From: Octopus vulgaris | Taxonomy: Eukaryota | Assembly: GCA_951406725.2 (NCBI GenBank) | Contig: OX597822.1 | Location: 84,444,001 to 84,508,000, forward strand | Direction: 5' to 3' | Length of the DNA stretch: 64,000 bases | Shown: positions 1 through 64,000 of the stretch, piece after piece | Position numbering within the stretch: position 1 is the first letter of the stretch | How the letters are laid out: every line of letters begins with the position of its first letter | The notes under the pieces: model-generated | What the model saw: only the letters and a program-made list of their open reading frames with translations | Databases searched by the model: none | Told to the model about the DNA's origin: nothing | Translations under genes and position numbers: made by a program

Positions 1-1175
1 GTATATGTACTTACAGGAGGAAGTGGGTGGTGTGTGCATATATAGGAGGGCATCCATGTTGAGAGATGCGCATGGTGGAAGATGTGTCTCTAGTGTGGGG
101 TGCAGATGGTTTTTTGGGGTGTGTGGAGGTGTTCAAGTGTGGGATACAGGGTGTGGTGGAGGGTGGTGTGGCAGTGCGAATGTAATGTCAGAGGAAGGTG
201 TAGGGGAGATGAAAGGGACGGTAGGAAAAACAGTTATAGTTGGTGAGTAAAAAAAGATAAAAATATCAAAAATAAGAGGTACAAAGTCAGAAGAATGAAT
301 AAATAAAGTGATTGAAAAGAAGGTGGAGAGAAAATGCAGTGACATGTAAAAGAACATGTGTAAAGGGAAGGAAGTTAGACAGATGGAGAGAACTTCAGTT
401 GCGAAGGTGAAAGTTATAAGAAAAGAAGAGGAATCCGAGGGTGGCAGAGAGTGATTGAAATGAGTTTAAAGACATGTGAGTAAAATAACGACTCTCCAGT
501 CATGAACTGGTTGTGAAGAAATTAATTTTTTTCTTTGCACCCAGCTGTAGAAGGCATACCCTAGAGTACAGTTAAAATTGTATCTAATGACATATTATAT
601 ATATGCTAAGTGCTCAGGTTGGTTTATCACTAAAACTCTAACTTAAACTGTAAATGAAACAAAAGTGATTGTTGTAGTTGCCTAGCAACGAATGGCTTTA
701 AGTGGTTCTTCGTTAAGTGGGAGGAAGATACATTTTAAAAAGAAAGAAAGAGCAGACAAAACATGTGGCATCACTTTGCAGCACAGAATTTATTATTCAA
801 ACACAACTGCACAGTTGCTAGGGATTAAGACGTTGTGCATAAAGTACCATTCTCTATCAAAGATAGGTCCTCTGCCTTGATGCAATTTTTTTGAACCAGC
901 CGATCTAGGTCAGCATGGATATTCTTTCTTACTCTAGGCACAAGGCCCGAAATTTTGGGGGAGGGGGCCAGTTGATTAGATCAACCCCAGTATGCAAATG
1001 GCACTTAATTTATCGACCTCCAAAAGGATGAAAGGCAAAGTCGACCTTGGCAGAATTCAAACTCAGAATGTAAAGACAAACAAAATACTGCTTAGCAATT
1101 TGCCCAGCATGCTAACATTTCTGCCAACTTGCCATCAGCAAGGGTATTGCATTTAAAATGATGATACATGCATAT

Positions 1176-1387
1176 ATATACTGAGAAAAAAGAGGTAGTC
1201 AAAATTTTCGATAATTCTTTATTAATACTTTCGCTTGTTTAACCAAATTTTTCAAGACAAAAATTATGACCCAAAAATGATTTTTTTTTTTTGGTTTTAA
1301 TTTTTGTCTTGAAGAATTACGTTCAACAAATGAAAATGCTAATAACGAATTTTCTAAAATCCTGACTGCCTCCTTTTTCTCAATATA
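1176..1387. repeat. Foldback element, ~90-bp imperfect inverted arms
   Basis: tgagaaaaaagaggtagtca...ttcaagacaaaaatta is mirrored by taatttttgtcttgaa...tgactgcctcctttttctca. Confidence 0.75.
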
Positions 1388-1414
1388 CAGTATCTGTACA
1401 CCACATCAAACACT

Positions 1415-1435
1415 ATATCTATCTATCTATCTATC

Positions 1436-1498
<63 letters not shown>

Positions 1499-1603
1499 AT
1501 GTGTATATATATATATGTATATATATATGTGTGTGTGTGTGTGTATGTGTATATATATATATGTATATATATATGTGTGTATATATATATGTATGTATAT
1601 ATG

Positions 1604-1636
<33 letters not shown>

Positions 1637-1660
1637 GTTTGTGTGTGTGCGTGCATGTGT
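1415..1660. repeat. Compound (TCTA)n/(TA)n/(TG)n microsatellite
   Basis: Direct inspection. Similar tracts near 6375, 6990, 19030, 19330, 19960, 46662, 58298, 59044 and 59258. Confidence 0.95.
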
Positions 1661-2040
1661 GGAGGCACAATGGCCCAGTGGTTAGGGCAGTGGACTCGTG
1701 GTCGTGGGGTCACGGTTTCAATTCCCAGACCAGGCGTTGCTAGTGTTTATTAAGCGAAAACATCTAAAGCTCCACAAGGCTCTGGCAGGGGGTACTGGCA
1801 AACCCTGCTGTACTCTTTCACCACAATTTTCTCTCTCTTTCATCCTGTTTCTGTTATACCTGTACTTCAAAGGGCCAGCCTCGTCACACACCGTGTCATG
1901 GTGAATCTCCCCAAGAACTGCGTTAAGGGTACACATGCCTGTGGAGTGCTTAGCCACTTACACGTTAATTTCACAAGCAGGCTGTTCTGTTGATTGGATC
2001 AACTGGAACCTTCATTGTCATAACCAATAGAGTGCCGTGA
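1661..2040 (+). mobile_element. tRNA-derived SINE family 1 (Deu/Nin-like central domain); second copy at ~62970-63295
   Basis: A-box tggcccagtgg, B-box ggtttcaattcc; body tgtggagtgct(t/c)agccactt...gatcaactggaacc shared between the two copies. Confidence 0.75.
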
Positions 2041-2924
2041 CAACAATATGTAAAGTTAATAAAAGAAAAGAGAAAATATAGGGGATACTTGGTTAATTTT
2101 ATTTGTATCACAGTGAAAAAGTAATACAAAGTAATACGTATAAGATCCAAGATATAAAGGGACCGGATCAACAAAAATAACCAAAAAAAAACTTGCCCTA
2201 TACATTCTTGCAACCCCCACCCACTACTATTCCTGCTACATAAGGTATCACCTGGAGACTTCATCATCACTGTCTATCTCCTTGGACGTACCTTTAATTC
2301 ATTCTCACTCTCTCTCTCCTAAATGTGTGTAGCCATCAACTCTTCCCCCACACCTTAACCACCATCTAACATACGGATGCAGCATCTCTCCCTCCATAGG
2401 ATTGTTGACTTGCAAGATCCATGGTGATGTTGAGAGTGCCAGTGACATGAAAACGCACCCAGCACATTATAAAGTGGTTGGCATTAGGAAGGGCATCCAA
2501 CTGTAGAAACCGTTCAAAAATAGACACTCGAGTATGATGCAGTTCTTCAACTCATTGGGTCCTTGTCAATCTGTCCAACCGAAACCAGTATGGAACATGG
2601 GTGTTAAATGAGGATGATGTGTGTGTGTGTGAAATACTACTAAACGCCAGATTTACTACAATGCTAGATTCCATATCATTAGATAGTTTATCATGACAAA
2701 CATGTATGTTTAAAACTGACTCTCAAAGCTTTCCCCTTTATTACTGCATAATTGTTAGTTCCCTTTGTAAAATAAATGTGCGCTCCAATAGAAATACTAC
2801 TTATATATCTTGGACTGCACTGCTTCTACATAAATGAGAATCCGTTAATAAGCCTTTCATGTGACTCACAAAACCTCAATCCTTCCTCCAAACTTCAATC
2901 CTCAATCAATATTTTACGGCCAGT

Positions 2925-3320
2925 AGGGTGGCGAGCTGGCAGAATCGTTAGCACACCGGGCGAAATGCTTAGCGGTATTTCGGCTGCGGTTACGTTTTGA
3001 GTTCAAATTCCGCCGAGGTCGACTTTGCCTTTCATCCTTCCGGGGTCGATAAATTAAGTACCAGTTATGCACTGGGGTCGATGTAATCGACTTAATCCGT
3101 TTGTCTGTCCTTGTTTGTCCTCTCTGTGTTTAGCCCCTTGCGGGTAGTAAAGAAATAGGTATTTCGGCTGCCGTTACATTCTGTGTTCAAATTCCGCCGA
3201 GGTCGATTTTACCTTTCCTCTTTTCAGGGTCGATTAAGTAAGTACCAGTTACGCACTGGGTCAATGTAATTGACTTAATCCCTTTGTCTGTCCCTTCTAT
3301 GTTTGGCCTCCTGTGGGCAG
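2925..3320 (+). mobile_element. SINE family 2 with internal duplication (also ~925-1135(-), 14690-14895(-), 32870-33045(-), 33073-33260, 52418-52630, 52820-53030)
   Basis: ggcgagctggcagaatcgttagc...gagttcaaattccgccgaggtcgactttgcctttcatcc...taagtaccag; the 3' half is repeated at 3158-3320. Confidence 0.85.
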
Positions 3321-4599
3321 CCAGTAGTTCAGGAATTTCTTCTCTCTCTCTTTCTCTACAATAATGTTTCCTGTTAATGCGAAATCCCCCAGTTGAGTTA
3401 CCTTCATCTCCTAGTGTTGTTACAGAACAGAGTACTGTGTACAGAGCTGAGAGGGTGCAGCTTCAATACAAATGAGCATCTGTAAAAATTCCAAATTTGA
3501 CAAAAACCTCAACCACCTATATGTGACTTTGCAACCAACAGTTGACTATTTTCTCTTCTCTATTTCTTAATGGCTCCTCTGATGATATCCCAGTTGTTTT
3601 ACCAACATCTCCTAAATTCCAACCTGTGTTAAATCCGCTCCCTTTCTCTCAAGACTTCATCGGTCATTAGGTTTAACATTATCACACGGTCCGTGGGTAG
3701 CTTTAGTAAAGTCCCCTCTACGGCAGGTATTTTGCACCAAGGTGTCAAATCTCAGAATAACTCCTTCCTTCTTTTCCACCAAACTCGTAAGTCCTAAAAG
3801 TGGGTCGTGAGAAGTACCTTTGTTTTTTTGAGCCATTAAAAAAAAATTTATGCCTGCGTAAGTTCAAGGTGATTATCACTCATCATTGACCTTATCAATC
3901 TGGCAAGGCATCCAAAGGTTGCCGCCCTTTGGACAATGAGTGTATGCGTGCGCACACGCACACTTGTATATGTATACATATATATATGTATCTACATTGA
4001 GGGTGTGTACTTTTTTCGACACTATCACTGTTCATAATACAAAAGTGATGATTATGCACATTTCAGTCCCTTTTATTTTAAATCCCATCCGAAGACTATT
4101 AACTTTTCTGTAATATTACACCTAATGCAATCCGATAGAAATACTCTCGAAAGGTAAGCTAGATATAATATGCCGCCGAATCCGCGAACCGATATCGATC
4201 ACCGGTCTAATCTGTTCAGTTCAATTGTATTAAATAACACATTGTTTGCGATTGCTTTCTGCTGTAAGACGTCAATGACACAACACAACTCCCTTTATAT
4301 TATATACATTCCCTTTATAAAATGGGAGAAGTTGCGTGTCGCCTCCAAACAAGAGATCAATATTGTCATCACATCCGTTTGATCATGCGCTGAAAAACCG
4401 ATCAGGACTCAACATTTTATTAGAAACCATCGTTGATTAGTCAATATATAAAGAAAACTTTCTATAGTAGTTTTCGTAGTCGATAAAAGCAAATTGAAAA
4501 AAAAAATTAATAAAAATTAAAATAAAGCTATGAGTAAAAAAAAGGGGTGGAGTAAAAAACATATTTTTAAAAAATCGAACGAAATCCGAAATAATTATT

Positions 4600-4900
4600 T
4601 CCTTAAGTTCTTCCGGGAATGGTGAGTTTGCGGCAGCGGGGTCGACGGTGACGACGACGGGATCGGTAGTGGTCGTGATGGCGGAGGCGGCGGCGAGATC
4701 GACAGTAGTAATGGAGGTGGCGGCGGTGGGGGCTTGGTGGCGGCGGCGGGGGGCTTGGTGGCGGCGGCCTGGTTGACCTCTTACGAAGTCCTAACCAACC
4801 AATCAAAACACACAACAGTAACAACCTGACGTGGCATATAAAACGCCATCTTCTTCTTCTTCGTTTTTTTGTCCGCCATCTTGGTACGGTGCTGCAGAAA
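4600..4900 (+). promoter_or_regulatory. Probable ARF promoter / transcription start region
   Basis: Locally GC/CpG-rich with GGC repeats (4620-4775). Contains TTCCGGGAA (4611-4619), CCAAT (4799-4803), TGACGTGGC (4827-4835), TATAAAA (4837-4843), two YY1-type CGCCATCTT (4844-4852, 4874-4882) and a pyrimidine-rich initiator zone. The ATG exon begins with a splice acceptor, so an upstream non-coding exon is required. Linkage to ARF is inferred. Confidence 0.65.
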
Positions 4901-6371
4901 GACCAAATCACTTCCAAACATTTGGACCGTCTACATTTACTGCTGCAGATAAAACACTTTAATCACATCGTCGTTAAGAAGGTTTTATTTTTACTTTATT
5001 TTATTGAGTTCTTTTTTTTAATTTCTACATAAACCATTCTGTTGTCAGTGATGTTTCTTAAACGGGAGGGTTTTTATTTTAATGTATTCTAATATTGCTC
5101 GACGTGTGTGTGAGTGGCTTTTATCATTTCCACTTTATATCAGACAAAATGGAGGGCGTTTCTGCTATTATATATATATATAGATAGATAGATATAACAT
5201 ACATACACACACACATATATATATTATATCTATGTGTGTGTGTTTCGCGAGTATTCTGTGTGTTGCCAACATTGTCATTTATTATTAATCTTATTCCTTT
5301 CTCTTGTCATGTCCCCATCACGATTGCTTCTAGTCCACACATTAACAATAACTCTGAAATAAAAAAAAAAATCCACCCCTCTTTCATTGATCTTCAATTC
5401 TGCTGTTTTAAAATTATTTTCCTCTACAATATATCCCGATCCAAACTGTATTATTATTACATACGACTCGACATTGACATTTACATTGGGTTTTTTTTAA
5501 TGAAACCATGGTCGTCGCCAACTTATCTACGATATTATCGTTTCTATTAAAGACATCCTGATCGCCTGTTTTTTTGTTTTTTTTTTAAACATTTGCGTAT
5601 ATATATGTGCCGTATGTATGTATGTATATATACCGGCCGCATTTTCTTTAATCCATACTAACCGTCAATTGTAAATTGATAATCTGAGTATTAAATTTAG
5701 CTTTCTGCCCAAGCTGGAATGCGAGGACAAGCCCCTAAGTGGGCTGCATACATATCGGTTTATATCATCCTGTCTCCTATATTATTAATAAAGAACCGAC
5801 AGAAATTGCCTCCTCATGCACTGTTAAAGCATTGCTCATATACATGTCTCACTGTTAACCATATATACATATACATGATGTATATTAGCTGTAGTTGCCG
5901 ATATATAAATCACCTCGAAGGTATCTGGTTGTGTCGTACTTAAAAATGGAGGCTCCATTTTCTATTAAAACCACCAGTTTTGTTGCTGTTTCTTCCAGGA
6001 AACCCTTCCTTCTGAATTTATTGTATCATTTTGTCCACAACTATTTTAAAATTGCTCATTGCTTACTTTGTCCCTGATGCTTCTTTATAACAATCATACA
6101 GACGTCGGTGTGTGTGTGTGTGATTATATAGAGACATTATATTATGTTATCGACGTTAAAGATAGAAGGGCGTGTTAGGAAAGACTGTGACATCTAAATC
6201 ACACGCTTACCTTTCATCTGTTTGTCGCCTAAAAACAGGAAAAGTCACCCTTTTTTTCACTTAAACATTTGTGAATCAGAGCAGCTAGTACTCATATCGG
6301 CACTATTATACAACCAATTTCATAGATCGAACACACTCAATTATGCAAGCTTGTACAACGTTTATGGACCA

Positions 6372-6406
<35 letters not shown>

Positions 6407-6990
6407 GCGACTTAATCGAATAGTTCTATTCCTTTATAATTGTTACAAAATTTACAATATACATATTCTCTTGTTCAGGGACGTTAGCTTTTATGTGACC
6501 ATTTCACTAGTTTTTCGCTAGTTATGGCATTATTGTCGACAGGTTTTTATTTTGTTATGCAAAGGCATGTTTTAGAATTTCAAGATGCTTCAGTAATCAA
6601 CAAATGTCTTTATTTTTTTTAAAACTCTTCAATAAAAACACTTGCAGTTGACCGACCACGTTTCAGGTCTGTCCATAAGCTTCCACAATTGACTCGCACA
6701 CACCCTAGCTTAAAAAAAACATATATATATTAACGAGATAAATGAGTACGTTTTACATAGGTGTCCCATTTGCGAGAAGTAGCTAAGAGGATTTTTCTTC
6801 ATTTAGTTGTAAAAGTGTTCATGTATCTGTAAGCTCTTATAATATAATGGTTTCAGTCTTTGAACATGAAATATCTTGGCGTGGTGCTAGTTTGAATGAC
6901 AATATAATGATTAACACTGGTGCACGCCCCTCCACCACCAAATATATATATATATGTATGTATCTCCCTCATGTACTTGTGCTATCTGTA

Positions 6991-7030
<40 letters not shown>

Positions 7031-10000
7031 TATATATATATATACATGTATATATATAAAGTTGTAGTTGACCCAGTTGTGTTAGTCTCTGATCCTGTTA
7101 ATTTTGAACAGATGATGCAATGGGATTCGACTTTATCGGCAAGATTTAAATCTGGGGGCGGTGGAAGATAGTTAACATTCCTGTCACGTGTGCGTGTCTT
7201 TTTAGCTTAACCTGACAGCATGGCCGAGTTTCGTATTTAAGAGAAAAATACCTAATGAATTCCAGATTTCCCGTAAACGGACGTCAACGGGGATATCGAA
7301 CTCACATACTTTCATTACACACATGTGACTCCACACATATATATATATGTATATCCCCCCCGTCTCTGTGTGTTGTTCTCTTGTTCGTTTGTTAACGATT
7401 ATCCTGATTATTGGCTCAAACTATCTTGATGTGTGACTGTTCTCTTTATAATTCTACTATAATTTTAATGAAGATTTTGCCGTTTCTATTATCACTGATG
7501 TTGATTACATTATATTTTATTGTGGAAAGAAAGCATTGTTGCTTAACAAATCAAGTCAGGCGTTGATGATTTCGCCGATACCTTAATTTGCTATATATGT
7601 AACTGACTTTCATGTTCATTCGCAAGTCGACTACGTGGACAGGTAAAAACACATCCCTCCCTCTTTGTCTCTTTCTCGCTGGTAGCCTAATTATTTTAAT
7701 GCTAAGCAGTTGCGTTGAGGTTTAGTAGTAGGGTAATCCTCCCTTTTTAAACAAATTTTCGCAAATCCGATATACTTTTAAAAGCGAAGGTGTTAAAAAA
7801 ATAATACTGAGCGATGGTGGGGGATCTGTCGTTTCCACTCCGCTGTTTCGTATTTTGGTATAGTTTTCCATGTTCAGTGTAGAAGTGTGTTAATTAGCTT
7901 ATTGCATGTTCGATCTCTTCTTCGCATTATATCTATAGTTTAGTTTGATAGGGTAAGGGCTCAGAATTTTTTTCTGGAGAGTTGCTGCTGTCGCCAATCT
8001 GAAATAAAATTGAGAATCTAGATATAACTCGAATTTCGAAATAATGCATCTTTTTTATTATATTTTGCGTACAGTTTTGTGTATTGTGATTCTACCTTCC
8101 TTTAATAATTGATGTACCACGTGATGGGCGGATTCTCTCCCTTACTTAAACCGGCTGTTGAGTAGTAGCGTCATTTGTTGAATAAAGTCTCAGGTGTACC
8201 TGATGGATTTTTTATTGTCATTTTGGAGGACTCCAACATAATTCCTTCTCGTTCGGTAGCGGTCTGCCTCTTCAGAATTCAAACACTAGTTATGCAAGTT
8301 ACCTGGAGCGCGTAAAATTCCCCACGAAGTATTTGAATTTATCACTGTGATCATTATAAGGACGATCAAATAATTGCCTAAAGGATATTTGAATTAAACC
8401 AGTGAAACTTGTAAGTAGCGCGTACCAGACTACAACTTGAGGTAATCTAGCCAGATAGGATAAATTTCCCCAAGCTTTTAATCTTAGGGTTAAGAATGCA
8501 TCTTGAATGCAGTGTTTGTTGGGCTAGAACACGAGAAATTTAATGTATGTAACGGGTATAATATTCAGAGTAGTTGAATGAAACACCAAACTTGGAAATA
8601 GTCATATTTCAATCCTGAGTTTAAAACTTAAGTTTAAACAATGTTAAAGGGTTTATAACTGAAATATCCTTGTAAATAATATCATTGTTGTTACAAAGTA
8701 TTCTAAGCAAGAAAGTTACTATAACAGCTACTTTTCAAGGATTTTTTTTTCTATGAGTGTAAAATATGACAGAGATGTCCATATGTTATAAGTGTGAGAA
8801 AAAATATCATTTTTCTCAGGTGTGCAAATCGCCTAATAAACCAATCAAATGCCATTATAATCCAGGTAATGAAACAAATTTCCAGTGTACTAACTTGTAT
8901 CAATTTCTTTAGCTTTAAGCTTGTCTACTCTATTGAAGTATGGGGGACAATTTTATTCAAGTTGATATTGCTGAGCAAAATGCTTCAGTTACTAAGCCAT
9001 TCATAGACAACAATGTGATGGTATGGAAATAGCTTAGTCAGCAATATGCAGAGGTGTCATTTGGAAGTTGGTAGTCTCTGCTGGGATGCAATTCTTAGTT
9101 TCATGTCTCAAGCATTTCAGTCTAATAACTCCCCCAAACTTCTGTAATGTTATCAAATTTTTCTTGCCTTAAAATTTCACCTGTTGCATTCTTCACCCCT
9201 TTAACTCAAAGCACAAAACCTATTGCTACACTGTTGAGGTATTTTGTAAGCGAATGCCAAATCAAGTAAGCTATTTAATCAAAGGCAGCTTCATGTATCG
9301 TGTGACTCACTGTGTGGTAACAAAAATTTCAATACCATGTCATTGATCTCTCAACCACTGTCAACATACACACGGGTCTTAGTATTTTTCCAGTGCTTGT
9401 CATTGACCATTTAATACACACTCTATCTCAATGTTATTTTAAGTGAGCTCAATATGAAACATGACTGTTACCAATTTCCACTGGCAATTACAGAATGTTT
9501 TCATGCTAGCTTTGAGACAAATTGTATCAGTATGCATGTAATCTTACAAATGCTGTGACATGTTTTCAGTCATCTCAGAATAATCTGAAATCTATGTACT
9601 CATATTTAGATAGTGTAGATCGGGATCTCCAAACAATTTTATACCTTCAACCCCTAGGCACGAATAAAAAAAATAAGATGTGCAGTTTCCAGGCATTTAT
9701 TGACCACTTCGGAGACCGCTGATGTAGGTTGTAACTCTACTGAGGATTAATAGCAGCTATCTAAAGACATCGTTTTATAAAACATCTTGACTCCTTTTAG
9801 GGAAAAATGCATTTTTTGTAAAACAAGCCTCAATCTTAGTTATTGCATTTGAGACTACAAAATAGCTGATCCTGATAGGTTGCTTTTTGTAAAAAAAGAT
9901 TCACTGGACTGCTACTTACAACAAATGGATAGCAGCTCTTTAGATGGTAAACTGGTCGAACAGTTGTAGCATTGGATGGTCTGCTTTGTGGGATTTGTTT

Positions 10001-13000
10001 CATCTCTGTTTTGGGTGGTGGATTAATTGAACTGTAAAAATGCCTGACCAGATATGTCAGTATTTGTTCCAGCTATTTGTGTGCTTAATCCATTGCCTAG
10101 CTTAACATCACTAAAACCTGGTACTTTGGGTATTTTTAGCAAACTCTCCACTTTGTTGTAAGCATTCATACCAGATCTCTGCTTTGAAAATATCTTCCCC
10201 TGTCTCTCCCACTAGTTTTAGAGATGTTAGGCACTGCCTTTCCTCCTGACTAAAAATGTTTTTTTTTTTTGTTAATGACTCTTAATAAAATTTACCATGT
10301 TTCCCATTTCTCAAGAAGCTACAACTGCTTTCGAAACAAAAGCAAATGCTTTTAAAAGTAACTTGTATCCTATTTGAGAAAGATGTGGCTGCAGTTGTTG
10401 GTTGCTTACATAAATGGCAACACTACCTCGTAGGGAGACAATTTTCTCTCTTTGCAAATCAAACCATGTTTAACCCTTTAACATTTAAACTGGCCACACC
10501 AGCCCCAAATATATGACTTGTTTTATGTTCAGATGCCTCCAATCCAGCCCCTCACATCTATCCTGCAATCTCATTTTAAAAATAATCACATCAAAATCTT
10601 CAAGCTATAAGGTAATTAATTCATTCAAAACAATGTGAATAAATAAGGATTACAGTTGACAATAATTTGAATGCTGAAGAGTTAATAGAATTCATAAATG
10701 CAAAATAATGTCAAAACATTTTACTGGGGTGAGGGATGAACTTCATATGGGTTTGACATTTTCTACTGATGTAGAAAACACCATGTTTGCCAATGTCTTG
10801 ATCAGCCATATCAGGCCTGAATAGTCTATCTGTTCTGTTTGAACTGGTTAAATTCAGCCTCTCATATCTCCCCTACAGTCTTTCGGAAAATAAACAATCA
10901 CATCATTGAAATCTCAATGCTATGAGGTAACGCACGATTAATTCAAAATAATGTGAATAAATAAGCATCACATTATGACAATAATCTCAATGCTAAATGG
11001 TTAAATGCGTTCTGATTAAATTAACACTTTTAATGACAAATTATTGCACATGATTTATAAGATTGTTGTATTATGTAAAGGCAAAAAAGTCTTCTGTCTT
11101 CCAATACAGATTTCCACAAAATCTCTGATTGCCAAATATACTTCAAACTAAAGCCTAAATTTCCATAATCCTATGATTCAACAACTTGTAAAGGCCATTC
11201 TGGTTATCTCTCAAAACTATGTCTTAGCAATTTTCTCTATTTGGAATTCTTGGTATTATTCTGTGATAGAGCTCAAATTGTTTTTATAGAATTGCCAAAT
11301 TTTCTAAAATGTGGAATTTTGAAAAGCAAAATCACCAAGGAAAGTGGCAGTGGGAGAAGACATGAAGGAAGTCAGTATTGTTGGCTTAAAGTCATAGAAT
11401 ATTCTAGAATCTTGTTGGAAACTCCTTATTTTGGAGTGCTTCATTTAATTTACTCTCTACTCCCAGAACTGCTGCCATTGAGGCTCTTCATTATCCTTTC
11501 TTTTAGATGCTGTTCCCTAGTGATATTTCTCTTGACCATGCCCTAAAAATATACACACTTGCAAAAGTAATCCTTTAGTAGAAGCTAAACTACTGGAATG
11601 TAATGTTTGCTTATATTCAAATAAGTAATGGAACAGTTGAATTTTGGTCACAACAGCCAACATTTTCAGTGAAATACTTAGTCTTACGGAATCAGACTGA
11701 CCAGTTGTTGATTCAATTTCTTATAACTACACTTTTGGTTATCATTGTTCCATGCAGAGGCAGTATTCTTCAATGATTGTGTGATTATTCCACTGAGTTT
11801 TTTTTTTTTTTATTGCCCATTACATTTCCATAAAATCTTATTTTAGGCTATCACTGTTAGCTTTGCTAATTTTACAGTCTCAATTGGTTTTTGTGTTTTT
11901 TTTCTCTTAATGAAGAGTGAATATTGTGGTTCTGTGTTATTTCATAATTGAAATATCACAGTATTGCATTATGTATTGAATAAAAGTCTGTGTGTATCTC
12001 TTGTTATTACTCTACTTATAAACATAATGAAAGGTTTTGTAGTTTCAAGAAATATTAGCTTGGAAGTAAGTTTAGGATATGAAAGTGTACAAGTCTATCA
12101 AAACGTAAAGTGTCATCTTTTTTGAATTACTTATTTAATTACAAACTAGTTTAGAGACCACAACTTGCTATTTAATATTTGACATATGTGAGCATAGAAT
12201 ACAGAATTAGAAATAGCTTTATAGAAATGCATTCTTTTTTTTTTTTTCCCTGGTCAGGCAATTTTTTTCTAAGAATATAAGATTGGATTGAAATTGCAGC
12301 AAAACTGATAATTTGAACTATTTTCGTCTTCCAAATAAATTATTTGGGTCTCAGGTCTTCTTCCTTTACACACACAAATACATACATTACAGAACCTGAT
12401 AGCCCCAAAGTTTTAAATAGGAACCGTAAGCTGTGTTAGACAATTAAATAAGTCAAGTATTTCCTGTTGTGATTTTCGTTTTTCTTACTTTCTTTTTTAA
12501 ACAGTTTGACTTGTAAATGTGTCACACATATTTTCCTTCTTACCCCAGTTAAGTTCCAGAACACTTTACAGCTTTCTGGTAATTTGTCTAAGACTTTTAC
12601 GCTTATGAATTCATTATTGTGAAGCAGTGTTGATATGTGACTGAGGAATAAATAATTTAACTTATTGTTGATCGTTTATAAATTGTATTTTTGAAATACC
12701 ATTTTTATTTTTAAAAATGTTCGTTTGGAAATTAACAACTTATATTCTTTTGAAATCTCAATCTGTTACAACAAAGCACTTGATTACTTTTAAGTGAAAT
12801 AATTAGCATCAAAGTTGTGATAGGTAATTTGTTTTTTAGTTCATTCAAGTTTAATATTGAAATGTTCGAGTTTATACACATCCTAAATAAGCTGAATTAA
12901 ACATATAAATCTAAGCTAATTGCAGGAAATATTTCTTTTAATTCTAACTCTTATCTGCTTAGATCTATCAATGTAAAATATTAGTGCACAGTTTTATCTC

Positions 13001-13812
13001 CATTCTTTGTGTATCATCTCCCCTCAAACATTCTGTAAATAATTTCACATTAAATTTCTCTTGGCTTACTTTCTTAAATTCATAATTTGCATTTTGTACA
13101 CTTATTCCTTGTGTTGTTTATCAAATTTTACTGTTATTAATTAATTATAGAATCAAATATTTGGTGTAACTTACTTTTGAGATCATTTGAACACACACTA
13201 CAAATAATACATTTTGGAATTGTATAGATTTTAATGCAGAGTTATAGATAAGCCCATTTCTATGCACTGAAGTTTTAATCTTTGATATACTATTTGTTAT
13301 TGTACCACTGCCAAAGTGGAATGGATGGTTTTGCAAAATGGTTTCTCAATTTGTCAATATATCCAGTCATTTTTAAAAAATCTTGTTCAGGATTTTTTTT
13401 ACTATGCTAGAGATAGTTTTATGAAATTTCCATTTTCTGGTTAAACTTTATATTTTAATCATTTCACTAATTATCTGTATAGTAATTATCTTCAGATGGA
13501 TTCTGCATATGCAGCCTTTGGCTCAAAACGCTCTAGTCATGACCAATTTGTCTTTAGTTCAGGCATGAATCAAGTTATTTCTTTTTCAACCTGGGTAGGG
13601 CACGATTTAAGGGAAATTTGGCTGTTGTTTCTAGCACATTGAACAACCACATACACTTGGTTGTGATTGTTGTAGTTCTCTGTTAATGTATAAAATGTTT
13701 TATTGATGATGCGTATTTAATAATCTTTCATGTTTTATGTATCTACATTTGGAAATATTAATGGCATTTTAGATTAATTGTCTTTCTCTCTCTCTCTCTC
13801 CTTTTAGGTTAA

Positions 13813-13989
<177 letters not shown>

Positions 13990-13999
13990 TGATTAGTGA

Positions 14000-14251
<252 letters not shown>

Positions 14252-14269
14252 TGATGTTTGAAATTTTGT

Positions 14270-14515
14270 AATTGTAAAGAAGTGCCAATTTCTGTGGCAG
14301 GAACCTGTGGAAGAGGTAGACCCAGGAAGACATGGGATGAGGTGGTAAAGCACAATTACTCTTGGCCAGTGATACATAAAAGGCACCCACTACACTCTTG
14401 GAGTGGTTGGTATTGGGAAGGGCATCCAGCTGTAGAAACCAAGCCTGATACATATTACTAGTTCCATTCAAGCCATCTAGCCCATGCTAGCATGGAAAAT
14501 GGATGCTAAATAATG
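14270..14515 (+). mobile_element. Short RTE fragment joined to RTE 3' tail
   Basis: GTCGRGRPRKTWDEVVKH followed by the aaaaggcacccactacactc...ccatgctagcatggaa tail. Confidence 0.8.
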
Positions 14516-16345
14516 GAGATCACAAAAAATTGTAAATGTAGTGAAGACCACAAAGAGTTAAATAAAACCATGTGGGAAGTGATTTAGACATTGATGAAAA
14601 GTGAGAACTATGAGTTATTTCTTTGACAGACCATGGGAAACAAACTTTTCAAAAAATTTAGTTATACTAGTAGAAGGTAAATCTCAATTTCAAATTTTGG
14701 CACAAGGCCAGCAATTTAGGAGGAAAAGGAGGTAAGTCGATTACATTGATCCCCAGTGCTCAACTGGTACTTATTTTATTGATCCAAAAAAGGATGAAAG
14801 GCGAAGTCAACCTTAGTGGAATATGAATTCAGAACCTAAAGACAGGTGAAAAACTGCTAAGTTTTTCGCCCAGCGTTCTAATGATTCTGCCAGCATTATG
14901 CTGCTTTACTAGAAAGTAAATATTAAAAATACTTCTCCATGAATTTCAAACAACTTTTTACGTAAATACAAAAGAAAACTAGTTAGTGTTATATGCTTTG
15001 AGATATTTCAGTATTCCTGCTGATATCATTCCAATGTTTTCAGCCTGAGATGTAACAGTGTTCATTGTCATCAATAAACGTTGTTTCCTTGCCTGCATGG
15101 ATTAGTTCACTAAGGCCTACTCCCTATGGTAGGATGCCTTTACTTGTTTCTAGGCAAGGTAATATATCCCATGGCCAGACATGTTTTTCCACAGATAATT
15201 TGAAATGAACTGCATGTGTATGATGGTGACACATGTTTACAACAATCACATGATATGAGGACAAGGGTACAAAACATATACATACACAGATAACAGGCTT
15301 TAGATAATTTAAATAGGCTTTCTAATGTTAGGAGAATGCTCTGTAATTCTTAAATTTATGATGCAAATTGATGTAAATACATTTTATGTATCATAAATAC
15401 ATTGCTTTTATTTATCAATCAACTTAAATATTTTAATCTCATAGGCACTGTATGTACTTTTTAGAGATTCCTGGGTCTCTTGATAATTTTTTCAAAGTCA
15501 AAAATTTTGGTAGAATTAGTTAATATATATTTTAAATTTACCCTAATGTTGAGTTAAGTGAAGTCATTGTCAAAGCACCATTCAAGTGTGGTTGTTGCCA
15601 GTGCCGCCTGACTGGCCCTCATTGCCGGTAGCACGTAAAAAGCACCCTCTACACTCTCGGAGTGGTTGGCGTTAGGTAGGGTATCAAGCTGTCGAAATCT
15701 TGCCAGATCAGATTGGAGCCTGGTACAGCCTTCTGGCTTGCCAGTCCTCAGTCAAACTGTCTAACCTATGCCAACATGGAAAGCGGACATTAAATGATGA
15801 TGATGAATGTAATTTAAAAGAATAAATTTAAGAATGAAATTTCTTTTGCAATATTTTGAGTTATTCTTTTACACTTTTTGCTGGAAATCAGAAATAACTT
15901 CAGGACGGTTATTTCACAGTTAGTTGAAAACCTAGTTTTAGAAATAACTTGAAATGTTTATTAATTTTAATTTTTTAGCTGTTACGTTTGATAGTTGACT
16001 TTTAAAATGTAAGTTTACTCTGACTTTATTAAGTTTTCCATTATTTTTTTGTTGCTATATATGTAATGTATTGTGGTGCTTTGGGAACAACTGAAGAACC
16101 TCTGCCTTTGAAGCTATTTTAAACTCTTGATTATTTTACCATTTTAGCATGTCCTTTCATGTATTTAAAGAAATCACTGAAAATGATGTGTCTGTTCTTG
16201 TGAACATTACCAAGCCTTTGTTAGAAAGAGCATTTGACTTGCTGAAACGGGTTACATCTTGTTGAGCATTTCAGTTTTTTTTTCTTTTTTAATTAAAACA
16301 TTAAAAAGTTTCTGTGTAATGGAATTATATGTGAATTGTTTCCAG

Positions 16346-16470
16346 GGTTAATTTTTGTTGTGGATAGCAATGATAGAGAAAGAATTCAAGAGGCCTGTGA
16401 AGAATTAAACCGGATGCTTAATGAGGATGAACTGAGGGATGCAGTGGTACTTGTTTTTGCTAATAAACAG
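16346..16470 (+). CDS. ARF1: ARF1-like coding exon 3
   Basis: Acceptor tttccag, donor gtaaat, 125 nt. Translates (G)[41 protein letters not shown]; overlaps ORF 16336..16521. Confidence 0.97.
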
Positions 16471-16941
16471 GTAAATACAATTATGAGTATTTATTATAAA
16501 ATCATTTTTCCTTTGCTGTAAATAACTTGATGAATTGTTTGCTCTCCAAAGACGTGTTTGAACTACTGCATCACATGCTTTAGAATCTAGTGATGTGCAG
16601 ATAACTTGTGGAAAAGAATTGGTTAAATCTCTTATCAACTTTAGTATTTGATTGGTATGTTATTTACTGATATGTTGTGTATGCACATATGCATGCGCAC
16701 ACTCACACACACCAGTCAGAGATAGAAAATGAAAGTCATAAGAGAAGTTTGTGTGGAAAGATGAGAATTGAAAGGAAGTGAAGAATAACAGGAAAAAAGG
16801 AAAGTGAGATGATGGTGATGCAGTTGTTTTATTATAAACTGTGATTGAGGCTCTTGAAAGGAAAATGCATGTTTACTCACTTAGCCATGTCTGGGGCTTT
16901 TGATAATGAAGTGGTGTTTCCCATACATAATGCAAGTTTAA

Positions 16942-17155
16942 CCCTTTCGTTACTGTATTTATTTTGAGATGCTCTGTATTTATTTCAATTACTTTAAATA
17001 TAACAAAGAATTTAATAAAATAACTTAGTTATCATTCAGCTAGTGTTAGGAGCAGAAATTGTGACTAAGGTTTGGTGGAAGATTTTAATTCAAAACTTAT
17101 GAAAACAAGACATTTGTACTCAGAGCCAGTTTCAGCTGGGCTGGTAATGAAAGTG
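16942..17155 (+). mobile_element. piggyBac-type MITE family A
   Basis: TTAA|CCCTTTCGTTAC ... GTAATGAAAGTG|TTAA; a closely similar copy lies at 21873-22094. Confidence 0.85.
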
Positions 17156-17745
17156 TTAAGGCCATCACTTTCACAAGTGTAGTTACTCACTTGGCTTAGG
17201 CAATGAAACATAGCAAGTGATATAAGATTGCTTGAATTACATGACTTTGTTTTTGTTTCTGGCTACAGCCATCTGAACTTCTGCACATAAGGTATACTAT
17301 CCAGAATGAATTAGGATTGAAAATATTTATGCATAATAAATATTTCTGTTTAGTGGTCAGCAGCTCTGTAGTTCTGGCTAATTAATCAATTAACTGAAGG
17401 ATTGATTAAATATGCAAATTGCAATGTGCAGTGATTGCTTTGTTAAATTATTTGAAACACATAAAAGCAAAATAATTGATAATTTATTTGCTTTTTTTTG
17501 TCTTTCTTTTTTAATATACTCTCTAATTAATACGTTGATTCTAATTGGTGGTCAACTTTGGATTTACAAGTTGTACTTGTCACAAGAAATGAATAACACC
17601 TTGTATGGATTACCATAATATCAACCAAGTTCTATTTGCACAGCGTGCTTAAAAAGTTACTTGCCTGGATTTATTTAATCCTTATTTTCCATTGTTATTT
17701 GACTCCACATATACTTTCTTGTGCTTACTACGGATTACCGTCATA

Positions 17746-17982
17746 ATGGAGAAGTTATTCAACGTATCTTTAAAGGATATACCCATACCATCTAAGAAGG
17801 AATATTTAAAAGTCCTTATTGACAAGACCAATTCTGTTATACACTGAATGGTGAATGGGTTGGAGGGCATATATCACTTTGATAAAGCTTGTGACTTCAA
17901 GTGCAAGTTTAAGTCCCACAGGAACCCACTGTATAACCCACACCTTGCTGAATTTGAGGAAGAACTTTTGAGCATTATAAAG
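17746..17982 (+). pseudogene. Penelope-like retroelement ORF N-terminal fragment
   Basis: MEKLFNVSLKDIPIPSKKEYLKVLIDKTNSVIH*...WRA...FKFKSHRNPLYNPHLAEFEEELLSIIK resembles the S(L/M)KNIPIPS...LIEK...RMRWKA...FKS...L..FE..L N-terminus of invertebrate Penelope-like RTs (recognised from memory). Stop and frameshift present. Confidence 0.55.
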
Positions 17983-18841
17983 GTCATAGTATCTCACTAT
18001 CATTCTCAAAGCCCTCCCTGTCTACGATCATACCCCACATACTATAGCCCCTTGTGTGCCTCTCTATCTCCCTCTCCACTGCTCCTACACCTTGCACATC
18101 ATCCCACTACTTTCTGTTCTATTCTCCATCCCTGAGCCACCCCTCTGTCACCTTACCCCCTTTCTATACTGGTACTCCCATCTGCAGCCCACCCTATTTC
18201 ACCACTCACTTCATTAATCCCTACCTCCACCTGTTTACTTCTTCCTCCTCACTCTTATGACCCACTCTGTTTCCTCTCTTAGGCTCACCTTCTTGTACCT
18301 TGAGAGTTTGCTCTCGCACTCCATCACTGCCTTTCTCTTCTTCAGTCATGCATCTAAGACACCTGTGATTTTTCCCTTTCAACACTGGCATAAAGCCACC
18401 CATTGTCACCTTCTCCTCCCAAACCCTTATTAGTGATAGCTTTTTTTCCTTTTGCTTCTTCTCTCTTGTAAGTTACATGGCTATATCAGTAGTATTAGTA
18501 GCATGAAAAGAAGCATCCAGTCGTAGAAACCATGCCAAAGATGACCTTGGAGCTTGACTCTAGCTTCCAGTTGGCTACTTTGTGTCAAACTATGCAATCT
18601 GTATCATTATGGAAAGTGGACATTGAAATATGATGAATTATTGTGTACATAATGCAATTTGTCATTCTACATTCATTTTTCTTTGCTGCCATGGGGAGAA
18701 TGGATCATCGTGTATCAAATCTGTTATTTTAAGTTAACTTCTCTGGTAGAGAGGTTAGAGGTTACATCTCATTATACATTCCATTTTTCACACCTTTTCT
18801 GTAGCTGATGGGCCCTTGTCACTGTGTGTGTGTATATATAT

Positions 18842-18872
<31 letters not shown>

Positions 18873-19026
18873 CTGCTGGGTGGTTGGTGTTAGGAAGAAC
18901 ATCCAGCTGTAAAAATCCTACCAAAACAGACACAGAAGTCTGGTACCGGCTTCTGATTGACCGGCTCCTGTCAAACTGTCCCACCCATACCAGCATAGAA
19001 GGCAGACATTAAACAGTGGTGGTGGT

Positions 19027-19070
<44 letters not shown>

Positions 19071-20339
19071 TATATATATATATATATAGATATATATATA
19101 TCATTCAGTTGTCCAATATATTGAATTAGAATGGTAATTCTGCATAAATTTATTGAATCGATATTTATAAAAGTGAGAAGCATTATTTTCACTTAAAATT
19201 TTCCTTGTTTGTCTCTAACCCACTTTAAAATGGAATACAAAAAAGCAGTACAGCTGTGACAGTTTAGTCAATATTTCGACAATCAATATATGTACTATAT
19301 AAACCGTATAATGATATACAGTATATTTCATGTGTGTGTGTATGTACGTACGTATGTATGTATGTATATATGTATATATATATATATATATATAATCTTT
19401 AAAGTGTGTGTATGTGTAAATATCTATATATACACACACACACACTCTGATTGAATCTTCCATGCATTAACATGTACCTCCTCTCGACAATGTAAACCTT
19501 CATTTAATCAAGATGTCCTTGGCCTGAAGAGTAACCTGCAGTATACACCTCACCTGGATATTTACCACTTCTGTGGTTCCACTTGCTATAAAACATACGT
19601 AGCCCAGATCTTATCTACTTCATTCCTTAGCTCTTGTATTCTTATTCACACACTCGGCAACCCTGGTTGCCTACCGTAAAATATAAAAATAACCTTTTTC
19701 AGTTTATTGTACTTCGATTCAAAAAAATTAACAACGTCCCATCTCAGTAAGCCACTATTGTCCCTGAAAGTTGTTTTTTATATTTACTATGGATTGCTTG
19801 AAGCTAACTTTCTTCCTACACTTTGATTCCTGGATCTTACATTTATAATATAGATCTGACTGGACTGGTGCAGCTTTCGGGCTCCCCAGACCCCAGTTGA
19901 ACCATCCAACCCATGCTAGCATGGAAAGCGGACGTTAAATGATGATGATGATGATGACATATATAAATGTGTATATATAAATGTATATATATATATATAT
20001 ATATATATATGAGTGTGTGTGTGTATCTATATAAAATATACATTACTTAAGATAGTTTAACTTCCATTTTCCTTGCCTGCATTGGTCAGGTGGAATTCTG
20101 TGAGGTTTATTTTCTATGGTTTGCTGACATGGGTTGGAACCCTTTGACTAAACATGTTTTCATAGAAAATTTGAAAGAACACTGCTTGTTTCATAGTGAC
20201 AAATAATTACAAGATAACACACACAGTGGATCTCTCACTTCCTGGCAGTAACTCTCTCTCCTCTTTGTCACACTTTGCACTTTCTTGCCTCCCACATTTG
20301 TTACTCATCTTTTGTTCTGCATACATTATATTCTTTTGC

Positions 20340-20760
20340 CCATCATTGACCTGTTGAGTCAAGTAAAATTATTGTCATGGCCGATGCCAGTACCACCTGA
20401 CTGGTACCCTTGCCAGTGGTACGTGAAAAGCACCATTTGAGCGTGGTTGGTGCCAGTCCCGCCGGACTGGCTCCCGTGCTGGTTGCATTTAAAATGCACC
20501 ATACTAACGTGATCAATGCCAGTGCTGCCTGACTGGTCCTATGCCGGTGGTACATAAAAAACATCATCCAAGTATGGTTGATGCCAGCACCCTCTACACT
20601 CTTAGAGTGGTTGGCGTTAGGTAGGGTATCAAGCTGTCGAAACCTTGCCAGATCACATTGGAACCTGGTGCAGCCTTCTGGCTTGCCAGTCCTCAGTCAA
20701 ACCATCCAACCTATGCCAGCATGGAAAGTGGACGTTAAACAATGATGATGATGATGATAA
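20340..20760 (+). mobile_element. RTE 3'-UTR/tail repeat (representative; similar copies near 2400-2620, 15575-15806, 18875-19030, 19850-19958, 35555-35730(-), 39945-40025, 51745-51975, 52640-52805)
   Basis: Shared gagtggttggcgttagg...aaaccatccaacccatgccagcatggaaagcggacgttaaa(tga)n sequence, matching the tail of the RTE at 57060-57650. Confidence 0.8.
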
Positions 20761-21872
20761 CATCTTGGACATCCATCATTACTCTATCTCTTTGGGTCAT
20801 GTTGACTTCCGGCACCTCAGTTTTGTTGCCTTGAATAATCATACTTACAGTATTGAGTACTCCTGTCCCTCATTCCATTTGCACACATCCCTCTCATCAC
20901 ATCATTTGTGCCTCTATTTTTCATGCTTCTCAGTCTGTAATGAAGCAGACATAGGGGTTGTGAAGTCCCTTTAGTTGTTATGAGAACATGGCTGACCTGT
21001 CTAGATGAGCGGACCTTCCTATCCATGTCATCATGGACAACAGATGATATATATGTCCTGTGGTTAAGAAGTTGCCTTTGTTCCTTGTGATCGGGTTTGA
21101 TCCCACTGTGTAAATGCTACCGACTGGTGTCTACATTAACCACAAGTGACGTGCAAGACAAAGACTTCTCAGCTAGGAGAGGGAGTGGAACCACGGGAAA
21201 TGGCTTTGTTCCAGATGAGAGGTGAGAGTATAATAGAGGGATAGAGATAGGTATCTTACTGTAGAGACACTTGGGCACCCCAGTAGGAAAAGAAGAAAGA
21301 GATGGTGTTGGAGATGCAGTGGGGAGGGAAACTGGAAGGGGTTCATGTGTGCAAGTGTGTGGTTTGCTTGTCTTGATATGTGCACACTGATAGTAAACAA
21401 AGGATATCAGTTATATAAAATGGTGTCACTTGCTGCAAATCTCTGCAAAAGCATTATTTGGGATTTGCCTTGAAATAGGTAAATGTTGGTAACATGGAGA
21501 GCACCTAATCAGAGAAGAATCTTCCTCTGCATGGGTTGCCTGAACTATGCAAGCATATAAGCAATTGCTACATAGGTGTGTGTGTGTGCACAAATACTTG
21601 GTAGCCTCACTAATGCTAGTGTCACAAAAAAGGCAGCCAAAACACACTGTAAAGTTCTTGGCATTAAATTGTTGATTCCAGGGTTAATAAGCTGACAAGT
21701 TTTTTTGTTGTCAGTGATCATCATCTTGCAACAATCCTCTTTACAAGCAGCTTTGAATGTTGAAAAAAAGAAAATCTGCATCATGTTTTAAATGATTCAA
21801 AAGATATTGTTTCTCTTTGTGATAGAGAAACAGTCTCAATAGATGCCCTGCAGAAATGCTATAATACTATAA

Positions 21873-22094
21873 CCCTTTCATTACTGTATTTATTTTGAGA
21901 AGCTCTGTGTTTTTTTCAATTATTTTAAGTATAACAAAGTATTTAGTAAAATAACTTAGTTATAATTAAGCTAGTGTTAGGAATGTAAATTGTGACTAAA
22001 GGTTTGATGGAAGATTTTAATTCAGAACTTTTAAAAACAAGACATTTGTACTACAAAGCCAGAGCCAGTTTCAGCTGGGTTGGTAACAAAAAGG
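21873..22094 (+). mobile_element. piggyBac-type MITE family A, second copy
   Basis: ataa|CCCTTTCATTAC ... GTAACAAAAAGG|TTAA; direct repeat of 16942-17155. Confidence 0.85.
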
Positions 22095-23681
22095 TTAAAC
22101 ATTGGCTTCACAAATGCTAGGATAATCTTTGGCTCTTCTCTCCCACCGTCCTTATATTTATCAGCATAGAGATTGTTTGTTCAAAAATACAGAATTTTGT
22201 TTGTTTCTTGCCTTATCAGTATTCAGTTGCTGTGTTAGGAAAGAAGACTTGTTGGAGAAGGCAGGCAGCAGTAGTTCTGTAGTTTGGAAATTGAGGTATT
22301 GATGTGATAGTTTCAGATGCTGGAGCGTGTGATATCTCCCTGCTTATTCACATATTTGACTTGACAAATGAATGTATTTCACTATCAAGAGGGCAGTGGA
22401 AGACTTCCAACAGTTGGCCATTGCAGTGAACCTCTCATTGCAAAGTTACAATTCCACCGGGTTATCATTCCTGATATCCTTCGAATTCTTTCATTTTGGA
22501 AGACTGTCCCTTGTACACAGGATGTGAAGCCTCGCCATACCTTCAAAGCTGAATGGCTTTAATTACCTCCTACTGCATCTACCATTTTTCTAGTATTAAT
22601 GCATAGATCATGTGCTTAATATTAATGCAGCTCCCAAGTCTCCATTTAGGTCTGGTATTTTATCTTGCATAAATCGTAATTTTGTGGGCCTTAGCTTTGT
22701 TTCATTGAACCATGTCAGACAGCAAATGAAGCACACACACACACACCATGCTGTCTTGAAATTGTTTCATCATATCTCTGGATGATGTAGATTTTAAAAG
22801 ATTATACACACGTACACACACACACACACACACCATCAATTAATAGATATCATCAGGCCCTACATGGTGTGGTTGCTAGATTCATTCTCTTGCACTCAAC
22901 TTAAGTAGCCATATTCATCCAAGTGTTGTTGGAAAAGAGAGATCCTTCTCGGAAATAAAACTTTTCTTCATGGTGTGTTATGCAAATTATATGCTATTGT
23001 TAGCTTTTTGCCATTTGGAGCTAATGCTACAATCCATTACCTCTAAGTAAACAGGACATGTATAACAGCTCTTCATTGTGCAGCAGTTTTAAGGTTCACT
23101 GTTTGATATAATGATAGCAATTTGTGTTGATCTTCCTCTTCAATTAATGACAGTGGATGCTTTGAGCATATCTTGAATCGATTCTGTGGAAGTCTAAGGA
23201 ATGTAATTAGGATATGGGTTTCTCTCCAGTAAGTGTGTGTGTGTACGTGTGTATAATCTTTTAAAATCTACATCATCATCATGGGCCACATAAGTTCTTA
23301 TTTGAAGCTGCTGCACTCTTATCCATTTAATTTTTTATCTTTTTAATGTTTCAACATTTATTTTTTAATTATCCTATATAATACACTTTGTGGACAATTA
23401 CATTGTTCACAGTATGTCAGTCTGTTCAGTGTTGACCCTGGCATTTCTGGTGGCCAAATCAAATAAAACAGCACAGTATTTTGGTTTGAACTCTGCATAT
23501 ATTTACAAAAATATGTACACACAACTGGCTTCTGCACACTTTCAGTCTACAGAAATTTTGTTCCCAAAGTAAAAATGTTTAATTGTTTTTTCTGTAATTT
23601 TAGTAAACAGTCAAAAAATATAGGAATTATTACAAAGCTTTTTTTTTTTTCCTGGAAGAAAACAAGATACACAAAGAAATA

Positions 23682-24114
23682 ATTTACATTTGACGTATAT
23701 TTGTCCTCATCGTGTTTGTTGTTAACACGTTTCAGCTGTTATATTCTCCAGCCTTCATCAGGTGTCTTGGGTAAATTTCGAACCTGGGTTCTCATTCCTA
23801 AGGTATTTTTCAATATTATCATCATCATCCCTGCTTGGAATCAAACTCGGAATCTTGGGGTTAGTAGCTCGCACACTTAACCACTGTGCCATATGCCCAT
23901 GAGCATAGTGGTTAAGAGCGTGGGCTACTAACCCCAAGATTCCAAGTTCGATTCCAAGCAGTGACCTGAATAATATAATAACAACAACAACATTGAAAAA
24001 TAGTAATGAGAACCCAGGTTCGAAATTACCACAAGACACCTGATGAGGGCTGGGGTGTATATCAGACGAAACATGTTAACAAACAAAATGAGGACAAATA
24101 TGTCAAATGTAAAT
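23682..24114. mobile_element. Palindromic (head-to-head) tRNA-headed SINE-like element with a hammerhead-like core in each arm
   Basis: Arms mirror about ~23900. Each arm has an A-box-like TAGTGG/CAGTGG, a B-box-like GTT(C/T)GATTCC, an (AAT/AAC)n linker, then CTGATGA-GGCTG..CAG(C/A)-GAAA (+: 24040-24071; -: 23761-23730). Confidence 0.8.
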
Positions 24115-24778
24115 AATGTGCAAAATTCATCTCTTAAATATAGAACAGAAAAGAAAAAATTGCTCAGAAAGTATTTACTAATTTCTCATGCAAGTCTTCA
24201 ATATTGCACCCAACAATTACTTGGACAAAATATTCCAACTAAAATTCATAATCAGGCTTAGTTTTTTTTTTTTTATTTACTCTTATTAAATGAAGTATTT
24301 TAAAGTGAATTGTTTACATGCATAGAATAATTTCTGGTACTTTAGGACTTTTTAAAATAATCATATTCACAGCCATACTTGATCTGTATTCTGCATTTAT
24401 GGCGTAATGAAATTGAAATGAAGACTTTCCAACTCTACTGTAAACATTGCATTTATTATATTGGCATGATTTTGGGCTTAGAAAAGAGGTTACAGGGTTT
24501 GATTATAAAGTTTTTAAAAAAAGAGTAAGCAGATGGTGGTTTACTGAAATATAGTTATTGTCTTTTGCTAAGAAATTAGTTTACCTCTGAACAAACATCG
24601 AAAATGCTTCTTCAATGCACTTTGCAAAAGTTCTTCCTCCTAAGCATAAAAATTTGATGGAAAGAGTAAAATTGAATATATTTGTCTCACCTTGTTTGAA
24701 TTGCCTTCTCTTTTTTTTTTTTTTTTTTTTTGTGGTTGTTTAATGGTTTTCTAATGTTTCCCATTTTTATTTCAATAG

Positions 24779-24940
24779 GATTTACCAAATGCTATGAATG
24801 CTGCAGAAGTGACTGACAAGTTGCAATTGCATGGCCTGACTAATAGATCCTGGTATATCCAAGCAACGTGTGCAACAAGTGGAGATGGATTGTATGAAGG
24901 ACTTGATTGGTTGTCAAATCAATTGAAAAGTGGGAAATAA
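24779..24940 (+). CDS. ARF1: ARF1-like coding exon 4 (to stop)
   Basis: Polypyrimidine tract plus caatag acceptor. Translates [53 protein letters not shown]. Completes NKQD and CAT motifs; 148+111+125+162=546 nt, i.e. 181 aa plus stop. Confidence 0.97.
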
Positions 24941-26810
24941 GTTCCAAGGAGGAAATGTTTGTATGAATTCCAAAAGTGGCTGTCTGCGGGTTGACTGCTG
25001 CCTGTCAGTATGCAATCACTTTTGCTCATTCCCTCAGTTTCACATTGTCTGTACAGTCCGTGTTCATTTGTTATTCAATTTCAGTGTCAGGGTTTCAGTT
25101 CTTTCTCTCGCTCGCCTGTTGGGAAACTGGCCCTTACACAATGTAAGATAAATTTATAGTTCTTTATGGTCAAAGCTATAGACTATTAATAGGGGTTACT
25201 CAGAATGTTCTTCTCGGCAGCAGCAGTGGTGATGGCACTGTGCCATGATAGTGATGATGGTGACTGTTTCTTTTAAATTACCACTATCACCACTGCTGCA
25301 AATAGGTAGAAAATTAAATAAAAAAAAAATTGAAAAAAAAATTGAAAAAAATTGAAATGCCATCAGCTCCATCAGCTTTTTTTTTTTTTTTGTTTTTTTT
25401 TTTCCGTTCATAACAGAACCTTTTTCTGTTAAAGTTTAATTAATTTCCTTTTTTTTTTTTTCCTGTAAATTTTTGTCTCCTCCTTCAAGTTGCTTGGAAT
25501 TAATGATGTGGACATTCTAGTAATCATAGAGGGTGGAGAATCATTTTTTTTTTCCCAGAGAAATAAAGCAGAACTATTGAAAAAAAAAATATTGAATCAG
25601 CAAAACTTAACAGCTTGGTATTGGTCAGTTGGCCTCTCATGGCATCTTCTTTCTTTCTTTTTTTTTTTTAACTGTTGGCTGTAAACTTTTAAATCTAAAG
25701 TGTGCTTATATGTTTTTTTTTCTCTCAAACATACACCATTTTTTTCTGAACCAAGTTAGACATTCCATGCCCCTTTCCCTATTTCTGACAACTAATGCAT
25801 TCTTCAAAGACTATTTCCACTTTGGTACTAATGAACTCATCACTTATCCCTGGGGTATTTACTGCCGCATTTGCATAATTAGCTGGGGGGTGGGGTGCTT
25901 CTTAAACTTTTGTTCAATTTTTTTTTGTTTGTGATTCTTAGGCATGGCATTAGAATTACATTCCAGGTTAACTTTGCTTCATAAAATATTTTTTTCTTTC
26001 CTTTTTGCAAAAATTGAGCTACCTTTATTTATCTTTATTTAAAAATTGCCATAAGTGGCATCTAAATTTGTTTCTTTATTCCTATTTCCATTGTGCTACG
26101 ACTAATCTCATTGCCTGAATACATAATCTTCAGCTATAGAATGTGAGAAATAAGAGTGATAATTATATAGATATATTCTCTGTATAATTGGCATTATATG
26201 AGGGGGTATCTGGTTGTAGGTATCATCAGAAAATTGCAGGGATAGACTCATCTGTTATTCGGAAATTTAAAAAGAAAAAAAATTGAAAAAATATTTGGAA
26301 ACATTTATTGAGGAGTTCTTGCATATTTATAAGTCAGCTTTAAATTGTATGCAGAATTTTATTTTAGTTGTTGTTTTTATTTTAATTTTATTTTCTCTAA
26401 TGTTAGTTGTGTTCCTCCTCCCATATTTCCAACACTGCATGTTAATACATTTTCTACTGATTCTTAGTTAGCATGAAATTAGTTGCAACCAATAAATAAT
26501 ATATATTATATCCATTGCAATCTTATGTTGACCTTGACAATACCCTTCCCAATCTATTTTTCCTATTTCTGTGATGTGATAACAACCTACCAAGGTGGGC
26601 TTGTTGCTCAACTTCATGCAATAACACCGTTTTTTGTTCCTCTGGAATCACTTAAACGATAAATTTGAGTTGGCTGAAAGTCTGCAAGTGCAGTTATTTT
26701 GAAATGACTGACCACCACTCCTAATAGCCAGTAATTCTTGCATGTCATTTGCATGGATTATTCAAATGTATACTGCATACAGATCTAATAAATATTTGAA
26801 CTCCCCTTTT
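24941..26810 (+). other. Probable ARF 3' UTR with candidate poly(A) signals
   Basis: U-rich stretch without recognisable TEs after the stop. AATAAA at 26491-26496 and at 26787-26792, the latter followed by U-rich sequence. True end uncertain. Confidence 0.5.
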
Positions 26811-28689
26811 CATTGCTAATTTTCTCTTTGAATTTACTTTCTCTCTTGCTTTTCATGACAAGATTTCTAAACCATTCATTAGTTTGTAAAAATACTTCAC
26901 TGTTTCTTTTTTTTTTTTTTTTTTACCTTTTAACAAAATTCTCTTGGTACTTGGTCTGATTACCATTCAATATAATTCCAAATGTTCATATTTAGCTTCA
27001 GAAAAGCCTTATCAATAAGCAGCCAGTTTTAGATTACTTAGCATAGAAAATGGTTAAATGATATAATTAAACAACTGTAGGATATGTCTTCACCATTTAT
27101 CCACTGCAAAAGCACAGCTTAGCTGTAGGTATTGGAAACAATTTTTCTAAATCTTGCTTGGAGCTATTGATGATATTGAACAGATTAAGATCTACTGCAT
27201 GCTGCCATTGTCTTCTTTTAATGTTTTATCTGCTTTACACCACTTTGTCCTCGTTAATTAACAATAATTTAATTTGCTGCCATTGCTGTTTTGTGAAAAA
27301 CTGATATTTTATTTCATTTAAGATAATCAAAAATTGTAAATTATCCTAAAATGGTGGAGATATTTTCATACATAATATTTAAAAAGCACCATTGAAAATT
27401 GGTTTTGCAAATAATTTGCCTAAGCTACTAGGCTTTAAGGTAGCTTGAGAAAAATTAAACTTTGGGAAAGAAAAGATTTGCCTCTTTCATTTGCATGGCA
27501 AGTTCTATAGCTTATTTTAAAATTTGTAAACTTACAAGATTTATTTAGCTTACAGAAATCTGAAATGTTCTATGAAATTTACCAAAATTTGTGGAATGGC
27601 TTTTTGCGTGGCATTGAGATTAATCACCTAATGGTTAGGATACTGTTTTATTCCAAATAACCTAGAAACCAGGAGCTAGACACTCCAAACCTGTAGAATA
27701 AGGCTTTGTATTATATTGACTCAAATGAATTATTCATTCTTGGCCCTTGAGCTGCTAATTGTTACTTTAATCATTTTGGCCATTTCACTCCTAATTAGGA
27801 AAGTATTCACATTGTATAGTTAGTTTTTCTGAGATCATTAAAGAACAGTTTTTCCTTGTGTTATCTGAAGATGATTCATTTTAATAAAAATTCATATCCA
27901 TCATCTTCAGAAAACAGCTTTTCACTTTCCTCACTAAAGAATTCAACCAAATACTGCTCAAAGACCTTTTCATTTCTTTTTATTACTTGACAAACTATTG
28001 CACAATGCTATTTGTGCCGGTGTAACAAATGATTTGTATTCTGTTCAACAACACATTTTGTTGCCAATTGTATGAATACTTCACTTAATTCATTCACTGC
28101 TCTATTTGTAACAAGAATCTTGAAATAATTCTTCAGCTTGTATTAATTATTTCAGCAAAACTGTGATGTTCCTTAATTGTCTATAAATTTTGTGCTTCAG
28201 GAACGAAAATAGCTAAGATAAATTTTGAATATTTAATTTAATTATTTTGAAGTGACTGTAGATTCAGTTTATTAGTTTATCAACTCTATATTATGGGAGA
28301 CCCCACTGTATTTATATTTAGTATGCAGAGTGTTCCCATGAGATATTTTCTCCTCACCTGTATTCTTGATATTCATAATCAGTATCACCCCCCCACACAC
28401 ACACATAGTGTCACTACTGGCCTTGTCAAGTGAGTAGCAGGTTTCACTGAAGTATATCCATACCTTTTACTAGTTGGTTTTGATGACCAAATCCACTCTA
28501 ATCTGCATTGTATAATCCAATTTCAATTCTAAACACTGATATTGGAAGGTTTTGTGTAATTGCTTGGATAAGCTCATTTCTACATTAACTTACCTATGCT
28601 TGCATGGGTCAGGTGAGTATTCTCCACAGCATCCCACCAATTATTGCTTACTTTTCTCAAACTACTTCAGCACCCTGACATCAGCTTTT

Positions 28690-29640
28690 TCACTATTTTT
28701 ACCCATGTCTTCCTATTTCACACTTTCTTTCCATGTAGGATCTGCTGGCTCTTTACTCAGTTCTGATCCCTATGCATTACATGTTCTGATAGTTTTACTC
28801 ATCTCCCTCTTCTATGCTACATCTGATTCCACTTAGTTCATCTGTACCTCATTGTTCATATTCCTACCTGTTACATCCAGCAGGAGCACACTTTATTTTT
28901 TTTTTTTTCAAGCTTTAACACACTCACTGCATCCTGTTCCCATCTCTCTCACTACCATGCAGCATTACAGTTTGTACACAAGCATTGTACACTCTACCTT
29001 TTGTTTGACAAGGAAATCCTCTGTTTGGCAGAGGTAACTCCCTGAACTTTCCTAAGCTGTTCTTTTTCTGGCAATTATATTTTCAGAGCATCCTTTTTCA
29101 CTGCTTTTGTTCACCCTGGTAATAGAAACTCTCGGCTTCTGTATAGGTTCACAAGCCAAACATTGGAAAGCAGAAATAAAATGAGGATGATTATATGTCT
29201 CACTGCTAATTACTCCTGTGCATGTGCCACCAACTACAGAGCTTGTTAGCCTACCTGTGATCCTACTATCAAAGATCACAATCAATGTACAAATATGGAA
29301 TTTCTACCACTATTAAATATCCATTTCCTTGATGGCAGCAGAGTCCTGTCTTGTTGTCTACCTACTAAAACTTTAGTCTTTTGTTTCTGTGTCTGCTCCT
29401 CTAATTCTTCCATAAACTCTGCTGTAAGTACTCAGTCATTAGTATATAGTCCTCTTGAACAGCTGGTCTTAAACTCCTTTGTTATACTTTGGTGGACTAT
29501 AATAGGAAAACGGCTGAGAAGTGAACATTGTATACCTCCCTGCATAATATACATCTTCACTTAACTCCTTTTCACCTCTAGCTTTGATTGCATCTCTGTA
29601 CACAGCTCTCACAAACCACCGAGTTCTTCCAGATTCTCAT
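28690..29640 (-). mobile_element. Highly degenerate RTE LINE RT fragment
   Basis: Minus-strand remnants align with the 57.6-58.3 kb copy (GCSENIIAR, KFRELPL, KGRVYNACVQTVMLHGSE) plus upstream ITKEFKT...VLTAEFMEEL. Confidence 0.65.
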
Positions 29641-32600
29641 TGCTGACAGACGAGCAATTAACTAATTTTGCTTTTCCTCCTGGGAATCCTATTTATTCTG
29701 TTTGACCAATAAGTATTGCATCATTTTGGGATAAATCTTTGTCTGTTGACTTTCTCCAACTGTAAACTATACATTCAGAGTATCAACTAGTTACAGCTCG
29801 TTGTGCAAAGTCATTGAAATGTCTTTAGTTTCATTTTTGAACCCAGAACAGCATTAGTGCCATGAAATAAGGATAATCATCAGTTGCTATTGTTACGTTG
29901 TATATTGAATCTGGATGCTGGACGCTTCCATTGATTAACCAAATGAGCAATTAAATTAATTGCGCAACCCTTGGGTGCCTTTAGCAATGGCGTTTCCACT
30001 TACAAATGTTTGGACCAGGTTTTGCAGTTTGTGGATCTTTTCTCTCTCTCCAATGCTCTGTAAAGGGTCATGGCCATTGCTTTTCCTCCTAACTAAGCAA
30101 TTAAAAATAAAATGTATTAGAGAAATGGCCAAAATATATAGTGCCACTTGATTTGGTTTTCTGACTGCTGTGAGGTTTCAGAATGCAAGACACAATGTCA
30201 CATGCAATTAGGTACCTTTTTGACAGGATTTAAGTTTTGCCTCAACTGCAGATGGACAAAAGGTAATAGTGTGTTGGATATTTTATTTCAATCTTCAGCT
30301 TTTCAGATGTACAACATTGCGACAGAGAAATTTGTGATAAGAACTAGTTTGAGTTTGGCCAGCAAAGTTGTTGCTTCATTAAATTGAGTGGAAGCATGGC
30401 TGTGTGGTTTACAAGTTGAATTTCCAAACTATGTAGGTTCAGGGTTAGTGTTTTCTGTAACCTTGCACAAACCAAGGCTTTGTGATTGGATTTGGTAGAT
30501 AGAAACTGAAAGAAGCCTGTTGTGTGTGTGTGTGTGTGTGATTTAATGTTCACTTTCCAATGTATGGGTGAAACAGAATTTGGGGTGGATTATTCTATGG
30601 CTGGATGCTCTTCCTGTCTACAAGCAAAATAATATTTCCCCATGACTAGACATGTCTTAGGAGGTAATGAAGGACACCACTTCCGTAACAGTAATATTCA
30701 CTTACAAGTTTCATTGTCATGGCAACAGTAACACACTCACACATGTGAGAGGCTATTTTCAGTTTCTGTCTACCAAATCCACCACAAGGCTTTCAGTTGC
30801 CTGGGACTGTAGTAGAAGACACTTGCCCAAGATGCCATGCAGTGGGAGTAATCCTGAAACCATGTGGTTGGGAAGCAAACTTCTTGCCATGCCTACACAT
30901 GCATGTATAAACGTGTGTGTGTTTACATTTCTGCTTTTTTGAAAATTGCTGAGCTATGAATCATCTTGTCAACAAATTATCTGCTTGCTTAGCTACCTCT
31001 GCAGATGCTTAGAATAAGAGGTAAAGGTTAGCAACAGGAAAAGCATCTGACTGTAAAACATTGTCTCGGTTATATATACATATGGCACATGCTGACATAG
31101 GAAAAAGCAAAGCAATTCCACACAATAGTAAAATGTGGATGTAAAACATTGGACATTAAATGGGTGGCTAGAATTAAGGTATAGTTGACGAGGGTCCCTT
31201 TCAATTAACTCTGCTCAGTAATTGAACTGCAGCTGCTAGAACACCACTTTGAGGAATTTAGTTGAATAAATTGACACCAGTACTTGTTCGTTTGTTCTCT
31301 TTTACTGAACTGTTATAGGGGACATAAACAAACCAATACCAGTTATCAGGTGATGGGACATGCACAAAGATCCATCGTTGTCGTGGTCATTTAGCATCCA
31401 TTTTCTCTGCTGGCTTGGGCTGGAAGGTTTGATGTGACCTGGTGAACTGCAAGGCCACATTGAGCTCCCAATCTTGGATTTGGCATAGTTTCTCTGACTG
31501 GATAATTATTTAAGCTTATGTTGATTCCTCTGTGATTTTGTTTTGCATTTACAATAAAATATATACAATAATAAAAAATATATATATATATATATATACA
31601 CATATAGGTGCAGGAGTGGCTGTCTGGTAAGTAGCTTGCTTACCAACCACATGGTTCCAGGTTCAGTCTCACTACGTGGCACTTTGCGCAAGTGTCTTAT
31701 ACTATAGCCTCGGGCTGACCAGAGCCTTGTGAGTGGATTTGGTAGATGGAAACTGGAGGAAGCCCATCGTATGTGTGTATCTGTGTTTGTCCTCTCACCA
31801 TCACTTGAAAACTGATGTTGGTATTCTTTTTTTTATGTTTCAGTCATTTGACCACTGCCTTTAGTCGAACAATTCGACCTCAGGACTATTTTTTTGTTAG
31901 GCAAGAGACCGATAGAGTAAATACTAGGCTAACTGCTATGTTACGGGGACATAAACACACCAGCAGATGTCAAGTGATGGTGGGGGTACAGACACACACA
32001 TATATACGACCGGCTTCTTTCAGTTTCCGTCTACCAAACCTGCTCACAAGGCTTTGGTCGGCCCGAAGCTATAGCAGAAGACACTCACTCAAGTTGCCAT
32101 GCAGTGGGACTGAACTCGGAACCATGTGGTTGGTAAGCAAGCTACATACCACACAGCCACTCCTTGTGCCTATGTTTACGTCCCAGTAACTTAGTGGTTC
32201 AGTAAAAGAGACCGATAGCATAAGTACTAGGCTTACAAATAAGGTCGATTTGTTCGACTAAAGGCAGTGTTCCAGCAAGGCTGCAGTCAAATGACTAAAA
32301 CAAAAGAATAAGTGCTGTTTCTACGTCGGGGATTTTCACCTATTGCTGGGGTGGGGTAACACCTGTGATAGTCAAGGGGATTACTGTATGTATGCAGACA
32401 TGCACAGACACATTTACAGACCCACAAGGAACTTCTATAGAAACGTACCTATACATCCACAAATATCTAAACATATGCAAACTTGTGCATCATGTGCTTA
32501 TACTTTCTTTGCAAATGTGGGGGTGAGTTGAAATGTAAGAATGTGTTGCACACTACCCCCCCCCCCCTTTTCATAATATCCCTGACAGAAATCTTAAAAG

Positions 32601-33823
32601 TTATTTACCATCACTGCGAATAAGATACAGTGTAGGCCAAAAGTCATGCACAGAATAAGTTCAAAGACACTCCAGAATTGTCAAGGACATGCTTCAATCT
32701 TTCTAAAATTCAATAAGATAGATCAAATAATGAATACACACATGCTTGCGCATGACAATCAAAATAAGATGTCATATGTGATTTTTGGCCCAAATTAGGT
32801 TGTTTGCCAATAATATTAATGAGAAAGATTGATCAATAGATCAGCAGTTTGATAGATATAGGTAATATTAGGTTCAAATTTTGGTACAAACCTAGTGATT
32901 TCGCTGGAGGAGGTAAGTTGGTTACATTGACCCCAGTGTCTAACTGGTACTTATTTTATCGTTCCTGAATGGGTGTAAGGCAAAGTCAATCCCTGGCAAC
33001 ATTTTTCCTGGTGTGGTAATGATTCTGCCAGCTTGCCGCTTTTGATACAAGCAATATTCTTTATTAATGTCAGGGCGGCAAGCTGGCAGTATTCTTAGTG
33101 GTATTTCGTTTGCCCTTATGTCCTGAGTTCAAATTCTGCCATGGTCGACTTTGCCTTTCATTCTTTCAGGGTCAATTAAACAAGTACCAGTTATGCCCTG
33201 GGGTCAATGTAATTGACTTAATCCCTTTGTCCTTGTTTGAACCCCTGTGGGCAATAAGGAAATAAATATTCTTTATTAATGTCACTAAAGGTAAAGTGAT
33301 TCTGACAGGAAAATTGGGGAGCTGTGGGAGGCCAAAGGAAACATACAACAAACAAGTCACAGATTACAACAACAATGACAGGAAGGAGAGAGAGAGTGGC
33401 TTGAGTTAGCTTATTTGAAAGCCTAGAGATCAGCTGCCACAAACTTATACACAATAGGCTTCCACACAGTTTCTATCTACCAAATTCACTTACAAGGCAT
33501 TGGTCAGTCCAGTACTATAGTAGATGTCGCCCAAGGTGCCATGCAGTGGGACTGAACCTGAAATAACCTGGATGCAAAGCAGCTTGTTAGTCAAACAGCC
33601 ATATCTGCATTTGCTCTGAGCTGTGCAGCAGGTTCCTGCCAGTTTGGTAAGGACATTATGAACCCTTTAGCATTGAAATCAATTGTATCAGAACCAAACA
33701 TTCTACTTTTTTTTTATGTTCAAACTTGCCAGATCTAGTCTCTTGCACCTATCCAACAATGTCATTTTCAAAATAAATAATCTTGAAGCTAAAAGATAAT
33801 GCCCAATTAATTCAAGTCAATAT

Positions 33824-34060
33824 GGGCATATGGTGTAGTGGTTAAGAGCATAGGCTACTAACCCCAAGATTCCAAGCAGTGACCTGAATAATAATGATAA
33901 TGATATAAAAACAACATAAAAAAATACCTTAGGAATGAGAACCCAGGTTCGAAATTTCCCCAAGACACCTGATGAAGGCTGGAGGGTATATCAGCCAAAA
34001 CATGTTAACAACAAACAAGATGAGGACAAATATCTGTCAAATGTAAATAAGGTAAATAAT
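33824..34060 (+). mobile_element. Single-arm copy of the 23.7-24.1 kb family
   Basis: gggcatatggtgtagtggttaagagc...caagacacCTGATGAaggctggagggtatatcagccAAAAcatgtt; the core GAAA is mutated to AAAA. Confidence 0.85.
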
Positions 34061-34999
34061 TCAAGACAATCTTAATAAATAAACTTTACATTTGATACAA
34101 TAATCTGAATGCTGAAGGTTTAAATCGTGGAAGTGATAGTCAATATGAATGAAATACTGACCAGAAGGAAAGTTTAGGGTTAATATTTTTATTGCTCCTA
34201 GCATGAAACAGAGTAGATGTGTGGTAAGAAGCTTGCTTCCCAAGCACATGGTTCCGGATTCACTCCTACTGCATGGCACCTTGTCTTCTACTGTAGCCCA
34301 GGGTTGACCAAAACCTTGTGAGTGGATTTGGTAGACGGAACTTGAAAGAAGCCTGTTATGTGTTTGTCCCCCAACTCGACATATTTTGGTGTATATATGT
34401 TCCTGTAACTTAGTTGTTTGACAAAAGAGACCAATAGAATAAATGCCAGGCTTTAAAAAATATGCAAGTACTGGGATCAACATTGAACTAAGACTTCAAG
34501 GCAGTGCCCAAGCATGACCACAGTCTACTGACTGAAACAAGTAAAAGGAGAAGATACATGTGGGATATTGGTCATTGATTCCTCTTTTTGATTGTTTCAG
34601 CAAGGATGGAAGGCAAGTTATTAGACCTCTGTGGTGGTCATGGTCTTACTCATTTCACCAAGAACTTGTAATCCAATCAAAAAGAAGTTTGGTTTAATTA
34701 ATATTACTGTGAAATTATTGCTTACTGGTTTCTTAACTTCATCACCTAAAAAAAAGATTTGGAACATTGAGCCTCGTCTATCACTTATATGGGATAACCT
34801 AATATGCTCAAATGTGAACCATGTTATGGATTGATCGATGATAACATGGGTTGGCAATTAGTTGAAGATTCTACTTGCACTGCAGAAATTCACCCCAGCA
34901 ACCACCCACAATACTCTGCTAGCTACCCAGAATGCACTGACTGTGTTCACTTAACTATGCTGCAAAGCAGCATATTTTTCATACAGATTTACTTGTATT

Positions 35000-35180
35000 T
35001 ATCAAAATGGAACCAGTGAAGAGAAAAAATGCAATGGTGAGTGATCCTAACAAAGCTAATGGGTGGATTGTCTACAGGAAAAAGGTCTGAGACAATCACG
35101 AAAATACATGATGGTAGAAGCTTGGCTGTTGTGGGCCATGAGTGTGGTGTTGATGAATCCACCATTCATCCTATTTACAT
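35000..35180 (+). mobile_element. Tigger/pogo transposase N-terminal HTH (CENP-B type) relic
   Basis: KRSETITKIHDGRSLAVVGHECGVDESTIHPI in ORF 35041..35331. Confidence 0.6.
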
Positions 35181-36772
35181 GGTGTGTGGAGATGATATAC
35201 CTCACATGCCGGTGTATAAGACAAGCTTTTTTTTACTTTTAGTTGTAATAAAAAATTGCTATGCAACTATTTATGGATGCTACACAAAGTGTATGATGAG
35301 AAATATTAAATTTGTTTTTTCCACAAAATAATCTAGTAAAGTAAGGCTGCTGCATCTTATATGCTATATTTGTCAGTGTTTGGTGTCCAATACAATGTTT
35401 GGTTATTTCTTTTTGTCTTTTTATTAACCCCACTCCCCATGGTAAACAAGGATAGATGTACTGCTATTATAGTTTTGCTTGCTCAATTCTATTAGAAGCT
35501 ACACTAATCAGAAAGTTTACATTTTGTTTAGTTTGTGCTTTCAAATTTCTTTTTCATCATCATCTAACATCCACTTTCCATGCTGGCATGGGTTGTACAG
35601 TTTGACAGATGGTAAGGCTGGAGGGCTGCACCAGGTTCCAGTCTGTTTTGGCGTGGTTTCTACAGCTGGATACCTTTTCTAACACCAACCACTTAAGAGA
35701 GTGTACTGGGTACTTTTTTACGTGGTACCTCTGCCACATTCTTTACCTTTTTTTGCATATCAAGTGCATTGCCCTGCTGTAGCCAACACTATCATCATAA
35801 GCTGGTTTAGCAAATGAAAGACAAGATTGGTTGTATGATAATTGAAACACAATAAAAGTACTTTCATTCACATTTATATAGCAACACAATTTCTTTCAGA
35901 TGATATTGGCTTACAGTAATTACAAAAGAGAAATACAGGTTCCTTACGTTGGCATGAGATGACCATAGTTGATTGTCTTCAACTTGTTTTTCTTATTTTA
36001 TCAACCGGTTTCATCTCTGGAGAATTTCAACATAAAGGGACATAACAAAATACCAAAAGCTATTTTGTTCAATTTTACTCATCGTCACTCTCCAGTTGTC
36101 CATTGCTTCACGTTTAGAATTTCCTGTTGCTTTCAGTCATTGGACTGTAGCCATGCTGGAACACCAACTTGAAGGATTTAATGAAACAAATCAACTACTA
36201 ATCCTATTTTTTTAGTGTAGAGCTTATTTGGTTGGTCTGTTGTTGCACTACTATGTTATGGGGATGTAAACAAACCAACACACTCGTGATCAAGTGGTAG
36301 GAAAGACACCCACACATGATGGGCTTCCACGCAGGTTCTGTCCATTATATTCACTCAGACATTGGTCAGTCCAGTGCTAGAGTAGAAGATATTTGCCCAA
36401 TGTGCTATGCAGAGGGATTGAACCTGAAACCACATAGTTAAAAGTGTGCTTCTTAACTACATGGCCATTCCTTTCCAGTTATTTAACAGAATGGTAATTG
36501 TAACAAACATTGAATGAAGACTTCTTTGTAACCAGATAACTTGAGGTTTAAACCAAAAGTAATGCAGCTTTTGTTTTATTAAAAGTCATAAGACATTCAA
36601 AGTGCACGGGTTGGTAGAGCAACTCTTTCTTTATACCACTGGTTCCGAACCAGGATCCAAATAACCCTTGGGGATTTGTATAAGATTTTGTTGTTAAAGT
36701 TTATCTGCAATAAACTGGTTATAAAATTACTATTTTTAAATCTCACACATGAGAGATATTCAGCAACAGTAC

Positions 36773-37156
36773 TTTGGAGCAAAGATTGTTTGCCAACATA
36801 ACATGCCAGTCCTGGTTTAGGACGAATGTTGCTGTAATTTAGCCCCAGGAGACATCGTCTCCAGCTAGCTATACAACACTATCTGTATCCTTATATTTTT
36901 GAACAAAGGAATCTAGCACCCCCACTCAGCTCAAAGCAATTTCTGGGTTATTCTATGCTGATGAAGGGAAATAACCTGGAAATCATGATACACAGATATT
37001 GTTTTGAGGGTGCTAGATTCCCTTGTTCGAAAATATAAGGATGCAGATCATGTTGTATAGCCAGCTGGAGATGATGTTTCCTAGGGCTAAATTACAGCAA
37101 CATTCATCCTAAACCAGGACTGCCATGTAATGTTCGCAAACAATCTTTACACCAAA
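36773..37156. mobile_element. Foldback element (~170-bp inverted arms) enclosing a hammerhead; probably Penelope-derived
   Basis: 36773-~36947 is the imperfect reverse complement of 36991-37156 (e.g. cagtcctggtttagga / tcctaaaccaggactg; aatctagcaccc / gggtgctagatt). Confidence 0.75.
36953..36995 (+). ncRNA. Minimal type I hammerhead ribozyme motif (slightly degenerate)
   Basis: CUAUG-CUGAUGA-AGGG AAAUAA CCUG-GAAA-UCAUGA-UA|CACAG. Core intact, palindromic helix III, AUA triplet, one mismatch each in helix I and helix II. Confidence 0.65.
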
Positions 37157-37339
37157 CTGGTTTTACTTCTGCAATACACAAAATATTTAATTATAAAAAT
37201 ATAATGGGATTTTTTTTAAACATTGAATGGCTATGGGAGTCCATCCAAGTGAAGAGAAATGAAAGAGGTCCATAGGTAACAAATGGTAGAGAATCACTCC
37301 TTTATCCAAACCTACAACTTCGTCTCCATCACATTTGTT

Positions 37340-37620
37340 CCATAGTTATTCTCAAATCCTTGTTGAAAAAAGAATGCAGATGCACTCTGCTGTACCTCAC
37401 TTCTTCACAGCTGTTTTCACCTCATCTGCTTCATCAAATTATTACCCCTGAAGACTGTCCTTCATAAGTGGAAGTCAGTTTGTGCCAAATCTGGGCTGCA
37501 CAACAGATAGAAGACCACTGACCAGCTTCATTTGCTGATTGCCTGATCTGTTGCCAAAGATATGTGATCATGTGCTGTCATGGTGAATGTGGAACTCTTC
37601 TTCCTAATGACTTCTATGAG
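37340..37620 (-). mobile_element. Second, older mariner C-terminal fragment
   Basis: Minus strand SPDLAQTDFHL...FDEADEVKTAVKK. Confidence 0.55.
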
Positions 37621-37699
37621 CCTTTTGAGTGTCTCAATTCCAGAAACTCAAGGAGACTGACATATTTGTCATCCCCCAAAACAGTTACCATGACTGTGC

Positions 37700-38772
37700 T
37701 TGTCATTGGCTCTTGACTTCTTAGACCTTGGAGAAGAGATTTACCATTCCACTTAAAAACGTGTTTAAATGCTTTAAAAAAATGGAAGTCAGTGGGTGAA
37801 TGATCAGGAGGATGTGGTAAAGTCTTGTATCCCAAGACTGAATTTCTGCAGCGTCATTCTTGCAACATGTGGCTTTGCATTATCACGGAGCAGAATTGAG
37901 CCATGCCGATTCGCCAATGCAGGAGTCTTTTTGGAAGTGAACATGCATTTCAGTGAGTTAATTGCAGTAAACCTCTGCTGGAATGCTCTGATTGGATTCC
38001 AGAAAGTTACAATGGACAACACCAATTGCAGACAATCACCATAATCTTTTGTTGATGCAACTTTGCCTTTGGGAAATGTTTGGAGGGCTCATCACAATCA
38101 AGCCATTGCCCTGATCATTTACGGTTATCATAAAGGATCCGCTTTTCATCACAAGTGACTATTTGGTCAAGAAAAGGATCATTAATGTTTTGCAGAAAGA
38201 GCATCAAGCACACTTCAAAATGCCGAACCTTTTGATTTTCATTGAACTCATGTGGTACCCATTTATCAAGCTTTTTAACCTTACCAGTCTTCTACAGATT
38301 GCGTGGGACCATTGCTGACACCAAGTGCCTGAGAAATTTCTTTGACACTTTGATATGGGTTTTGTTCAACAATTGTTCATTGTCAAGACTGCATGACCGT
38401 CTTCTACCTTCTTCATCTTCAAGGCTCTCATCACCACAATGGAATTTCTGAAACTACCTTCATACTATGCAATTACTTGTGGGCCTCTCTCCTCATGCTC
38501 TGTTGATATCGGCAGCAGTTTGGGAGGCATTGTGCCCAAGCTTGAACTCATGCAAGAAAAGTAAGCGAAGGTCCTTTTTTTGTCATGTTCATAATTAAGG
38601 GCGCCTATGCTTCAAGAATGTTTTTTGTCTGAAATAAGTAGAAAATTATAAAAGAGCATACATCAATTACTAAGTATGTCAAAATTCACCTAAAATATAA
38701 CTCAAATACTATGATAAAATTGCATTTCAAAACACAACACTTAGCGTGGCTATTATTTTCGGAACAACCTAA
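37700..38772 (-). mobile_element. Mariner transposon relic (Hsmar1/SETMAR-like transposase)
   Basis: Terminus TA|TTAGGTTGTTCCGAAAATAAT at 38774-38750. Minus-strand remnants LLFLHEFKLGHNASQTAADINRA, IVTCDEKRILYDNR, LLRDNAKPHVA, TLPHPP..SPTDFHFFK. Confidence 0.88.
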
Positions 38773-40629
38773 TATATCCACACATACATACATGTATGTG
38801 GATACATACGGGGGAAAATTAATAACATGAACTCAAACTAGAGAGTGAAAAACTCTGCAACTGGAAGAAGTATTACAATGAGTCAGTATAAGCCATGAGT
38901 TTGCTTTTAACTCACAAACTGTATAGAGTGGGGTAAGAGAGGAAAATATCATTGTAGAAAGGCCCCTTTTCAGGAAGATCTAAATTAATAATGGTCAAAG
39001 ATCTAGAATGAAAGTGTGGATTTGAATCGAAATAGAACATAGCCAGATAAAATAAAAGCCAAAACACGGTACCAACCTCAGCAGATTGATGTTGGAAGAT
39101 TCACCAATGTTGTGGAAATAATGGATAATAGGAAGGCACTATGAAGAAAGATCTCATAGTTAGTTACAAATAGGAGGCATTTACTTTTTATAGAAAACTA
39201 TTTATACAAATAACTATGGAAAGCCAGATTGATTTATCAAGTTGTCTTGCCATAGATTGAGCAAACCTTGTGACCAAGAATAAAAACACTGTCTTGATAG
39301 AGAACTGTAGCCTGCCTTAACATTATGTACAAACTGTATGCAAGCTGCCTGAAATAATTCTTCCAAGAGCATTGGGAGTCTAATGGTAAAGTTGCTGACA
39401 AGTCAGCTGGTGGAAAGAAAGGAGTGTAGAAACAATGTGGCATCATCTGAAGTAAGAAAGCATAAGAGAATAGTTTGGTTCCTTTCTTCATTCATGGCAA
39501 CTGGAATCACTACAGCTGGAAAAAGTATCTGCTGCCTTAGCTATTGCTATTGATGGGTGCATGTAGACCTGATCCACAGACCTTACACTTGTAAATGAAG
39601 GTGGGACGATTGATTCTGATATTATATTTCCAAGACAATAATCTGTCTGTGTATCTGTTTATCTTTCCCCAAAATCCATTGTAATTTCTTTTACAAAGTT
39701 CCACTGCCTATGCTCTAGGCTCTGCAATTAATATCACCCATATATACATACACCGCCGGATTGAGTGGTAGTGCCCAGGTGTCAAAGTTGATGATGGAAG
39801 TATGTTGGATTGTTGGTATGGCTGTTTTTGTATATGTGGAATAGTATTATTGGATTGTTGATATGGCTGTAGAATAATATCATAACACATCCTTTTGAGA
39901 TATTCATTCCATATATAAGCTAGTACACACACACACCCACACACAGGTTTCTGCCTGGCCAGCTCCTGTCAAACCGTCCCACTCATGCCAGCATGGAGGG
40001 TGGACATTGAACGATGATGATGATTATATATATGTATGTATATGAATGTATAGTTGATAAAACATTAATTTGCATGCAACAAGCTCTTGTCTTTGTTGCT
40101 GTACTTCTATGCATACAGCTACTCAATCTCTTAATTTATTTCTGTAAATGTAAGCTGTTTGCCTTAGATGCATTTTCTAGGCAGTTTATTTCCTACCATA
40201 CAAAAGTATTGCAAGTGAGTCTGTGTCATGGTCTGTCAAATGGATAGAGATCTGCATCTGTATGCTCAAGGCAAGTGAGTCTTCAAGATAATGCTCTCCT
40301 TCAACTAATTCTGTAGCATATGAACATGACATGAACTTCAAAGTAAAGTGGATTTACAGAAAGAAGAAATGAACAATAGCATTAGTATTTTACTTGTTTG
40401 AATGTTGAATCACCAGTTGTAGAAAATTAACTGAATATTAATTGAGGTGAAAGCAATAATGAATGATAATGTATAACTTTTCCTCTTCTTTTCTACATAC
40501 TGAGTTTGATTTGGTTGACTAGACTCTTTAAGGCAGAGTAAAACAAGGAATAAAAGAATAAAATAATACTATAAGAAAATAGACTTCTTCCAAGTTATTG
40601 ATACAATAGCACAACAATAATTACATAAC

Positions 40630-41470
40630 CTAGCAAAGACCAAAGTTGTAATTGTAGTTATTGTTAGTAAGAAAGAAGATAAAACTCTCTCTCTGTCAGG
40701 TAAATGGCCTGCTCAATATGTAGGAAAGGAGTTGGAAGAAATTCCATTTGCTGCACCCAGTGTAAACTATGGACATATAAGAGGTGCAGTGGAATCATAG
40801 GTAGATTAACAGATAAAGTCATCTTTGTATGTGGCAGATGTGCAGGAACAATAAGCACCAAGAGCACACGGGACTTAGATTCTCTCAAATATCCAGAAGG
40901 CTTTCCTGAGGGTGTAGATAGTTTCTGTTACCTAGGTGACCAAATTAGCAATGATGGAAGGATGCTCTGAAAGTATTGTTTCTAAAATAAGAATAGAGTG
41001 GAAGTGAAGCTACAACCTCTATTGGAAATAAAAGGACTCTCTCTCAGAGTGAAAGGTAGGATTATATGATGCTTGTGTATGAACGGCTATACTCCATGGT
41101 AGCAAGACATGGGCTCTGAATGCAGAAGACATGCATAGACTGGAGAGAAATTAAGGTAGTATGCTCCGTCGGATGTGCAACATCAGTGCACATGTAAGAC
41201 TGTGCAAATGTATTAAGAGAAAAGATGGGCATAAGAGAAATCAAATGTAGTATGCAAGAGAAAAGACTATGTTGGTTTGGACATGTGATGTGTATGAATG
41301 AGGACAGCTGCATAAAGAAGTGCCGATCACTGAAAGTGGACGGTACCTGCAGAAAAAGGAGACCCAGGAAGACGTGGGATGAAGTGGTAAGGACTGATCT
41401 CAGGATGTTGGGTCTCACAGATGAAATGACAATGGACAGAAATGTCTGGTGATATGAAGTTCTATGTCAG
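40630..41470 (+). mobile_element. Degenerate RTE LINE fragment including a Cys-rich PHD-like finger
   Basis: CSICRKGVGRNSICCTQCKLWTYKRC...VCGRC; VDSFCYLGD; RLCWFGHV; RRPRKTWDEVV. Multiple frameshifts. Confidence 0.88.
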
Positions 41471-43499
41471 CGAAACTGAGCTCTAGAAGTGCTGTGTGTC
41501 CCATACTTAACAAGAAAATTTCTCACACACTCTACCACAACAAACCAAACTACATCTCTATATCTCTTCTCTTCCTCACATTTCCACTTCATGCACTACG
41601 CTAATCTCTCACTCCCCAATCTTGTGCTCTTGGCCCTGTGCCACTGTATCAGTGCTCTCCACTAGCCCTTGACCTGTGTGTTCCACCCACATGCCCTGTC
41701 TCATTGTAACATTGCTGTCCACTAGCCCCCAACCTGTGTGTTCCACCCACATGTAATGAAAACTTTACACACACCCTAACCCCAACAAATCAATCTACAT
41801 CTCTTCTCTTCCTTACATTTCCTCCTTCAGACACTATCTCCCTCCCCAAGCCTATCCTCACAGCCCTGTTCCTCTGTATCATTGCTATCCTGTAGCCCCC
41901 CCCCCACTCTATAAATACCCAGGTTATCGCCATTCAATCTTCACCTCTGCACTATTTAATCATGCTTCCTTTGCAATGCCCTGCCACTTATATTATGGCG
42001 TTCAAACTTCAGTTGCATATTCTGACTTTCCAGCTCTTGTCAAAACCATCCAACCCAGACCTGTATGGAAAACAAGTGTTAAATGATGATGATGATGATG
42101 ATAATGATGATGATGTATGTTTATATTTATATATGTAGGCAAAAAAAAAATGTCAAAAAGACAACAGGTTCAAACAATAAATGCTCAGACCTGACCATGT
42201 GTCTGAAATCTAACATTAAGTTAAGAGATGCATGATTCATGGAGATAAGAGTTTACTATAGGCAATGTAGTGGTCAAATGGATGTAGGTATAGTAGAATA
42301 AAACATGAACAGGTAAGGCATCAAGTCAATTATAACATATTTATACAGAAGAAATTTAGCAGAGAATTGAGAAAATCTGGAGGGTGATGGTCTGGCATAG
42401 ACAGGTACAAATCTAAGAAATTCACAGTAAGATAGAATGGTGCAAGTTATTGTATTGAATCAAAGTAACTTGCACTAATGTAATTTATGTATATGTAGAC
42501 ACAATGCACAAAACTACTGCTAATGAACACCTCCCACAGAAACTGCTGTAAAGAACAATCTGCATTTTCCCAATCATCATTTATGAGGCTATCACTAGTG
42601 ATCCCATGGATTTTATATACCTATCTAGAGTGAACCAACATGGACAACTCCTCCAGTTCTCCTCTGTTTCACTACATTATTGTATGATTTTTTTCCCTGG
42701 ATTTGTACGTGTTTATAACAAAGCACTATGAACTTTCACACCCTGGATCCTCTCAGTTTTCTGCTAAATTTATAAAAGTTTGTTCTTTCTTCTGTATAAA
42801 TATGTCATAAATGACTTAATGCGTTGCAGCAGCATGTTCATACTTTCTTGTTATGCGCGTGTGCGTGCGTGCAGGTTTTAGTGTTGTTTGTCTTCCACCA
42901 CCGCTTGTAAACAATTGTCAATTTATTTACGTCCCCCGCAACGTAGCAGGATGGAATAAGCACTCGACTTAAAAATAGCGACTAGGGGCGATTTGATCGA
43001 CTATAACTTTCAAAACGATGCTCCAGCATGGATGCAAGCTAATGACTGATACACGAAGAGAATACAAGAATATATACATATATATGCACACACACATGCA
43101 TTTATTCACTTGTACTTTTCCTGACGATATCGTATATTAAACCGTAACAAGAATTTATCGCCATGCATATCTACAACTCGATACCATTGCACAGGTGGTA
43201 CACGCATACAAGAATTATACATGTTCCAAGTACTCAACTGTAGTTCAATTAATGACCAGTAGACACTGTTATCTGCGATATATTGAAGTGTTATCTATTC
43301 ATTTCCAATGAATTAGACAACACGTTTGTGTCAAAGTTCTTTTTTTTTTTCTAAAATGGTTTCCTATATGTAAATTGTTAGTACATTCCTGAAAGTGGTA
43401 TTTAATAAATTCGATACTGTGCTTTTGATAAATTTTATTTTTAAAAACTGTATTACATATTTATTTCATATTAATTAAATAATTGTTTAATTAATAATT

Positions 43500-43676
43500 C
43501 TGCTTTTGGATGTCTATGACGTCATTTTCGCTGTGATGTCGGGTGGATGCCGGCGAGTGAACTCCCTTACATTGTCGTTCTCTAGTCTTAGATGCAGGGA
43601 CGCCAGAAAGAATTTGGCGCAAGTTTGTCTTAAGTTTACATTTACTTTTGGTGCCATTTCGTCTTGTAGCCACGTC
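43500..43676 (+). promoter_or_regulatory. Probable PSME3 promoter / 5' UTR
   Basis: CpG-enriched patch in AT-rich flanks directly upstream of the ATG. Palindromic CRE TGACGTCA at 43517-43524; GCCACGTCA at 43669-43677. Confidence 0.55.
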
Positions 43677-43700
43677 ATGTCGAACAATGTTGACCAACAG
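43677..43700 (+). CDS. PSME3: Proteasome activator complex subunit 3 (PA28gamma/REGgamma), coding exon 1
   Basis: ATG TCG AAC AAT GTT GAC CAA CAG|gtaagt = MSNNVDQQ (compare human ...KVDQE). Strong donor; phase 0 fits the next exon; located in a CpG patch. Confidence 0.75.
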
Positions 43701-45652
43701 GTAAGTAGCAGTTAATACAATGACTGCACTATGAAAAGAACCGGCCATTAAGGTGTCATTATACATATTAGGATAATAAGTGCTGTTCAGATAAAGACAC
43801 GCACTGCTTTCCAACTTAGCCATGTGTTAAAAGATCCTTAATACAATTAACACAGCATGTTAATATAACAAGCTTTATTTAATTGAAAATTTGTTAATTA
43901 ATGTAGGACCATCTTTTATATATAGCTTACATATATATATATATATATATATATAAGGAGTTGTGACTATATTAGTCTTCTGTGTCCCTTTACAATACAA
44001 ATCATTTAGAAATATAAAAAAGAAATCGAAATACTCAACGAAATGAGTAAAAAGATTCAAGACATTTTAAAGATTGTTTCAATTAGGATTTTATTTACAT
44101 TCCATAAGTAACGAAGTCCTTATTTAAACTAGACATTATTATGTGTTAGAGGAAAAACAAAAAAGCACATGCGACTGGCTCATTTAAAAAAAAAATATTT
44201 GTTAGTATTTTCTGTTTTGTAAATATTTTATAAGTAAATATTAATTTACTGTCACACAAGTATAAACAAATGTCTCTAGGTATACAAAGTGTTTTTATTT
44301 CCAAATCTTGATCGATACTTTTATTATCTGATCAGTTTGATTGGATTATAAAAATAATTAGGAAAACTGCAATAGTTATCAATAATAGTGATTAGGATAA
44401 ACCAGGATATGATCCCTTTATGGTGGATAACCCTCACCTAATAACGGTGTGCCTTTTGAATTAATTTAAAGAAGGCACACATCAAAATTTTGATATTTCG
44501 ATACCTAAATTTTAATTCTTTATTTAAAAAGGGGGGAATTCATGTTTTATATGTTTTTTTTTTCAAAGTATCAAATTCTTTTATTCATAAGCTCAGATAT
44601 TTATCCTCATTCAACCGTAAAATATATTAAATTCTCAAGCGAGTTGAGGAGCTTCCATATGGAAAAGTGTCTCGTAGCTTAATCATCGCAATACGTTGAC
44701 ACAAGTCTTTGTTTTCATGTAACGTTTCCGTAGAATTTGATTTAAAGATTCCAATCATTGATATAATAATGCCCAGGAGTTATTGACAACAAACCAAAAG
44801 AAAATGCAGACGGTTTAGTATATATGATTGGAAATATTATTTTCCATAAATTTAATAGCGCATTTTACGATGTATTGATAATTATCAATATTTATTCTTT
44901 GAATGTAAAGAAGAAACTAGTGCAGTCTTGTACTTACTTACCATGGACCCTACCAGGGAACGCGTTCGAACAGGAGTAATTTGGAATAACGAATTAATCG
45001 CAAAAAATCGATTGAATCCGTTCAGATGACAGTAATAAAGACATATTTTCTATATATTCATATATTATATATTTTCTATAAAGAACTTCCACACCAGCCA
45101 TAGCAATATAGTTACGTCCCTTACACCACTCCACGTGATTTTCAGTCCATAGTTACCAATGTCTGCATCGTAGAATCTTTGAGAATTATGAACACGGAGA
45201 AAGATTAAGTATGTTATAATTCTTATTGCTATGTCTTCAGCATTCGAGAGAACCATTACATCAGAAGCGGAGAGATTCTCGCTCACATTTAAATTTTGAA
45301 ACGGCTCATTGACAAAAAGTTCAATAGAAAAATCACTTTTTAAACCTAAAGATCAACGCATTACTCATAAAGCTAAGATTGTTTATCTCATCTCAGATGC
45401 ATCTCATTAGGTAATTTCACCCTTTCTGTACCCCCCCCCCCATTTCTGCTGTATATGTTCGCTCGACTAGCTAGAAATAGCAGCCAAATGTCTTCAAGTT
45501 CTACGGAAATATCTTTTTAAAAAGGAAGAGCTTATGTTTTGACAGAAATAGTAGGCTGGTGGACTAGATATCTAACTGCAATTAATTTGCTCGAATTTAA
45601 ATTTCACTAGTATAAGCTTTGTTTTTCATACGGGAACCTATTCATTTGACTA

Positions 45653-45890
45653 TTGGGTTGGTGCTTAATTATTGTGGCTTTTTTTTCAACAAAAACAATA
45701 GCAATATTTAACAAAAACATCTTTAAATGACGGTCTGACCGTCTGCCAAGCAAATGGGAAGCAGTAATTGAAGTAGATGGTGAATATGCTTCGGAATAAT
45801 CATTTAAAGATGTTTTTGCTACATGTTATTGTTTTTGTTGAATAAAATTTATTGAAAAAAAAAAACCGCAATAATTATGCACCAATCCAA
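45653..45890 (+). mobile_element. Mariner-derived MITE (MADE1-like TIRs)
   Basis: TA|TTGGGTTGGTGCTTAATTATTGTGG ... CCGCAATAATTATGCACCAATCCAA|TA. Long inverted arms; the centre encodes DRLPSKWEAVIEVDGEYASE*. Confidence 0.88.
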
Positions 45891-46660
45891 TATAAGCGAT
45901 CTTAAAAAGACTGTCTAAAAGTCTGTTGAGGCTTCTTTTTGTTTCTTGACTTGGAGACCTAAAGACCTTTAAGGTTTCATAGTCAAAAATAATTTGATTC
46001 TGGTTTATATCTATATCGGTAAAAATACACTAAATCAGCTCCATCAAAATTTGAACTCAGAATGTAGCCGTGAAACATTGACTCTGACGCTTCGCTGTTT
46101 CTACTTTCTTATCATTACACTAATTAGTAATAGTCAATAGTTAATTGGCCTTAATTATATATATTACATATGTATGTATATATCCACCCTCATATAATGC
46201 AGGGTAACCCAACCCATGCCAGCATGGGAAATTGATGTTGAATGATAGCAGTGATGAATATGTAGGTAAAAGTTAATCTCCCACTTAATCAAGGGGGCTC
46301 TTCCCTTCTTTTCTGTTTTGTAACTTATATGGCAACCTCTTTAGTGCTGGTAGCACAAAAATATAAATAAAAAAAAGAGGGGAAAAAGAAACGCATCCAG
46401 TACGCAATGTAAAGTGATTGATGTTAGGAATGGCATGCAGTTGTAGAAATCATGTCAAAACTGACATTGGAGCCCAATGCAGTCCTGAGGCTTGCTGGAT
46501 CTTGTCAAGTGGCTGTGTGGTAAGTAGCTTGCTTACCAACCACATGGTTCTGGGTTCAGTCCACTGCGTGGCACCTTGGGCAAGTGTCTTCTACTGTAAC
46601 CTCAGGCCAACCAAAACCTTGTGAGTGAATTTGGTTGACAGAAACTGAAAGAAGCCTGTC

Positions 46661-46702
<42 letters not shown>

Positions 46703-46708
<6 letters not shown>

Positions 46709-47130
46709 GCATCCTTTTGTCTCGGGAGACAATGGAGTTGCACATAAAGTAATCCAGTCTGGTTTTTACATTTCACGTCGTTTCCAGTTTCCTCTCCAGT
46801 TTTGTGCAAGCCTGGGCTACATGTAAGAAAATCCTGGATAGCCCAATTGTCAGGATTCCTCTTTCAACCTTGCTGATGTAATCCAAAGGAGTGCAGAGCA
46901 TTACATTTGGGACCAGCTTGGTTACAGGAGCTGTCAGAAGAGTGTTGAGTCGAACATTAAACCGCTTACGGGACTCCACTCTGGATTTCTTTGAAGGTTG
47001 TCTCTTTTCTGTAACCCTGGATAGGGGCCCATACTGGGTACTGTCAGCTGGAGCCAGCTGAGCCTGGGACTCATGTCCGGCAGGGTCGTCACTCCCTGAG
47101 GTAGTGAAGAAGATTGCTACCCACTACCTA
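46703..47130 (-). mobile_element. Short non-coding retro-insertion, probably RTE-derived (5' UTR-like part plus 3' tail)
   Basis: GC-richer ~430-bp block bounded by (TA)n. Minus strand ends ctccattgtctcccgagacaaaaggatgccaacaa, resembling RTE-type tails (recognised from memory). Confidence 0.45.
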
Positions 47131-47154
47131 CATATATATATATATATATATATA

Positions 47155-48336
47155 CTAGCATTAAAGACCCGTCGTTGCTGGGTCATAGTGGTAGTGCATG
47201 TATATATGTGTACATATTACATTTACATCTATATATATATATATATATATATATACATCTACACATAAAATACAAAATACAAAGTTATATCTTGATATCG
47301 CTAGTGATAACAATACTCAAAATATATAACAGACTGGAATTGTTAGCCCGTCTCTTGTAATTTTGATAAATTGTATCTTGTCCTCCCTCTTGTATAGAAG
47401 TGTGGCTACAATCTAGCCTACCTCTACTTCGGGAAGGGGGGTGGGGGCATTTAACATTTTTTTCCGGGACGTCCTATGTCCCAGATATAAAGGTAAAAAT
47501 AAAATATTTCCACTTTGCAAGTTCGAGTCGAGTACTCCCTTGCACGCTCCGTTGACTCGAACCTTGCTTCTATTGTGGCGAATTTACCGCCTCTGATTAG
47601 ATACCTTTCATAGTCGCACCAAGACACTTTTCGAAGGTGCTTTCCTCCATGTGTTCAAATCTTCTTTTTTCTCTACATTGTATACTTTATAGACAATAGT
47701 CTTTAATTTAATTTTTTATTATCCATCTGGACTATTCCATTTCCGCACGCTAATTTTATTTTTAATTTATTCCCATTCATGTGAAACCACTTGTTTAAGT
47801 CATGGATGCAATTTTATACCAATTGCTATTTTTACTTTTGTTATGTTACGATTATATTATACGTTAGTTTGATTTTAATTATTACTTACTACATATAATT
47901 CAATTGTTATTATTATTTTTATTGTTAAAGTGAAAGTATCTGACATAAAATAGAGAAACGGTTTTGTCTCATTTTTAACACGTAATACTGAAATAGTGGA
48001 GCAGATATGATATTGCTATGGACTTGCTCTAGGCAAGAAGTTGAACATTTTTTTTGCCCATGAAACTACATGGACCCTAAGTAAGGCATGTGTAAAATTT
48101 GAATGGAATTGGTTGTGTAGATCTCAAGTTTTAGGGAATCGTAGTGGAGAAGATATGATATTGCTGTGGGCTCACCCTAGGCAAAAAGTTGAACATTTTT
48201 TTGCCGATGACACTCCCCGGACCCCAAGTAAGGCATGTGTAAAATTTGAATGAAATTGGTTGTGTAGTTCTCAAGTTTTAAGGAAACACACAGACAGACA
48301 GACAGACACACATTCTCAGTTTTATATATATAAAGA
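47155..48336 (-). mobile_element. Non-autonomous Helitron
   Basis: Minus strand starts A|TCtttatatatataaaactgagaatg and ends gacccagcaacgacgggtc (hairpin, 47166-47184)-tttaatgCTAG|T. Canonical TC...hairpin-CTAG ends at an AT target; internal ~150-bp tandem duplication at 47990-48290. Confidence 0.85.
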
Positions 48337-48879
48337 TATATATATATATATATACGTGTGTGTGTGTATATGTATGTATGTTTGTGTGTCTGTGTTGTTT
48401 CCCCAAAATCGATGCTGGTGTGTTTACATCCCCTGTAACTTAGTGCTTCGGCAAATGTGACCGATAAAATAAGTACTAGGCTTACAAAGAATAAGTTCTG
48501 GGGTCGATTTGTTTGACTGAAGGTAGTGCTCCAGGATAAACTCTCCAACCCATGCCAGTACAGCCAGCATTGAGAACAGCTGTTAGATAAAATGTCTGGA
48601 AGGGCTGGGAGGTTATGACTACAATGCTTTTGATCAAAAATCTCTCAAGTAGGGCTGACCTGGAACTAAAGAACAACAACCACAATAGCCATAGCACTGT
48701 CTTTTATTTTTTTTATTTGTTTCAGTCATTGGACTGTGGCCATGCTGGGGCACCATCTAGGAAGGTTTCATGACCTTCTTAATGAAAATCACAGAAATAT
48801 AGTTATATTGTATAGCACACCATAAAGCCTGTGAATTAATTCGGTTTTCATGAAACATCATTTTATGTTTGATTTTTTT

Positions 48880-49360
48880 ATACTTGCCACTTGTTCCTTA
48901 TTTCCTCCTTCATGAGGTTCAGGCTCCTCAGAAAATAAACCTTCATCATTTTCCCTCGTCTACTCTTGGTCTTCCAGTTCTGTAGATTATCTGACACTTC
49001 TTCATCCAACTTGAATTCTTCACATGTCTTTACCACTGCAGTATTACATCTAATATCTCCTGCACCTAGTTTTCCTCTCAACCTATTTTTTTTCTCCATC
49101 ATTTATGCACACTGACATTACACATACAGCAAAATGTCTTGCTTCTTTCCTCTCTGCCTCTCTACATCCTCTGCATTTAGCACCTTTGTCTCACAACCAT
49201 GCAGCATCATACAATTTGCTCTTAAACCTCAAAAGAGGACCCTTTTGCTGCAAGTACAGGTAATAGTAGCGCCATGAACTTTTACTGTCTCATTCTTGCT
49301 CTGACTCAGTGCTTTCAGAATACCCACCTCTGCAGCTGGTTTTGTTACCTAGGTAACCAA
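48880..49360 (-). mobile_element. Highly degenerate RTE LINE C-terminal fragment
   Basis: Minus-strand remnants of YLG, MMLHGCET and the Arg/Gly-rich terminal motif. Confidence 0.55.
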
Positions 49361-49489
49361 AACTTTAAATTACAGTGTGTTTGGACTAAGCTTTAATTTG
49401 CTTCAAAGGGAAAGAAAACACAATACCCCACCCAAAAATTAAAGTGTTTTAAAAGATCAAAAAAATATCAAAACCAGATTATGGCTGGG

Positions 49490-49870
49490 AGATAACAATT
49501 TGCTCAATGTAGCCACTCTCAGCATCCACCAGAGCACTCAAGATGGCACCGGAACTTGGTGCATGTGTTCTTCACTGTGTACCTGGGAAGATCTTCAGAC
49601 AGCTCTTTGATTTTGGCCACCAGCTCAGCCTTGGTGTTGCAGACAGAATGGTTGGTGTCCTCAACTGCACCCTAAACACAGTAATCTATGGGGTTACAAT
49701 CAGGGAAATTAGGAGGCTAGAAATTGGGGCTAGTGAAGTCATAGGAATTCTTCAACAGCTAATTCTGACTCTTTCCAGAAGTATGGCAAGCAGCTAATTC
49801 CTGCTGTCAGACATATGGCCTTCCAACAACGACCCTCTCCAGCCAGGGTTTGAGCATGGTCTCCAGCAGC
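49490..49870 (-). mobile_element. Tc1-like transposase C-terminal relic
   Basis: Minus strand PPNFPDCNPIDYCV*GAVE...NTKAELVAKIKE...DAESGYIE resembles the WPPNSPDLNPLDY motif. Confidence 0.7.
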
Positions 49871-50385
49871 TTCTGAATTGATCCTAAGGTTCTGTTCGTC
49901 AGCAGTTGGATAAATTTCAGTGTGCAGATGCGATCAGTATGCCTGCTGTACCCCTTCCGGCTGGTCATGGCTTCTTAGTCTCTATTACAGGTGTCATCCA
50001 TGTTATGTCTTTCAGCACTTTGATACTCAACACAAATCATCATGACACATGTAACTCTTGCGAACCTCCTTCCAATATTCAGATGGCTTCCAGTCCTTGT
50101 CAGCTAACTTTTTCTCAACTACAACTTTAACGTTTATGCTCTCCAACACCATTGACCATTCACTAATACATCAAGCTGTTCATGAAAAGAGACATAAAAA
50201 TGGCATCAAATTTAGCCTGAACCCCCTGGACTTCTTCAGAGAATTCTAAGCATTTAATGGTACTCACCTGTGCATCTGATAGGAAAGAATACTTAGCCTT
50301 CCTCTTAGTTATAAACCATAAATGCATGAATGAAAAGTTTTTAACGAATGTGGTTTGGTAAATTATTTTCTTTCTTCTCTTTTAG

Positions 50386-50418
50386 GTAGCAGCTTTCAAA
50401 GAAAAGTTGAAAACAGAT
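50386..50418 (+). CDS. PSME3: PSME3 coding exon 2
   Basis: Long pyrimidine tract ttttag, donor gtaagc, 33 nt. VAAFKEKLKTD aligns to human VDSFRERITSE. Confidence 0.85.
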
Positions 50419-50504
50419 GTAAGCTATTTGTAAAACTGTTTTTTTATTTCTTTGATTATTTTTCCTGTTTTTAATTTGTCACTTTACAAATGCACAAATA
50501 AGAG

Positions 50505-50830
50505 CAGGCATAGCTGTGTACTAAAAACTTTGCTTCCCAACCTCGTGGTTCCAGGTTCAGTCCCACTATGTAGCACCTTGGGCCAGCCAAAGCCTTGTGA
50601 GTGGATTTGGTAGGTGGAAACTGAAAGAAGCCCATCGTATGTGTGTGTCTTTGTTTGTTCCCCACCACTGCTTAACAACTGGTGTTGGTGTGTTTACCTC
50701 CCTGTAACTTAGTGGTTTGACAAAAGAGACCGACACAATAAGTACTAGGTTTAAAAAAGAATTAATTCTTCAAGGTGGTGCCCCAGCATGGCTGCAGTCT
50801 TATAACTGAAACGAGTAAAAGGTAAAAGAG
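50505..50830 (+). mobile_element. tRNA/CORE-like SINE family 3 (representative; also ~30390-30540, 30740-30895(-), 31607-32310, 33455-33605(-), 34215-34550, 36120-36470(-), 42860-43050, 46510-48535, 55205-55350, 56895-58520)
   Basis: ggttccaggttcagtcccact...caccttggg...gccttgtgagtggatttggtag...internal (TA/TG)n...aagtactagg...ccagcatggc...tgaaac.agtaaaag. Confidence 0.85.
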
Positions 50831-50912
50831 ATGCTGACTGCCATTGTTGGTGGTCAGCAAGGTAAAACACATCGTTTTAGTCTACTTTTGTTGCCCCCAT
50901 GTTGTCCTATCC

Positions 50913-51077
50913 CAGTGGTTCCCAGCCTTTGGTCTGCAGACCACTGGCAGTCTGCGAAGGTAGTACCAGGGATCTGTGAACATGTTAAACTGACAGACCT
51001 TTCAATATCCTGGGGTCTATGGGAAAACTCATTTAAGTAAAAGGGGTCCTTGGTAGTGAAACGGTTGGGAACCACTT
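50913..51077. mobile_element. hAT (Charlie/MER5-like) MITE
   Basis: CAGTGGTTCCCAGCC ... GGTTGGGAACCACT termini; no TSD recognisable. Confidence 0.65.
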
Positions 51078-51470
51078 CTTGTTAACTTCATGGTGGAATT
51101 GTTAATGGTAGGAATGAAAGTTGAACATTATCACAGTTCAATAGAAGCAAACTTGGGAATGGTTATTGCAGTTATGAAGGGTTCTTTAGGTATGGTCCAA
51201 GATTATACTTCAAGAAACAGTTGGAAAATATTAATTAGCCCATCTAACCTAACCTGGATGTATTGTTTATAACTGTAGACCACAGTAAATGTCTTGAAAA
51301 AGCTTCTTGTGAAGATGACGAATGCTAAAAAGTGCAAATTGTATTGGTTGATGAGATTTTATCAGCATGGAGATGAATGACTGTTGTCTCATGTGATTTC
51401 AGAGTAAAATGTGTTGTTCATGTATCTATTCTACAGCAAGATACCTATATCTGTCCCCTCTGCACCTTAA

Positions 51471-51677
51471 CCCTTTTGACCCGGCTGTTACATATGTGTA
51501 CCAGTCAAAACTTTTACAGCCTATGTGATGCAGTATAGTACCGCTCTGGTTTTCCTGGTAGGTATGTAGCACCAGACGTATGATCGGAGTGTATGACACT
51601 ATGACAGCTCAAAAGGCTTGCATGCGTACAAACCCCCTGCCATTACCAACTTGAGAAAAAATTCTGGGTCGAAAGGG
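51471..51677. mobile_element. piggyBac-type MITE family C
   Basis: TTAA|CCCTTTTGACCC ... GGGTCGAAAGGG|TTAA. Confidence 0.8.
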
Positions 51678-53174
51678 TTAAATCTCTCAACTGGTACAAA
51701 GCCACACCTCATCAATACTACTCCCCCACTCTCCAAATTGAGTGGGGTTCTTGTCTTGCAAGGTACTTGGTTACCCTACCGGTGCCAGTGCCATGTAAAA
51801 AGCACCCAGTACACTCTGCAATGTGGTTGACATTAGGAAGGGGATCCAGTTGTAGGAACCAAGCAGAAACAAACTATAGAACTTGGTGTGGCTCCTGGCC
51901 CTGCCAGCTCCTGCCAAACCATCCAACCTGTGCCAACATGGAAAATGGATGTTAAATGATGGTGATGATGATGACAGGCAGCAGCAGCTACTGCCGCCAA
52001 TCATTGAATGCTAGTCTTAACCTGATTTGTTTTCCCTGATTTCATTCTGGCATCCAAGTTAGGTTGGATGTGCCAATTTGTATTTGTTACAAAGGCTGTT
52101 TTTGTCTCTAATAAATAAGAAAAAACTTAACCCTTTAATGCCATTATGGCTACGGTGCTGTGGGTTTATGTTTTGTGCCAAAATTAGAATTATTTTTATG
52201 ATGGACTGAAAGAGAAAATGCAATGTAGTTTCATTGCATTATTTTCCCTCTGAGTTGGTATTCGCTCAGTCTCCTTTCATTTATCTTTTGTTATTGATAA
52301 AATTGGTTGATCTGTTTGATTTTGGCCTGGTGGTCAATGTGAGAAATCATCATCATCACCGTCGCTGCCACCACCACCACCACCACCACCATTGTTGTTA
52401 TTGCTGCTGCTGTTGTTAAGGTGGCGAGCTAGCAGAATCATTAGCGTGCAAGACAAAGAATTTTGTCCTTTTTCATGTTCTGAGTTCAAATTCCACCGAG
52501 GTCAACTTTCCCTTTCCCTCCTTCCAGGGTCAATGAAATAAGCACCAGTTGAGCACTGATGTCAGTTGAATTGACCAACACTGTCCCCTAAAATTTCAGG
52601 CCTTGTGCCTTTAGTAAAAAGGATTAATATTATTAGTGCTTGTGCTATGTAAAAAGCATCTAGTACACTCTGTAAAGTGTTTGGCATTAGGAAGGGCATC
52701 AGAAACCATGCCAGAACAGACAAATGGAGCTTTGTGCACCCCAAGCCTTACCAGTTCCTGTCAAACCATCTAACCCATGGAAAAACATATGTTAAATGAT
52801 GATGATTGTGATTAGCTGTGGTGGTGAGCTGTCAGAATCCTTATTGCATCGAAGAAAATATCAGTAATTCTTTTGGCTCTTTACATTCCGAGTTCAAATG
52901 CTGCCAAGCTCGACTTTGTCTTTTATCCTTTTGAGGTTGATAGAATAACTGACCAGTCAATTACTGGGCTCCATGTAATTAACTTGCCCTTCCCCTCAAA
53001 ATCTCTGGCCTTCTGCCTTTAGTAGAACCAATTATTATTAGTAGTAGTAATACTGCTGTGTTATTGAAGATGTGCTGCATTTATTTTAAATATTTCCTGT
53101 TTGCTAATTCAAGTTTCAATGATTGAAGAACAAAAAAAGAAAATGATTTTTCTGTTTTTTAAACTTTTTTCCAG

Positions 53175-53318
53175 GGCGAGGTTCTCATCAAAGATGTCTT
53201 TCCGCGTAAGGTTGTGGAGTTGGACAATTTATTCAAAACATTAACATTAGAACGAGTAAATGACATCCATTGTGACTTGAATGTCCCTGTACCAGACCCT
53301 GTGTTGGTGGAAGATTTG
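53175..53318 (+). CDS. PSME3: PSME3 coding exon 3
   Basis: Acceptor ttttccag, donor gtcagt, 144 nt. GEVLIKDVFPRKVVELDNLFKTLTLERVNDIHCDLNVPVPDPVLVEDL matches the PA28 N-terminal FPKK..ELD and NLPVPDP motifs. Confidence 0.93.
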
Positions 53319-53689
53319 GTCAGTAACATTCTTAACTCTCCACGCTTTCTGCATTGAAAGATTTTAGATTTCTATTCCATTTCCACAATGACTCGACAAA
53401 TTCTCTTCCATCTCTTTCTTCTCTTGTTTTTATTTTCTTATCTAATGTTTCTTCTCTTTAGAAGTTTCTAGAAGAGTTAGAACTATTTAAAATTATATAA
53501 AAAATTTAATTCATTTCTTGTATGATCACATCTCCTCAGATGTGTTAGTGTGAAGAATAGAAACCATTGTGAATTGCACTGTTGAATAAGTTTTAAAGAA
53601 TATTATTCACACACAATACAATTAGATTTACTCTTGAAGTCTGATTAAAACATATTTGGATTAGTGTTATAAAAAGAAAACTCTGACAC

Positions 53690-54175
53690 ACATCAATCGT
53701 TTGGCATTTAATCTCCTTTGAATCAGTTTCCTTCTGAAGCTACACACTCTATCCAGCCTCATTTCCATTGATCGAAGCATTCTTGAAACTTCTTTTCTGG
53801 GACAGTGAACAGCTGCCTCGTCGCATTCTCTTGGATTTCTTCAACATCTTGAAGTCTTGTTGGGGGGTCTTCCACTGCAAAGACTGAGTCTGAGTTTCAG
53901 GGTCATAGCTATATACCCACGATTTGTCACCTGTTATGACCGTTCTCAGAAAACTTTTGTCTTTCTCAACACAATCAAGGAGATTCTTCACAGCTGAAAT
54001 CTGATCTTCTTTTTGAGACGCTACACACTTTACTTCCAAGCATTGCTATAAACAATTGTAGTGAGCAAGAACGTTAGAGTTAAAGGTCAGTCTGTGCCAA
54101 ATGGTTCCATTCACCCTGTGTACTTTAGCTCCATTGCCATAGCAACAGTTCCAATACTTTTCGATCAAACTTCAT
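53690..54175 (-). mobile_element. Internally deleted mariner element
   Basis: ORF 53749..54039 FLRTVITGDKSWVYSYDPETQTQSLQWKTP, fused out of frame to a C-terminal F+DVEEIQEN...ECFDQWK segment. Confidence 0.8.
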
Positions 54176-54443
54176 TATAACATTACACACAATGTGAGTG
54201 CCTGTTACATGCTTAGATTTTAAATCTTGTCTTTTTAAAATTTTTATCCTTCTTTTAACCACCCTAAACACCATACAGTCTTTCTTCTTTCTCTTCATTT
54301 ATTTCTTGTTTACTTCCACCCATGGAACTTCTCACTCTCTCTTTACCTTAACACTAACTTTCTTACCTTTGTCCTCCTCCTTTTTCCACCCTTTTATTAC
54401 TCTTCACACTGTTCTCCATTTTTTTGTTGCTTTCTTTCTTTAA

Positions 54444-54635
54444 CCCTTTCGCATTTAAACCGGCCATATGGTCAAGCCAGCTAGATCCAGTCTCTTATAC
54501 TACAATGTCAGTCTAAAAATAAACAATCACATCATTGGAATCTTGAAGCTATGAGATATAAAGCACGATTAATTCAAAACAACGTGAATAAATGAACATT
54601 GTGTTAGCTAGAATAATAATCTAAATGCTAAAGGG
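54444..54635 (+). mobile_element. piggyBac-type MITE family B (also ~10470-10685, ~10800-11004, ~33661-33815)
   Basis: TTAA|CCCTTTCGCATTTA ... TAAATGCTAAAGGG|TTAA; shared internal aaataaacaatcacatcattg...aattcaaaacaa(c/t)gtgaataaat. Confidence 0.85.
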
Positions 54636-54698
54636 TTAATGAGCCATTTATGCCTTTCTTCTTGACACTGACTATTTCTCTGTCCTCTCTTCTTGTAG

Positions 54699-54747
54699 CC
54701 ATCAAAGAAGAGACGTCTGGATCAGAACCATGCAAATCTTGATAATG
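54699..54747 (+). CDS. PSME3: PSME3 coding exon 4 (NLS-containing insert)
   Basis: Acceptor tcttgtag, donor gtaagt, 49 nt. PSKKRRLDQNHANLDN contains the gamma-type KKRRLD nuclear localisation signal. Confidence 0.92.
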
Positions 54748-55349
54748 GTAAGTTGATTTGTCAGGGCAAAAATAGACCAAAATTGTATTTTTTGTTTTGT
54801 TTTTGTTCCATTGTTTAATTGTGATATTTTGTTGTTGTTTCTCTCTGGGTCAGCTATGTAAAGAGTAAATTTATGATAAAATGTACTCCAGCCATGACAT
54901 CTCATCTTTTTTGTAGATCTATAACTGTACTGTCCAGTATGGCCTTTGTTTAAAAAGAGCAGGATATCATTTGAATGGGATTTGGCTGCTGTTTCTTGTA
55001 AGTTGGGTGACCATGTAGAGCTATGATTTCTAGCCAGAACATAAGGAAACCCATGGGTAACATTTCCTAGTCTTTTTACCCTTAAGGAACTCTTAAAGTA
55101 CATTACATATTTTGAAGAATCTCTTCATAACATTTTATTCCTTCCTTAATCTTTATCTTAAAAGTTATAGTTCATAATACATAGGCCTCAATGTGTAGGT
55201 AATCTTGCACTTTCAGGTTCAGTCCCACTGTGCAGCACCTTGGGCATGTGTCTTCTATTATTGTCCTGGGCTGACCAGTGCCTTGTGATAGACAGAAACT
55301 GTGTGGAAGCCCAACATGTGTATATGTGTCTGTTTGCACTCCCTTCCTG

Positions 55350-56378
55350 ACAAAGCATTATGTCTAACTACAGTTAATTCATATATTGTCTATGTAAAAA
55401 GCCACAAAATATGCCCACCACCAAAGAATTACAACCATTTGAAATTTTGAGTTGACATTGCATCTTAGTTACATGAGGGGTTTTCTTCCAGAAAGTACAG
55501 AACTGGGAGAAAAGCAAAATTAACTGAGGTGGATGACAACAGAGAAAATATTGACTTCTGTAAAGTGGGAAAAAGTTTACAGACTGTTCGCTGCAAAAAG
55601 AAAAAACTGCAAAAGGATATCAGGTCGAGACCTCATATGTGTTCATTTTGCAACGTGCCCTTGTGTAAAGGGTGCTTTGGACAAATTCAAAATGGATATA
55701 TAGCACAACTATATTTTGTTGTTTGATAGTAATACTATCATATATTCCTTTCAAAGTAGGAAATACATATCAATTTTCAGTATGTTAACACATCTCTATT
55801 CACCTTTGCCTCACCTGTTAATGAGCTATTTTTATTATGTAAATTATTTTTATTATGTTATGTAAATATATTCATTAAATTGTATAAGAGTACATAGCCA
55901 ATGGTATATTGACTAATAAAAGAGTTTTGTAGTTCATTTTCAAGGAAAATGTTTGAAATGAAATTTAGAGAAAGAATAAAATCTTGTACCGATTATACCT
56001 GTATTTTAATTAACTCAAATTAATGTACCTCTTCATGAAAAGTGACAAAATTATTGGCAGTTGACATCTGGGATAATTTTAGTTACAAATCAAACAGGCA
56101 AGATGCATTTAGTGTTTATCCATAATGTTATTGCTTTTACACCTGTTAATTAAATTTACCTGCCCGTAAAAGTCAAATTTAATCCGCAAGATCAGCTAAA
56201 GTTACATAACTATAATCCACTGGCATATAAGCACCTATTGACAAAATTTCAATTCTTTACGTAAAAAATTAACAGAGTTACAAGCAAATATTTTGGGCAT
56301 CCCTCTTGAATCTGAATAATTCAAAATAATGTGAACAAATAAGCATTTGACAGATTAATCTAAACACTAAAGGGCTAA
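55350..56378 (+). mobile_element. piggyBac transposase C-terminal relic plus right end
   Basis: Remnants TTVNSYIVY..., HLKF*VDIA and a Cys-rich tail ...ETSY.CSFCNVPLCKGCF. The 3' end aataatgtgaacaaataagcatttgacag...cactaaagggctaa matches the MITE family B terminus. Confidence 0.6.
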
Positions 56379-56582
56379 ATTGTCACAAAAAGGAACGACA
56401 CTTGCAGTGCAGTTTAAATATTGTAAGAAGGTGGGATGGTCATGGCTGGATTACTTTTGATTTCAAATCTGCCCAGAGTCAACTAGTTGAAAAACAATTT
56501 TCAGACTAAAATTAAAAAAAGGAAATTTTTTTAATGGAAAGATAATCAGTTTGTTGTAATATTTGTTGATATTGTTTTCTAG

Positions 56583-56701
56583 TTCAAGGTTCAATGGTGT
56601 TGTGTCTTCCACAAGGTAGTATTCCCACAAATAAAGAAATCTCTCATCTAATCCAGACATTGAAACCCATCATTAGACAGCTCGTTGATCACACTAATAT
56701 G
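56583..56701 (+). CDS. PSME3: PSME3 coding exon 5
   Basis: Acceptor ttttctag, donor gtaagc, 119 nt. (V)QGSMVLCLPQGSIPTNKEISHLIQTLKPIIRQLVDHTNM aligns to human GTKVFVMPNGMLKSNQQLVDIIEKVKPEIRLLIEKCNT. Confidence 0.9.
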
Positions 56702-57059
56702 GTAAGCTTGCTTTCTCTCTTATTCTTTATTCATTAGCTTCATATTGTTATCTACTTCTTTAAAACAGATTGGGGTCTTAGTCTCATTTTAACCCTTCGC
56801 CTGTCTAAGGTATTTTTGTAAGTTCTTCATGTCCAATGCTTTTTTTCAGACTTCTAGTTAACCTTTGTTTCTTATGTTTTGAGTAATATAAATTTGTGGT
56901 AAGTAGCTTGCTAACCAACCACATGGTTCCGGGTTCAGTCCCACTGCGTGGCATGTTGGGCAAGTGTCTTCTACTATAGCCTCGGGCCGACCAAAGCTTT
57001 GTGAGTGGATTTGGTAGACGGAAACTGAAAGAAGCCGGTCGTATATATATATATATATA

Positions 57060-58292
57060 TCATCATCATCATCGTTTAACGTCCGCTTTCCATGCTAGCA
57101 TGGGTTGGACGGTTCAACTGGGGTCTGGTAAGCCCGAAGGCTGCACCAGGCCAGTCAGATCTGGCAGTGTTTCTACAGCTGGATGCCCTTCCTAACGCCA
57201 ACCACTCCGAGAGTGTAGTGGGTGATTTTATGTGCCACCGACACAGGTGCCAGACGAGGCTGGCAGACGGTCACGCTCGAATGGTGTTTTTTATGTGCCA
57301 CCGACACAGGTGCCAGACGGCCACGCTCGGATGGTGTTTTTTATGTGCCACCGACACAGGTGCCAGACGAGGCTGGCGAACGGCTACGATCGGATGGTGT
57401 TTGTTACGTGCCCACAGCACGGGGCCAGTCGATGTGGTACTGGCTACAGTCCTGTTCGGATGGTTTTCTTATGTGCCACCGGCACTGGTACCACAAGGAT
57501 ACAAATTCCATTGATGTTCATCTATTTGATTTGATTCGATTTGACTTGACTTTCACTTGCCTCAACAGGTCTTCACAAGTATCACAAGCAGGAAGGTATG
57601 CACAGGTGGACTGACTACGTCCCAGGTAGTGGCCATGGGTTATGGCTTCACTAGTCTTGCCGGGTCTTCTCACGCACAGCATACTTCCATAGGTCTCGGT
57701 CTCTAGTCATTTCCATGGTGAGACCTAACGTTCGAAGGTTGTGCTTCACCACCTCGTCCCAGGTTTTCCTGGGTCTACCTCTTCCACGGGTTCCCTCAAC
57801 TGCTAGGGATTGGCACTTTCTCACACACCTATCTTCATCCATTCTTGCCACATGACCATACCAGCGCAATCGTCTCTCTTGCACACAACAACTGATGCTT
57901 CTTAGGTCCAACATTTCTCTCAAGGAACTAACGCTCTGTCGAGTAAGTACACTGACATTACACATCCATCGGAGCATACTGGCTTCATTCCTCATGAGCT
58001 TACGCATGTCCTCAGCAGTCACGGCCCATGTTTCACTGCCATGTAGCATGGCAGTTCGTACACATGCATCATACAGTCTGCCCTTTACTCTGAGCGAGAG
58101 GCCTTTTGTCACCAGCAGAGGTAAGAGCTCCCTAAACTTTGCCCAGGCTATTCTTATTCTAGCAGTTACACTCTCAGCGCACCCACCCCCACTACTGACT
58201 TGGTCACCTAGATAACGGAAGCTATCAACTACTTCTAATTTTTCCCCTTGCAAAGTGACGGAAGTTGTTTTCTGCAGATGCTCCCGAGCATC

Positions 58293-58297
<5 letters not shown>
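57060..58297 (-). mobile_element. 5'-truncated RTE-clade LINE (RT C-terminus, 3' UTR, (GAT)n tail)
   Basis: ORF 57651..58298: VVDSFRYLG...RIRIAWAKFRELLPLL...RRLRWYGHVARM...RGRGRPRKTW. Frame open, so relatively young. Confidence 0.92.
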
Positions 58298-58331
<34 letters not shown>

Positions 58332-58871
58332 GTGTGTGTGTGTCTGTTTGTTCCCCTAGCATTGCTTGACAACCGATGCTGGTGTGTTTACATCGCCGTC
58401 ACTTAGCGGTTCGGCAAAAGAGACCGATAGAATAAGTACTAGGCTTACAAAGAATAAGTCCTGGGGTCGATGCTCCAGCATGGCCGCAGTCAAATGACTG
58501 AAACAAGTAAAAGAGAGAGAGTATAAAGTTTTCCTTTCATAAGTCCCAAGTTCCTCTTGTGGTTTAAAAGAATTGGGAATATGTATTATATATGATGCAT
58601 GGACATCACAAGAAATACACAGGACAGGCAAAGGGGTTAAAACAGTCGCCAGATCTCCCTCATATTACACAAACATCTTTAAATAAATACTGGGGTCAAT
58701 CTATTCAATTAAAAATTCTTCAATGTGGTGCCCCAGCATGACCACAGTCTAATGACTAAAACAAGTGAAAAAACATAAGATATTTGTAAGATTTTGTTTA
58801 TATTTTGTGTATCTGGTCTGAATGTTCAGTTTGAGTTGCCCTTATTTAAATCTATTCTTTTTTCTTTCCAG

Positions 58872-58940
58872 TTAAAAATGTGGATTTCTTTTCTCATTCC
58901 TAAAATTGAAGATGGTAACAACTTTGGTGTGTCCATTCAG
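58872..58940 (+). CDS. PSME3: PSME3 coding exon 6 (activation loop)
   Basis: Acceptor tttccag, donor gtacag, 69 nt. LKMWISFLIPKIEDGNNFGVSIQ is the PA28 activation loop signature. Confidence 0.97.
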
Positions 58941-59039
58941 GTACAGTCACTCACTCTAATGTATGTGTATGGAGAGAGAGCGAGAGAGACACACACAAAA
59001 AAAATGTATACACTTCTTGAGATGTATGATGGTCTCCAG

Positions 59040-59088
<49 letters not shown>

Positions 59089-59089
<1 letters not shown>

Positions 59090-59255
59090 TTTATTTAAAG
59101 CAGCAGAAAATTCAACAAAATCTGTTACTCTGAGTTTCTCGTTGCCGTTCATCAGACAGTCTGAATTTTCTGCTGCTTTAAATAAAGCATATTACTCTAC
59201 CACTGGTATTTGAGTACTCTTTTTTTCCACCTTGTTTCACATTTATGTTTACTCC

Positions 59256-59257
<2 letters not shown>
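59089..59257 (-). mobile_element. Small foldback element with perfect 26-bp inverted repeat around a hammerhead, inserted in (TA)n
   Basis: ctttatttaaagcagcagaaaattca (59089-59114) is the exact reverse complement of 59162-59187; (TA)n on both flanks. Confidence 0.75.
59122..59159 (-). ncRNA. Minimal type I hammerhead ribozyme motif
   Basis: Minus strand reads CUGU-CUGAUGA-ACG GCAA CGA-GAAA-CUC A GAG-UA|ACAG. Full core, GUA triplet, 4-bp helix I, near-palindromic helix III; the helix II closing pair is an A-A mismatch. Confidence 0.75.
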
Positions 59258-59309
<52 letters not shown>

Positions 59310-59791
59310 CGTACATACATATAATGCTTTGGCCATGGCTAAGAATTGTTTTGACTCTTATTTCTAGCAATGCTGGTGCTGACTTGCATCTTAGTCACTT
59401 TAGTGATGATTGTACTTGTGCCTTTTGGTTTTAAATTGCAACTAGCCACTGTAATTATGTATATGTATACACACACACACACACACACACATGTAAGGAG
59501 AGAAAGAGATAATGTAGATGTTTCTATGTATAAAAACAAACAAAAAGTCCATTAACTGAGTGAGGAACTTAATTGGTGAAACACAGCTAAATATTTATAA
59601 AAATGTGTCAGTTTTGCTTTTTAAACTGTTGTGAAAATATCTAAAAGATTGTTGTATATAAACAGATTAGGGATTAAGTTCTAAAGGAACTTCTTTTAGT
59701 GGTGGATATGTGGAACGGTGTAAGGTCAATTCATCGGTGGCTATTTGATCCCAGTCACTTTGTCAAGATTACTGGAAAAATGGAAGAACGA

Positions 59792-60543
59792 ATCATCATC
59801 ATCATCGTTTAACGGCTGCTTTCCATGCTTGCATGGGTTGTACGATTGATTGAGGGCTGGCGAACCAGATGGCTGCACCAGGCTTCAATCTTGATCTGGC
59901 AGAGTTTCTACAGCTGAGTGCCCTTCCTAACGCCAACCACTTTGAGAGTGTAGTGGGTGCTTTTATGTGCCAGTCAGGCAGTACTGGCAACGACCTCGCT
60001 CGAATCTTTTACACATGCCACCGGCACAGGTGCCAGTAAGGCAATGCTGGTAACGCTCGAATGGTGTCTTTTACATGCCACTGGCACGGAGGCCAGATAG
60101 CCGCTCTGGCAAATGATTACACTCGGATGGTGCTCTTAATACCCTTCTAGCATGGGGCTCAATTGCCAGTAAGGTGTCGCTGGTAACGATCACGCTCGCT
60201 CGAATGGTGCCTTTTAAGTGTCACTGGCATGGAAGCTGGTTAACCACTCTGTCAATGATCACACTCGTATGGTGCTCTTTGCACCCTGCTAGCATGGACG
60301 CCAGTCATCGAATTTGATTTTGATTTTGATTTCACTTGCCTCAACAGGTCTTCGCAAGCAGAGTTTTAGTGTCCAAAGAAGGAAAGGTATGCATAAGTGG
60401 GCTGGTTATGCCACTGGCATAGGCCACGAGATTATGGTCTCATTTGGCTTGCTGGGTCTTCTCATGCACGGCATATTTCCAAAAGTCTCGGTCACTAGTC
60501 ATTTCCTTGGTGAGGCCTAGAGTTCGAAGGTCGTGCTTCACCA
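59792..60543 (-). mobile_element. 5'-truncated RTE-clade LINE 3' end nested in the MULE
   Basis: Same 3' UTR and (GAT)n tail as 57060-57650, with a few terminal codons (VKHDLRTLGLT). Confidence 0.85.
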
Positions 60544-60601
60544 AAAAAAAAAAAAAAAGCCATTTATTTTAGGGTTTGCTTTATTAGATATCTATTTCTT
60601 C

Positions 60602-61958
60602 TTAAAATTTAAGATTGTGTGCAATTGCTTTTAGAAAAATAATTTTCTGGCTTGGATCATGTTTTTCCATGACATTTTTTATATGCAAGTTCATATCTCT
60701 GTATTTTTTCTTTTCGTTTGGTTCTTCTCCTTGCATAAACTTCTGCAATTTGGTACTGGCAAACCTTTCCTCACATTTAATTACAACAGTTAGTTTCCAA
60801 ATATTTGGATGACTCATATTCACTGTGTTTTTCAGCACACTGTTGTAGGCTTCTAAACTATTTGTAGTACGAGCAATCCCCATCATACATCGATCCCAAA
60901 CATTCCATATAGATAATGGAAATGGAGGTTCAAGGCATTGCTTCCTCTGTCCACTTGCTCTAGGTGGTCCTATAGAATTATTTTCAAAATAGGATACAAC
61001 TGACTGTGGAATATCATCATCATCTACAAGTTGTTCATATCCATCTACAACATCATCAACTGGCAGGAAGGCAAGGGCAACAAAACACTGTATTTTAAGA
61101 CTAAAACTGTCATCTTCATGATATCTGCATTTTAGTCCTTCTTGCACAACATGCTTGTACACATTTTGTCCTAAATGAAACAAGCAGCATGCCAAATTTG
61201 ACCCAGGAAACAATTCCAGAAATCCATTATGGGCTGCTTTTTCAAAATCCATAATTATCAGGTCCCTCATCTGCAGTAATATATTTATTTTGGCAAAAAG
61301 TCTACTATATGTGTCTTGACTTTTGTCAGAGACCAATGCAAACAATCGTGTGGCATTAAAATGATCAATTTGAATGTGAAGTATATATAACTGAAAAATT
61401 ATACTAGAGCAGCACTTAAATGTTCCATCTTCCACCCAGTTCTTGTACTGTTTTAACTGTCAAAGTGCTTCGTCACTTGCAAATATTAGTATTCGGTTTG
61501 AATCTTCCATCCCGCTGTCATACTTTAAAAACGTTTTATCATTGTCAATGTAGGAGTATTCACTTGGAATGGAAAAGCCCAGCTTGCCTCCGTCTAATAT
61601 TCCTATTAAGCTGTGCAAACGGAGGTATTTGCAGCAATGTACAGTCGTTTAAATTCTGAACTTCACTAGCAATAACTGAGCGAGGAGCATCATGAGATGA
61701 AATAGACCTTACTTTAATATTTGAAATCTATTATCCTTGCATTTACCTCTCCAGCAGTTAAAGCGTGATTATGGATCCCAATCTTAAGCTCTTTATTATT
61801 TTCATCTGTTTGAAATTTCGCTTAGCACACATAATTTTCGCACCTCCAGTGTATCTTCAATCCATCTGCATTCTGCTTATTTTTTGTGTATATTAATTTT
61901 CTTGATCGACCACTTTGATTTTGCCTTTCTCTAAAGTTATGATCTTGCAGGTAGTCAT
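60602..61958 (-). pseudogene. FLYWCH-MULE transposase, disrupted in the N-terminal half
   Basis: ORF 60602..61435 has EDGTFK, IIMDFEKA, CLFH and RTTNSLEAYN (DDE plus CxxH). Upstream broken frames give YTKNKQNADGLKIHWRCENYVC*...GIHNH (FLYWCH finger) with stops and frameshifts. Confidence 0.88.
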
Positions 61959-62404
61959 GGTGATGGGTTGGCATATTGAATAAATTTAATTCAATTTGCT
62001 TGAAAATCTTTGTAAACTGTTCAGAGCAGACACTTAAGAGAGAGGTTAAAAAAGGAAAAATAATATCTAAAACTGTCTAATGACAATTTTAATTCTAAAG
62101 TGATTGTTCTAAACTTGCCCTTGAAAATCACATTTAAAAGTATTTTAGGACAAATTGGCCAGTGATGAATTGATCTGGGGATGAATTGATTGGGAACAAA
62201 TTAACCGATGATGAAATAACCAGGGACGAATTTTCCTAGCACTATGTGGAACTAAGAAGGGATAATTTTAAGGTTTTTAAATATGAACGAATCTTTATAA
62301 ATTTGTGAAATTTCAAAATTTTTCAGGTGAAAATTTAGCTTTTTCTTTGAAAGAGAGATCTATAAAATTTGCATATGAATAAATATTATAATTTGAAATA
62401 ATAT

Positions 62405-62608
62405 ACATTATTTACATTTGACGGATATTTGTCCTCATCTTCATCAGGTGTCTTGGGGAAATTTCGAACCTAGGTTTTCATTCCTAAGGTATTTTTCAAT
62501 GTTGTTATCATTATTATTCAGAGGTTACTGCCTGGAATCGAACTTGGAATCTTGGGGTTAGTAGCCTGTGCTCTTAACCACTACGCCATATGCCCACGGG
62601 CATATGGC
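62405..62608 (-). mobile_element. Copy of the 23.7-24.1 kb family with deleted ribozyme centre and retained palindromic centre
   Basis: Same sequence on the minus strand; the helix II/GAAA segment is deleted at cctcatcttcatcagg; ends in gccatatgccc-ac-gggcatatggc (62585-62608). Confidence 0.85.
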
Positions 62609-63723
62609 ATTAAAATAATTTATGTAAAATAATGTATTTTGTAGGATTACATCAAATCAATGTGTTAACTACTAATAGCTACTAAGAAATTTTGTGTAGA
62701 AACAAAACCGTAGTTTAATCAAAATACAGTTAAAAAATTCATCAAATTAAAAGAATGTTTGTGAAAATCAATACAATTGAAAATAAGCAAGATTATAAAT
62801 AATTATAAAGTAACATTAGTGCAGATAAGGGGAAATACAAAAATGCCCCTTCATAATTTGCTAATGTCTACAAGGGAGATTACAAAGCATCTCTATCTAT
62901 AATAAGATTATCTTTTGTTTTTTTACCATAAATTTATCTTAGGAATCATTAAGAAGAATTCTTATGTTTGGGCAGTGAAGGTACTTGGCTTAGTGATTTG
63001 GGGTATTTGGCCTACGACTGTTAGGTTGTGAGTTCGATTCCTGATGGTGCCTTGTGCTCTTAAGCAAGGCAGTTCATTTCTTGTTGCTCCAGTCAGCCCA
63101 TCTGGCAACAGTGAGTAGTATTTCAAAGGGCCAGCCTTGTCACGTTCAGTGTGAAGCTGAATAACACTGAGAACTAGGTTAAGAGCATGTGTGTCTGTGG
63201 AGTGCTCAGCCACTTGCATGTTAATATCATGAACAGGCTGTTCCTTTGCTGGGATCAACTGGAACCCTCATCATTGTAACCAACAGAACGCCAGAGTGGT
63301 TGGCACCTCATTTGCTTTGTCTTTGATAGAAAACAAATCAACTGTAATTGAGCAAACCTATAACCAAAGACAGTCAATCCATGACCATCCCATCTCTGTT
63401 TAAGGGTAGTGTATCTAGATTATATAATCTTGGATATGCCCCTTCCATTTTTAAAATGGTGGGATATTTCTCACAGGTGACCAAACAGTTCTTTATGGTT
63501 CTGAAATGCTTTTATGTTAAGGAGTCTGGTAACACTGAAATGAAACATGATGGAGGGTGGGGAAGGCTTTGACTTTGAAGAAATGAATGAAGTCTACTAC
63601 ATCTATTGGGTAATTTTTCTTTATAAATTCATTTTCACACACACACACATTTCATTTCCCGTGGTCTAATTTATTTCTGTCGAGAGTTACGAAATAATTA
63701 ATTCTTGTTTAAAACACTTTCAG

Positions 63724-63846
63724 GAAGATACTTTGGCTGAGGCGAGACAAGTTGAAACAGAATCTGCTTCTTACCTGGAAATGATTTCACGCTATTTTGT
63801 AACTCGAGCGAAATTGGTGTCAAAAGTTGCTAAGTATCCTCACATA
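63724..63846 (+). CDS. PSME3: PSME3 coding exon 7 (gene continues beyond window)
   Basis: Acceptor ctttcag, donor gtaagt, 123 nt. EDTLAEARQVETESASYLEMISRYFVTRAKLVSKVAKYPHI retains the TRAK lysine equivalent to human K188, typical of gamma. Confidence 0.96.
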
Positions 63847-64000
63847 GTAAGTATAATCTACCATAATTTTGTACAAGAATTCAGCAGAAATAAAAAAAAA
63901 AAAAACCACTCATTGCATGAAATGTCTTAGAAGTAGAACGAATTTTTTTCTTTGTTGATTTATATCGGAGTTTTTCAAACTTTTCAGGCCACTGCACCCC

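What the first reader, a model, noticed from the sequence alone, without database searches (positions are those of the whole stretch)
23682..62608. Three unrelated foldback element families in one window each carry a minimal type I hammerhead: candidate cephalopod retrozyme-like system
Seen: CUGAUGA-stem-GAAA cores occur inside inverted-repeat elements at 23.7-24.1, 33.8/62.4, 36.8-37.2 and 59.1 kb. The three families share no obvious sequence except the core. Established: Penelope-like elements and non-autonomous retrozymes carry minimal type I hammerheads with palindromic helix III that act as dimers. Inference: these are short non-coding Penelope parasites, or inverted Penelope termini, that spread as hairpin units and may yield self-cleaved or circular RNAs. 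A Penelope-like RT remnant at 17746-17982 is a plausible relative of the mobilising partner. I cannot tell whether these families are already catalogued.
Basis: partly seen in the sequence, partly recalled or inferred. Interest (0 to 1): 0.8.

Follow-up and report, generated by a model that had tools for sequence, protein, structure and literature searches.

The report
Penelope insertion scars, one SINE-like parasite
The hairpin repeats are separate insertions that likely come from Penelope-type retrotransposons, which are known to land as back-to-back copies carrying a small hammerhead ribozyme; most of this is ordinary, but one abundant family has a fixed tRNA-promoter-like head and is likely a short parasite copied by the Penelope enzyme.

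Summary
The motifs are there, but they are not three foldback retrozyme families. The 59.1 kb element (D) has the same helix I, helix III and cut site as a published Hydra-clade Penelope hammerhead; in public contigs that motif sits beside Hydra-type ORFs and often head-to-head. The 36.9 kb element (C) fits a type I hammerhead, and related copies repair its one helix I mismatch. C and D match the known Penelope insertion unit: inverted truncated copy, tail on one side, target duplication or (TA)n. Family A (23.7, 33.9, 62.5 kb) has no cut site in any window copy; two Octopus records carry three more bases exactly there, compatible with a minimal hammerhead. A starts at a fixed point with A/B boxes 45 nt apart, has 10-14 bp target duplications, and occurs as monomer or head-to-head: likely a Penelope-mobilised SINE. 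No tandem arrays, so the retrozyme/circular RNA reading fails. The 17746 remnant is the N-terminus of a Hydra-type ORF, not the RT domain. No genome was held; partner element and cleavage are untested.

The parts
23685..23901 (-). Family A left arm: A box and B box 45 nt apart, A-rich linker, second B-box-like word, hammerhead-type core at 23761 without cut site, 3' end without tail
23902..24149 (+). Family A right arm (starts about 10 nt into the head), core at 24040 without cut site, about 30-nt tail present on this side only
23673..24161 (.). 12-bp target duplication (23673-23684 / 24150-24161, 1 mismatch) bounding the whole head-to-head unit
   Evidence: 3 of 400 random position pairs reach 12
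33822..34056 (+). Family A monomer (A2): A box, first B box deleted, core at 33969 with GAAA changed to AAAA, no cut site
33808..34070 (.). 14-bp target duplication (33808-33821 / 34057-34070, 1 mismatch)
   Evidence: 1 of 400 random
62403..62597 (-). Family A arm (A3): A and B boxes 45 nt apart; helix II and GAAA deleted after CTGATGAA at 62447
62598..62609 (+). 12-nt inverted stub of the family A head; weak 10-bp target duplication 62393 / 62610
   Evidence: 15 of 400 random
36953..36995 (+). Element C type I hammerhead: helix I 5 bp (mismatch at 36955 in this copy, G in 97-98% of laid depth), core 36958, 3-bp helix II with one extra base before GAAA, palindromic 8-nt helix III, predicted cut 36990^36991
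36996..37153 (+). Element C right arm: 3' sequence after the hammerhead, no tail
36724..36947 (-). Element C left arm: inverted copy truncated close to the predicted cut site, with about 50-nt tail (36724-36772)
36712..37165 (.). 12-bp target duplication of C (36712-36723 / 37154-37165, 1 mismatch); C lies inside another repeat (contigs join 36714 to 37164)
   Evidence: 3 of 400 random
59122..59159 (-). Element D hammerhead of Hydra-clade type: helix I 4 bp, helix II decayed to 2 bp, helix III 4 bp with 1-nt loop, GUA site
59089..59257 (.). Element D unit: tail-less inverted copy (59089-59162, -) joined to a truncated copy with about 70-nt tail (59163-59257, +), between (TA)n runs 59040-59088 and 59258-59309
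17746..17988 (+). Broken N-terminal 80 codons of a Hydra-type Penelope ORF (before the RT domain); one stop and a frameshift
   Evidence: tblastn E 2e-9 to residues 8-96 of the L054 ORF, hmmsearch E 1.2e-9, only hit in the window

Best explanation
These are five independent insertions, likely made by Penelope-like (PLE) reverse transcriptase/GIY-YIG machinery, whose hairpin shape is likely an insertion scar (an inverted 5'-truncated copy beside a tail-bearing copy) rather than the form in which they spread. D is the 3' end of a Hydra-clade PLE or of a short derivative (hammerhead identity shown; parent ORF not seen). C is likely the 3' end of another PLE family (hammerhead fit, one-sided tail and target duplication shown; clade and parent not shown). 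Family A is likely a non-autonomous unit transcribed from its own A/B-box (Pol III-type) head and copied by a PLE enzyme through a PLE-derived 3' end, i.e. a Penelope-dependent SINE (fixed start, boxes, target duplications, one-sided tail and high abundance shown; Pol III transcription and the partner inferred). The hammerheads are inherited from the pLTR, where they are proposed to cut tandem precursors as dimers (PMC4209133). At these loci they are predicted to be idle: all window copies of A lack the cut site, D has a decayed helix II, and whole-unit folds bury the A and C cores. Because a cut in A would part the promoter from the 3' end, loss of the site would favour spread of monomers (inference).
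For: D: helix I ctgt/acag, helix III actc-N-gagt and site 'a' equal Hydra-2_aMil in File S2 of PMC8557442. That motif occurs in 123 public loci; 4 of 123 hold a 714-724 aa ORF with the RWK-type N-terminus, 2 ending 183-184 nt before the motif and 2 starting after it. 39 of 88 matches with enough upstream DNA have an inverted partner within 800 nt, 36 of them within 60 nt; of 15 exact head-to-head pairs 11 have the tail word on one arm, 0 on both. Helix II, not fixed by my pattern, is 86.5% paired in 26 distinct motifs, with 12 two-sided changes at one pair. Hydra elements prefer (TA)n and D sits in (TA)n. Craig 2021 describes inverted truncated copy plus one-sided tail as PLE structure; Cervera 2014 reports dual min-HHRs 100-700 bp apart on opposite strands. 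C: 36955 reads G in 97-98% of depth in 4 of 4 runs, completing helix I. Target duplications of 12, 14, 12 and 10 bp. A: 3 of 4 arms start within 1-2 nt of the same point, 2 nt before the tRNA +1 implied by the A box; A-B spacing 45 nt in 2 of 4 arms, the only such pairs in the window; no T4 run in any arm. 2 of 2 Octopus records that span the core have one extra codon there (P0008, P0009); one of the 5 closest back-translations of P0009 gives a min-HHR like the Lottia motifs in the Cervera supplement. A Hydra-type ORF fragment is in the window.
Against: No genome was held, so no element was traced to a full-length octopus PLE. A profile of 39 relative tails did not find D's tail (no hit at E<=10); the resemblance is by eye only. 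The model hit on D (E 2.6e-8) is partly circular, as the search pattern came from D, and the 123 loci are dominated by two near-identical motifs (101 of 138 matches). Pfam names no domain in the four ORFs; their Hydra label rests on motifs read by eye against File S4. For A: ARAGORN and Rfam find no tRNA, even relaxed; laid contigs list no insertion at 30% or more in the core (12 of 17 rows shown), so the longer form may be a minority or may have been clipped; only 2 of 384 back-translations of P0009 and 0 of 432 of P0008 give an intact motif. Nothing links the 17746 fragment to A, C or D by sequence. C has no relative outside the laid runs (empty).
Confidence: 0.72

Rival explanations
1. Family A is simply the 3' UTR/pLTR of an autonomous PLE that truncates at a preferred site; the A/B boxes are incidental or belong to the parent. 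All three families would then be plain PLE debris.
For: Same insertion anatomy as C and D; no tRNA homology detected; PLEs make up 6.83% of O. vulgaris in 190 families (supplement row).
Against: 3 of 4 arms plus the stub begin at the same point next to the implied tRNA +1, with exact A-B spacing, whereas the arms of C and D break at different points; summed depth over the A core is 5-20 times that over C.
Confidence: 0.3
2. One reading: retrozyme-like non-coding elements that spread as hairpin units and give self-cleaved or circular RNAs.
For: Two loci fit a type I hammerhead; animal retrozymes are proposed to derive from PLE pLTRs (bioRxiv 10.64898/2026.07.22.740005, abstract, introduction and passages); C's tail-bearing arm begins within about 2 nt of the predicted cut.
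Against: No tandem direct copies in the window or in 123 relative loci (0 with two same-strand matches; many contigs short); at most one core per strand; cores buried or weak in whole-unit folds (helix I pair probability 0-0.12); D's tail-bearing arm starts 11 nt after the cut.
Confidence: 0.08
3. Family A is an ordinary LINE-mobilised tRNA SINE and the hammerhead-like words are coincidence; head-to-head pairs are chance neighbours.
For: A/B boxes and 10-14 bp target duplications are SINE traits; the bare motif is not above chance; no window copy fits a hammerhead.
Against: One target duplication bounds both arms at 23.7 kb, the tail is on one side only, there is no poly(A) or simple-repeat 3' end, contigs in 4 of 4 runs join the head (33826) to the 3' part on the opposite strand, and the extra codon falls exactly where the cut site is missing.
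Confidence: 0.12
4. MITE/foldback DNA transposons that happen to hold the motif.
For: Long inverted arms at three loci; a MULE transposase remnant lies at 60605-61459.
Against: Target duplications vary (10-14 bp or (TA)n), a tail lies outside the inverted part on one side, family A also inserts as a monomer, and D's motif is a published PLE motif.
Confidence: 0.04

Closest known systems
[quoted passage not shown] 2021, PMC8557442; read: passages, sections 11 and 15, supplement parts 1, 2, 52 and searches)
   Same: D has helix I, core, helix III and site letter of Hydra-2_aMil; (TA)n target; inverted truncated copy plus one-sided tail. The 17746 fragment matches the Hydra N-terminus. One Octopus family (Hydra-1_Obim) is listed.
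   Different: D's hammerhead differs from that listed for Hydra-1_oBim, so it is another family; window words from A, C and D are absent from that supplement. No ORF is attached.
Metazoan minimal PLE hammerheads (Cervera and de la Pena 2014, PMC4209133; read: parts 1-2 of 4 of the text, supplement passages; one supplement file not searchable)
   Same: Family A has CUGAUGA plus one unpaired base, G-C opening of a 5-6 bp helix II and a 5-nt helix I half; opposite-strand pairs 100-700 bp apart are described there.
   Different: Window copies lack three bases that hold the NUH site; a promoter-like head is not described in what I read. C and D keep a 4-bp palindromic helix III, so they are not the helix-III-less minimal type.
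Schistosome SM-alpha/Sj-alpha SINE-like repeats (as summarised in review PMC6765202, passages)
   Same: Pol III promoter followed by a hammerhead in a short non-coding retroelement; cleavage separates promoter from unit.
   Different: Those are found in tandem and need tandems to propagate; family A is monomeric or head-to-head with PLE-type tails, and its motif is of the minimal PLE type and broken in the window.
Animal non-LTR retrozymes (PMC7229834, passages; bioRxiv 10.64898/2026.07.22.740005, first part and passages)
   Same: Short, non-coding, type I hammerhead, proposed PLE origin.
   Different: Defined as tandem direct repeats with a hammerhead in each unit, expressed as circles; none of this is met here.
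Octopus tRNA-derived SINEs (OR1 and the two other families of Ohshima and Okada 1994; seen only as citation in PMC4824008)
   Same: Host group, promoter-like head, high copy number.
   Different: Could not compare sequences; a Penelope-type 3' end is not mentioned in the passages seen.

Membership tests
Non-LTR retrozyme | Tandem direct repeats of 150-450 bp with a hammerhead in each unit | tested here: not met
   0 of 29 TRF rows cover an element; self-BLAST shows only inverted or distant copies
Non-LTR retrozyme | Intact type I hammerhead | tested here: inconclusive
   fits at C and D, 0 of 4 arms of A; no Rfam hit
Non-LTR retrozyme | Expressed as unit-length linear and circular RNA | not testable with these tools
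   only contigs were offered
Hydra-clade PLE (element D) | Hydra-type hammerhead near the 3' end | tested here: met
   helix I, III and site equal Hydra-2_aMil; motif flanks Hydra-type ORFs in 4 loci
Hydra-clade PLE (element D) | Insertion into (TA)n; inverted truncated copy with tail on one side | tested here: met
Hydra-clade PLE (element D) | Tail homologous to Hydra tails | tested here: inconclusive
   similar by eye but no nhmmer hit at E<=10
Hydra-clade PLE (element D) | Own RT plus GIY-YIG ORF with RWK and DKT motifs | not testable with these tools
   copy is truncated; no genome
PLE insertion unit (element C) | Hammerhead, inverted truncated copy, one-sided tail, one target duplication | tested here: met
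PLE insertion unit (element C) | Continuity with a PLE ORF | not testable with these tools
   no genome; empty
Minimal PLE hammerhead (family A) | CUGANGAH, G10.1-C11.1, long helix II | tested here: met
   23761 arm folds helix II
Minimal PLE hammerhead (family A) | GAAAN-palindrome-NUH followed by helix I | tested here: not met
   absent in 3 of 3 window arms that span it; extra codon in 2 of 2 Octopus records is compatible with it but third-codon bases are unknown
tRNA-derived SINE (family A) | Internal A and B boxes at tRNA spacing, fixed 5' start | tested here: met
   both boxes 45 nt apart in 2 of 4 arms, one box lost in the other 2; 3 of 4 arms share the start
tRNA-derived SINE (family A) | Detectable homology to a tRNA | tested here: not met
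   ARAGORN down to 40% threshold and Rfam at E<=10 negative
tRNA-derived SINE (family A) | Dispersed, abundant, non-coding, with target duplications | tested here: met
   3 loci in 64 kb; summed depth about 5e6 against 56-75 for single-copy contigs (not a copy number)
tRNA-derived SINE (family A) | 3' end shared with an autonomous partner; Pol III transcription | not testable with these tools
   no genome, no RNA reads
MITE / foldback DNA transposon | Terminal inverted repeats at both ends and fixed-length target duplication | tested here: not met
   one-sided tails, 10-14 bp or (TA)n targets, monomer at 33.8 kb

The most novel reading that the evidence does not exclude
Family A is a very high-copy octopus SINE that is mobilised by a Penelope-like element instead of a LINE: a Pol III head fused to a pLTR-derived 3' end with a minimal hammerhead, inserting with Penelope's inverted-copy-and-tail signature, and whose successful lineage lost the ribozyme cut site because cutting would separate promoter from 3' end.
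Probability: 0.45. Interest if true: 0.72.

Novelty: new variant of a known kind. Interest (0 to 1): 0.45.

Why it matters
C and D only extend known Penelope biology to further octopus families. Family A matters if it is a Penelope-dependent SINE: SINEs are generally held to borrow LINE enzymes (own knowledge), and five library searches combining SINE, Penelope and tRNA/Pol III terms gave no such report (the library lacks most subscription papers, Repbase and Dfam). A 235-nt unit would define the minimal sequence a PLE enzyme needs, and subfamilies with and without the cut site would be a natural test of the open question whether PLE hammerheads are needed for, or merely ride on, retrotransposition (posed in PMC8557442).

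Tried and rejected
No genome for the window, so no genome-wide consensus. Rfam: no hammerhead or tRNA family; ARAGORN negative. Exact scans for a family-A word found nothing in metagenome or prokaryote contigs; four motif scans of viral contigs were empty. Tail-only profile did not find D's tail. The model built from D-like motifs (26 of 27 distinct motifs; one 42-nt variant left out) hits D only, not A or C. Pfam gave nothing for the 17746 peptide or the four long ORFs. Naiad 'HHR_core' origin for A was considered; window words are absent from the Naiad consensi (exact words only, line breaks can hide a match). Type III hammerhead topology for A was checked by eye and fails (no upstream hairpin with NUH). 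Sequencing runs: no RNA holder listed; only contigs, so no ends, strand or circles. Lunse et al. (PMC5785218) is not held. The O. vulgaris repeat library of PMC13282606 is on Zenodo and could not be seen; it may already hold these families. Earlier scan notes held nothing on this genome or these sequences.
Full report
Setting. No genome is held for the window. A non-coding stretch of family A, read as peptide, matches only Octopus sinensis and O. bimaculoides records, which supports an octopus host. I call the elements A (23.7, 33.9, 62.5 kb), C (36.9 kb) and D (59.1 kb).

Observation. The inverted repeats are real and the families share only 8-14 nt around CTGATGA. The bare CTGATGA..GAAA motif is not above chance (4 seen, mean 2.29, 38 of 200 shuffles reach 4). 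A full descriptor fits C and D only (2 hits; 6 of 200 shuffles reach 2). Rfam shows no hammerhead among 77 matches. In A, 3 of 3 arms that span the site have no NUH plus helix I, the 33.9 kb copy also lost G of GAAA, and the 62.4 kb copy lost helix II and GAAA.

Element D. File S2 of Craig et al. 2021 lists for Hydra-2_aMil the same helix I, core, helix III (loop base apart) and site letter. 4 of 123 loci hold a 714-724 aa ORF with the RWK-type N-terminus; the motif lies 183-184 nt after the stop in two and upstream of the start in two, i.e. in pLTR position. Pfam names none of them; the Hydra label is by eye against File S4. 39 of 88 matches have an inverted partner, 36 within 60 nt; 11 of 15 exact head-to-head pairs carry the tail word on one arm and none on both. 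Helix II, free in my pattern, is 86.5% paired with 12 two-sided changes at one pair (26 of the 27 motifs); helices I and III are invariant by construction. D has the same build: tail-less inverted copy with the ribozyme, truncated copy with a tail, both inside (TA)n, the Hydra target. Against: a profile of 39 tails missed D's tail, and D's helix II is down to 2 bp.

Element C. The unit 36724-37153 is bounded by a 12-bp duplication (3 of 400 random pairs) and lies in another repeat whose empty form appears in contigs of 4 of 4 runs (joint 36714-37164). The left arm carries about 50 nt that the right arm lacks. The one helix I mismatch (36955) reads G in 97-98% of depth in all four runs, which completes the helix (40 of 163 rows shown, none inside the core). 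The tail-bearing arm starts within about 2 nt of the predicted cut, which would fit copying of a cleaved RNA, but D's starts 11 nt away, so this is one case only. No parent ORF was found.

Family A. Three of four arms start within 1-2 nt of one point, the fourth 10 nt in at the inversion joint, and the 62.6 kb stub repeats the same start. An A box and a B box lie 45 nt apart in two arms, the only such pairs in the window; the others lost one box. No tRNA is detected, so tRNA ancestry is inferred from the boxes alone. Units are bounded by duplications of 12, 14 and 10 bp (3, 1 and 15 of 400 random), as head-to-head pair with a tail on one side, monomer, or unit plus stub. Summed depth over the core is about 5 million against 56-75 for single-copy contigs, in all four coded organisms alike in proportion (not a copy number). 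P0009 reads PKRCVNN and P0008 LKSCINN where window copies read PKHVNN or LKRVNN: one more codon exactly at the missing site. One of the five closest back-translations of P0009 gives a minimal hammerhead like the Lottia motifs in the Cervera 2014 supplement; third-codon bases cannot be read from protein, P0008 is not intact in any back-translation, and laid contigs list no such insertion at 30% or more although joints cluster at 34003. So a longer, probably intact form exists in the genus; its share is unknown.

Remnant at 17746. It aligns to residues 8-96 of the L054 ORF (tblastn E 2e-9; profile E 1.2e-9) and is the only such hit in the window; 6 of 7 phmmer hits show the same N-terminus, one is unrelated. 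It shows that Hydra-type PLEs were active here; it is not the RT domain and is not tied to A, C or D.

Mechanism. Shown: anatomy, duplications, motif identity. From the literature: PLE insertions often carry an inverted 5'-truncated copy and a one-sided tail; pLTR hammerheads are proposed to cut tandem precursors as dimers and cleave poorly in vitro. Inferred: the foldbacks arise at integration; A is transcribed from its head and copied by a PLE enzyme; loss of the cut site helps monomers, as for the schistosome Pol III-hammerhead repeats whose single copies cannot propagate after cleavage (review passage). Head-to-head units hold at most one core per strand and cannot release a unit-length circle; whole-unit folds bury the A and C cores and give helix I of D 0.05-0.12.

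Comparison and novelty. Not retrozymes (no tandem arrays). C and D are new members of a known kind. A works like a SINE with a Penelope 3' end; five searches found no paper on such a thing, and the O. vulgaris annotation paper does not mention hammerheads or ribozymes in its main text, but its library, Repbase and Dfam were out of reach. Two earlier scan notes from other genomes (unchecked) report a tRNA-like unit with Penelope-type insertions and a one-off SINE-Penelope scar; unlike the latter, A recurs with the same junction at three loci and in two named species.

Verdict. Observation partly confirmed, interpretation partly supported. Interest 0.45, carried by family A.

Noticed in passing
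P0009, P0011, P0013 (O. sinensis LOC115224785) and P0010 (O. bimaculoides); family A frame window 33935-34072: A family-A arm is annotated as the first 17-36 codons of two unrelated Octopus gene models (a cysteine-rich membrane protein and a WD40 protein); cluster members P0012 and P0014 lack it. Either exonisation of the element or annotation error.
   Followed up: partly
window 60605-61459 (-): 285-codon open MULE transposase remnant, PF10551 E 4.2e-9.
   Followed up: partly
window 57654-58355 (-), 53752-54045 (-), 37807-38088 (-): Open stretches that look by eye like a LINE C-terminus and two mariner-type transposase pieces (labels recalled; no significant Pfam hit).
   Followed up: partly
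window 1177-1387 and 31612-32164: Further local foldbacks; the second is an inverted pair of another abundant repeat. No hammerhead descriptor hit in either.
   Followed up: no
window 36600-36720 and 37165-37260: Element C is nested in another high-copy repeat; contigs show the empty site.
   Followed up: partly
window 20848-20862: Best, non-significant hit of the Hydra tail profile (E 2.5); shares a 10-nt word with D's tail, no hammerhead upstream seen.
   Followed up: partly
L121-L123 (CBDDTI01 contigs in the prokaryote genome collection): A bacterial genome bin holds contigs with Hydra-type Penelope hammerheads and RT-like frames: likely animal host DNA in the bin.
   Followed up: no
window 23933-23975 type region, second GGTTCGAA word at about 24017: Family A has a second B-box-like word directly before the hammerhead-type core in 4 of 4 arms; unexplained.
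   Followed up: no

What the first reader, a model, noticed from the sequence alone, without database searches (positions are those of the whole stretch)
59089..59257. Near-canonical hammerhead whose helix I is extended by a perfect 26-bp inverted repeat, antisense in a PSME3 intron
Seen on the minus strand: ctttatttaaagcagcagaaaattca-ga-CUGU-CUGAUGA-ACG(GCAA)CGA-GAAA-CUCAGAG-UA|ACAG-attttgt-tgaattttctgctgctttaaataaag. It has a GUA triplet (cut between 59126 and 59125), a GNRA-capped helix II and a 1-nt-loop helix III, which implies dimeric activity. Perfect arms suggest a young insertion. It sits in (TA)n about 150 nt downstream of the activation-loop exon; the sense pre-mRNA would form the 26-bp hairpin but not the ribozyme.
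Basis: partly seen in the sequence, partly recalled or inferred. Interest (0 to 1): 0.72.

Follow-up and report, generated by a model that had tools for sequence, protein, structure and literature searches.

The report
Tiny inverted Penelope retrotransposon insertion
This 169-base piece is an ordinary stump of an abundant Penelope-like jumping gene, made of two short copies of the element's hammerhead-bearing end joined back to back in a TA repeat, so the perfect hairpin is likely a by-product of insertion and the ribozyme, which lies antisense to the host gene, is predicted to be silent here.

Summary
In detail: hammerhead core, GUA cut site, 26-bp arms and the PSME3 intron are all as described. 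The interpretation changes. The 169 bp are two 5'-truncated copies of the terminal repeat (pLTR) of a Penelope-like retrotransposon, joined in inverted orientation in (TA)n. One is a 72-nt arm holding the hammerhead; the other is a 96-nt arm with a 70-nt tail. The parent is a 3.36-kb unit with a 711-aa ORF that carries the published Hydra-clade motifs. The genome holds 8,876 exact arm ends and 3,422 exact copies of this hammerhead. The 26-bp repeat is the overlap of the two arms. It replaces a native extended helix I and is predicted to weaken the ribozyme fold. The same single-hammerhead hairpin occurs at 44 loci with varied junctions. The A·A in helix II is the state of the young subfamily, not private decay. 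Arm 5' ends do not pile up at the cut site (2 of 100) but at the 5' edge of helix I (26 of 100). This pile-up, a 71-nt tail and core-variant turnover are the only unusual points. Verdict: new family of a known kind.

The parts
58872..58940 (+). PA28/PSME3 activation-loop exon (host gene)
   Evidence: Pfam PF02252 E 3.6e-11; best PDB hit PSME3; a contig of run X1 (RNA is only a guess) covers 58871-58941 and no unique intron sequence
59044..59088 (.). (TA)n target, left half
   Evidence: 75 of 92 tail-less arm ends are followed by TATATA
59089..59160 (-). Inverted, tail-less, 5'-truncated pLTR arm (72 nt), from 35 nt upstream of the cut site to the first end point
   Evidence: Identical in 7 other fetched loci, 1 difference in 28; matches the parent pLTR
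59122..59159 (-). Type I hammerhead motif: 4-bp helix I, CUGAUGA, 2-bp helix II with A·A at its base and a GCAA loop, GAAA, palindromic helix III, GUA cut 59126/59125
   Evidence: 3,422 exact copies; same layout as the Hydra-2_aMil HHR in PMC8557442 File S2
59089..59114 (.). Left arm of the perfect 26-bp inverted repeat (outer part of the inverted arm)
59161..59161 (.). Single junction base between the two arms (no microhomology at this locus)
59162..59187 (+). Right arm of the 26-bp repeat: start of the second, tail-bearing pLTR copy, 11 nt downstream of the cut site, so it lacks the hammerhead
59188..59257 (+). One-sided 70-nt PLE tail (71 nt in most copies); in full elements it runs on into the ORF leader
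   Evidence: 3,822 of 8,876 arm ends continue into it
59258..59305 (.). (TA)n target, right half
63724..63846 (+). Next PSME3 exon (end approximate); the intron is 58941-63723

Best explanation
The element is two short copies of the terminal repeat of a Hydra-type Penelope-like retrotransposon, joined in inverted orientation inside a (TA)n tract, and it likely formed when the element's enzyme cut both DNA strands, primed one cDNA on each from two fixed start points 70 nt apart on its RNA, and the two short cDNAs were joined in the middle. Shown: membership of the family, the two fixed outer ends, one tail per insertion, variable inner ends, and the parent ORF. Inferred from PMC11167929 (another clade, in vitro): cutting and extension of both strands and two reverse-transcription start points. 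Inferred here: joining of the cDNAs, usually at a few shared bases. Where one cDNA stops in the 5' strand of helix I and the other in its 3' strand, the helix's own complementarity supplies those bases, which gives a single hammerhead inside a perfect hairpin, as in this window. The hammerhead belongs to the parent's pLTR, where it would act as a dimer through palindromic helix III. This solo copy is antisense to PSME3 and predicted inactive; the pre-mRNA would carry only a neutral hairpin 148 nt from the donor site.
For: Family. Parent: 3,352-3,365-nt tandem units with open 727-codon frames in L061 and L062; 711 aa from ATG with RWK, DKT, YRDD, CxCX5C, GVVY..YTG, CxxC and CxH, matching PMC8557442 section 11; 1,074 homologues at E <= 1e-20 among 7,999 scored. 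One tail per insertion: 31 of 33 divergent pairs among the first 100 arms of contig C1 by script (1 scored with none, 1 with two); both arms carry the same subfamily base in 33 of 33 pairs (read by eye). 28 of these 33 span <= 207 nt between outer ends; the window spans 99. Window-type hairpins: 44 loci. In the 30 read, junctions vary, all hammerhead subtypes occur, and the tail is on the short arm in 23 and on the hammerhead arm in 7 (6 by script, 1 by eye). 28 of 30 have 2-7 shared bases at the junction under degenerate matching. Folding: parent helix I pairs P 0.96-0.97 (inner pair 0.41) versus 0.12 (0.05) here; the monomer hammerhead fold costs 6.9 kcal/mol here and 5.5 in the parent.
Against: The window's own junction has no microhomology. 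A later deletion inside a longer palindrome would leave the same sequence and is not excluded. Pfam gave no hit for the parent protein and no RT or GIY-YIG hit for any of 30 aligned members; the PDB sequence searches found nothing significant; the fold job did not return, so domain identity rests on motifs and on the published description. No tree with reference PLEs was built. The unit (3.36 kb) and tail (71 nt) are longer than the published norms (<3 kb; 30-40 nt). No activity, strand-specific RNA or population data were obtained.
Confidence: 0.8

Rival explanations
1. Same family, but the insertion began as a longer palindrome (about 158 nt, two hammerheads) and later lost its centre by deletion.
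For: Palindromes of 153-170 nt are the commonest size class among the 33 pairs. Shared bases at junctions fit deletion as well as annealing. The window junction equals that of L002/L099/L106 minus 5 nt.
Against: Window arms are near-identical to other copies, which leaves little time. Arm lengths form a continuum down to 24 nt. New PLE insertions in Chlamydomonas had a median of 128 bp (PMC9977147).
Confidence: 0.2
2. One cDNA folded back on helix I and self-primed the inverted copy (self-priming, as proposed for PLE palindromes in PMC3846280).
For: Helix I is self-complementary. In 7 of 30 window-type loci the tail is on the hammerhead arm, which fits fold-back. Both arms always share subfamily bases.
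Against: In 23 of 30 loci, this one included, the tail is on the arm without the hammerhead, so neither arm contains the other and a simple fold-back of a sense-templated cDNA cannot make it. Self-priming on an antisense template was not tested.
Confidence: 0.08
3. The 169-bp unit is a non-autonomous element in its own right (retrozyme- or MITE-like) that spreads as a hairpin ribozyme.
For: Small, structured, has a terminal-looking repeat, and 44 loci share the layout.
Against: Only 1 of the 44 has this junction; junctions, subtype and tail side vary. It is not in tandem. The inverted repeat reaches only one terminus. An RT-encoding parent explains all parts.
Confidence: 0.04
4. The copy is a co-opted intronic ribozyme or hairpin that regulates PSME3.
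For: It lies 148 nt from a splice donor, and the sense strand forms a stable hairpin (-38.7 kcal/mol).
Against: The ribozyme is antisense, solo and predicted misfolded. It is one of thousands of young copies, in a (TA)n tract that is the family's normal target. No conservation evidence.
Confidence: 0.04

Closest known systems
Hydra-clade Penelope-like elements (Craig et al. 2021, PMC8557442; e.g. Hydra-2_Amil, Penelope-3_HM, Hydra-1_Obim)
   Same: RT plus C-terminal GIY-YIG, RWK, DKT, CxCX5C linker, CxxC/CxH, (TA)n target, pLTR hammerhead. Hydra-2_aMil has the same 4-bp helix I and the same palindromic helix III stem; many listed Hydra HHRs have a non-paired U·U at the base of helix II (File S2).
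   Different: A different family: the Hydra-1_Obim protein and HHR differ by eye. Unit 3.36 kb versus generally <3 kb. Helix II has only 2 Watson-Crick pairs. Thousands of young copies and open ORFs.
Canonical PLE insertion architecture: pLTR, adjacent inverted 5'-truncated copy, one-sided tail (PMC3846280, PMC8557442 Fig. 2 legend, PMC11167929)
   Same: Inverted arms, a tail at one end, two fixed outer end points, AT-rich target.
   Different: Both arms are truncated to under 100 nt, with no ORF; the tail is about 71 nt rather than 30-40 nt.
Minimal/dimeric type I hammerheads of metazoan PLEs (Cervera and De la Peña 2014, PMC4209133)
   Same: Type I topology, palindromic helix III, mostly solo truncated copies, pairs on opposite strands close together, low expected monomer activity.
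   Different: Those have a long helix II (7-8 bp in Schistosoma) and a conserved G10.1-C11.1; here helix II is 2 bp with A·A, and the parent has a long interrupted helix I.
Non-LTR retrozymes (bioRxiv 10.64898/2026.07.22.740005)
   Same: Small, non-coding, type I HHR, PLE-related.
   Different: Defined as tandem repeats with a hammerhead in consecutive units; this is a single inverted insertion.

Membership tests
Hydra-clade PLE (parent element) | Single ORF with RT and C-terminal GIY-YIG endonuclease | tested here: met
   711-aa ORF with FDIIDFYPS 249, YRDD 344, GVVY 580, YTG 598, conserved in a 30-sequence alignment. Met by motif only: no Pfam or PDB hit; one homologue carries precomputed PF01541.
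Hydra-clade PLE (parent element) | RWK motif; DKG modified to DKT | tested here: met
   RWK 37, DKT 113, no DKG
Hydra-clade PLE (parent element) | CxCX5C linker instead of CX2-5CxxC; CxxC and CxH around the conserved E and N | tested here: met
   CxCX5C 562, no CX2-5CxxC, CxxC 667, E 673, CxH 695
Hydra-clade PLE (parent element) | [quoted passage not shown] | not tested
   No alignment to canonical PLE references was made
Hydra-clade PLE (parent element) | Insertion into (TA)n | tested here: met
   TATATA follows 75 of 92 tail-less ends and 64 of 85 located tail ends in fetched loci
Hydra-clade PLE (parent element) | Hammerhead in the pLTR | tested here: met
   The HHR lies in both pLTRs flanking the ORF in L061 and L062
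Hydra-clade PLE (parent element) | Generally shorter than 3 kb (a tendency, not a strict criterion) | tested here: not met
   Unit 3,352-3,365 nt
Hydra-clade PLE (parent element) | RT phylogenetic placement in the clade | not tested
   No tree built; resemblance to the published Hydra-1_Obim and Hydra-1_Ajap proteins seen by eye only
PLE insertion unit | Inverted 5'-truncated copy and a tail at one end only | tested here: met
   31 of 33 pairs by script; 30 of 30 window-type loci, one by eye
Type I hammerhead ribozyme | Core CUGANGA / GAAA / NUH with helices I-III | tested here: met
   0 of 100 resampled windows
Type I hammerhead ribozyme | Paired 10.1-11.1 at the base of helix II | tested here: not met
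   A·A in this copy and in 3,422 exact copies; U·U occurs there in many published Hydra HHRs
Type I hammerhead ribozyme | Covariation supporting the helices | tested here: inconclusive
   69 copies tabulated show subtype changes at core positions 4 and 7, loop 2 and 11.1, but no compensatory pair change; copies are too alike; no formal test was run
Type I hammerhead ribozyme | Self-cleavage | not testable with these tools
   No pile-up of cDNA ends at the cut site; this is neutral to weakly negative
Non-LTR retrozyme | Tandem units each bearing a hammerhead | tested here: not met
   Single copy in the window; short copies in the genome are inverted pairs
MITE | Terminal inverted repeats at both ends and uniform length | tested here: not met
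   The repeat is 70 nt short of one end; spans range from 49 to 3,649 nt. The definition is recalled.
SNORA16 (RF00190) | Rfam gathering score 35 bits | tested here: not met
   28.7 bits

The most novel reading that the evidence does not exclude
In this family the hammerhead's main job in retrotransposition is structural, not catalytic. Its long helix I sets where reverse transcription ends and splints the two cDNAs together, which makes the mirror-image micro-insertions. Cleavage is dispensable, which is why one subfamily spread with a U4C core and the youngest with an unpaired helix II base. Support: exact counts fall from 5,555 to 3,199 to 1,854 as arms are required to reach 40, 46 and 52 nt upstream of the cut, while 2 of 100 arms end at the cut. 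Not excluded: a transcription start there, or the CTAG palindrome and A-run alone.
Probability: 0.2. Interest if true: 0.62.

Novelty: new member of a known kind. Interest (0 to 1): 0.27.

Why it matters
The locus itself matters little: it is one of several thousand stumps. The family is of modest use. It is a young, high-copy Hydra-clade PLE with open ORFs, in a clade described from about two dozen families, and my searches turned up no biochemical study of the clade. Its thousands of insertions record both ends of each cDNA. They fit the two-start, two-strand model shown in vitro for a Poseidon element, with a tail twice as long. They also bear on the open question of what PLE hammerheads do, because cDNA ends map to the 5' edge of helix I and not to the cut site.

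Tried and rejected
Rfam scan: no hammerhead family at E <= 1; the SNORA16 hit (28.7 of 35 bits) and the TA-driven miRNA hits were rejected. Naiad clade was considered first and rejected because the endonuclease is C-terminal. In vivo cleavage signature: 442 arms differ from the parent 8 nt upstream of the cut. In my by-eye tally of the 100 listed, about 12 break exactly at the cut and about 21 one base further, many through palindromic junctions or single-base deletions; 2 of 100 unbiased arms end within 1 nt. Rejected as a peak. A fixed transcript start at -47 for full-length templates: the 3 pLTR copies joined to an element body all begin well upstream of it; small sample, weakly against. 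(greedy junction mapping) was dropped: subfamily SNPs stopped the extension and loose matching over-called tails; searches replaced it. In one search the values at -58, -164, -226 and -557 are method limits, not truncations, and a few of the -47 to -44 calls are inflated by the CTAG palindrome or by subfamily differences. Sequencing runs: no RNA holder listed. Contigs of 4 runs did not show this locus's junction and are cut at (TA)n, so presence/absence stays untested. Pfam and PDB searches of the parent protein were blank. The structure prediction had not finished, so no fold search was run. Earlier-findings look-ups by place and by sequence were empty. Orientation bias in introns was not tested (no annotation available).

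Full report
Observation. A relaxed descriptor finds this one site in the window and none in 100 resampled windows. The 26-bp arms are 59089-59114 and 59162-59187, and the hairpin has z = -7.9. The flanks are (TA)n. The exon 58872-58940 is PA28_C, closest to PSME3. The next exon begins at 63724, and all three PA28_C matches among 10 scored candidates lie at this one locus. Against the reading: Rfam reports no hammerhead at E <= 1, and the minimum-energy fold does not form the hammerhead.

What it is. The 169 bp are a repeat: 90 matches from 40 scored of 266 candidates. Reading the 30 best loci showed palindromes of variable length with a one-sided extension. An exact 27-mer occurs 3,199 times, with 0 for the reversed control. 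Eight long loci picked for paired matches showed the parent: tandem units of 3,352-3,365 nt with open 727-codon frames in L061 and L062, and partial or broken frames in the others. The order in the parent is hammerhead, AATAAAG, 71-nt tail, leader, ATG. The 711-aa protein has 1,074 homologues at E <= 1e-20 among 7,999 scored. It has RWK, DKT, YRDD, CxCX5C, GVVY..YTG, CxxC and CxH, the features given for the Hydra clade in PMC8557442 section 11. That paper's File S2 lists Hydra hammerheads with the same layout (Hydra-2_aMil) and many with a non-paired base at the foot of helix II. Pfam and PDB searches were blank and the fold job had not returned, so the domain calls rest on motifs.

Anatomy of this copy. 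59089-59160 is an inverted, tail-less arm, identical in 7 other fetched loci. 59162-59257 is a second arm that starts 11 nt past the cut site and carries the 70-nt tail. The two arms share 26 nt, and that overlap is the inverted repeat. Genome-wide there are 8,876 exact arm ends, 3,822 of them continuing into the tail. Among the first 100 arms on contig C1, 33 divergent pairs were found: 31 with one tail, 1 scored with none (one search shows a variant tail there) and 1 with two. 28 of the 33 span 207 nt or less. Both arms carry the same subfamily base in 33 of 33 (by eye). The single-hammerhead hairpin layout occurs at 44 loci; I read 30 of them. Junctions vary, all hammerhead subtypes occur, and the tail is on the short arm in 23 and on the hammerhead arm in 7. 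Under degenerate matching, which inflates the overlaps, 28 of 30 share 2-7 bases at the junction; the window copy shares none. The layout is therefore made repeatedly and is not one amplified unit.

The ribozyme. The parent has a native interrupted helix I (4 + 7 + 4 bp; core pairs P 0.96-0.97, inner pair 0.41). In the window RNA these pairs fall to 0.12 and 0.05, and the hammerhead fold costs 6.9 kcal/mol, against 5.5 in the parent. Helix III is a palindrome: duplex -7.4, hairpin +2.1 kcal/mol. This fits the dimer model of PMC4209133, which found no cleavage by a single minimal motif and low cleavage by dimers. The window haplotype has 3,422 exact copies. Copies with another base at 11.1 mostly have C at core position 4 (2,034 versus 126). 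PMC3088659 says U4C considerably lowers activity in vitro yet permits viroid infectivity. The window's subgroup is young but not the youngest (3.2% pairwise, n = 6, versus 0.5%, n = 11; small, biased samples).

Mechanism. PMC11167929 showed in vitro that a Poseidon PLE protein cuts and extends both strands of AT-rich DNA, starts at two adjacent RNA sites that delimit the tail, and inserts normally when the hammerhead is mutated. I infer the same here: one cDNA from each start point, both short, joined centrally. Because neither arm contains the other in 23 of 30 window-type loci, simple fold-back is unlikely for them. A later deletion in a longer palindrome cannot be excluded. At this locus the hammerhead is solo, antisense to PSME3 and predicted misfolded, so it is probably silent. 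A contig of run X1 (RNA is a guess) covers the exon and no unique intron sequence.

Where the cDNAs end. There is no peak at the cut: 2 of 100 arms end within 1 nt, and the listing shows none by eye. 26 of 100 end 44-47 nt upstream, at the 5' edge of the extended helix I (somewhat inflated, see Tried and rejected). Nested exact counts fall 5,555 to 3,199 to 1,854 at -40, -46 and -52. The fall from 8,876 to 5,555 over the preceding 53 nt is not strictly nested, and exact counts mix mutation with truncation. Earlier scan notes report the same edge effect in other genomes; they prompted this test and are not independent support. A transcript start, a reverse-transcriptase stop, annealing through helix I and the CTAG palindrome all remain possible. 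The 3 pLTRs joined to an element body start further upstream.

Known and novel. Each architectural feature is published: inverted truncated copy and one-sided tail (PMC3846280, PMC8557442), pLTR hammerheads including close opposite-strand pairs (PMC4209133), and (TA)n targeting by Hydra elements. The family itself was not found. Two 11-12-nt motifs gave 0 hits in the PMC8557442 supplement text, whose long runs are cut in display, and Hydra-1_Obim differs. Searches turned up no description of this family or of 5' ends clustering at helix I, judged from listings. Repbase, Dfam and subscription journals could not be searched. What I saw: PMC4209133 parts 1-2 of 4; PMC11167929 parts 1-2 of 4 and passages; PMC8557442 abstract, passages, sections 11 and 15, supplement part 2 of 59 and two supplement searches; bioRxiv 10.64898/2026.07.22.740005 part 1 of 5 and passages (supplements closed; its species tables could bear on novelty); PMC3088659, PMC3846280 and PMC9977147 passages only. 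The host taxon was not established; a cephalopod is my guess from recall.

Verdict. Observation confirmed, interpretation partly supported. It is a micro-insertion of a new Hydra-type PLE family: a new member of a known kind, interest 0.27. The most novel open reading, a structural role for helix I in ending and joining the cDNAs, has probability 0.2 and interest 0.62 if true.

Noticed in passing
G000-wide; Arm 5' ends pile up 40-52 nt upstream of the cut site, on the 5' strand of the extended helix I; a palindrome of about 158 nt centred on CTAG recurs in several subfamilies.
   Followed up: partly
G000-wide; Subfamilies trade core features: U4 with A·A (3,422), C4 with another base at 11.1 (2,034), U4 with another base (126). 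The youngest group (0.5% pairwise, n = 11) has U4 with A·A; the other groups are at 2-3% (n = 6-20).
   Followed up: partly
L061:998-8593 (G000:C1 about 64,214,500-64,222,100): A roughly 7.6-kb near-perfect inverted array of two 3.36-kb units, 99.8% identical, one with an open 711-aa ORF: a very recent insertion.
   Followed up: partly
window 58400-58520 and 58690-58770: Two related SINE-like repeat fragments in the upstream intron; similar sequence flanks L014 and L027. Recalled as a cephalopod-type SINE, untested.
   Followed up: no
window 59960-60420: Cluster of diverged 36-59-nt direct repeats with spacings near 63-66 and 133-143 nt, following a (CAT)n-headed repeat near 59790.
   Followed up: no
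window 59336-59445: A separate high-copy short repeat right of the (TA)n tract (high contig depth).
   Followed up: no
window 59198-59220 region of the tail: The tail folds into a small hairpin on both strands, between the two inferred start points of reverse transcription.
   Followed up: no
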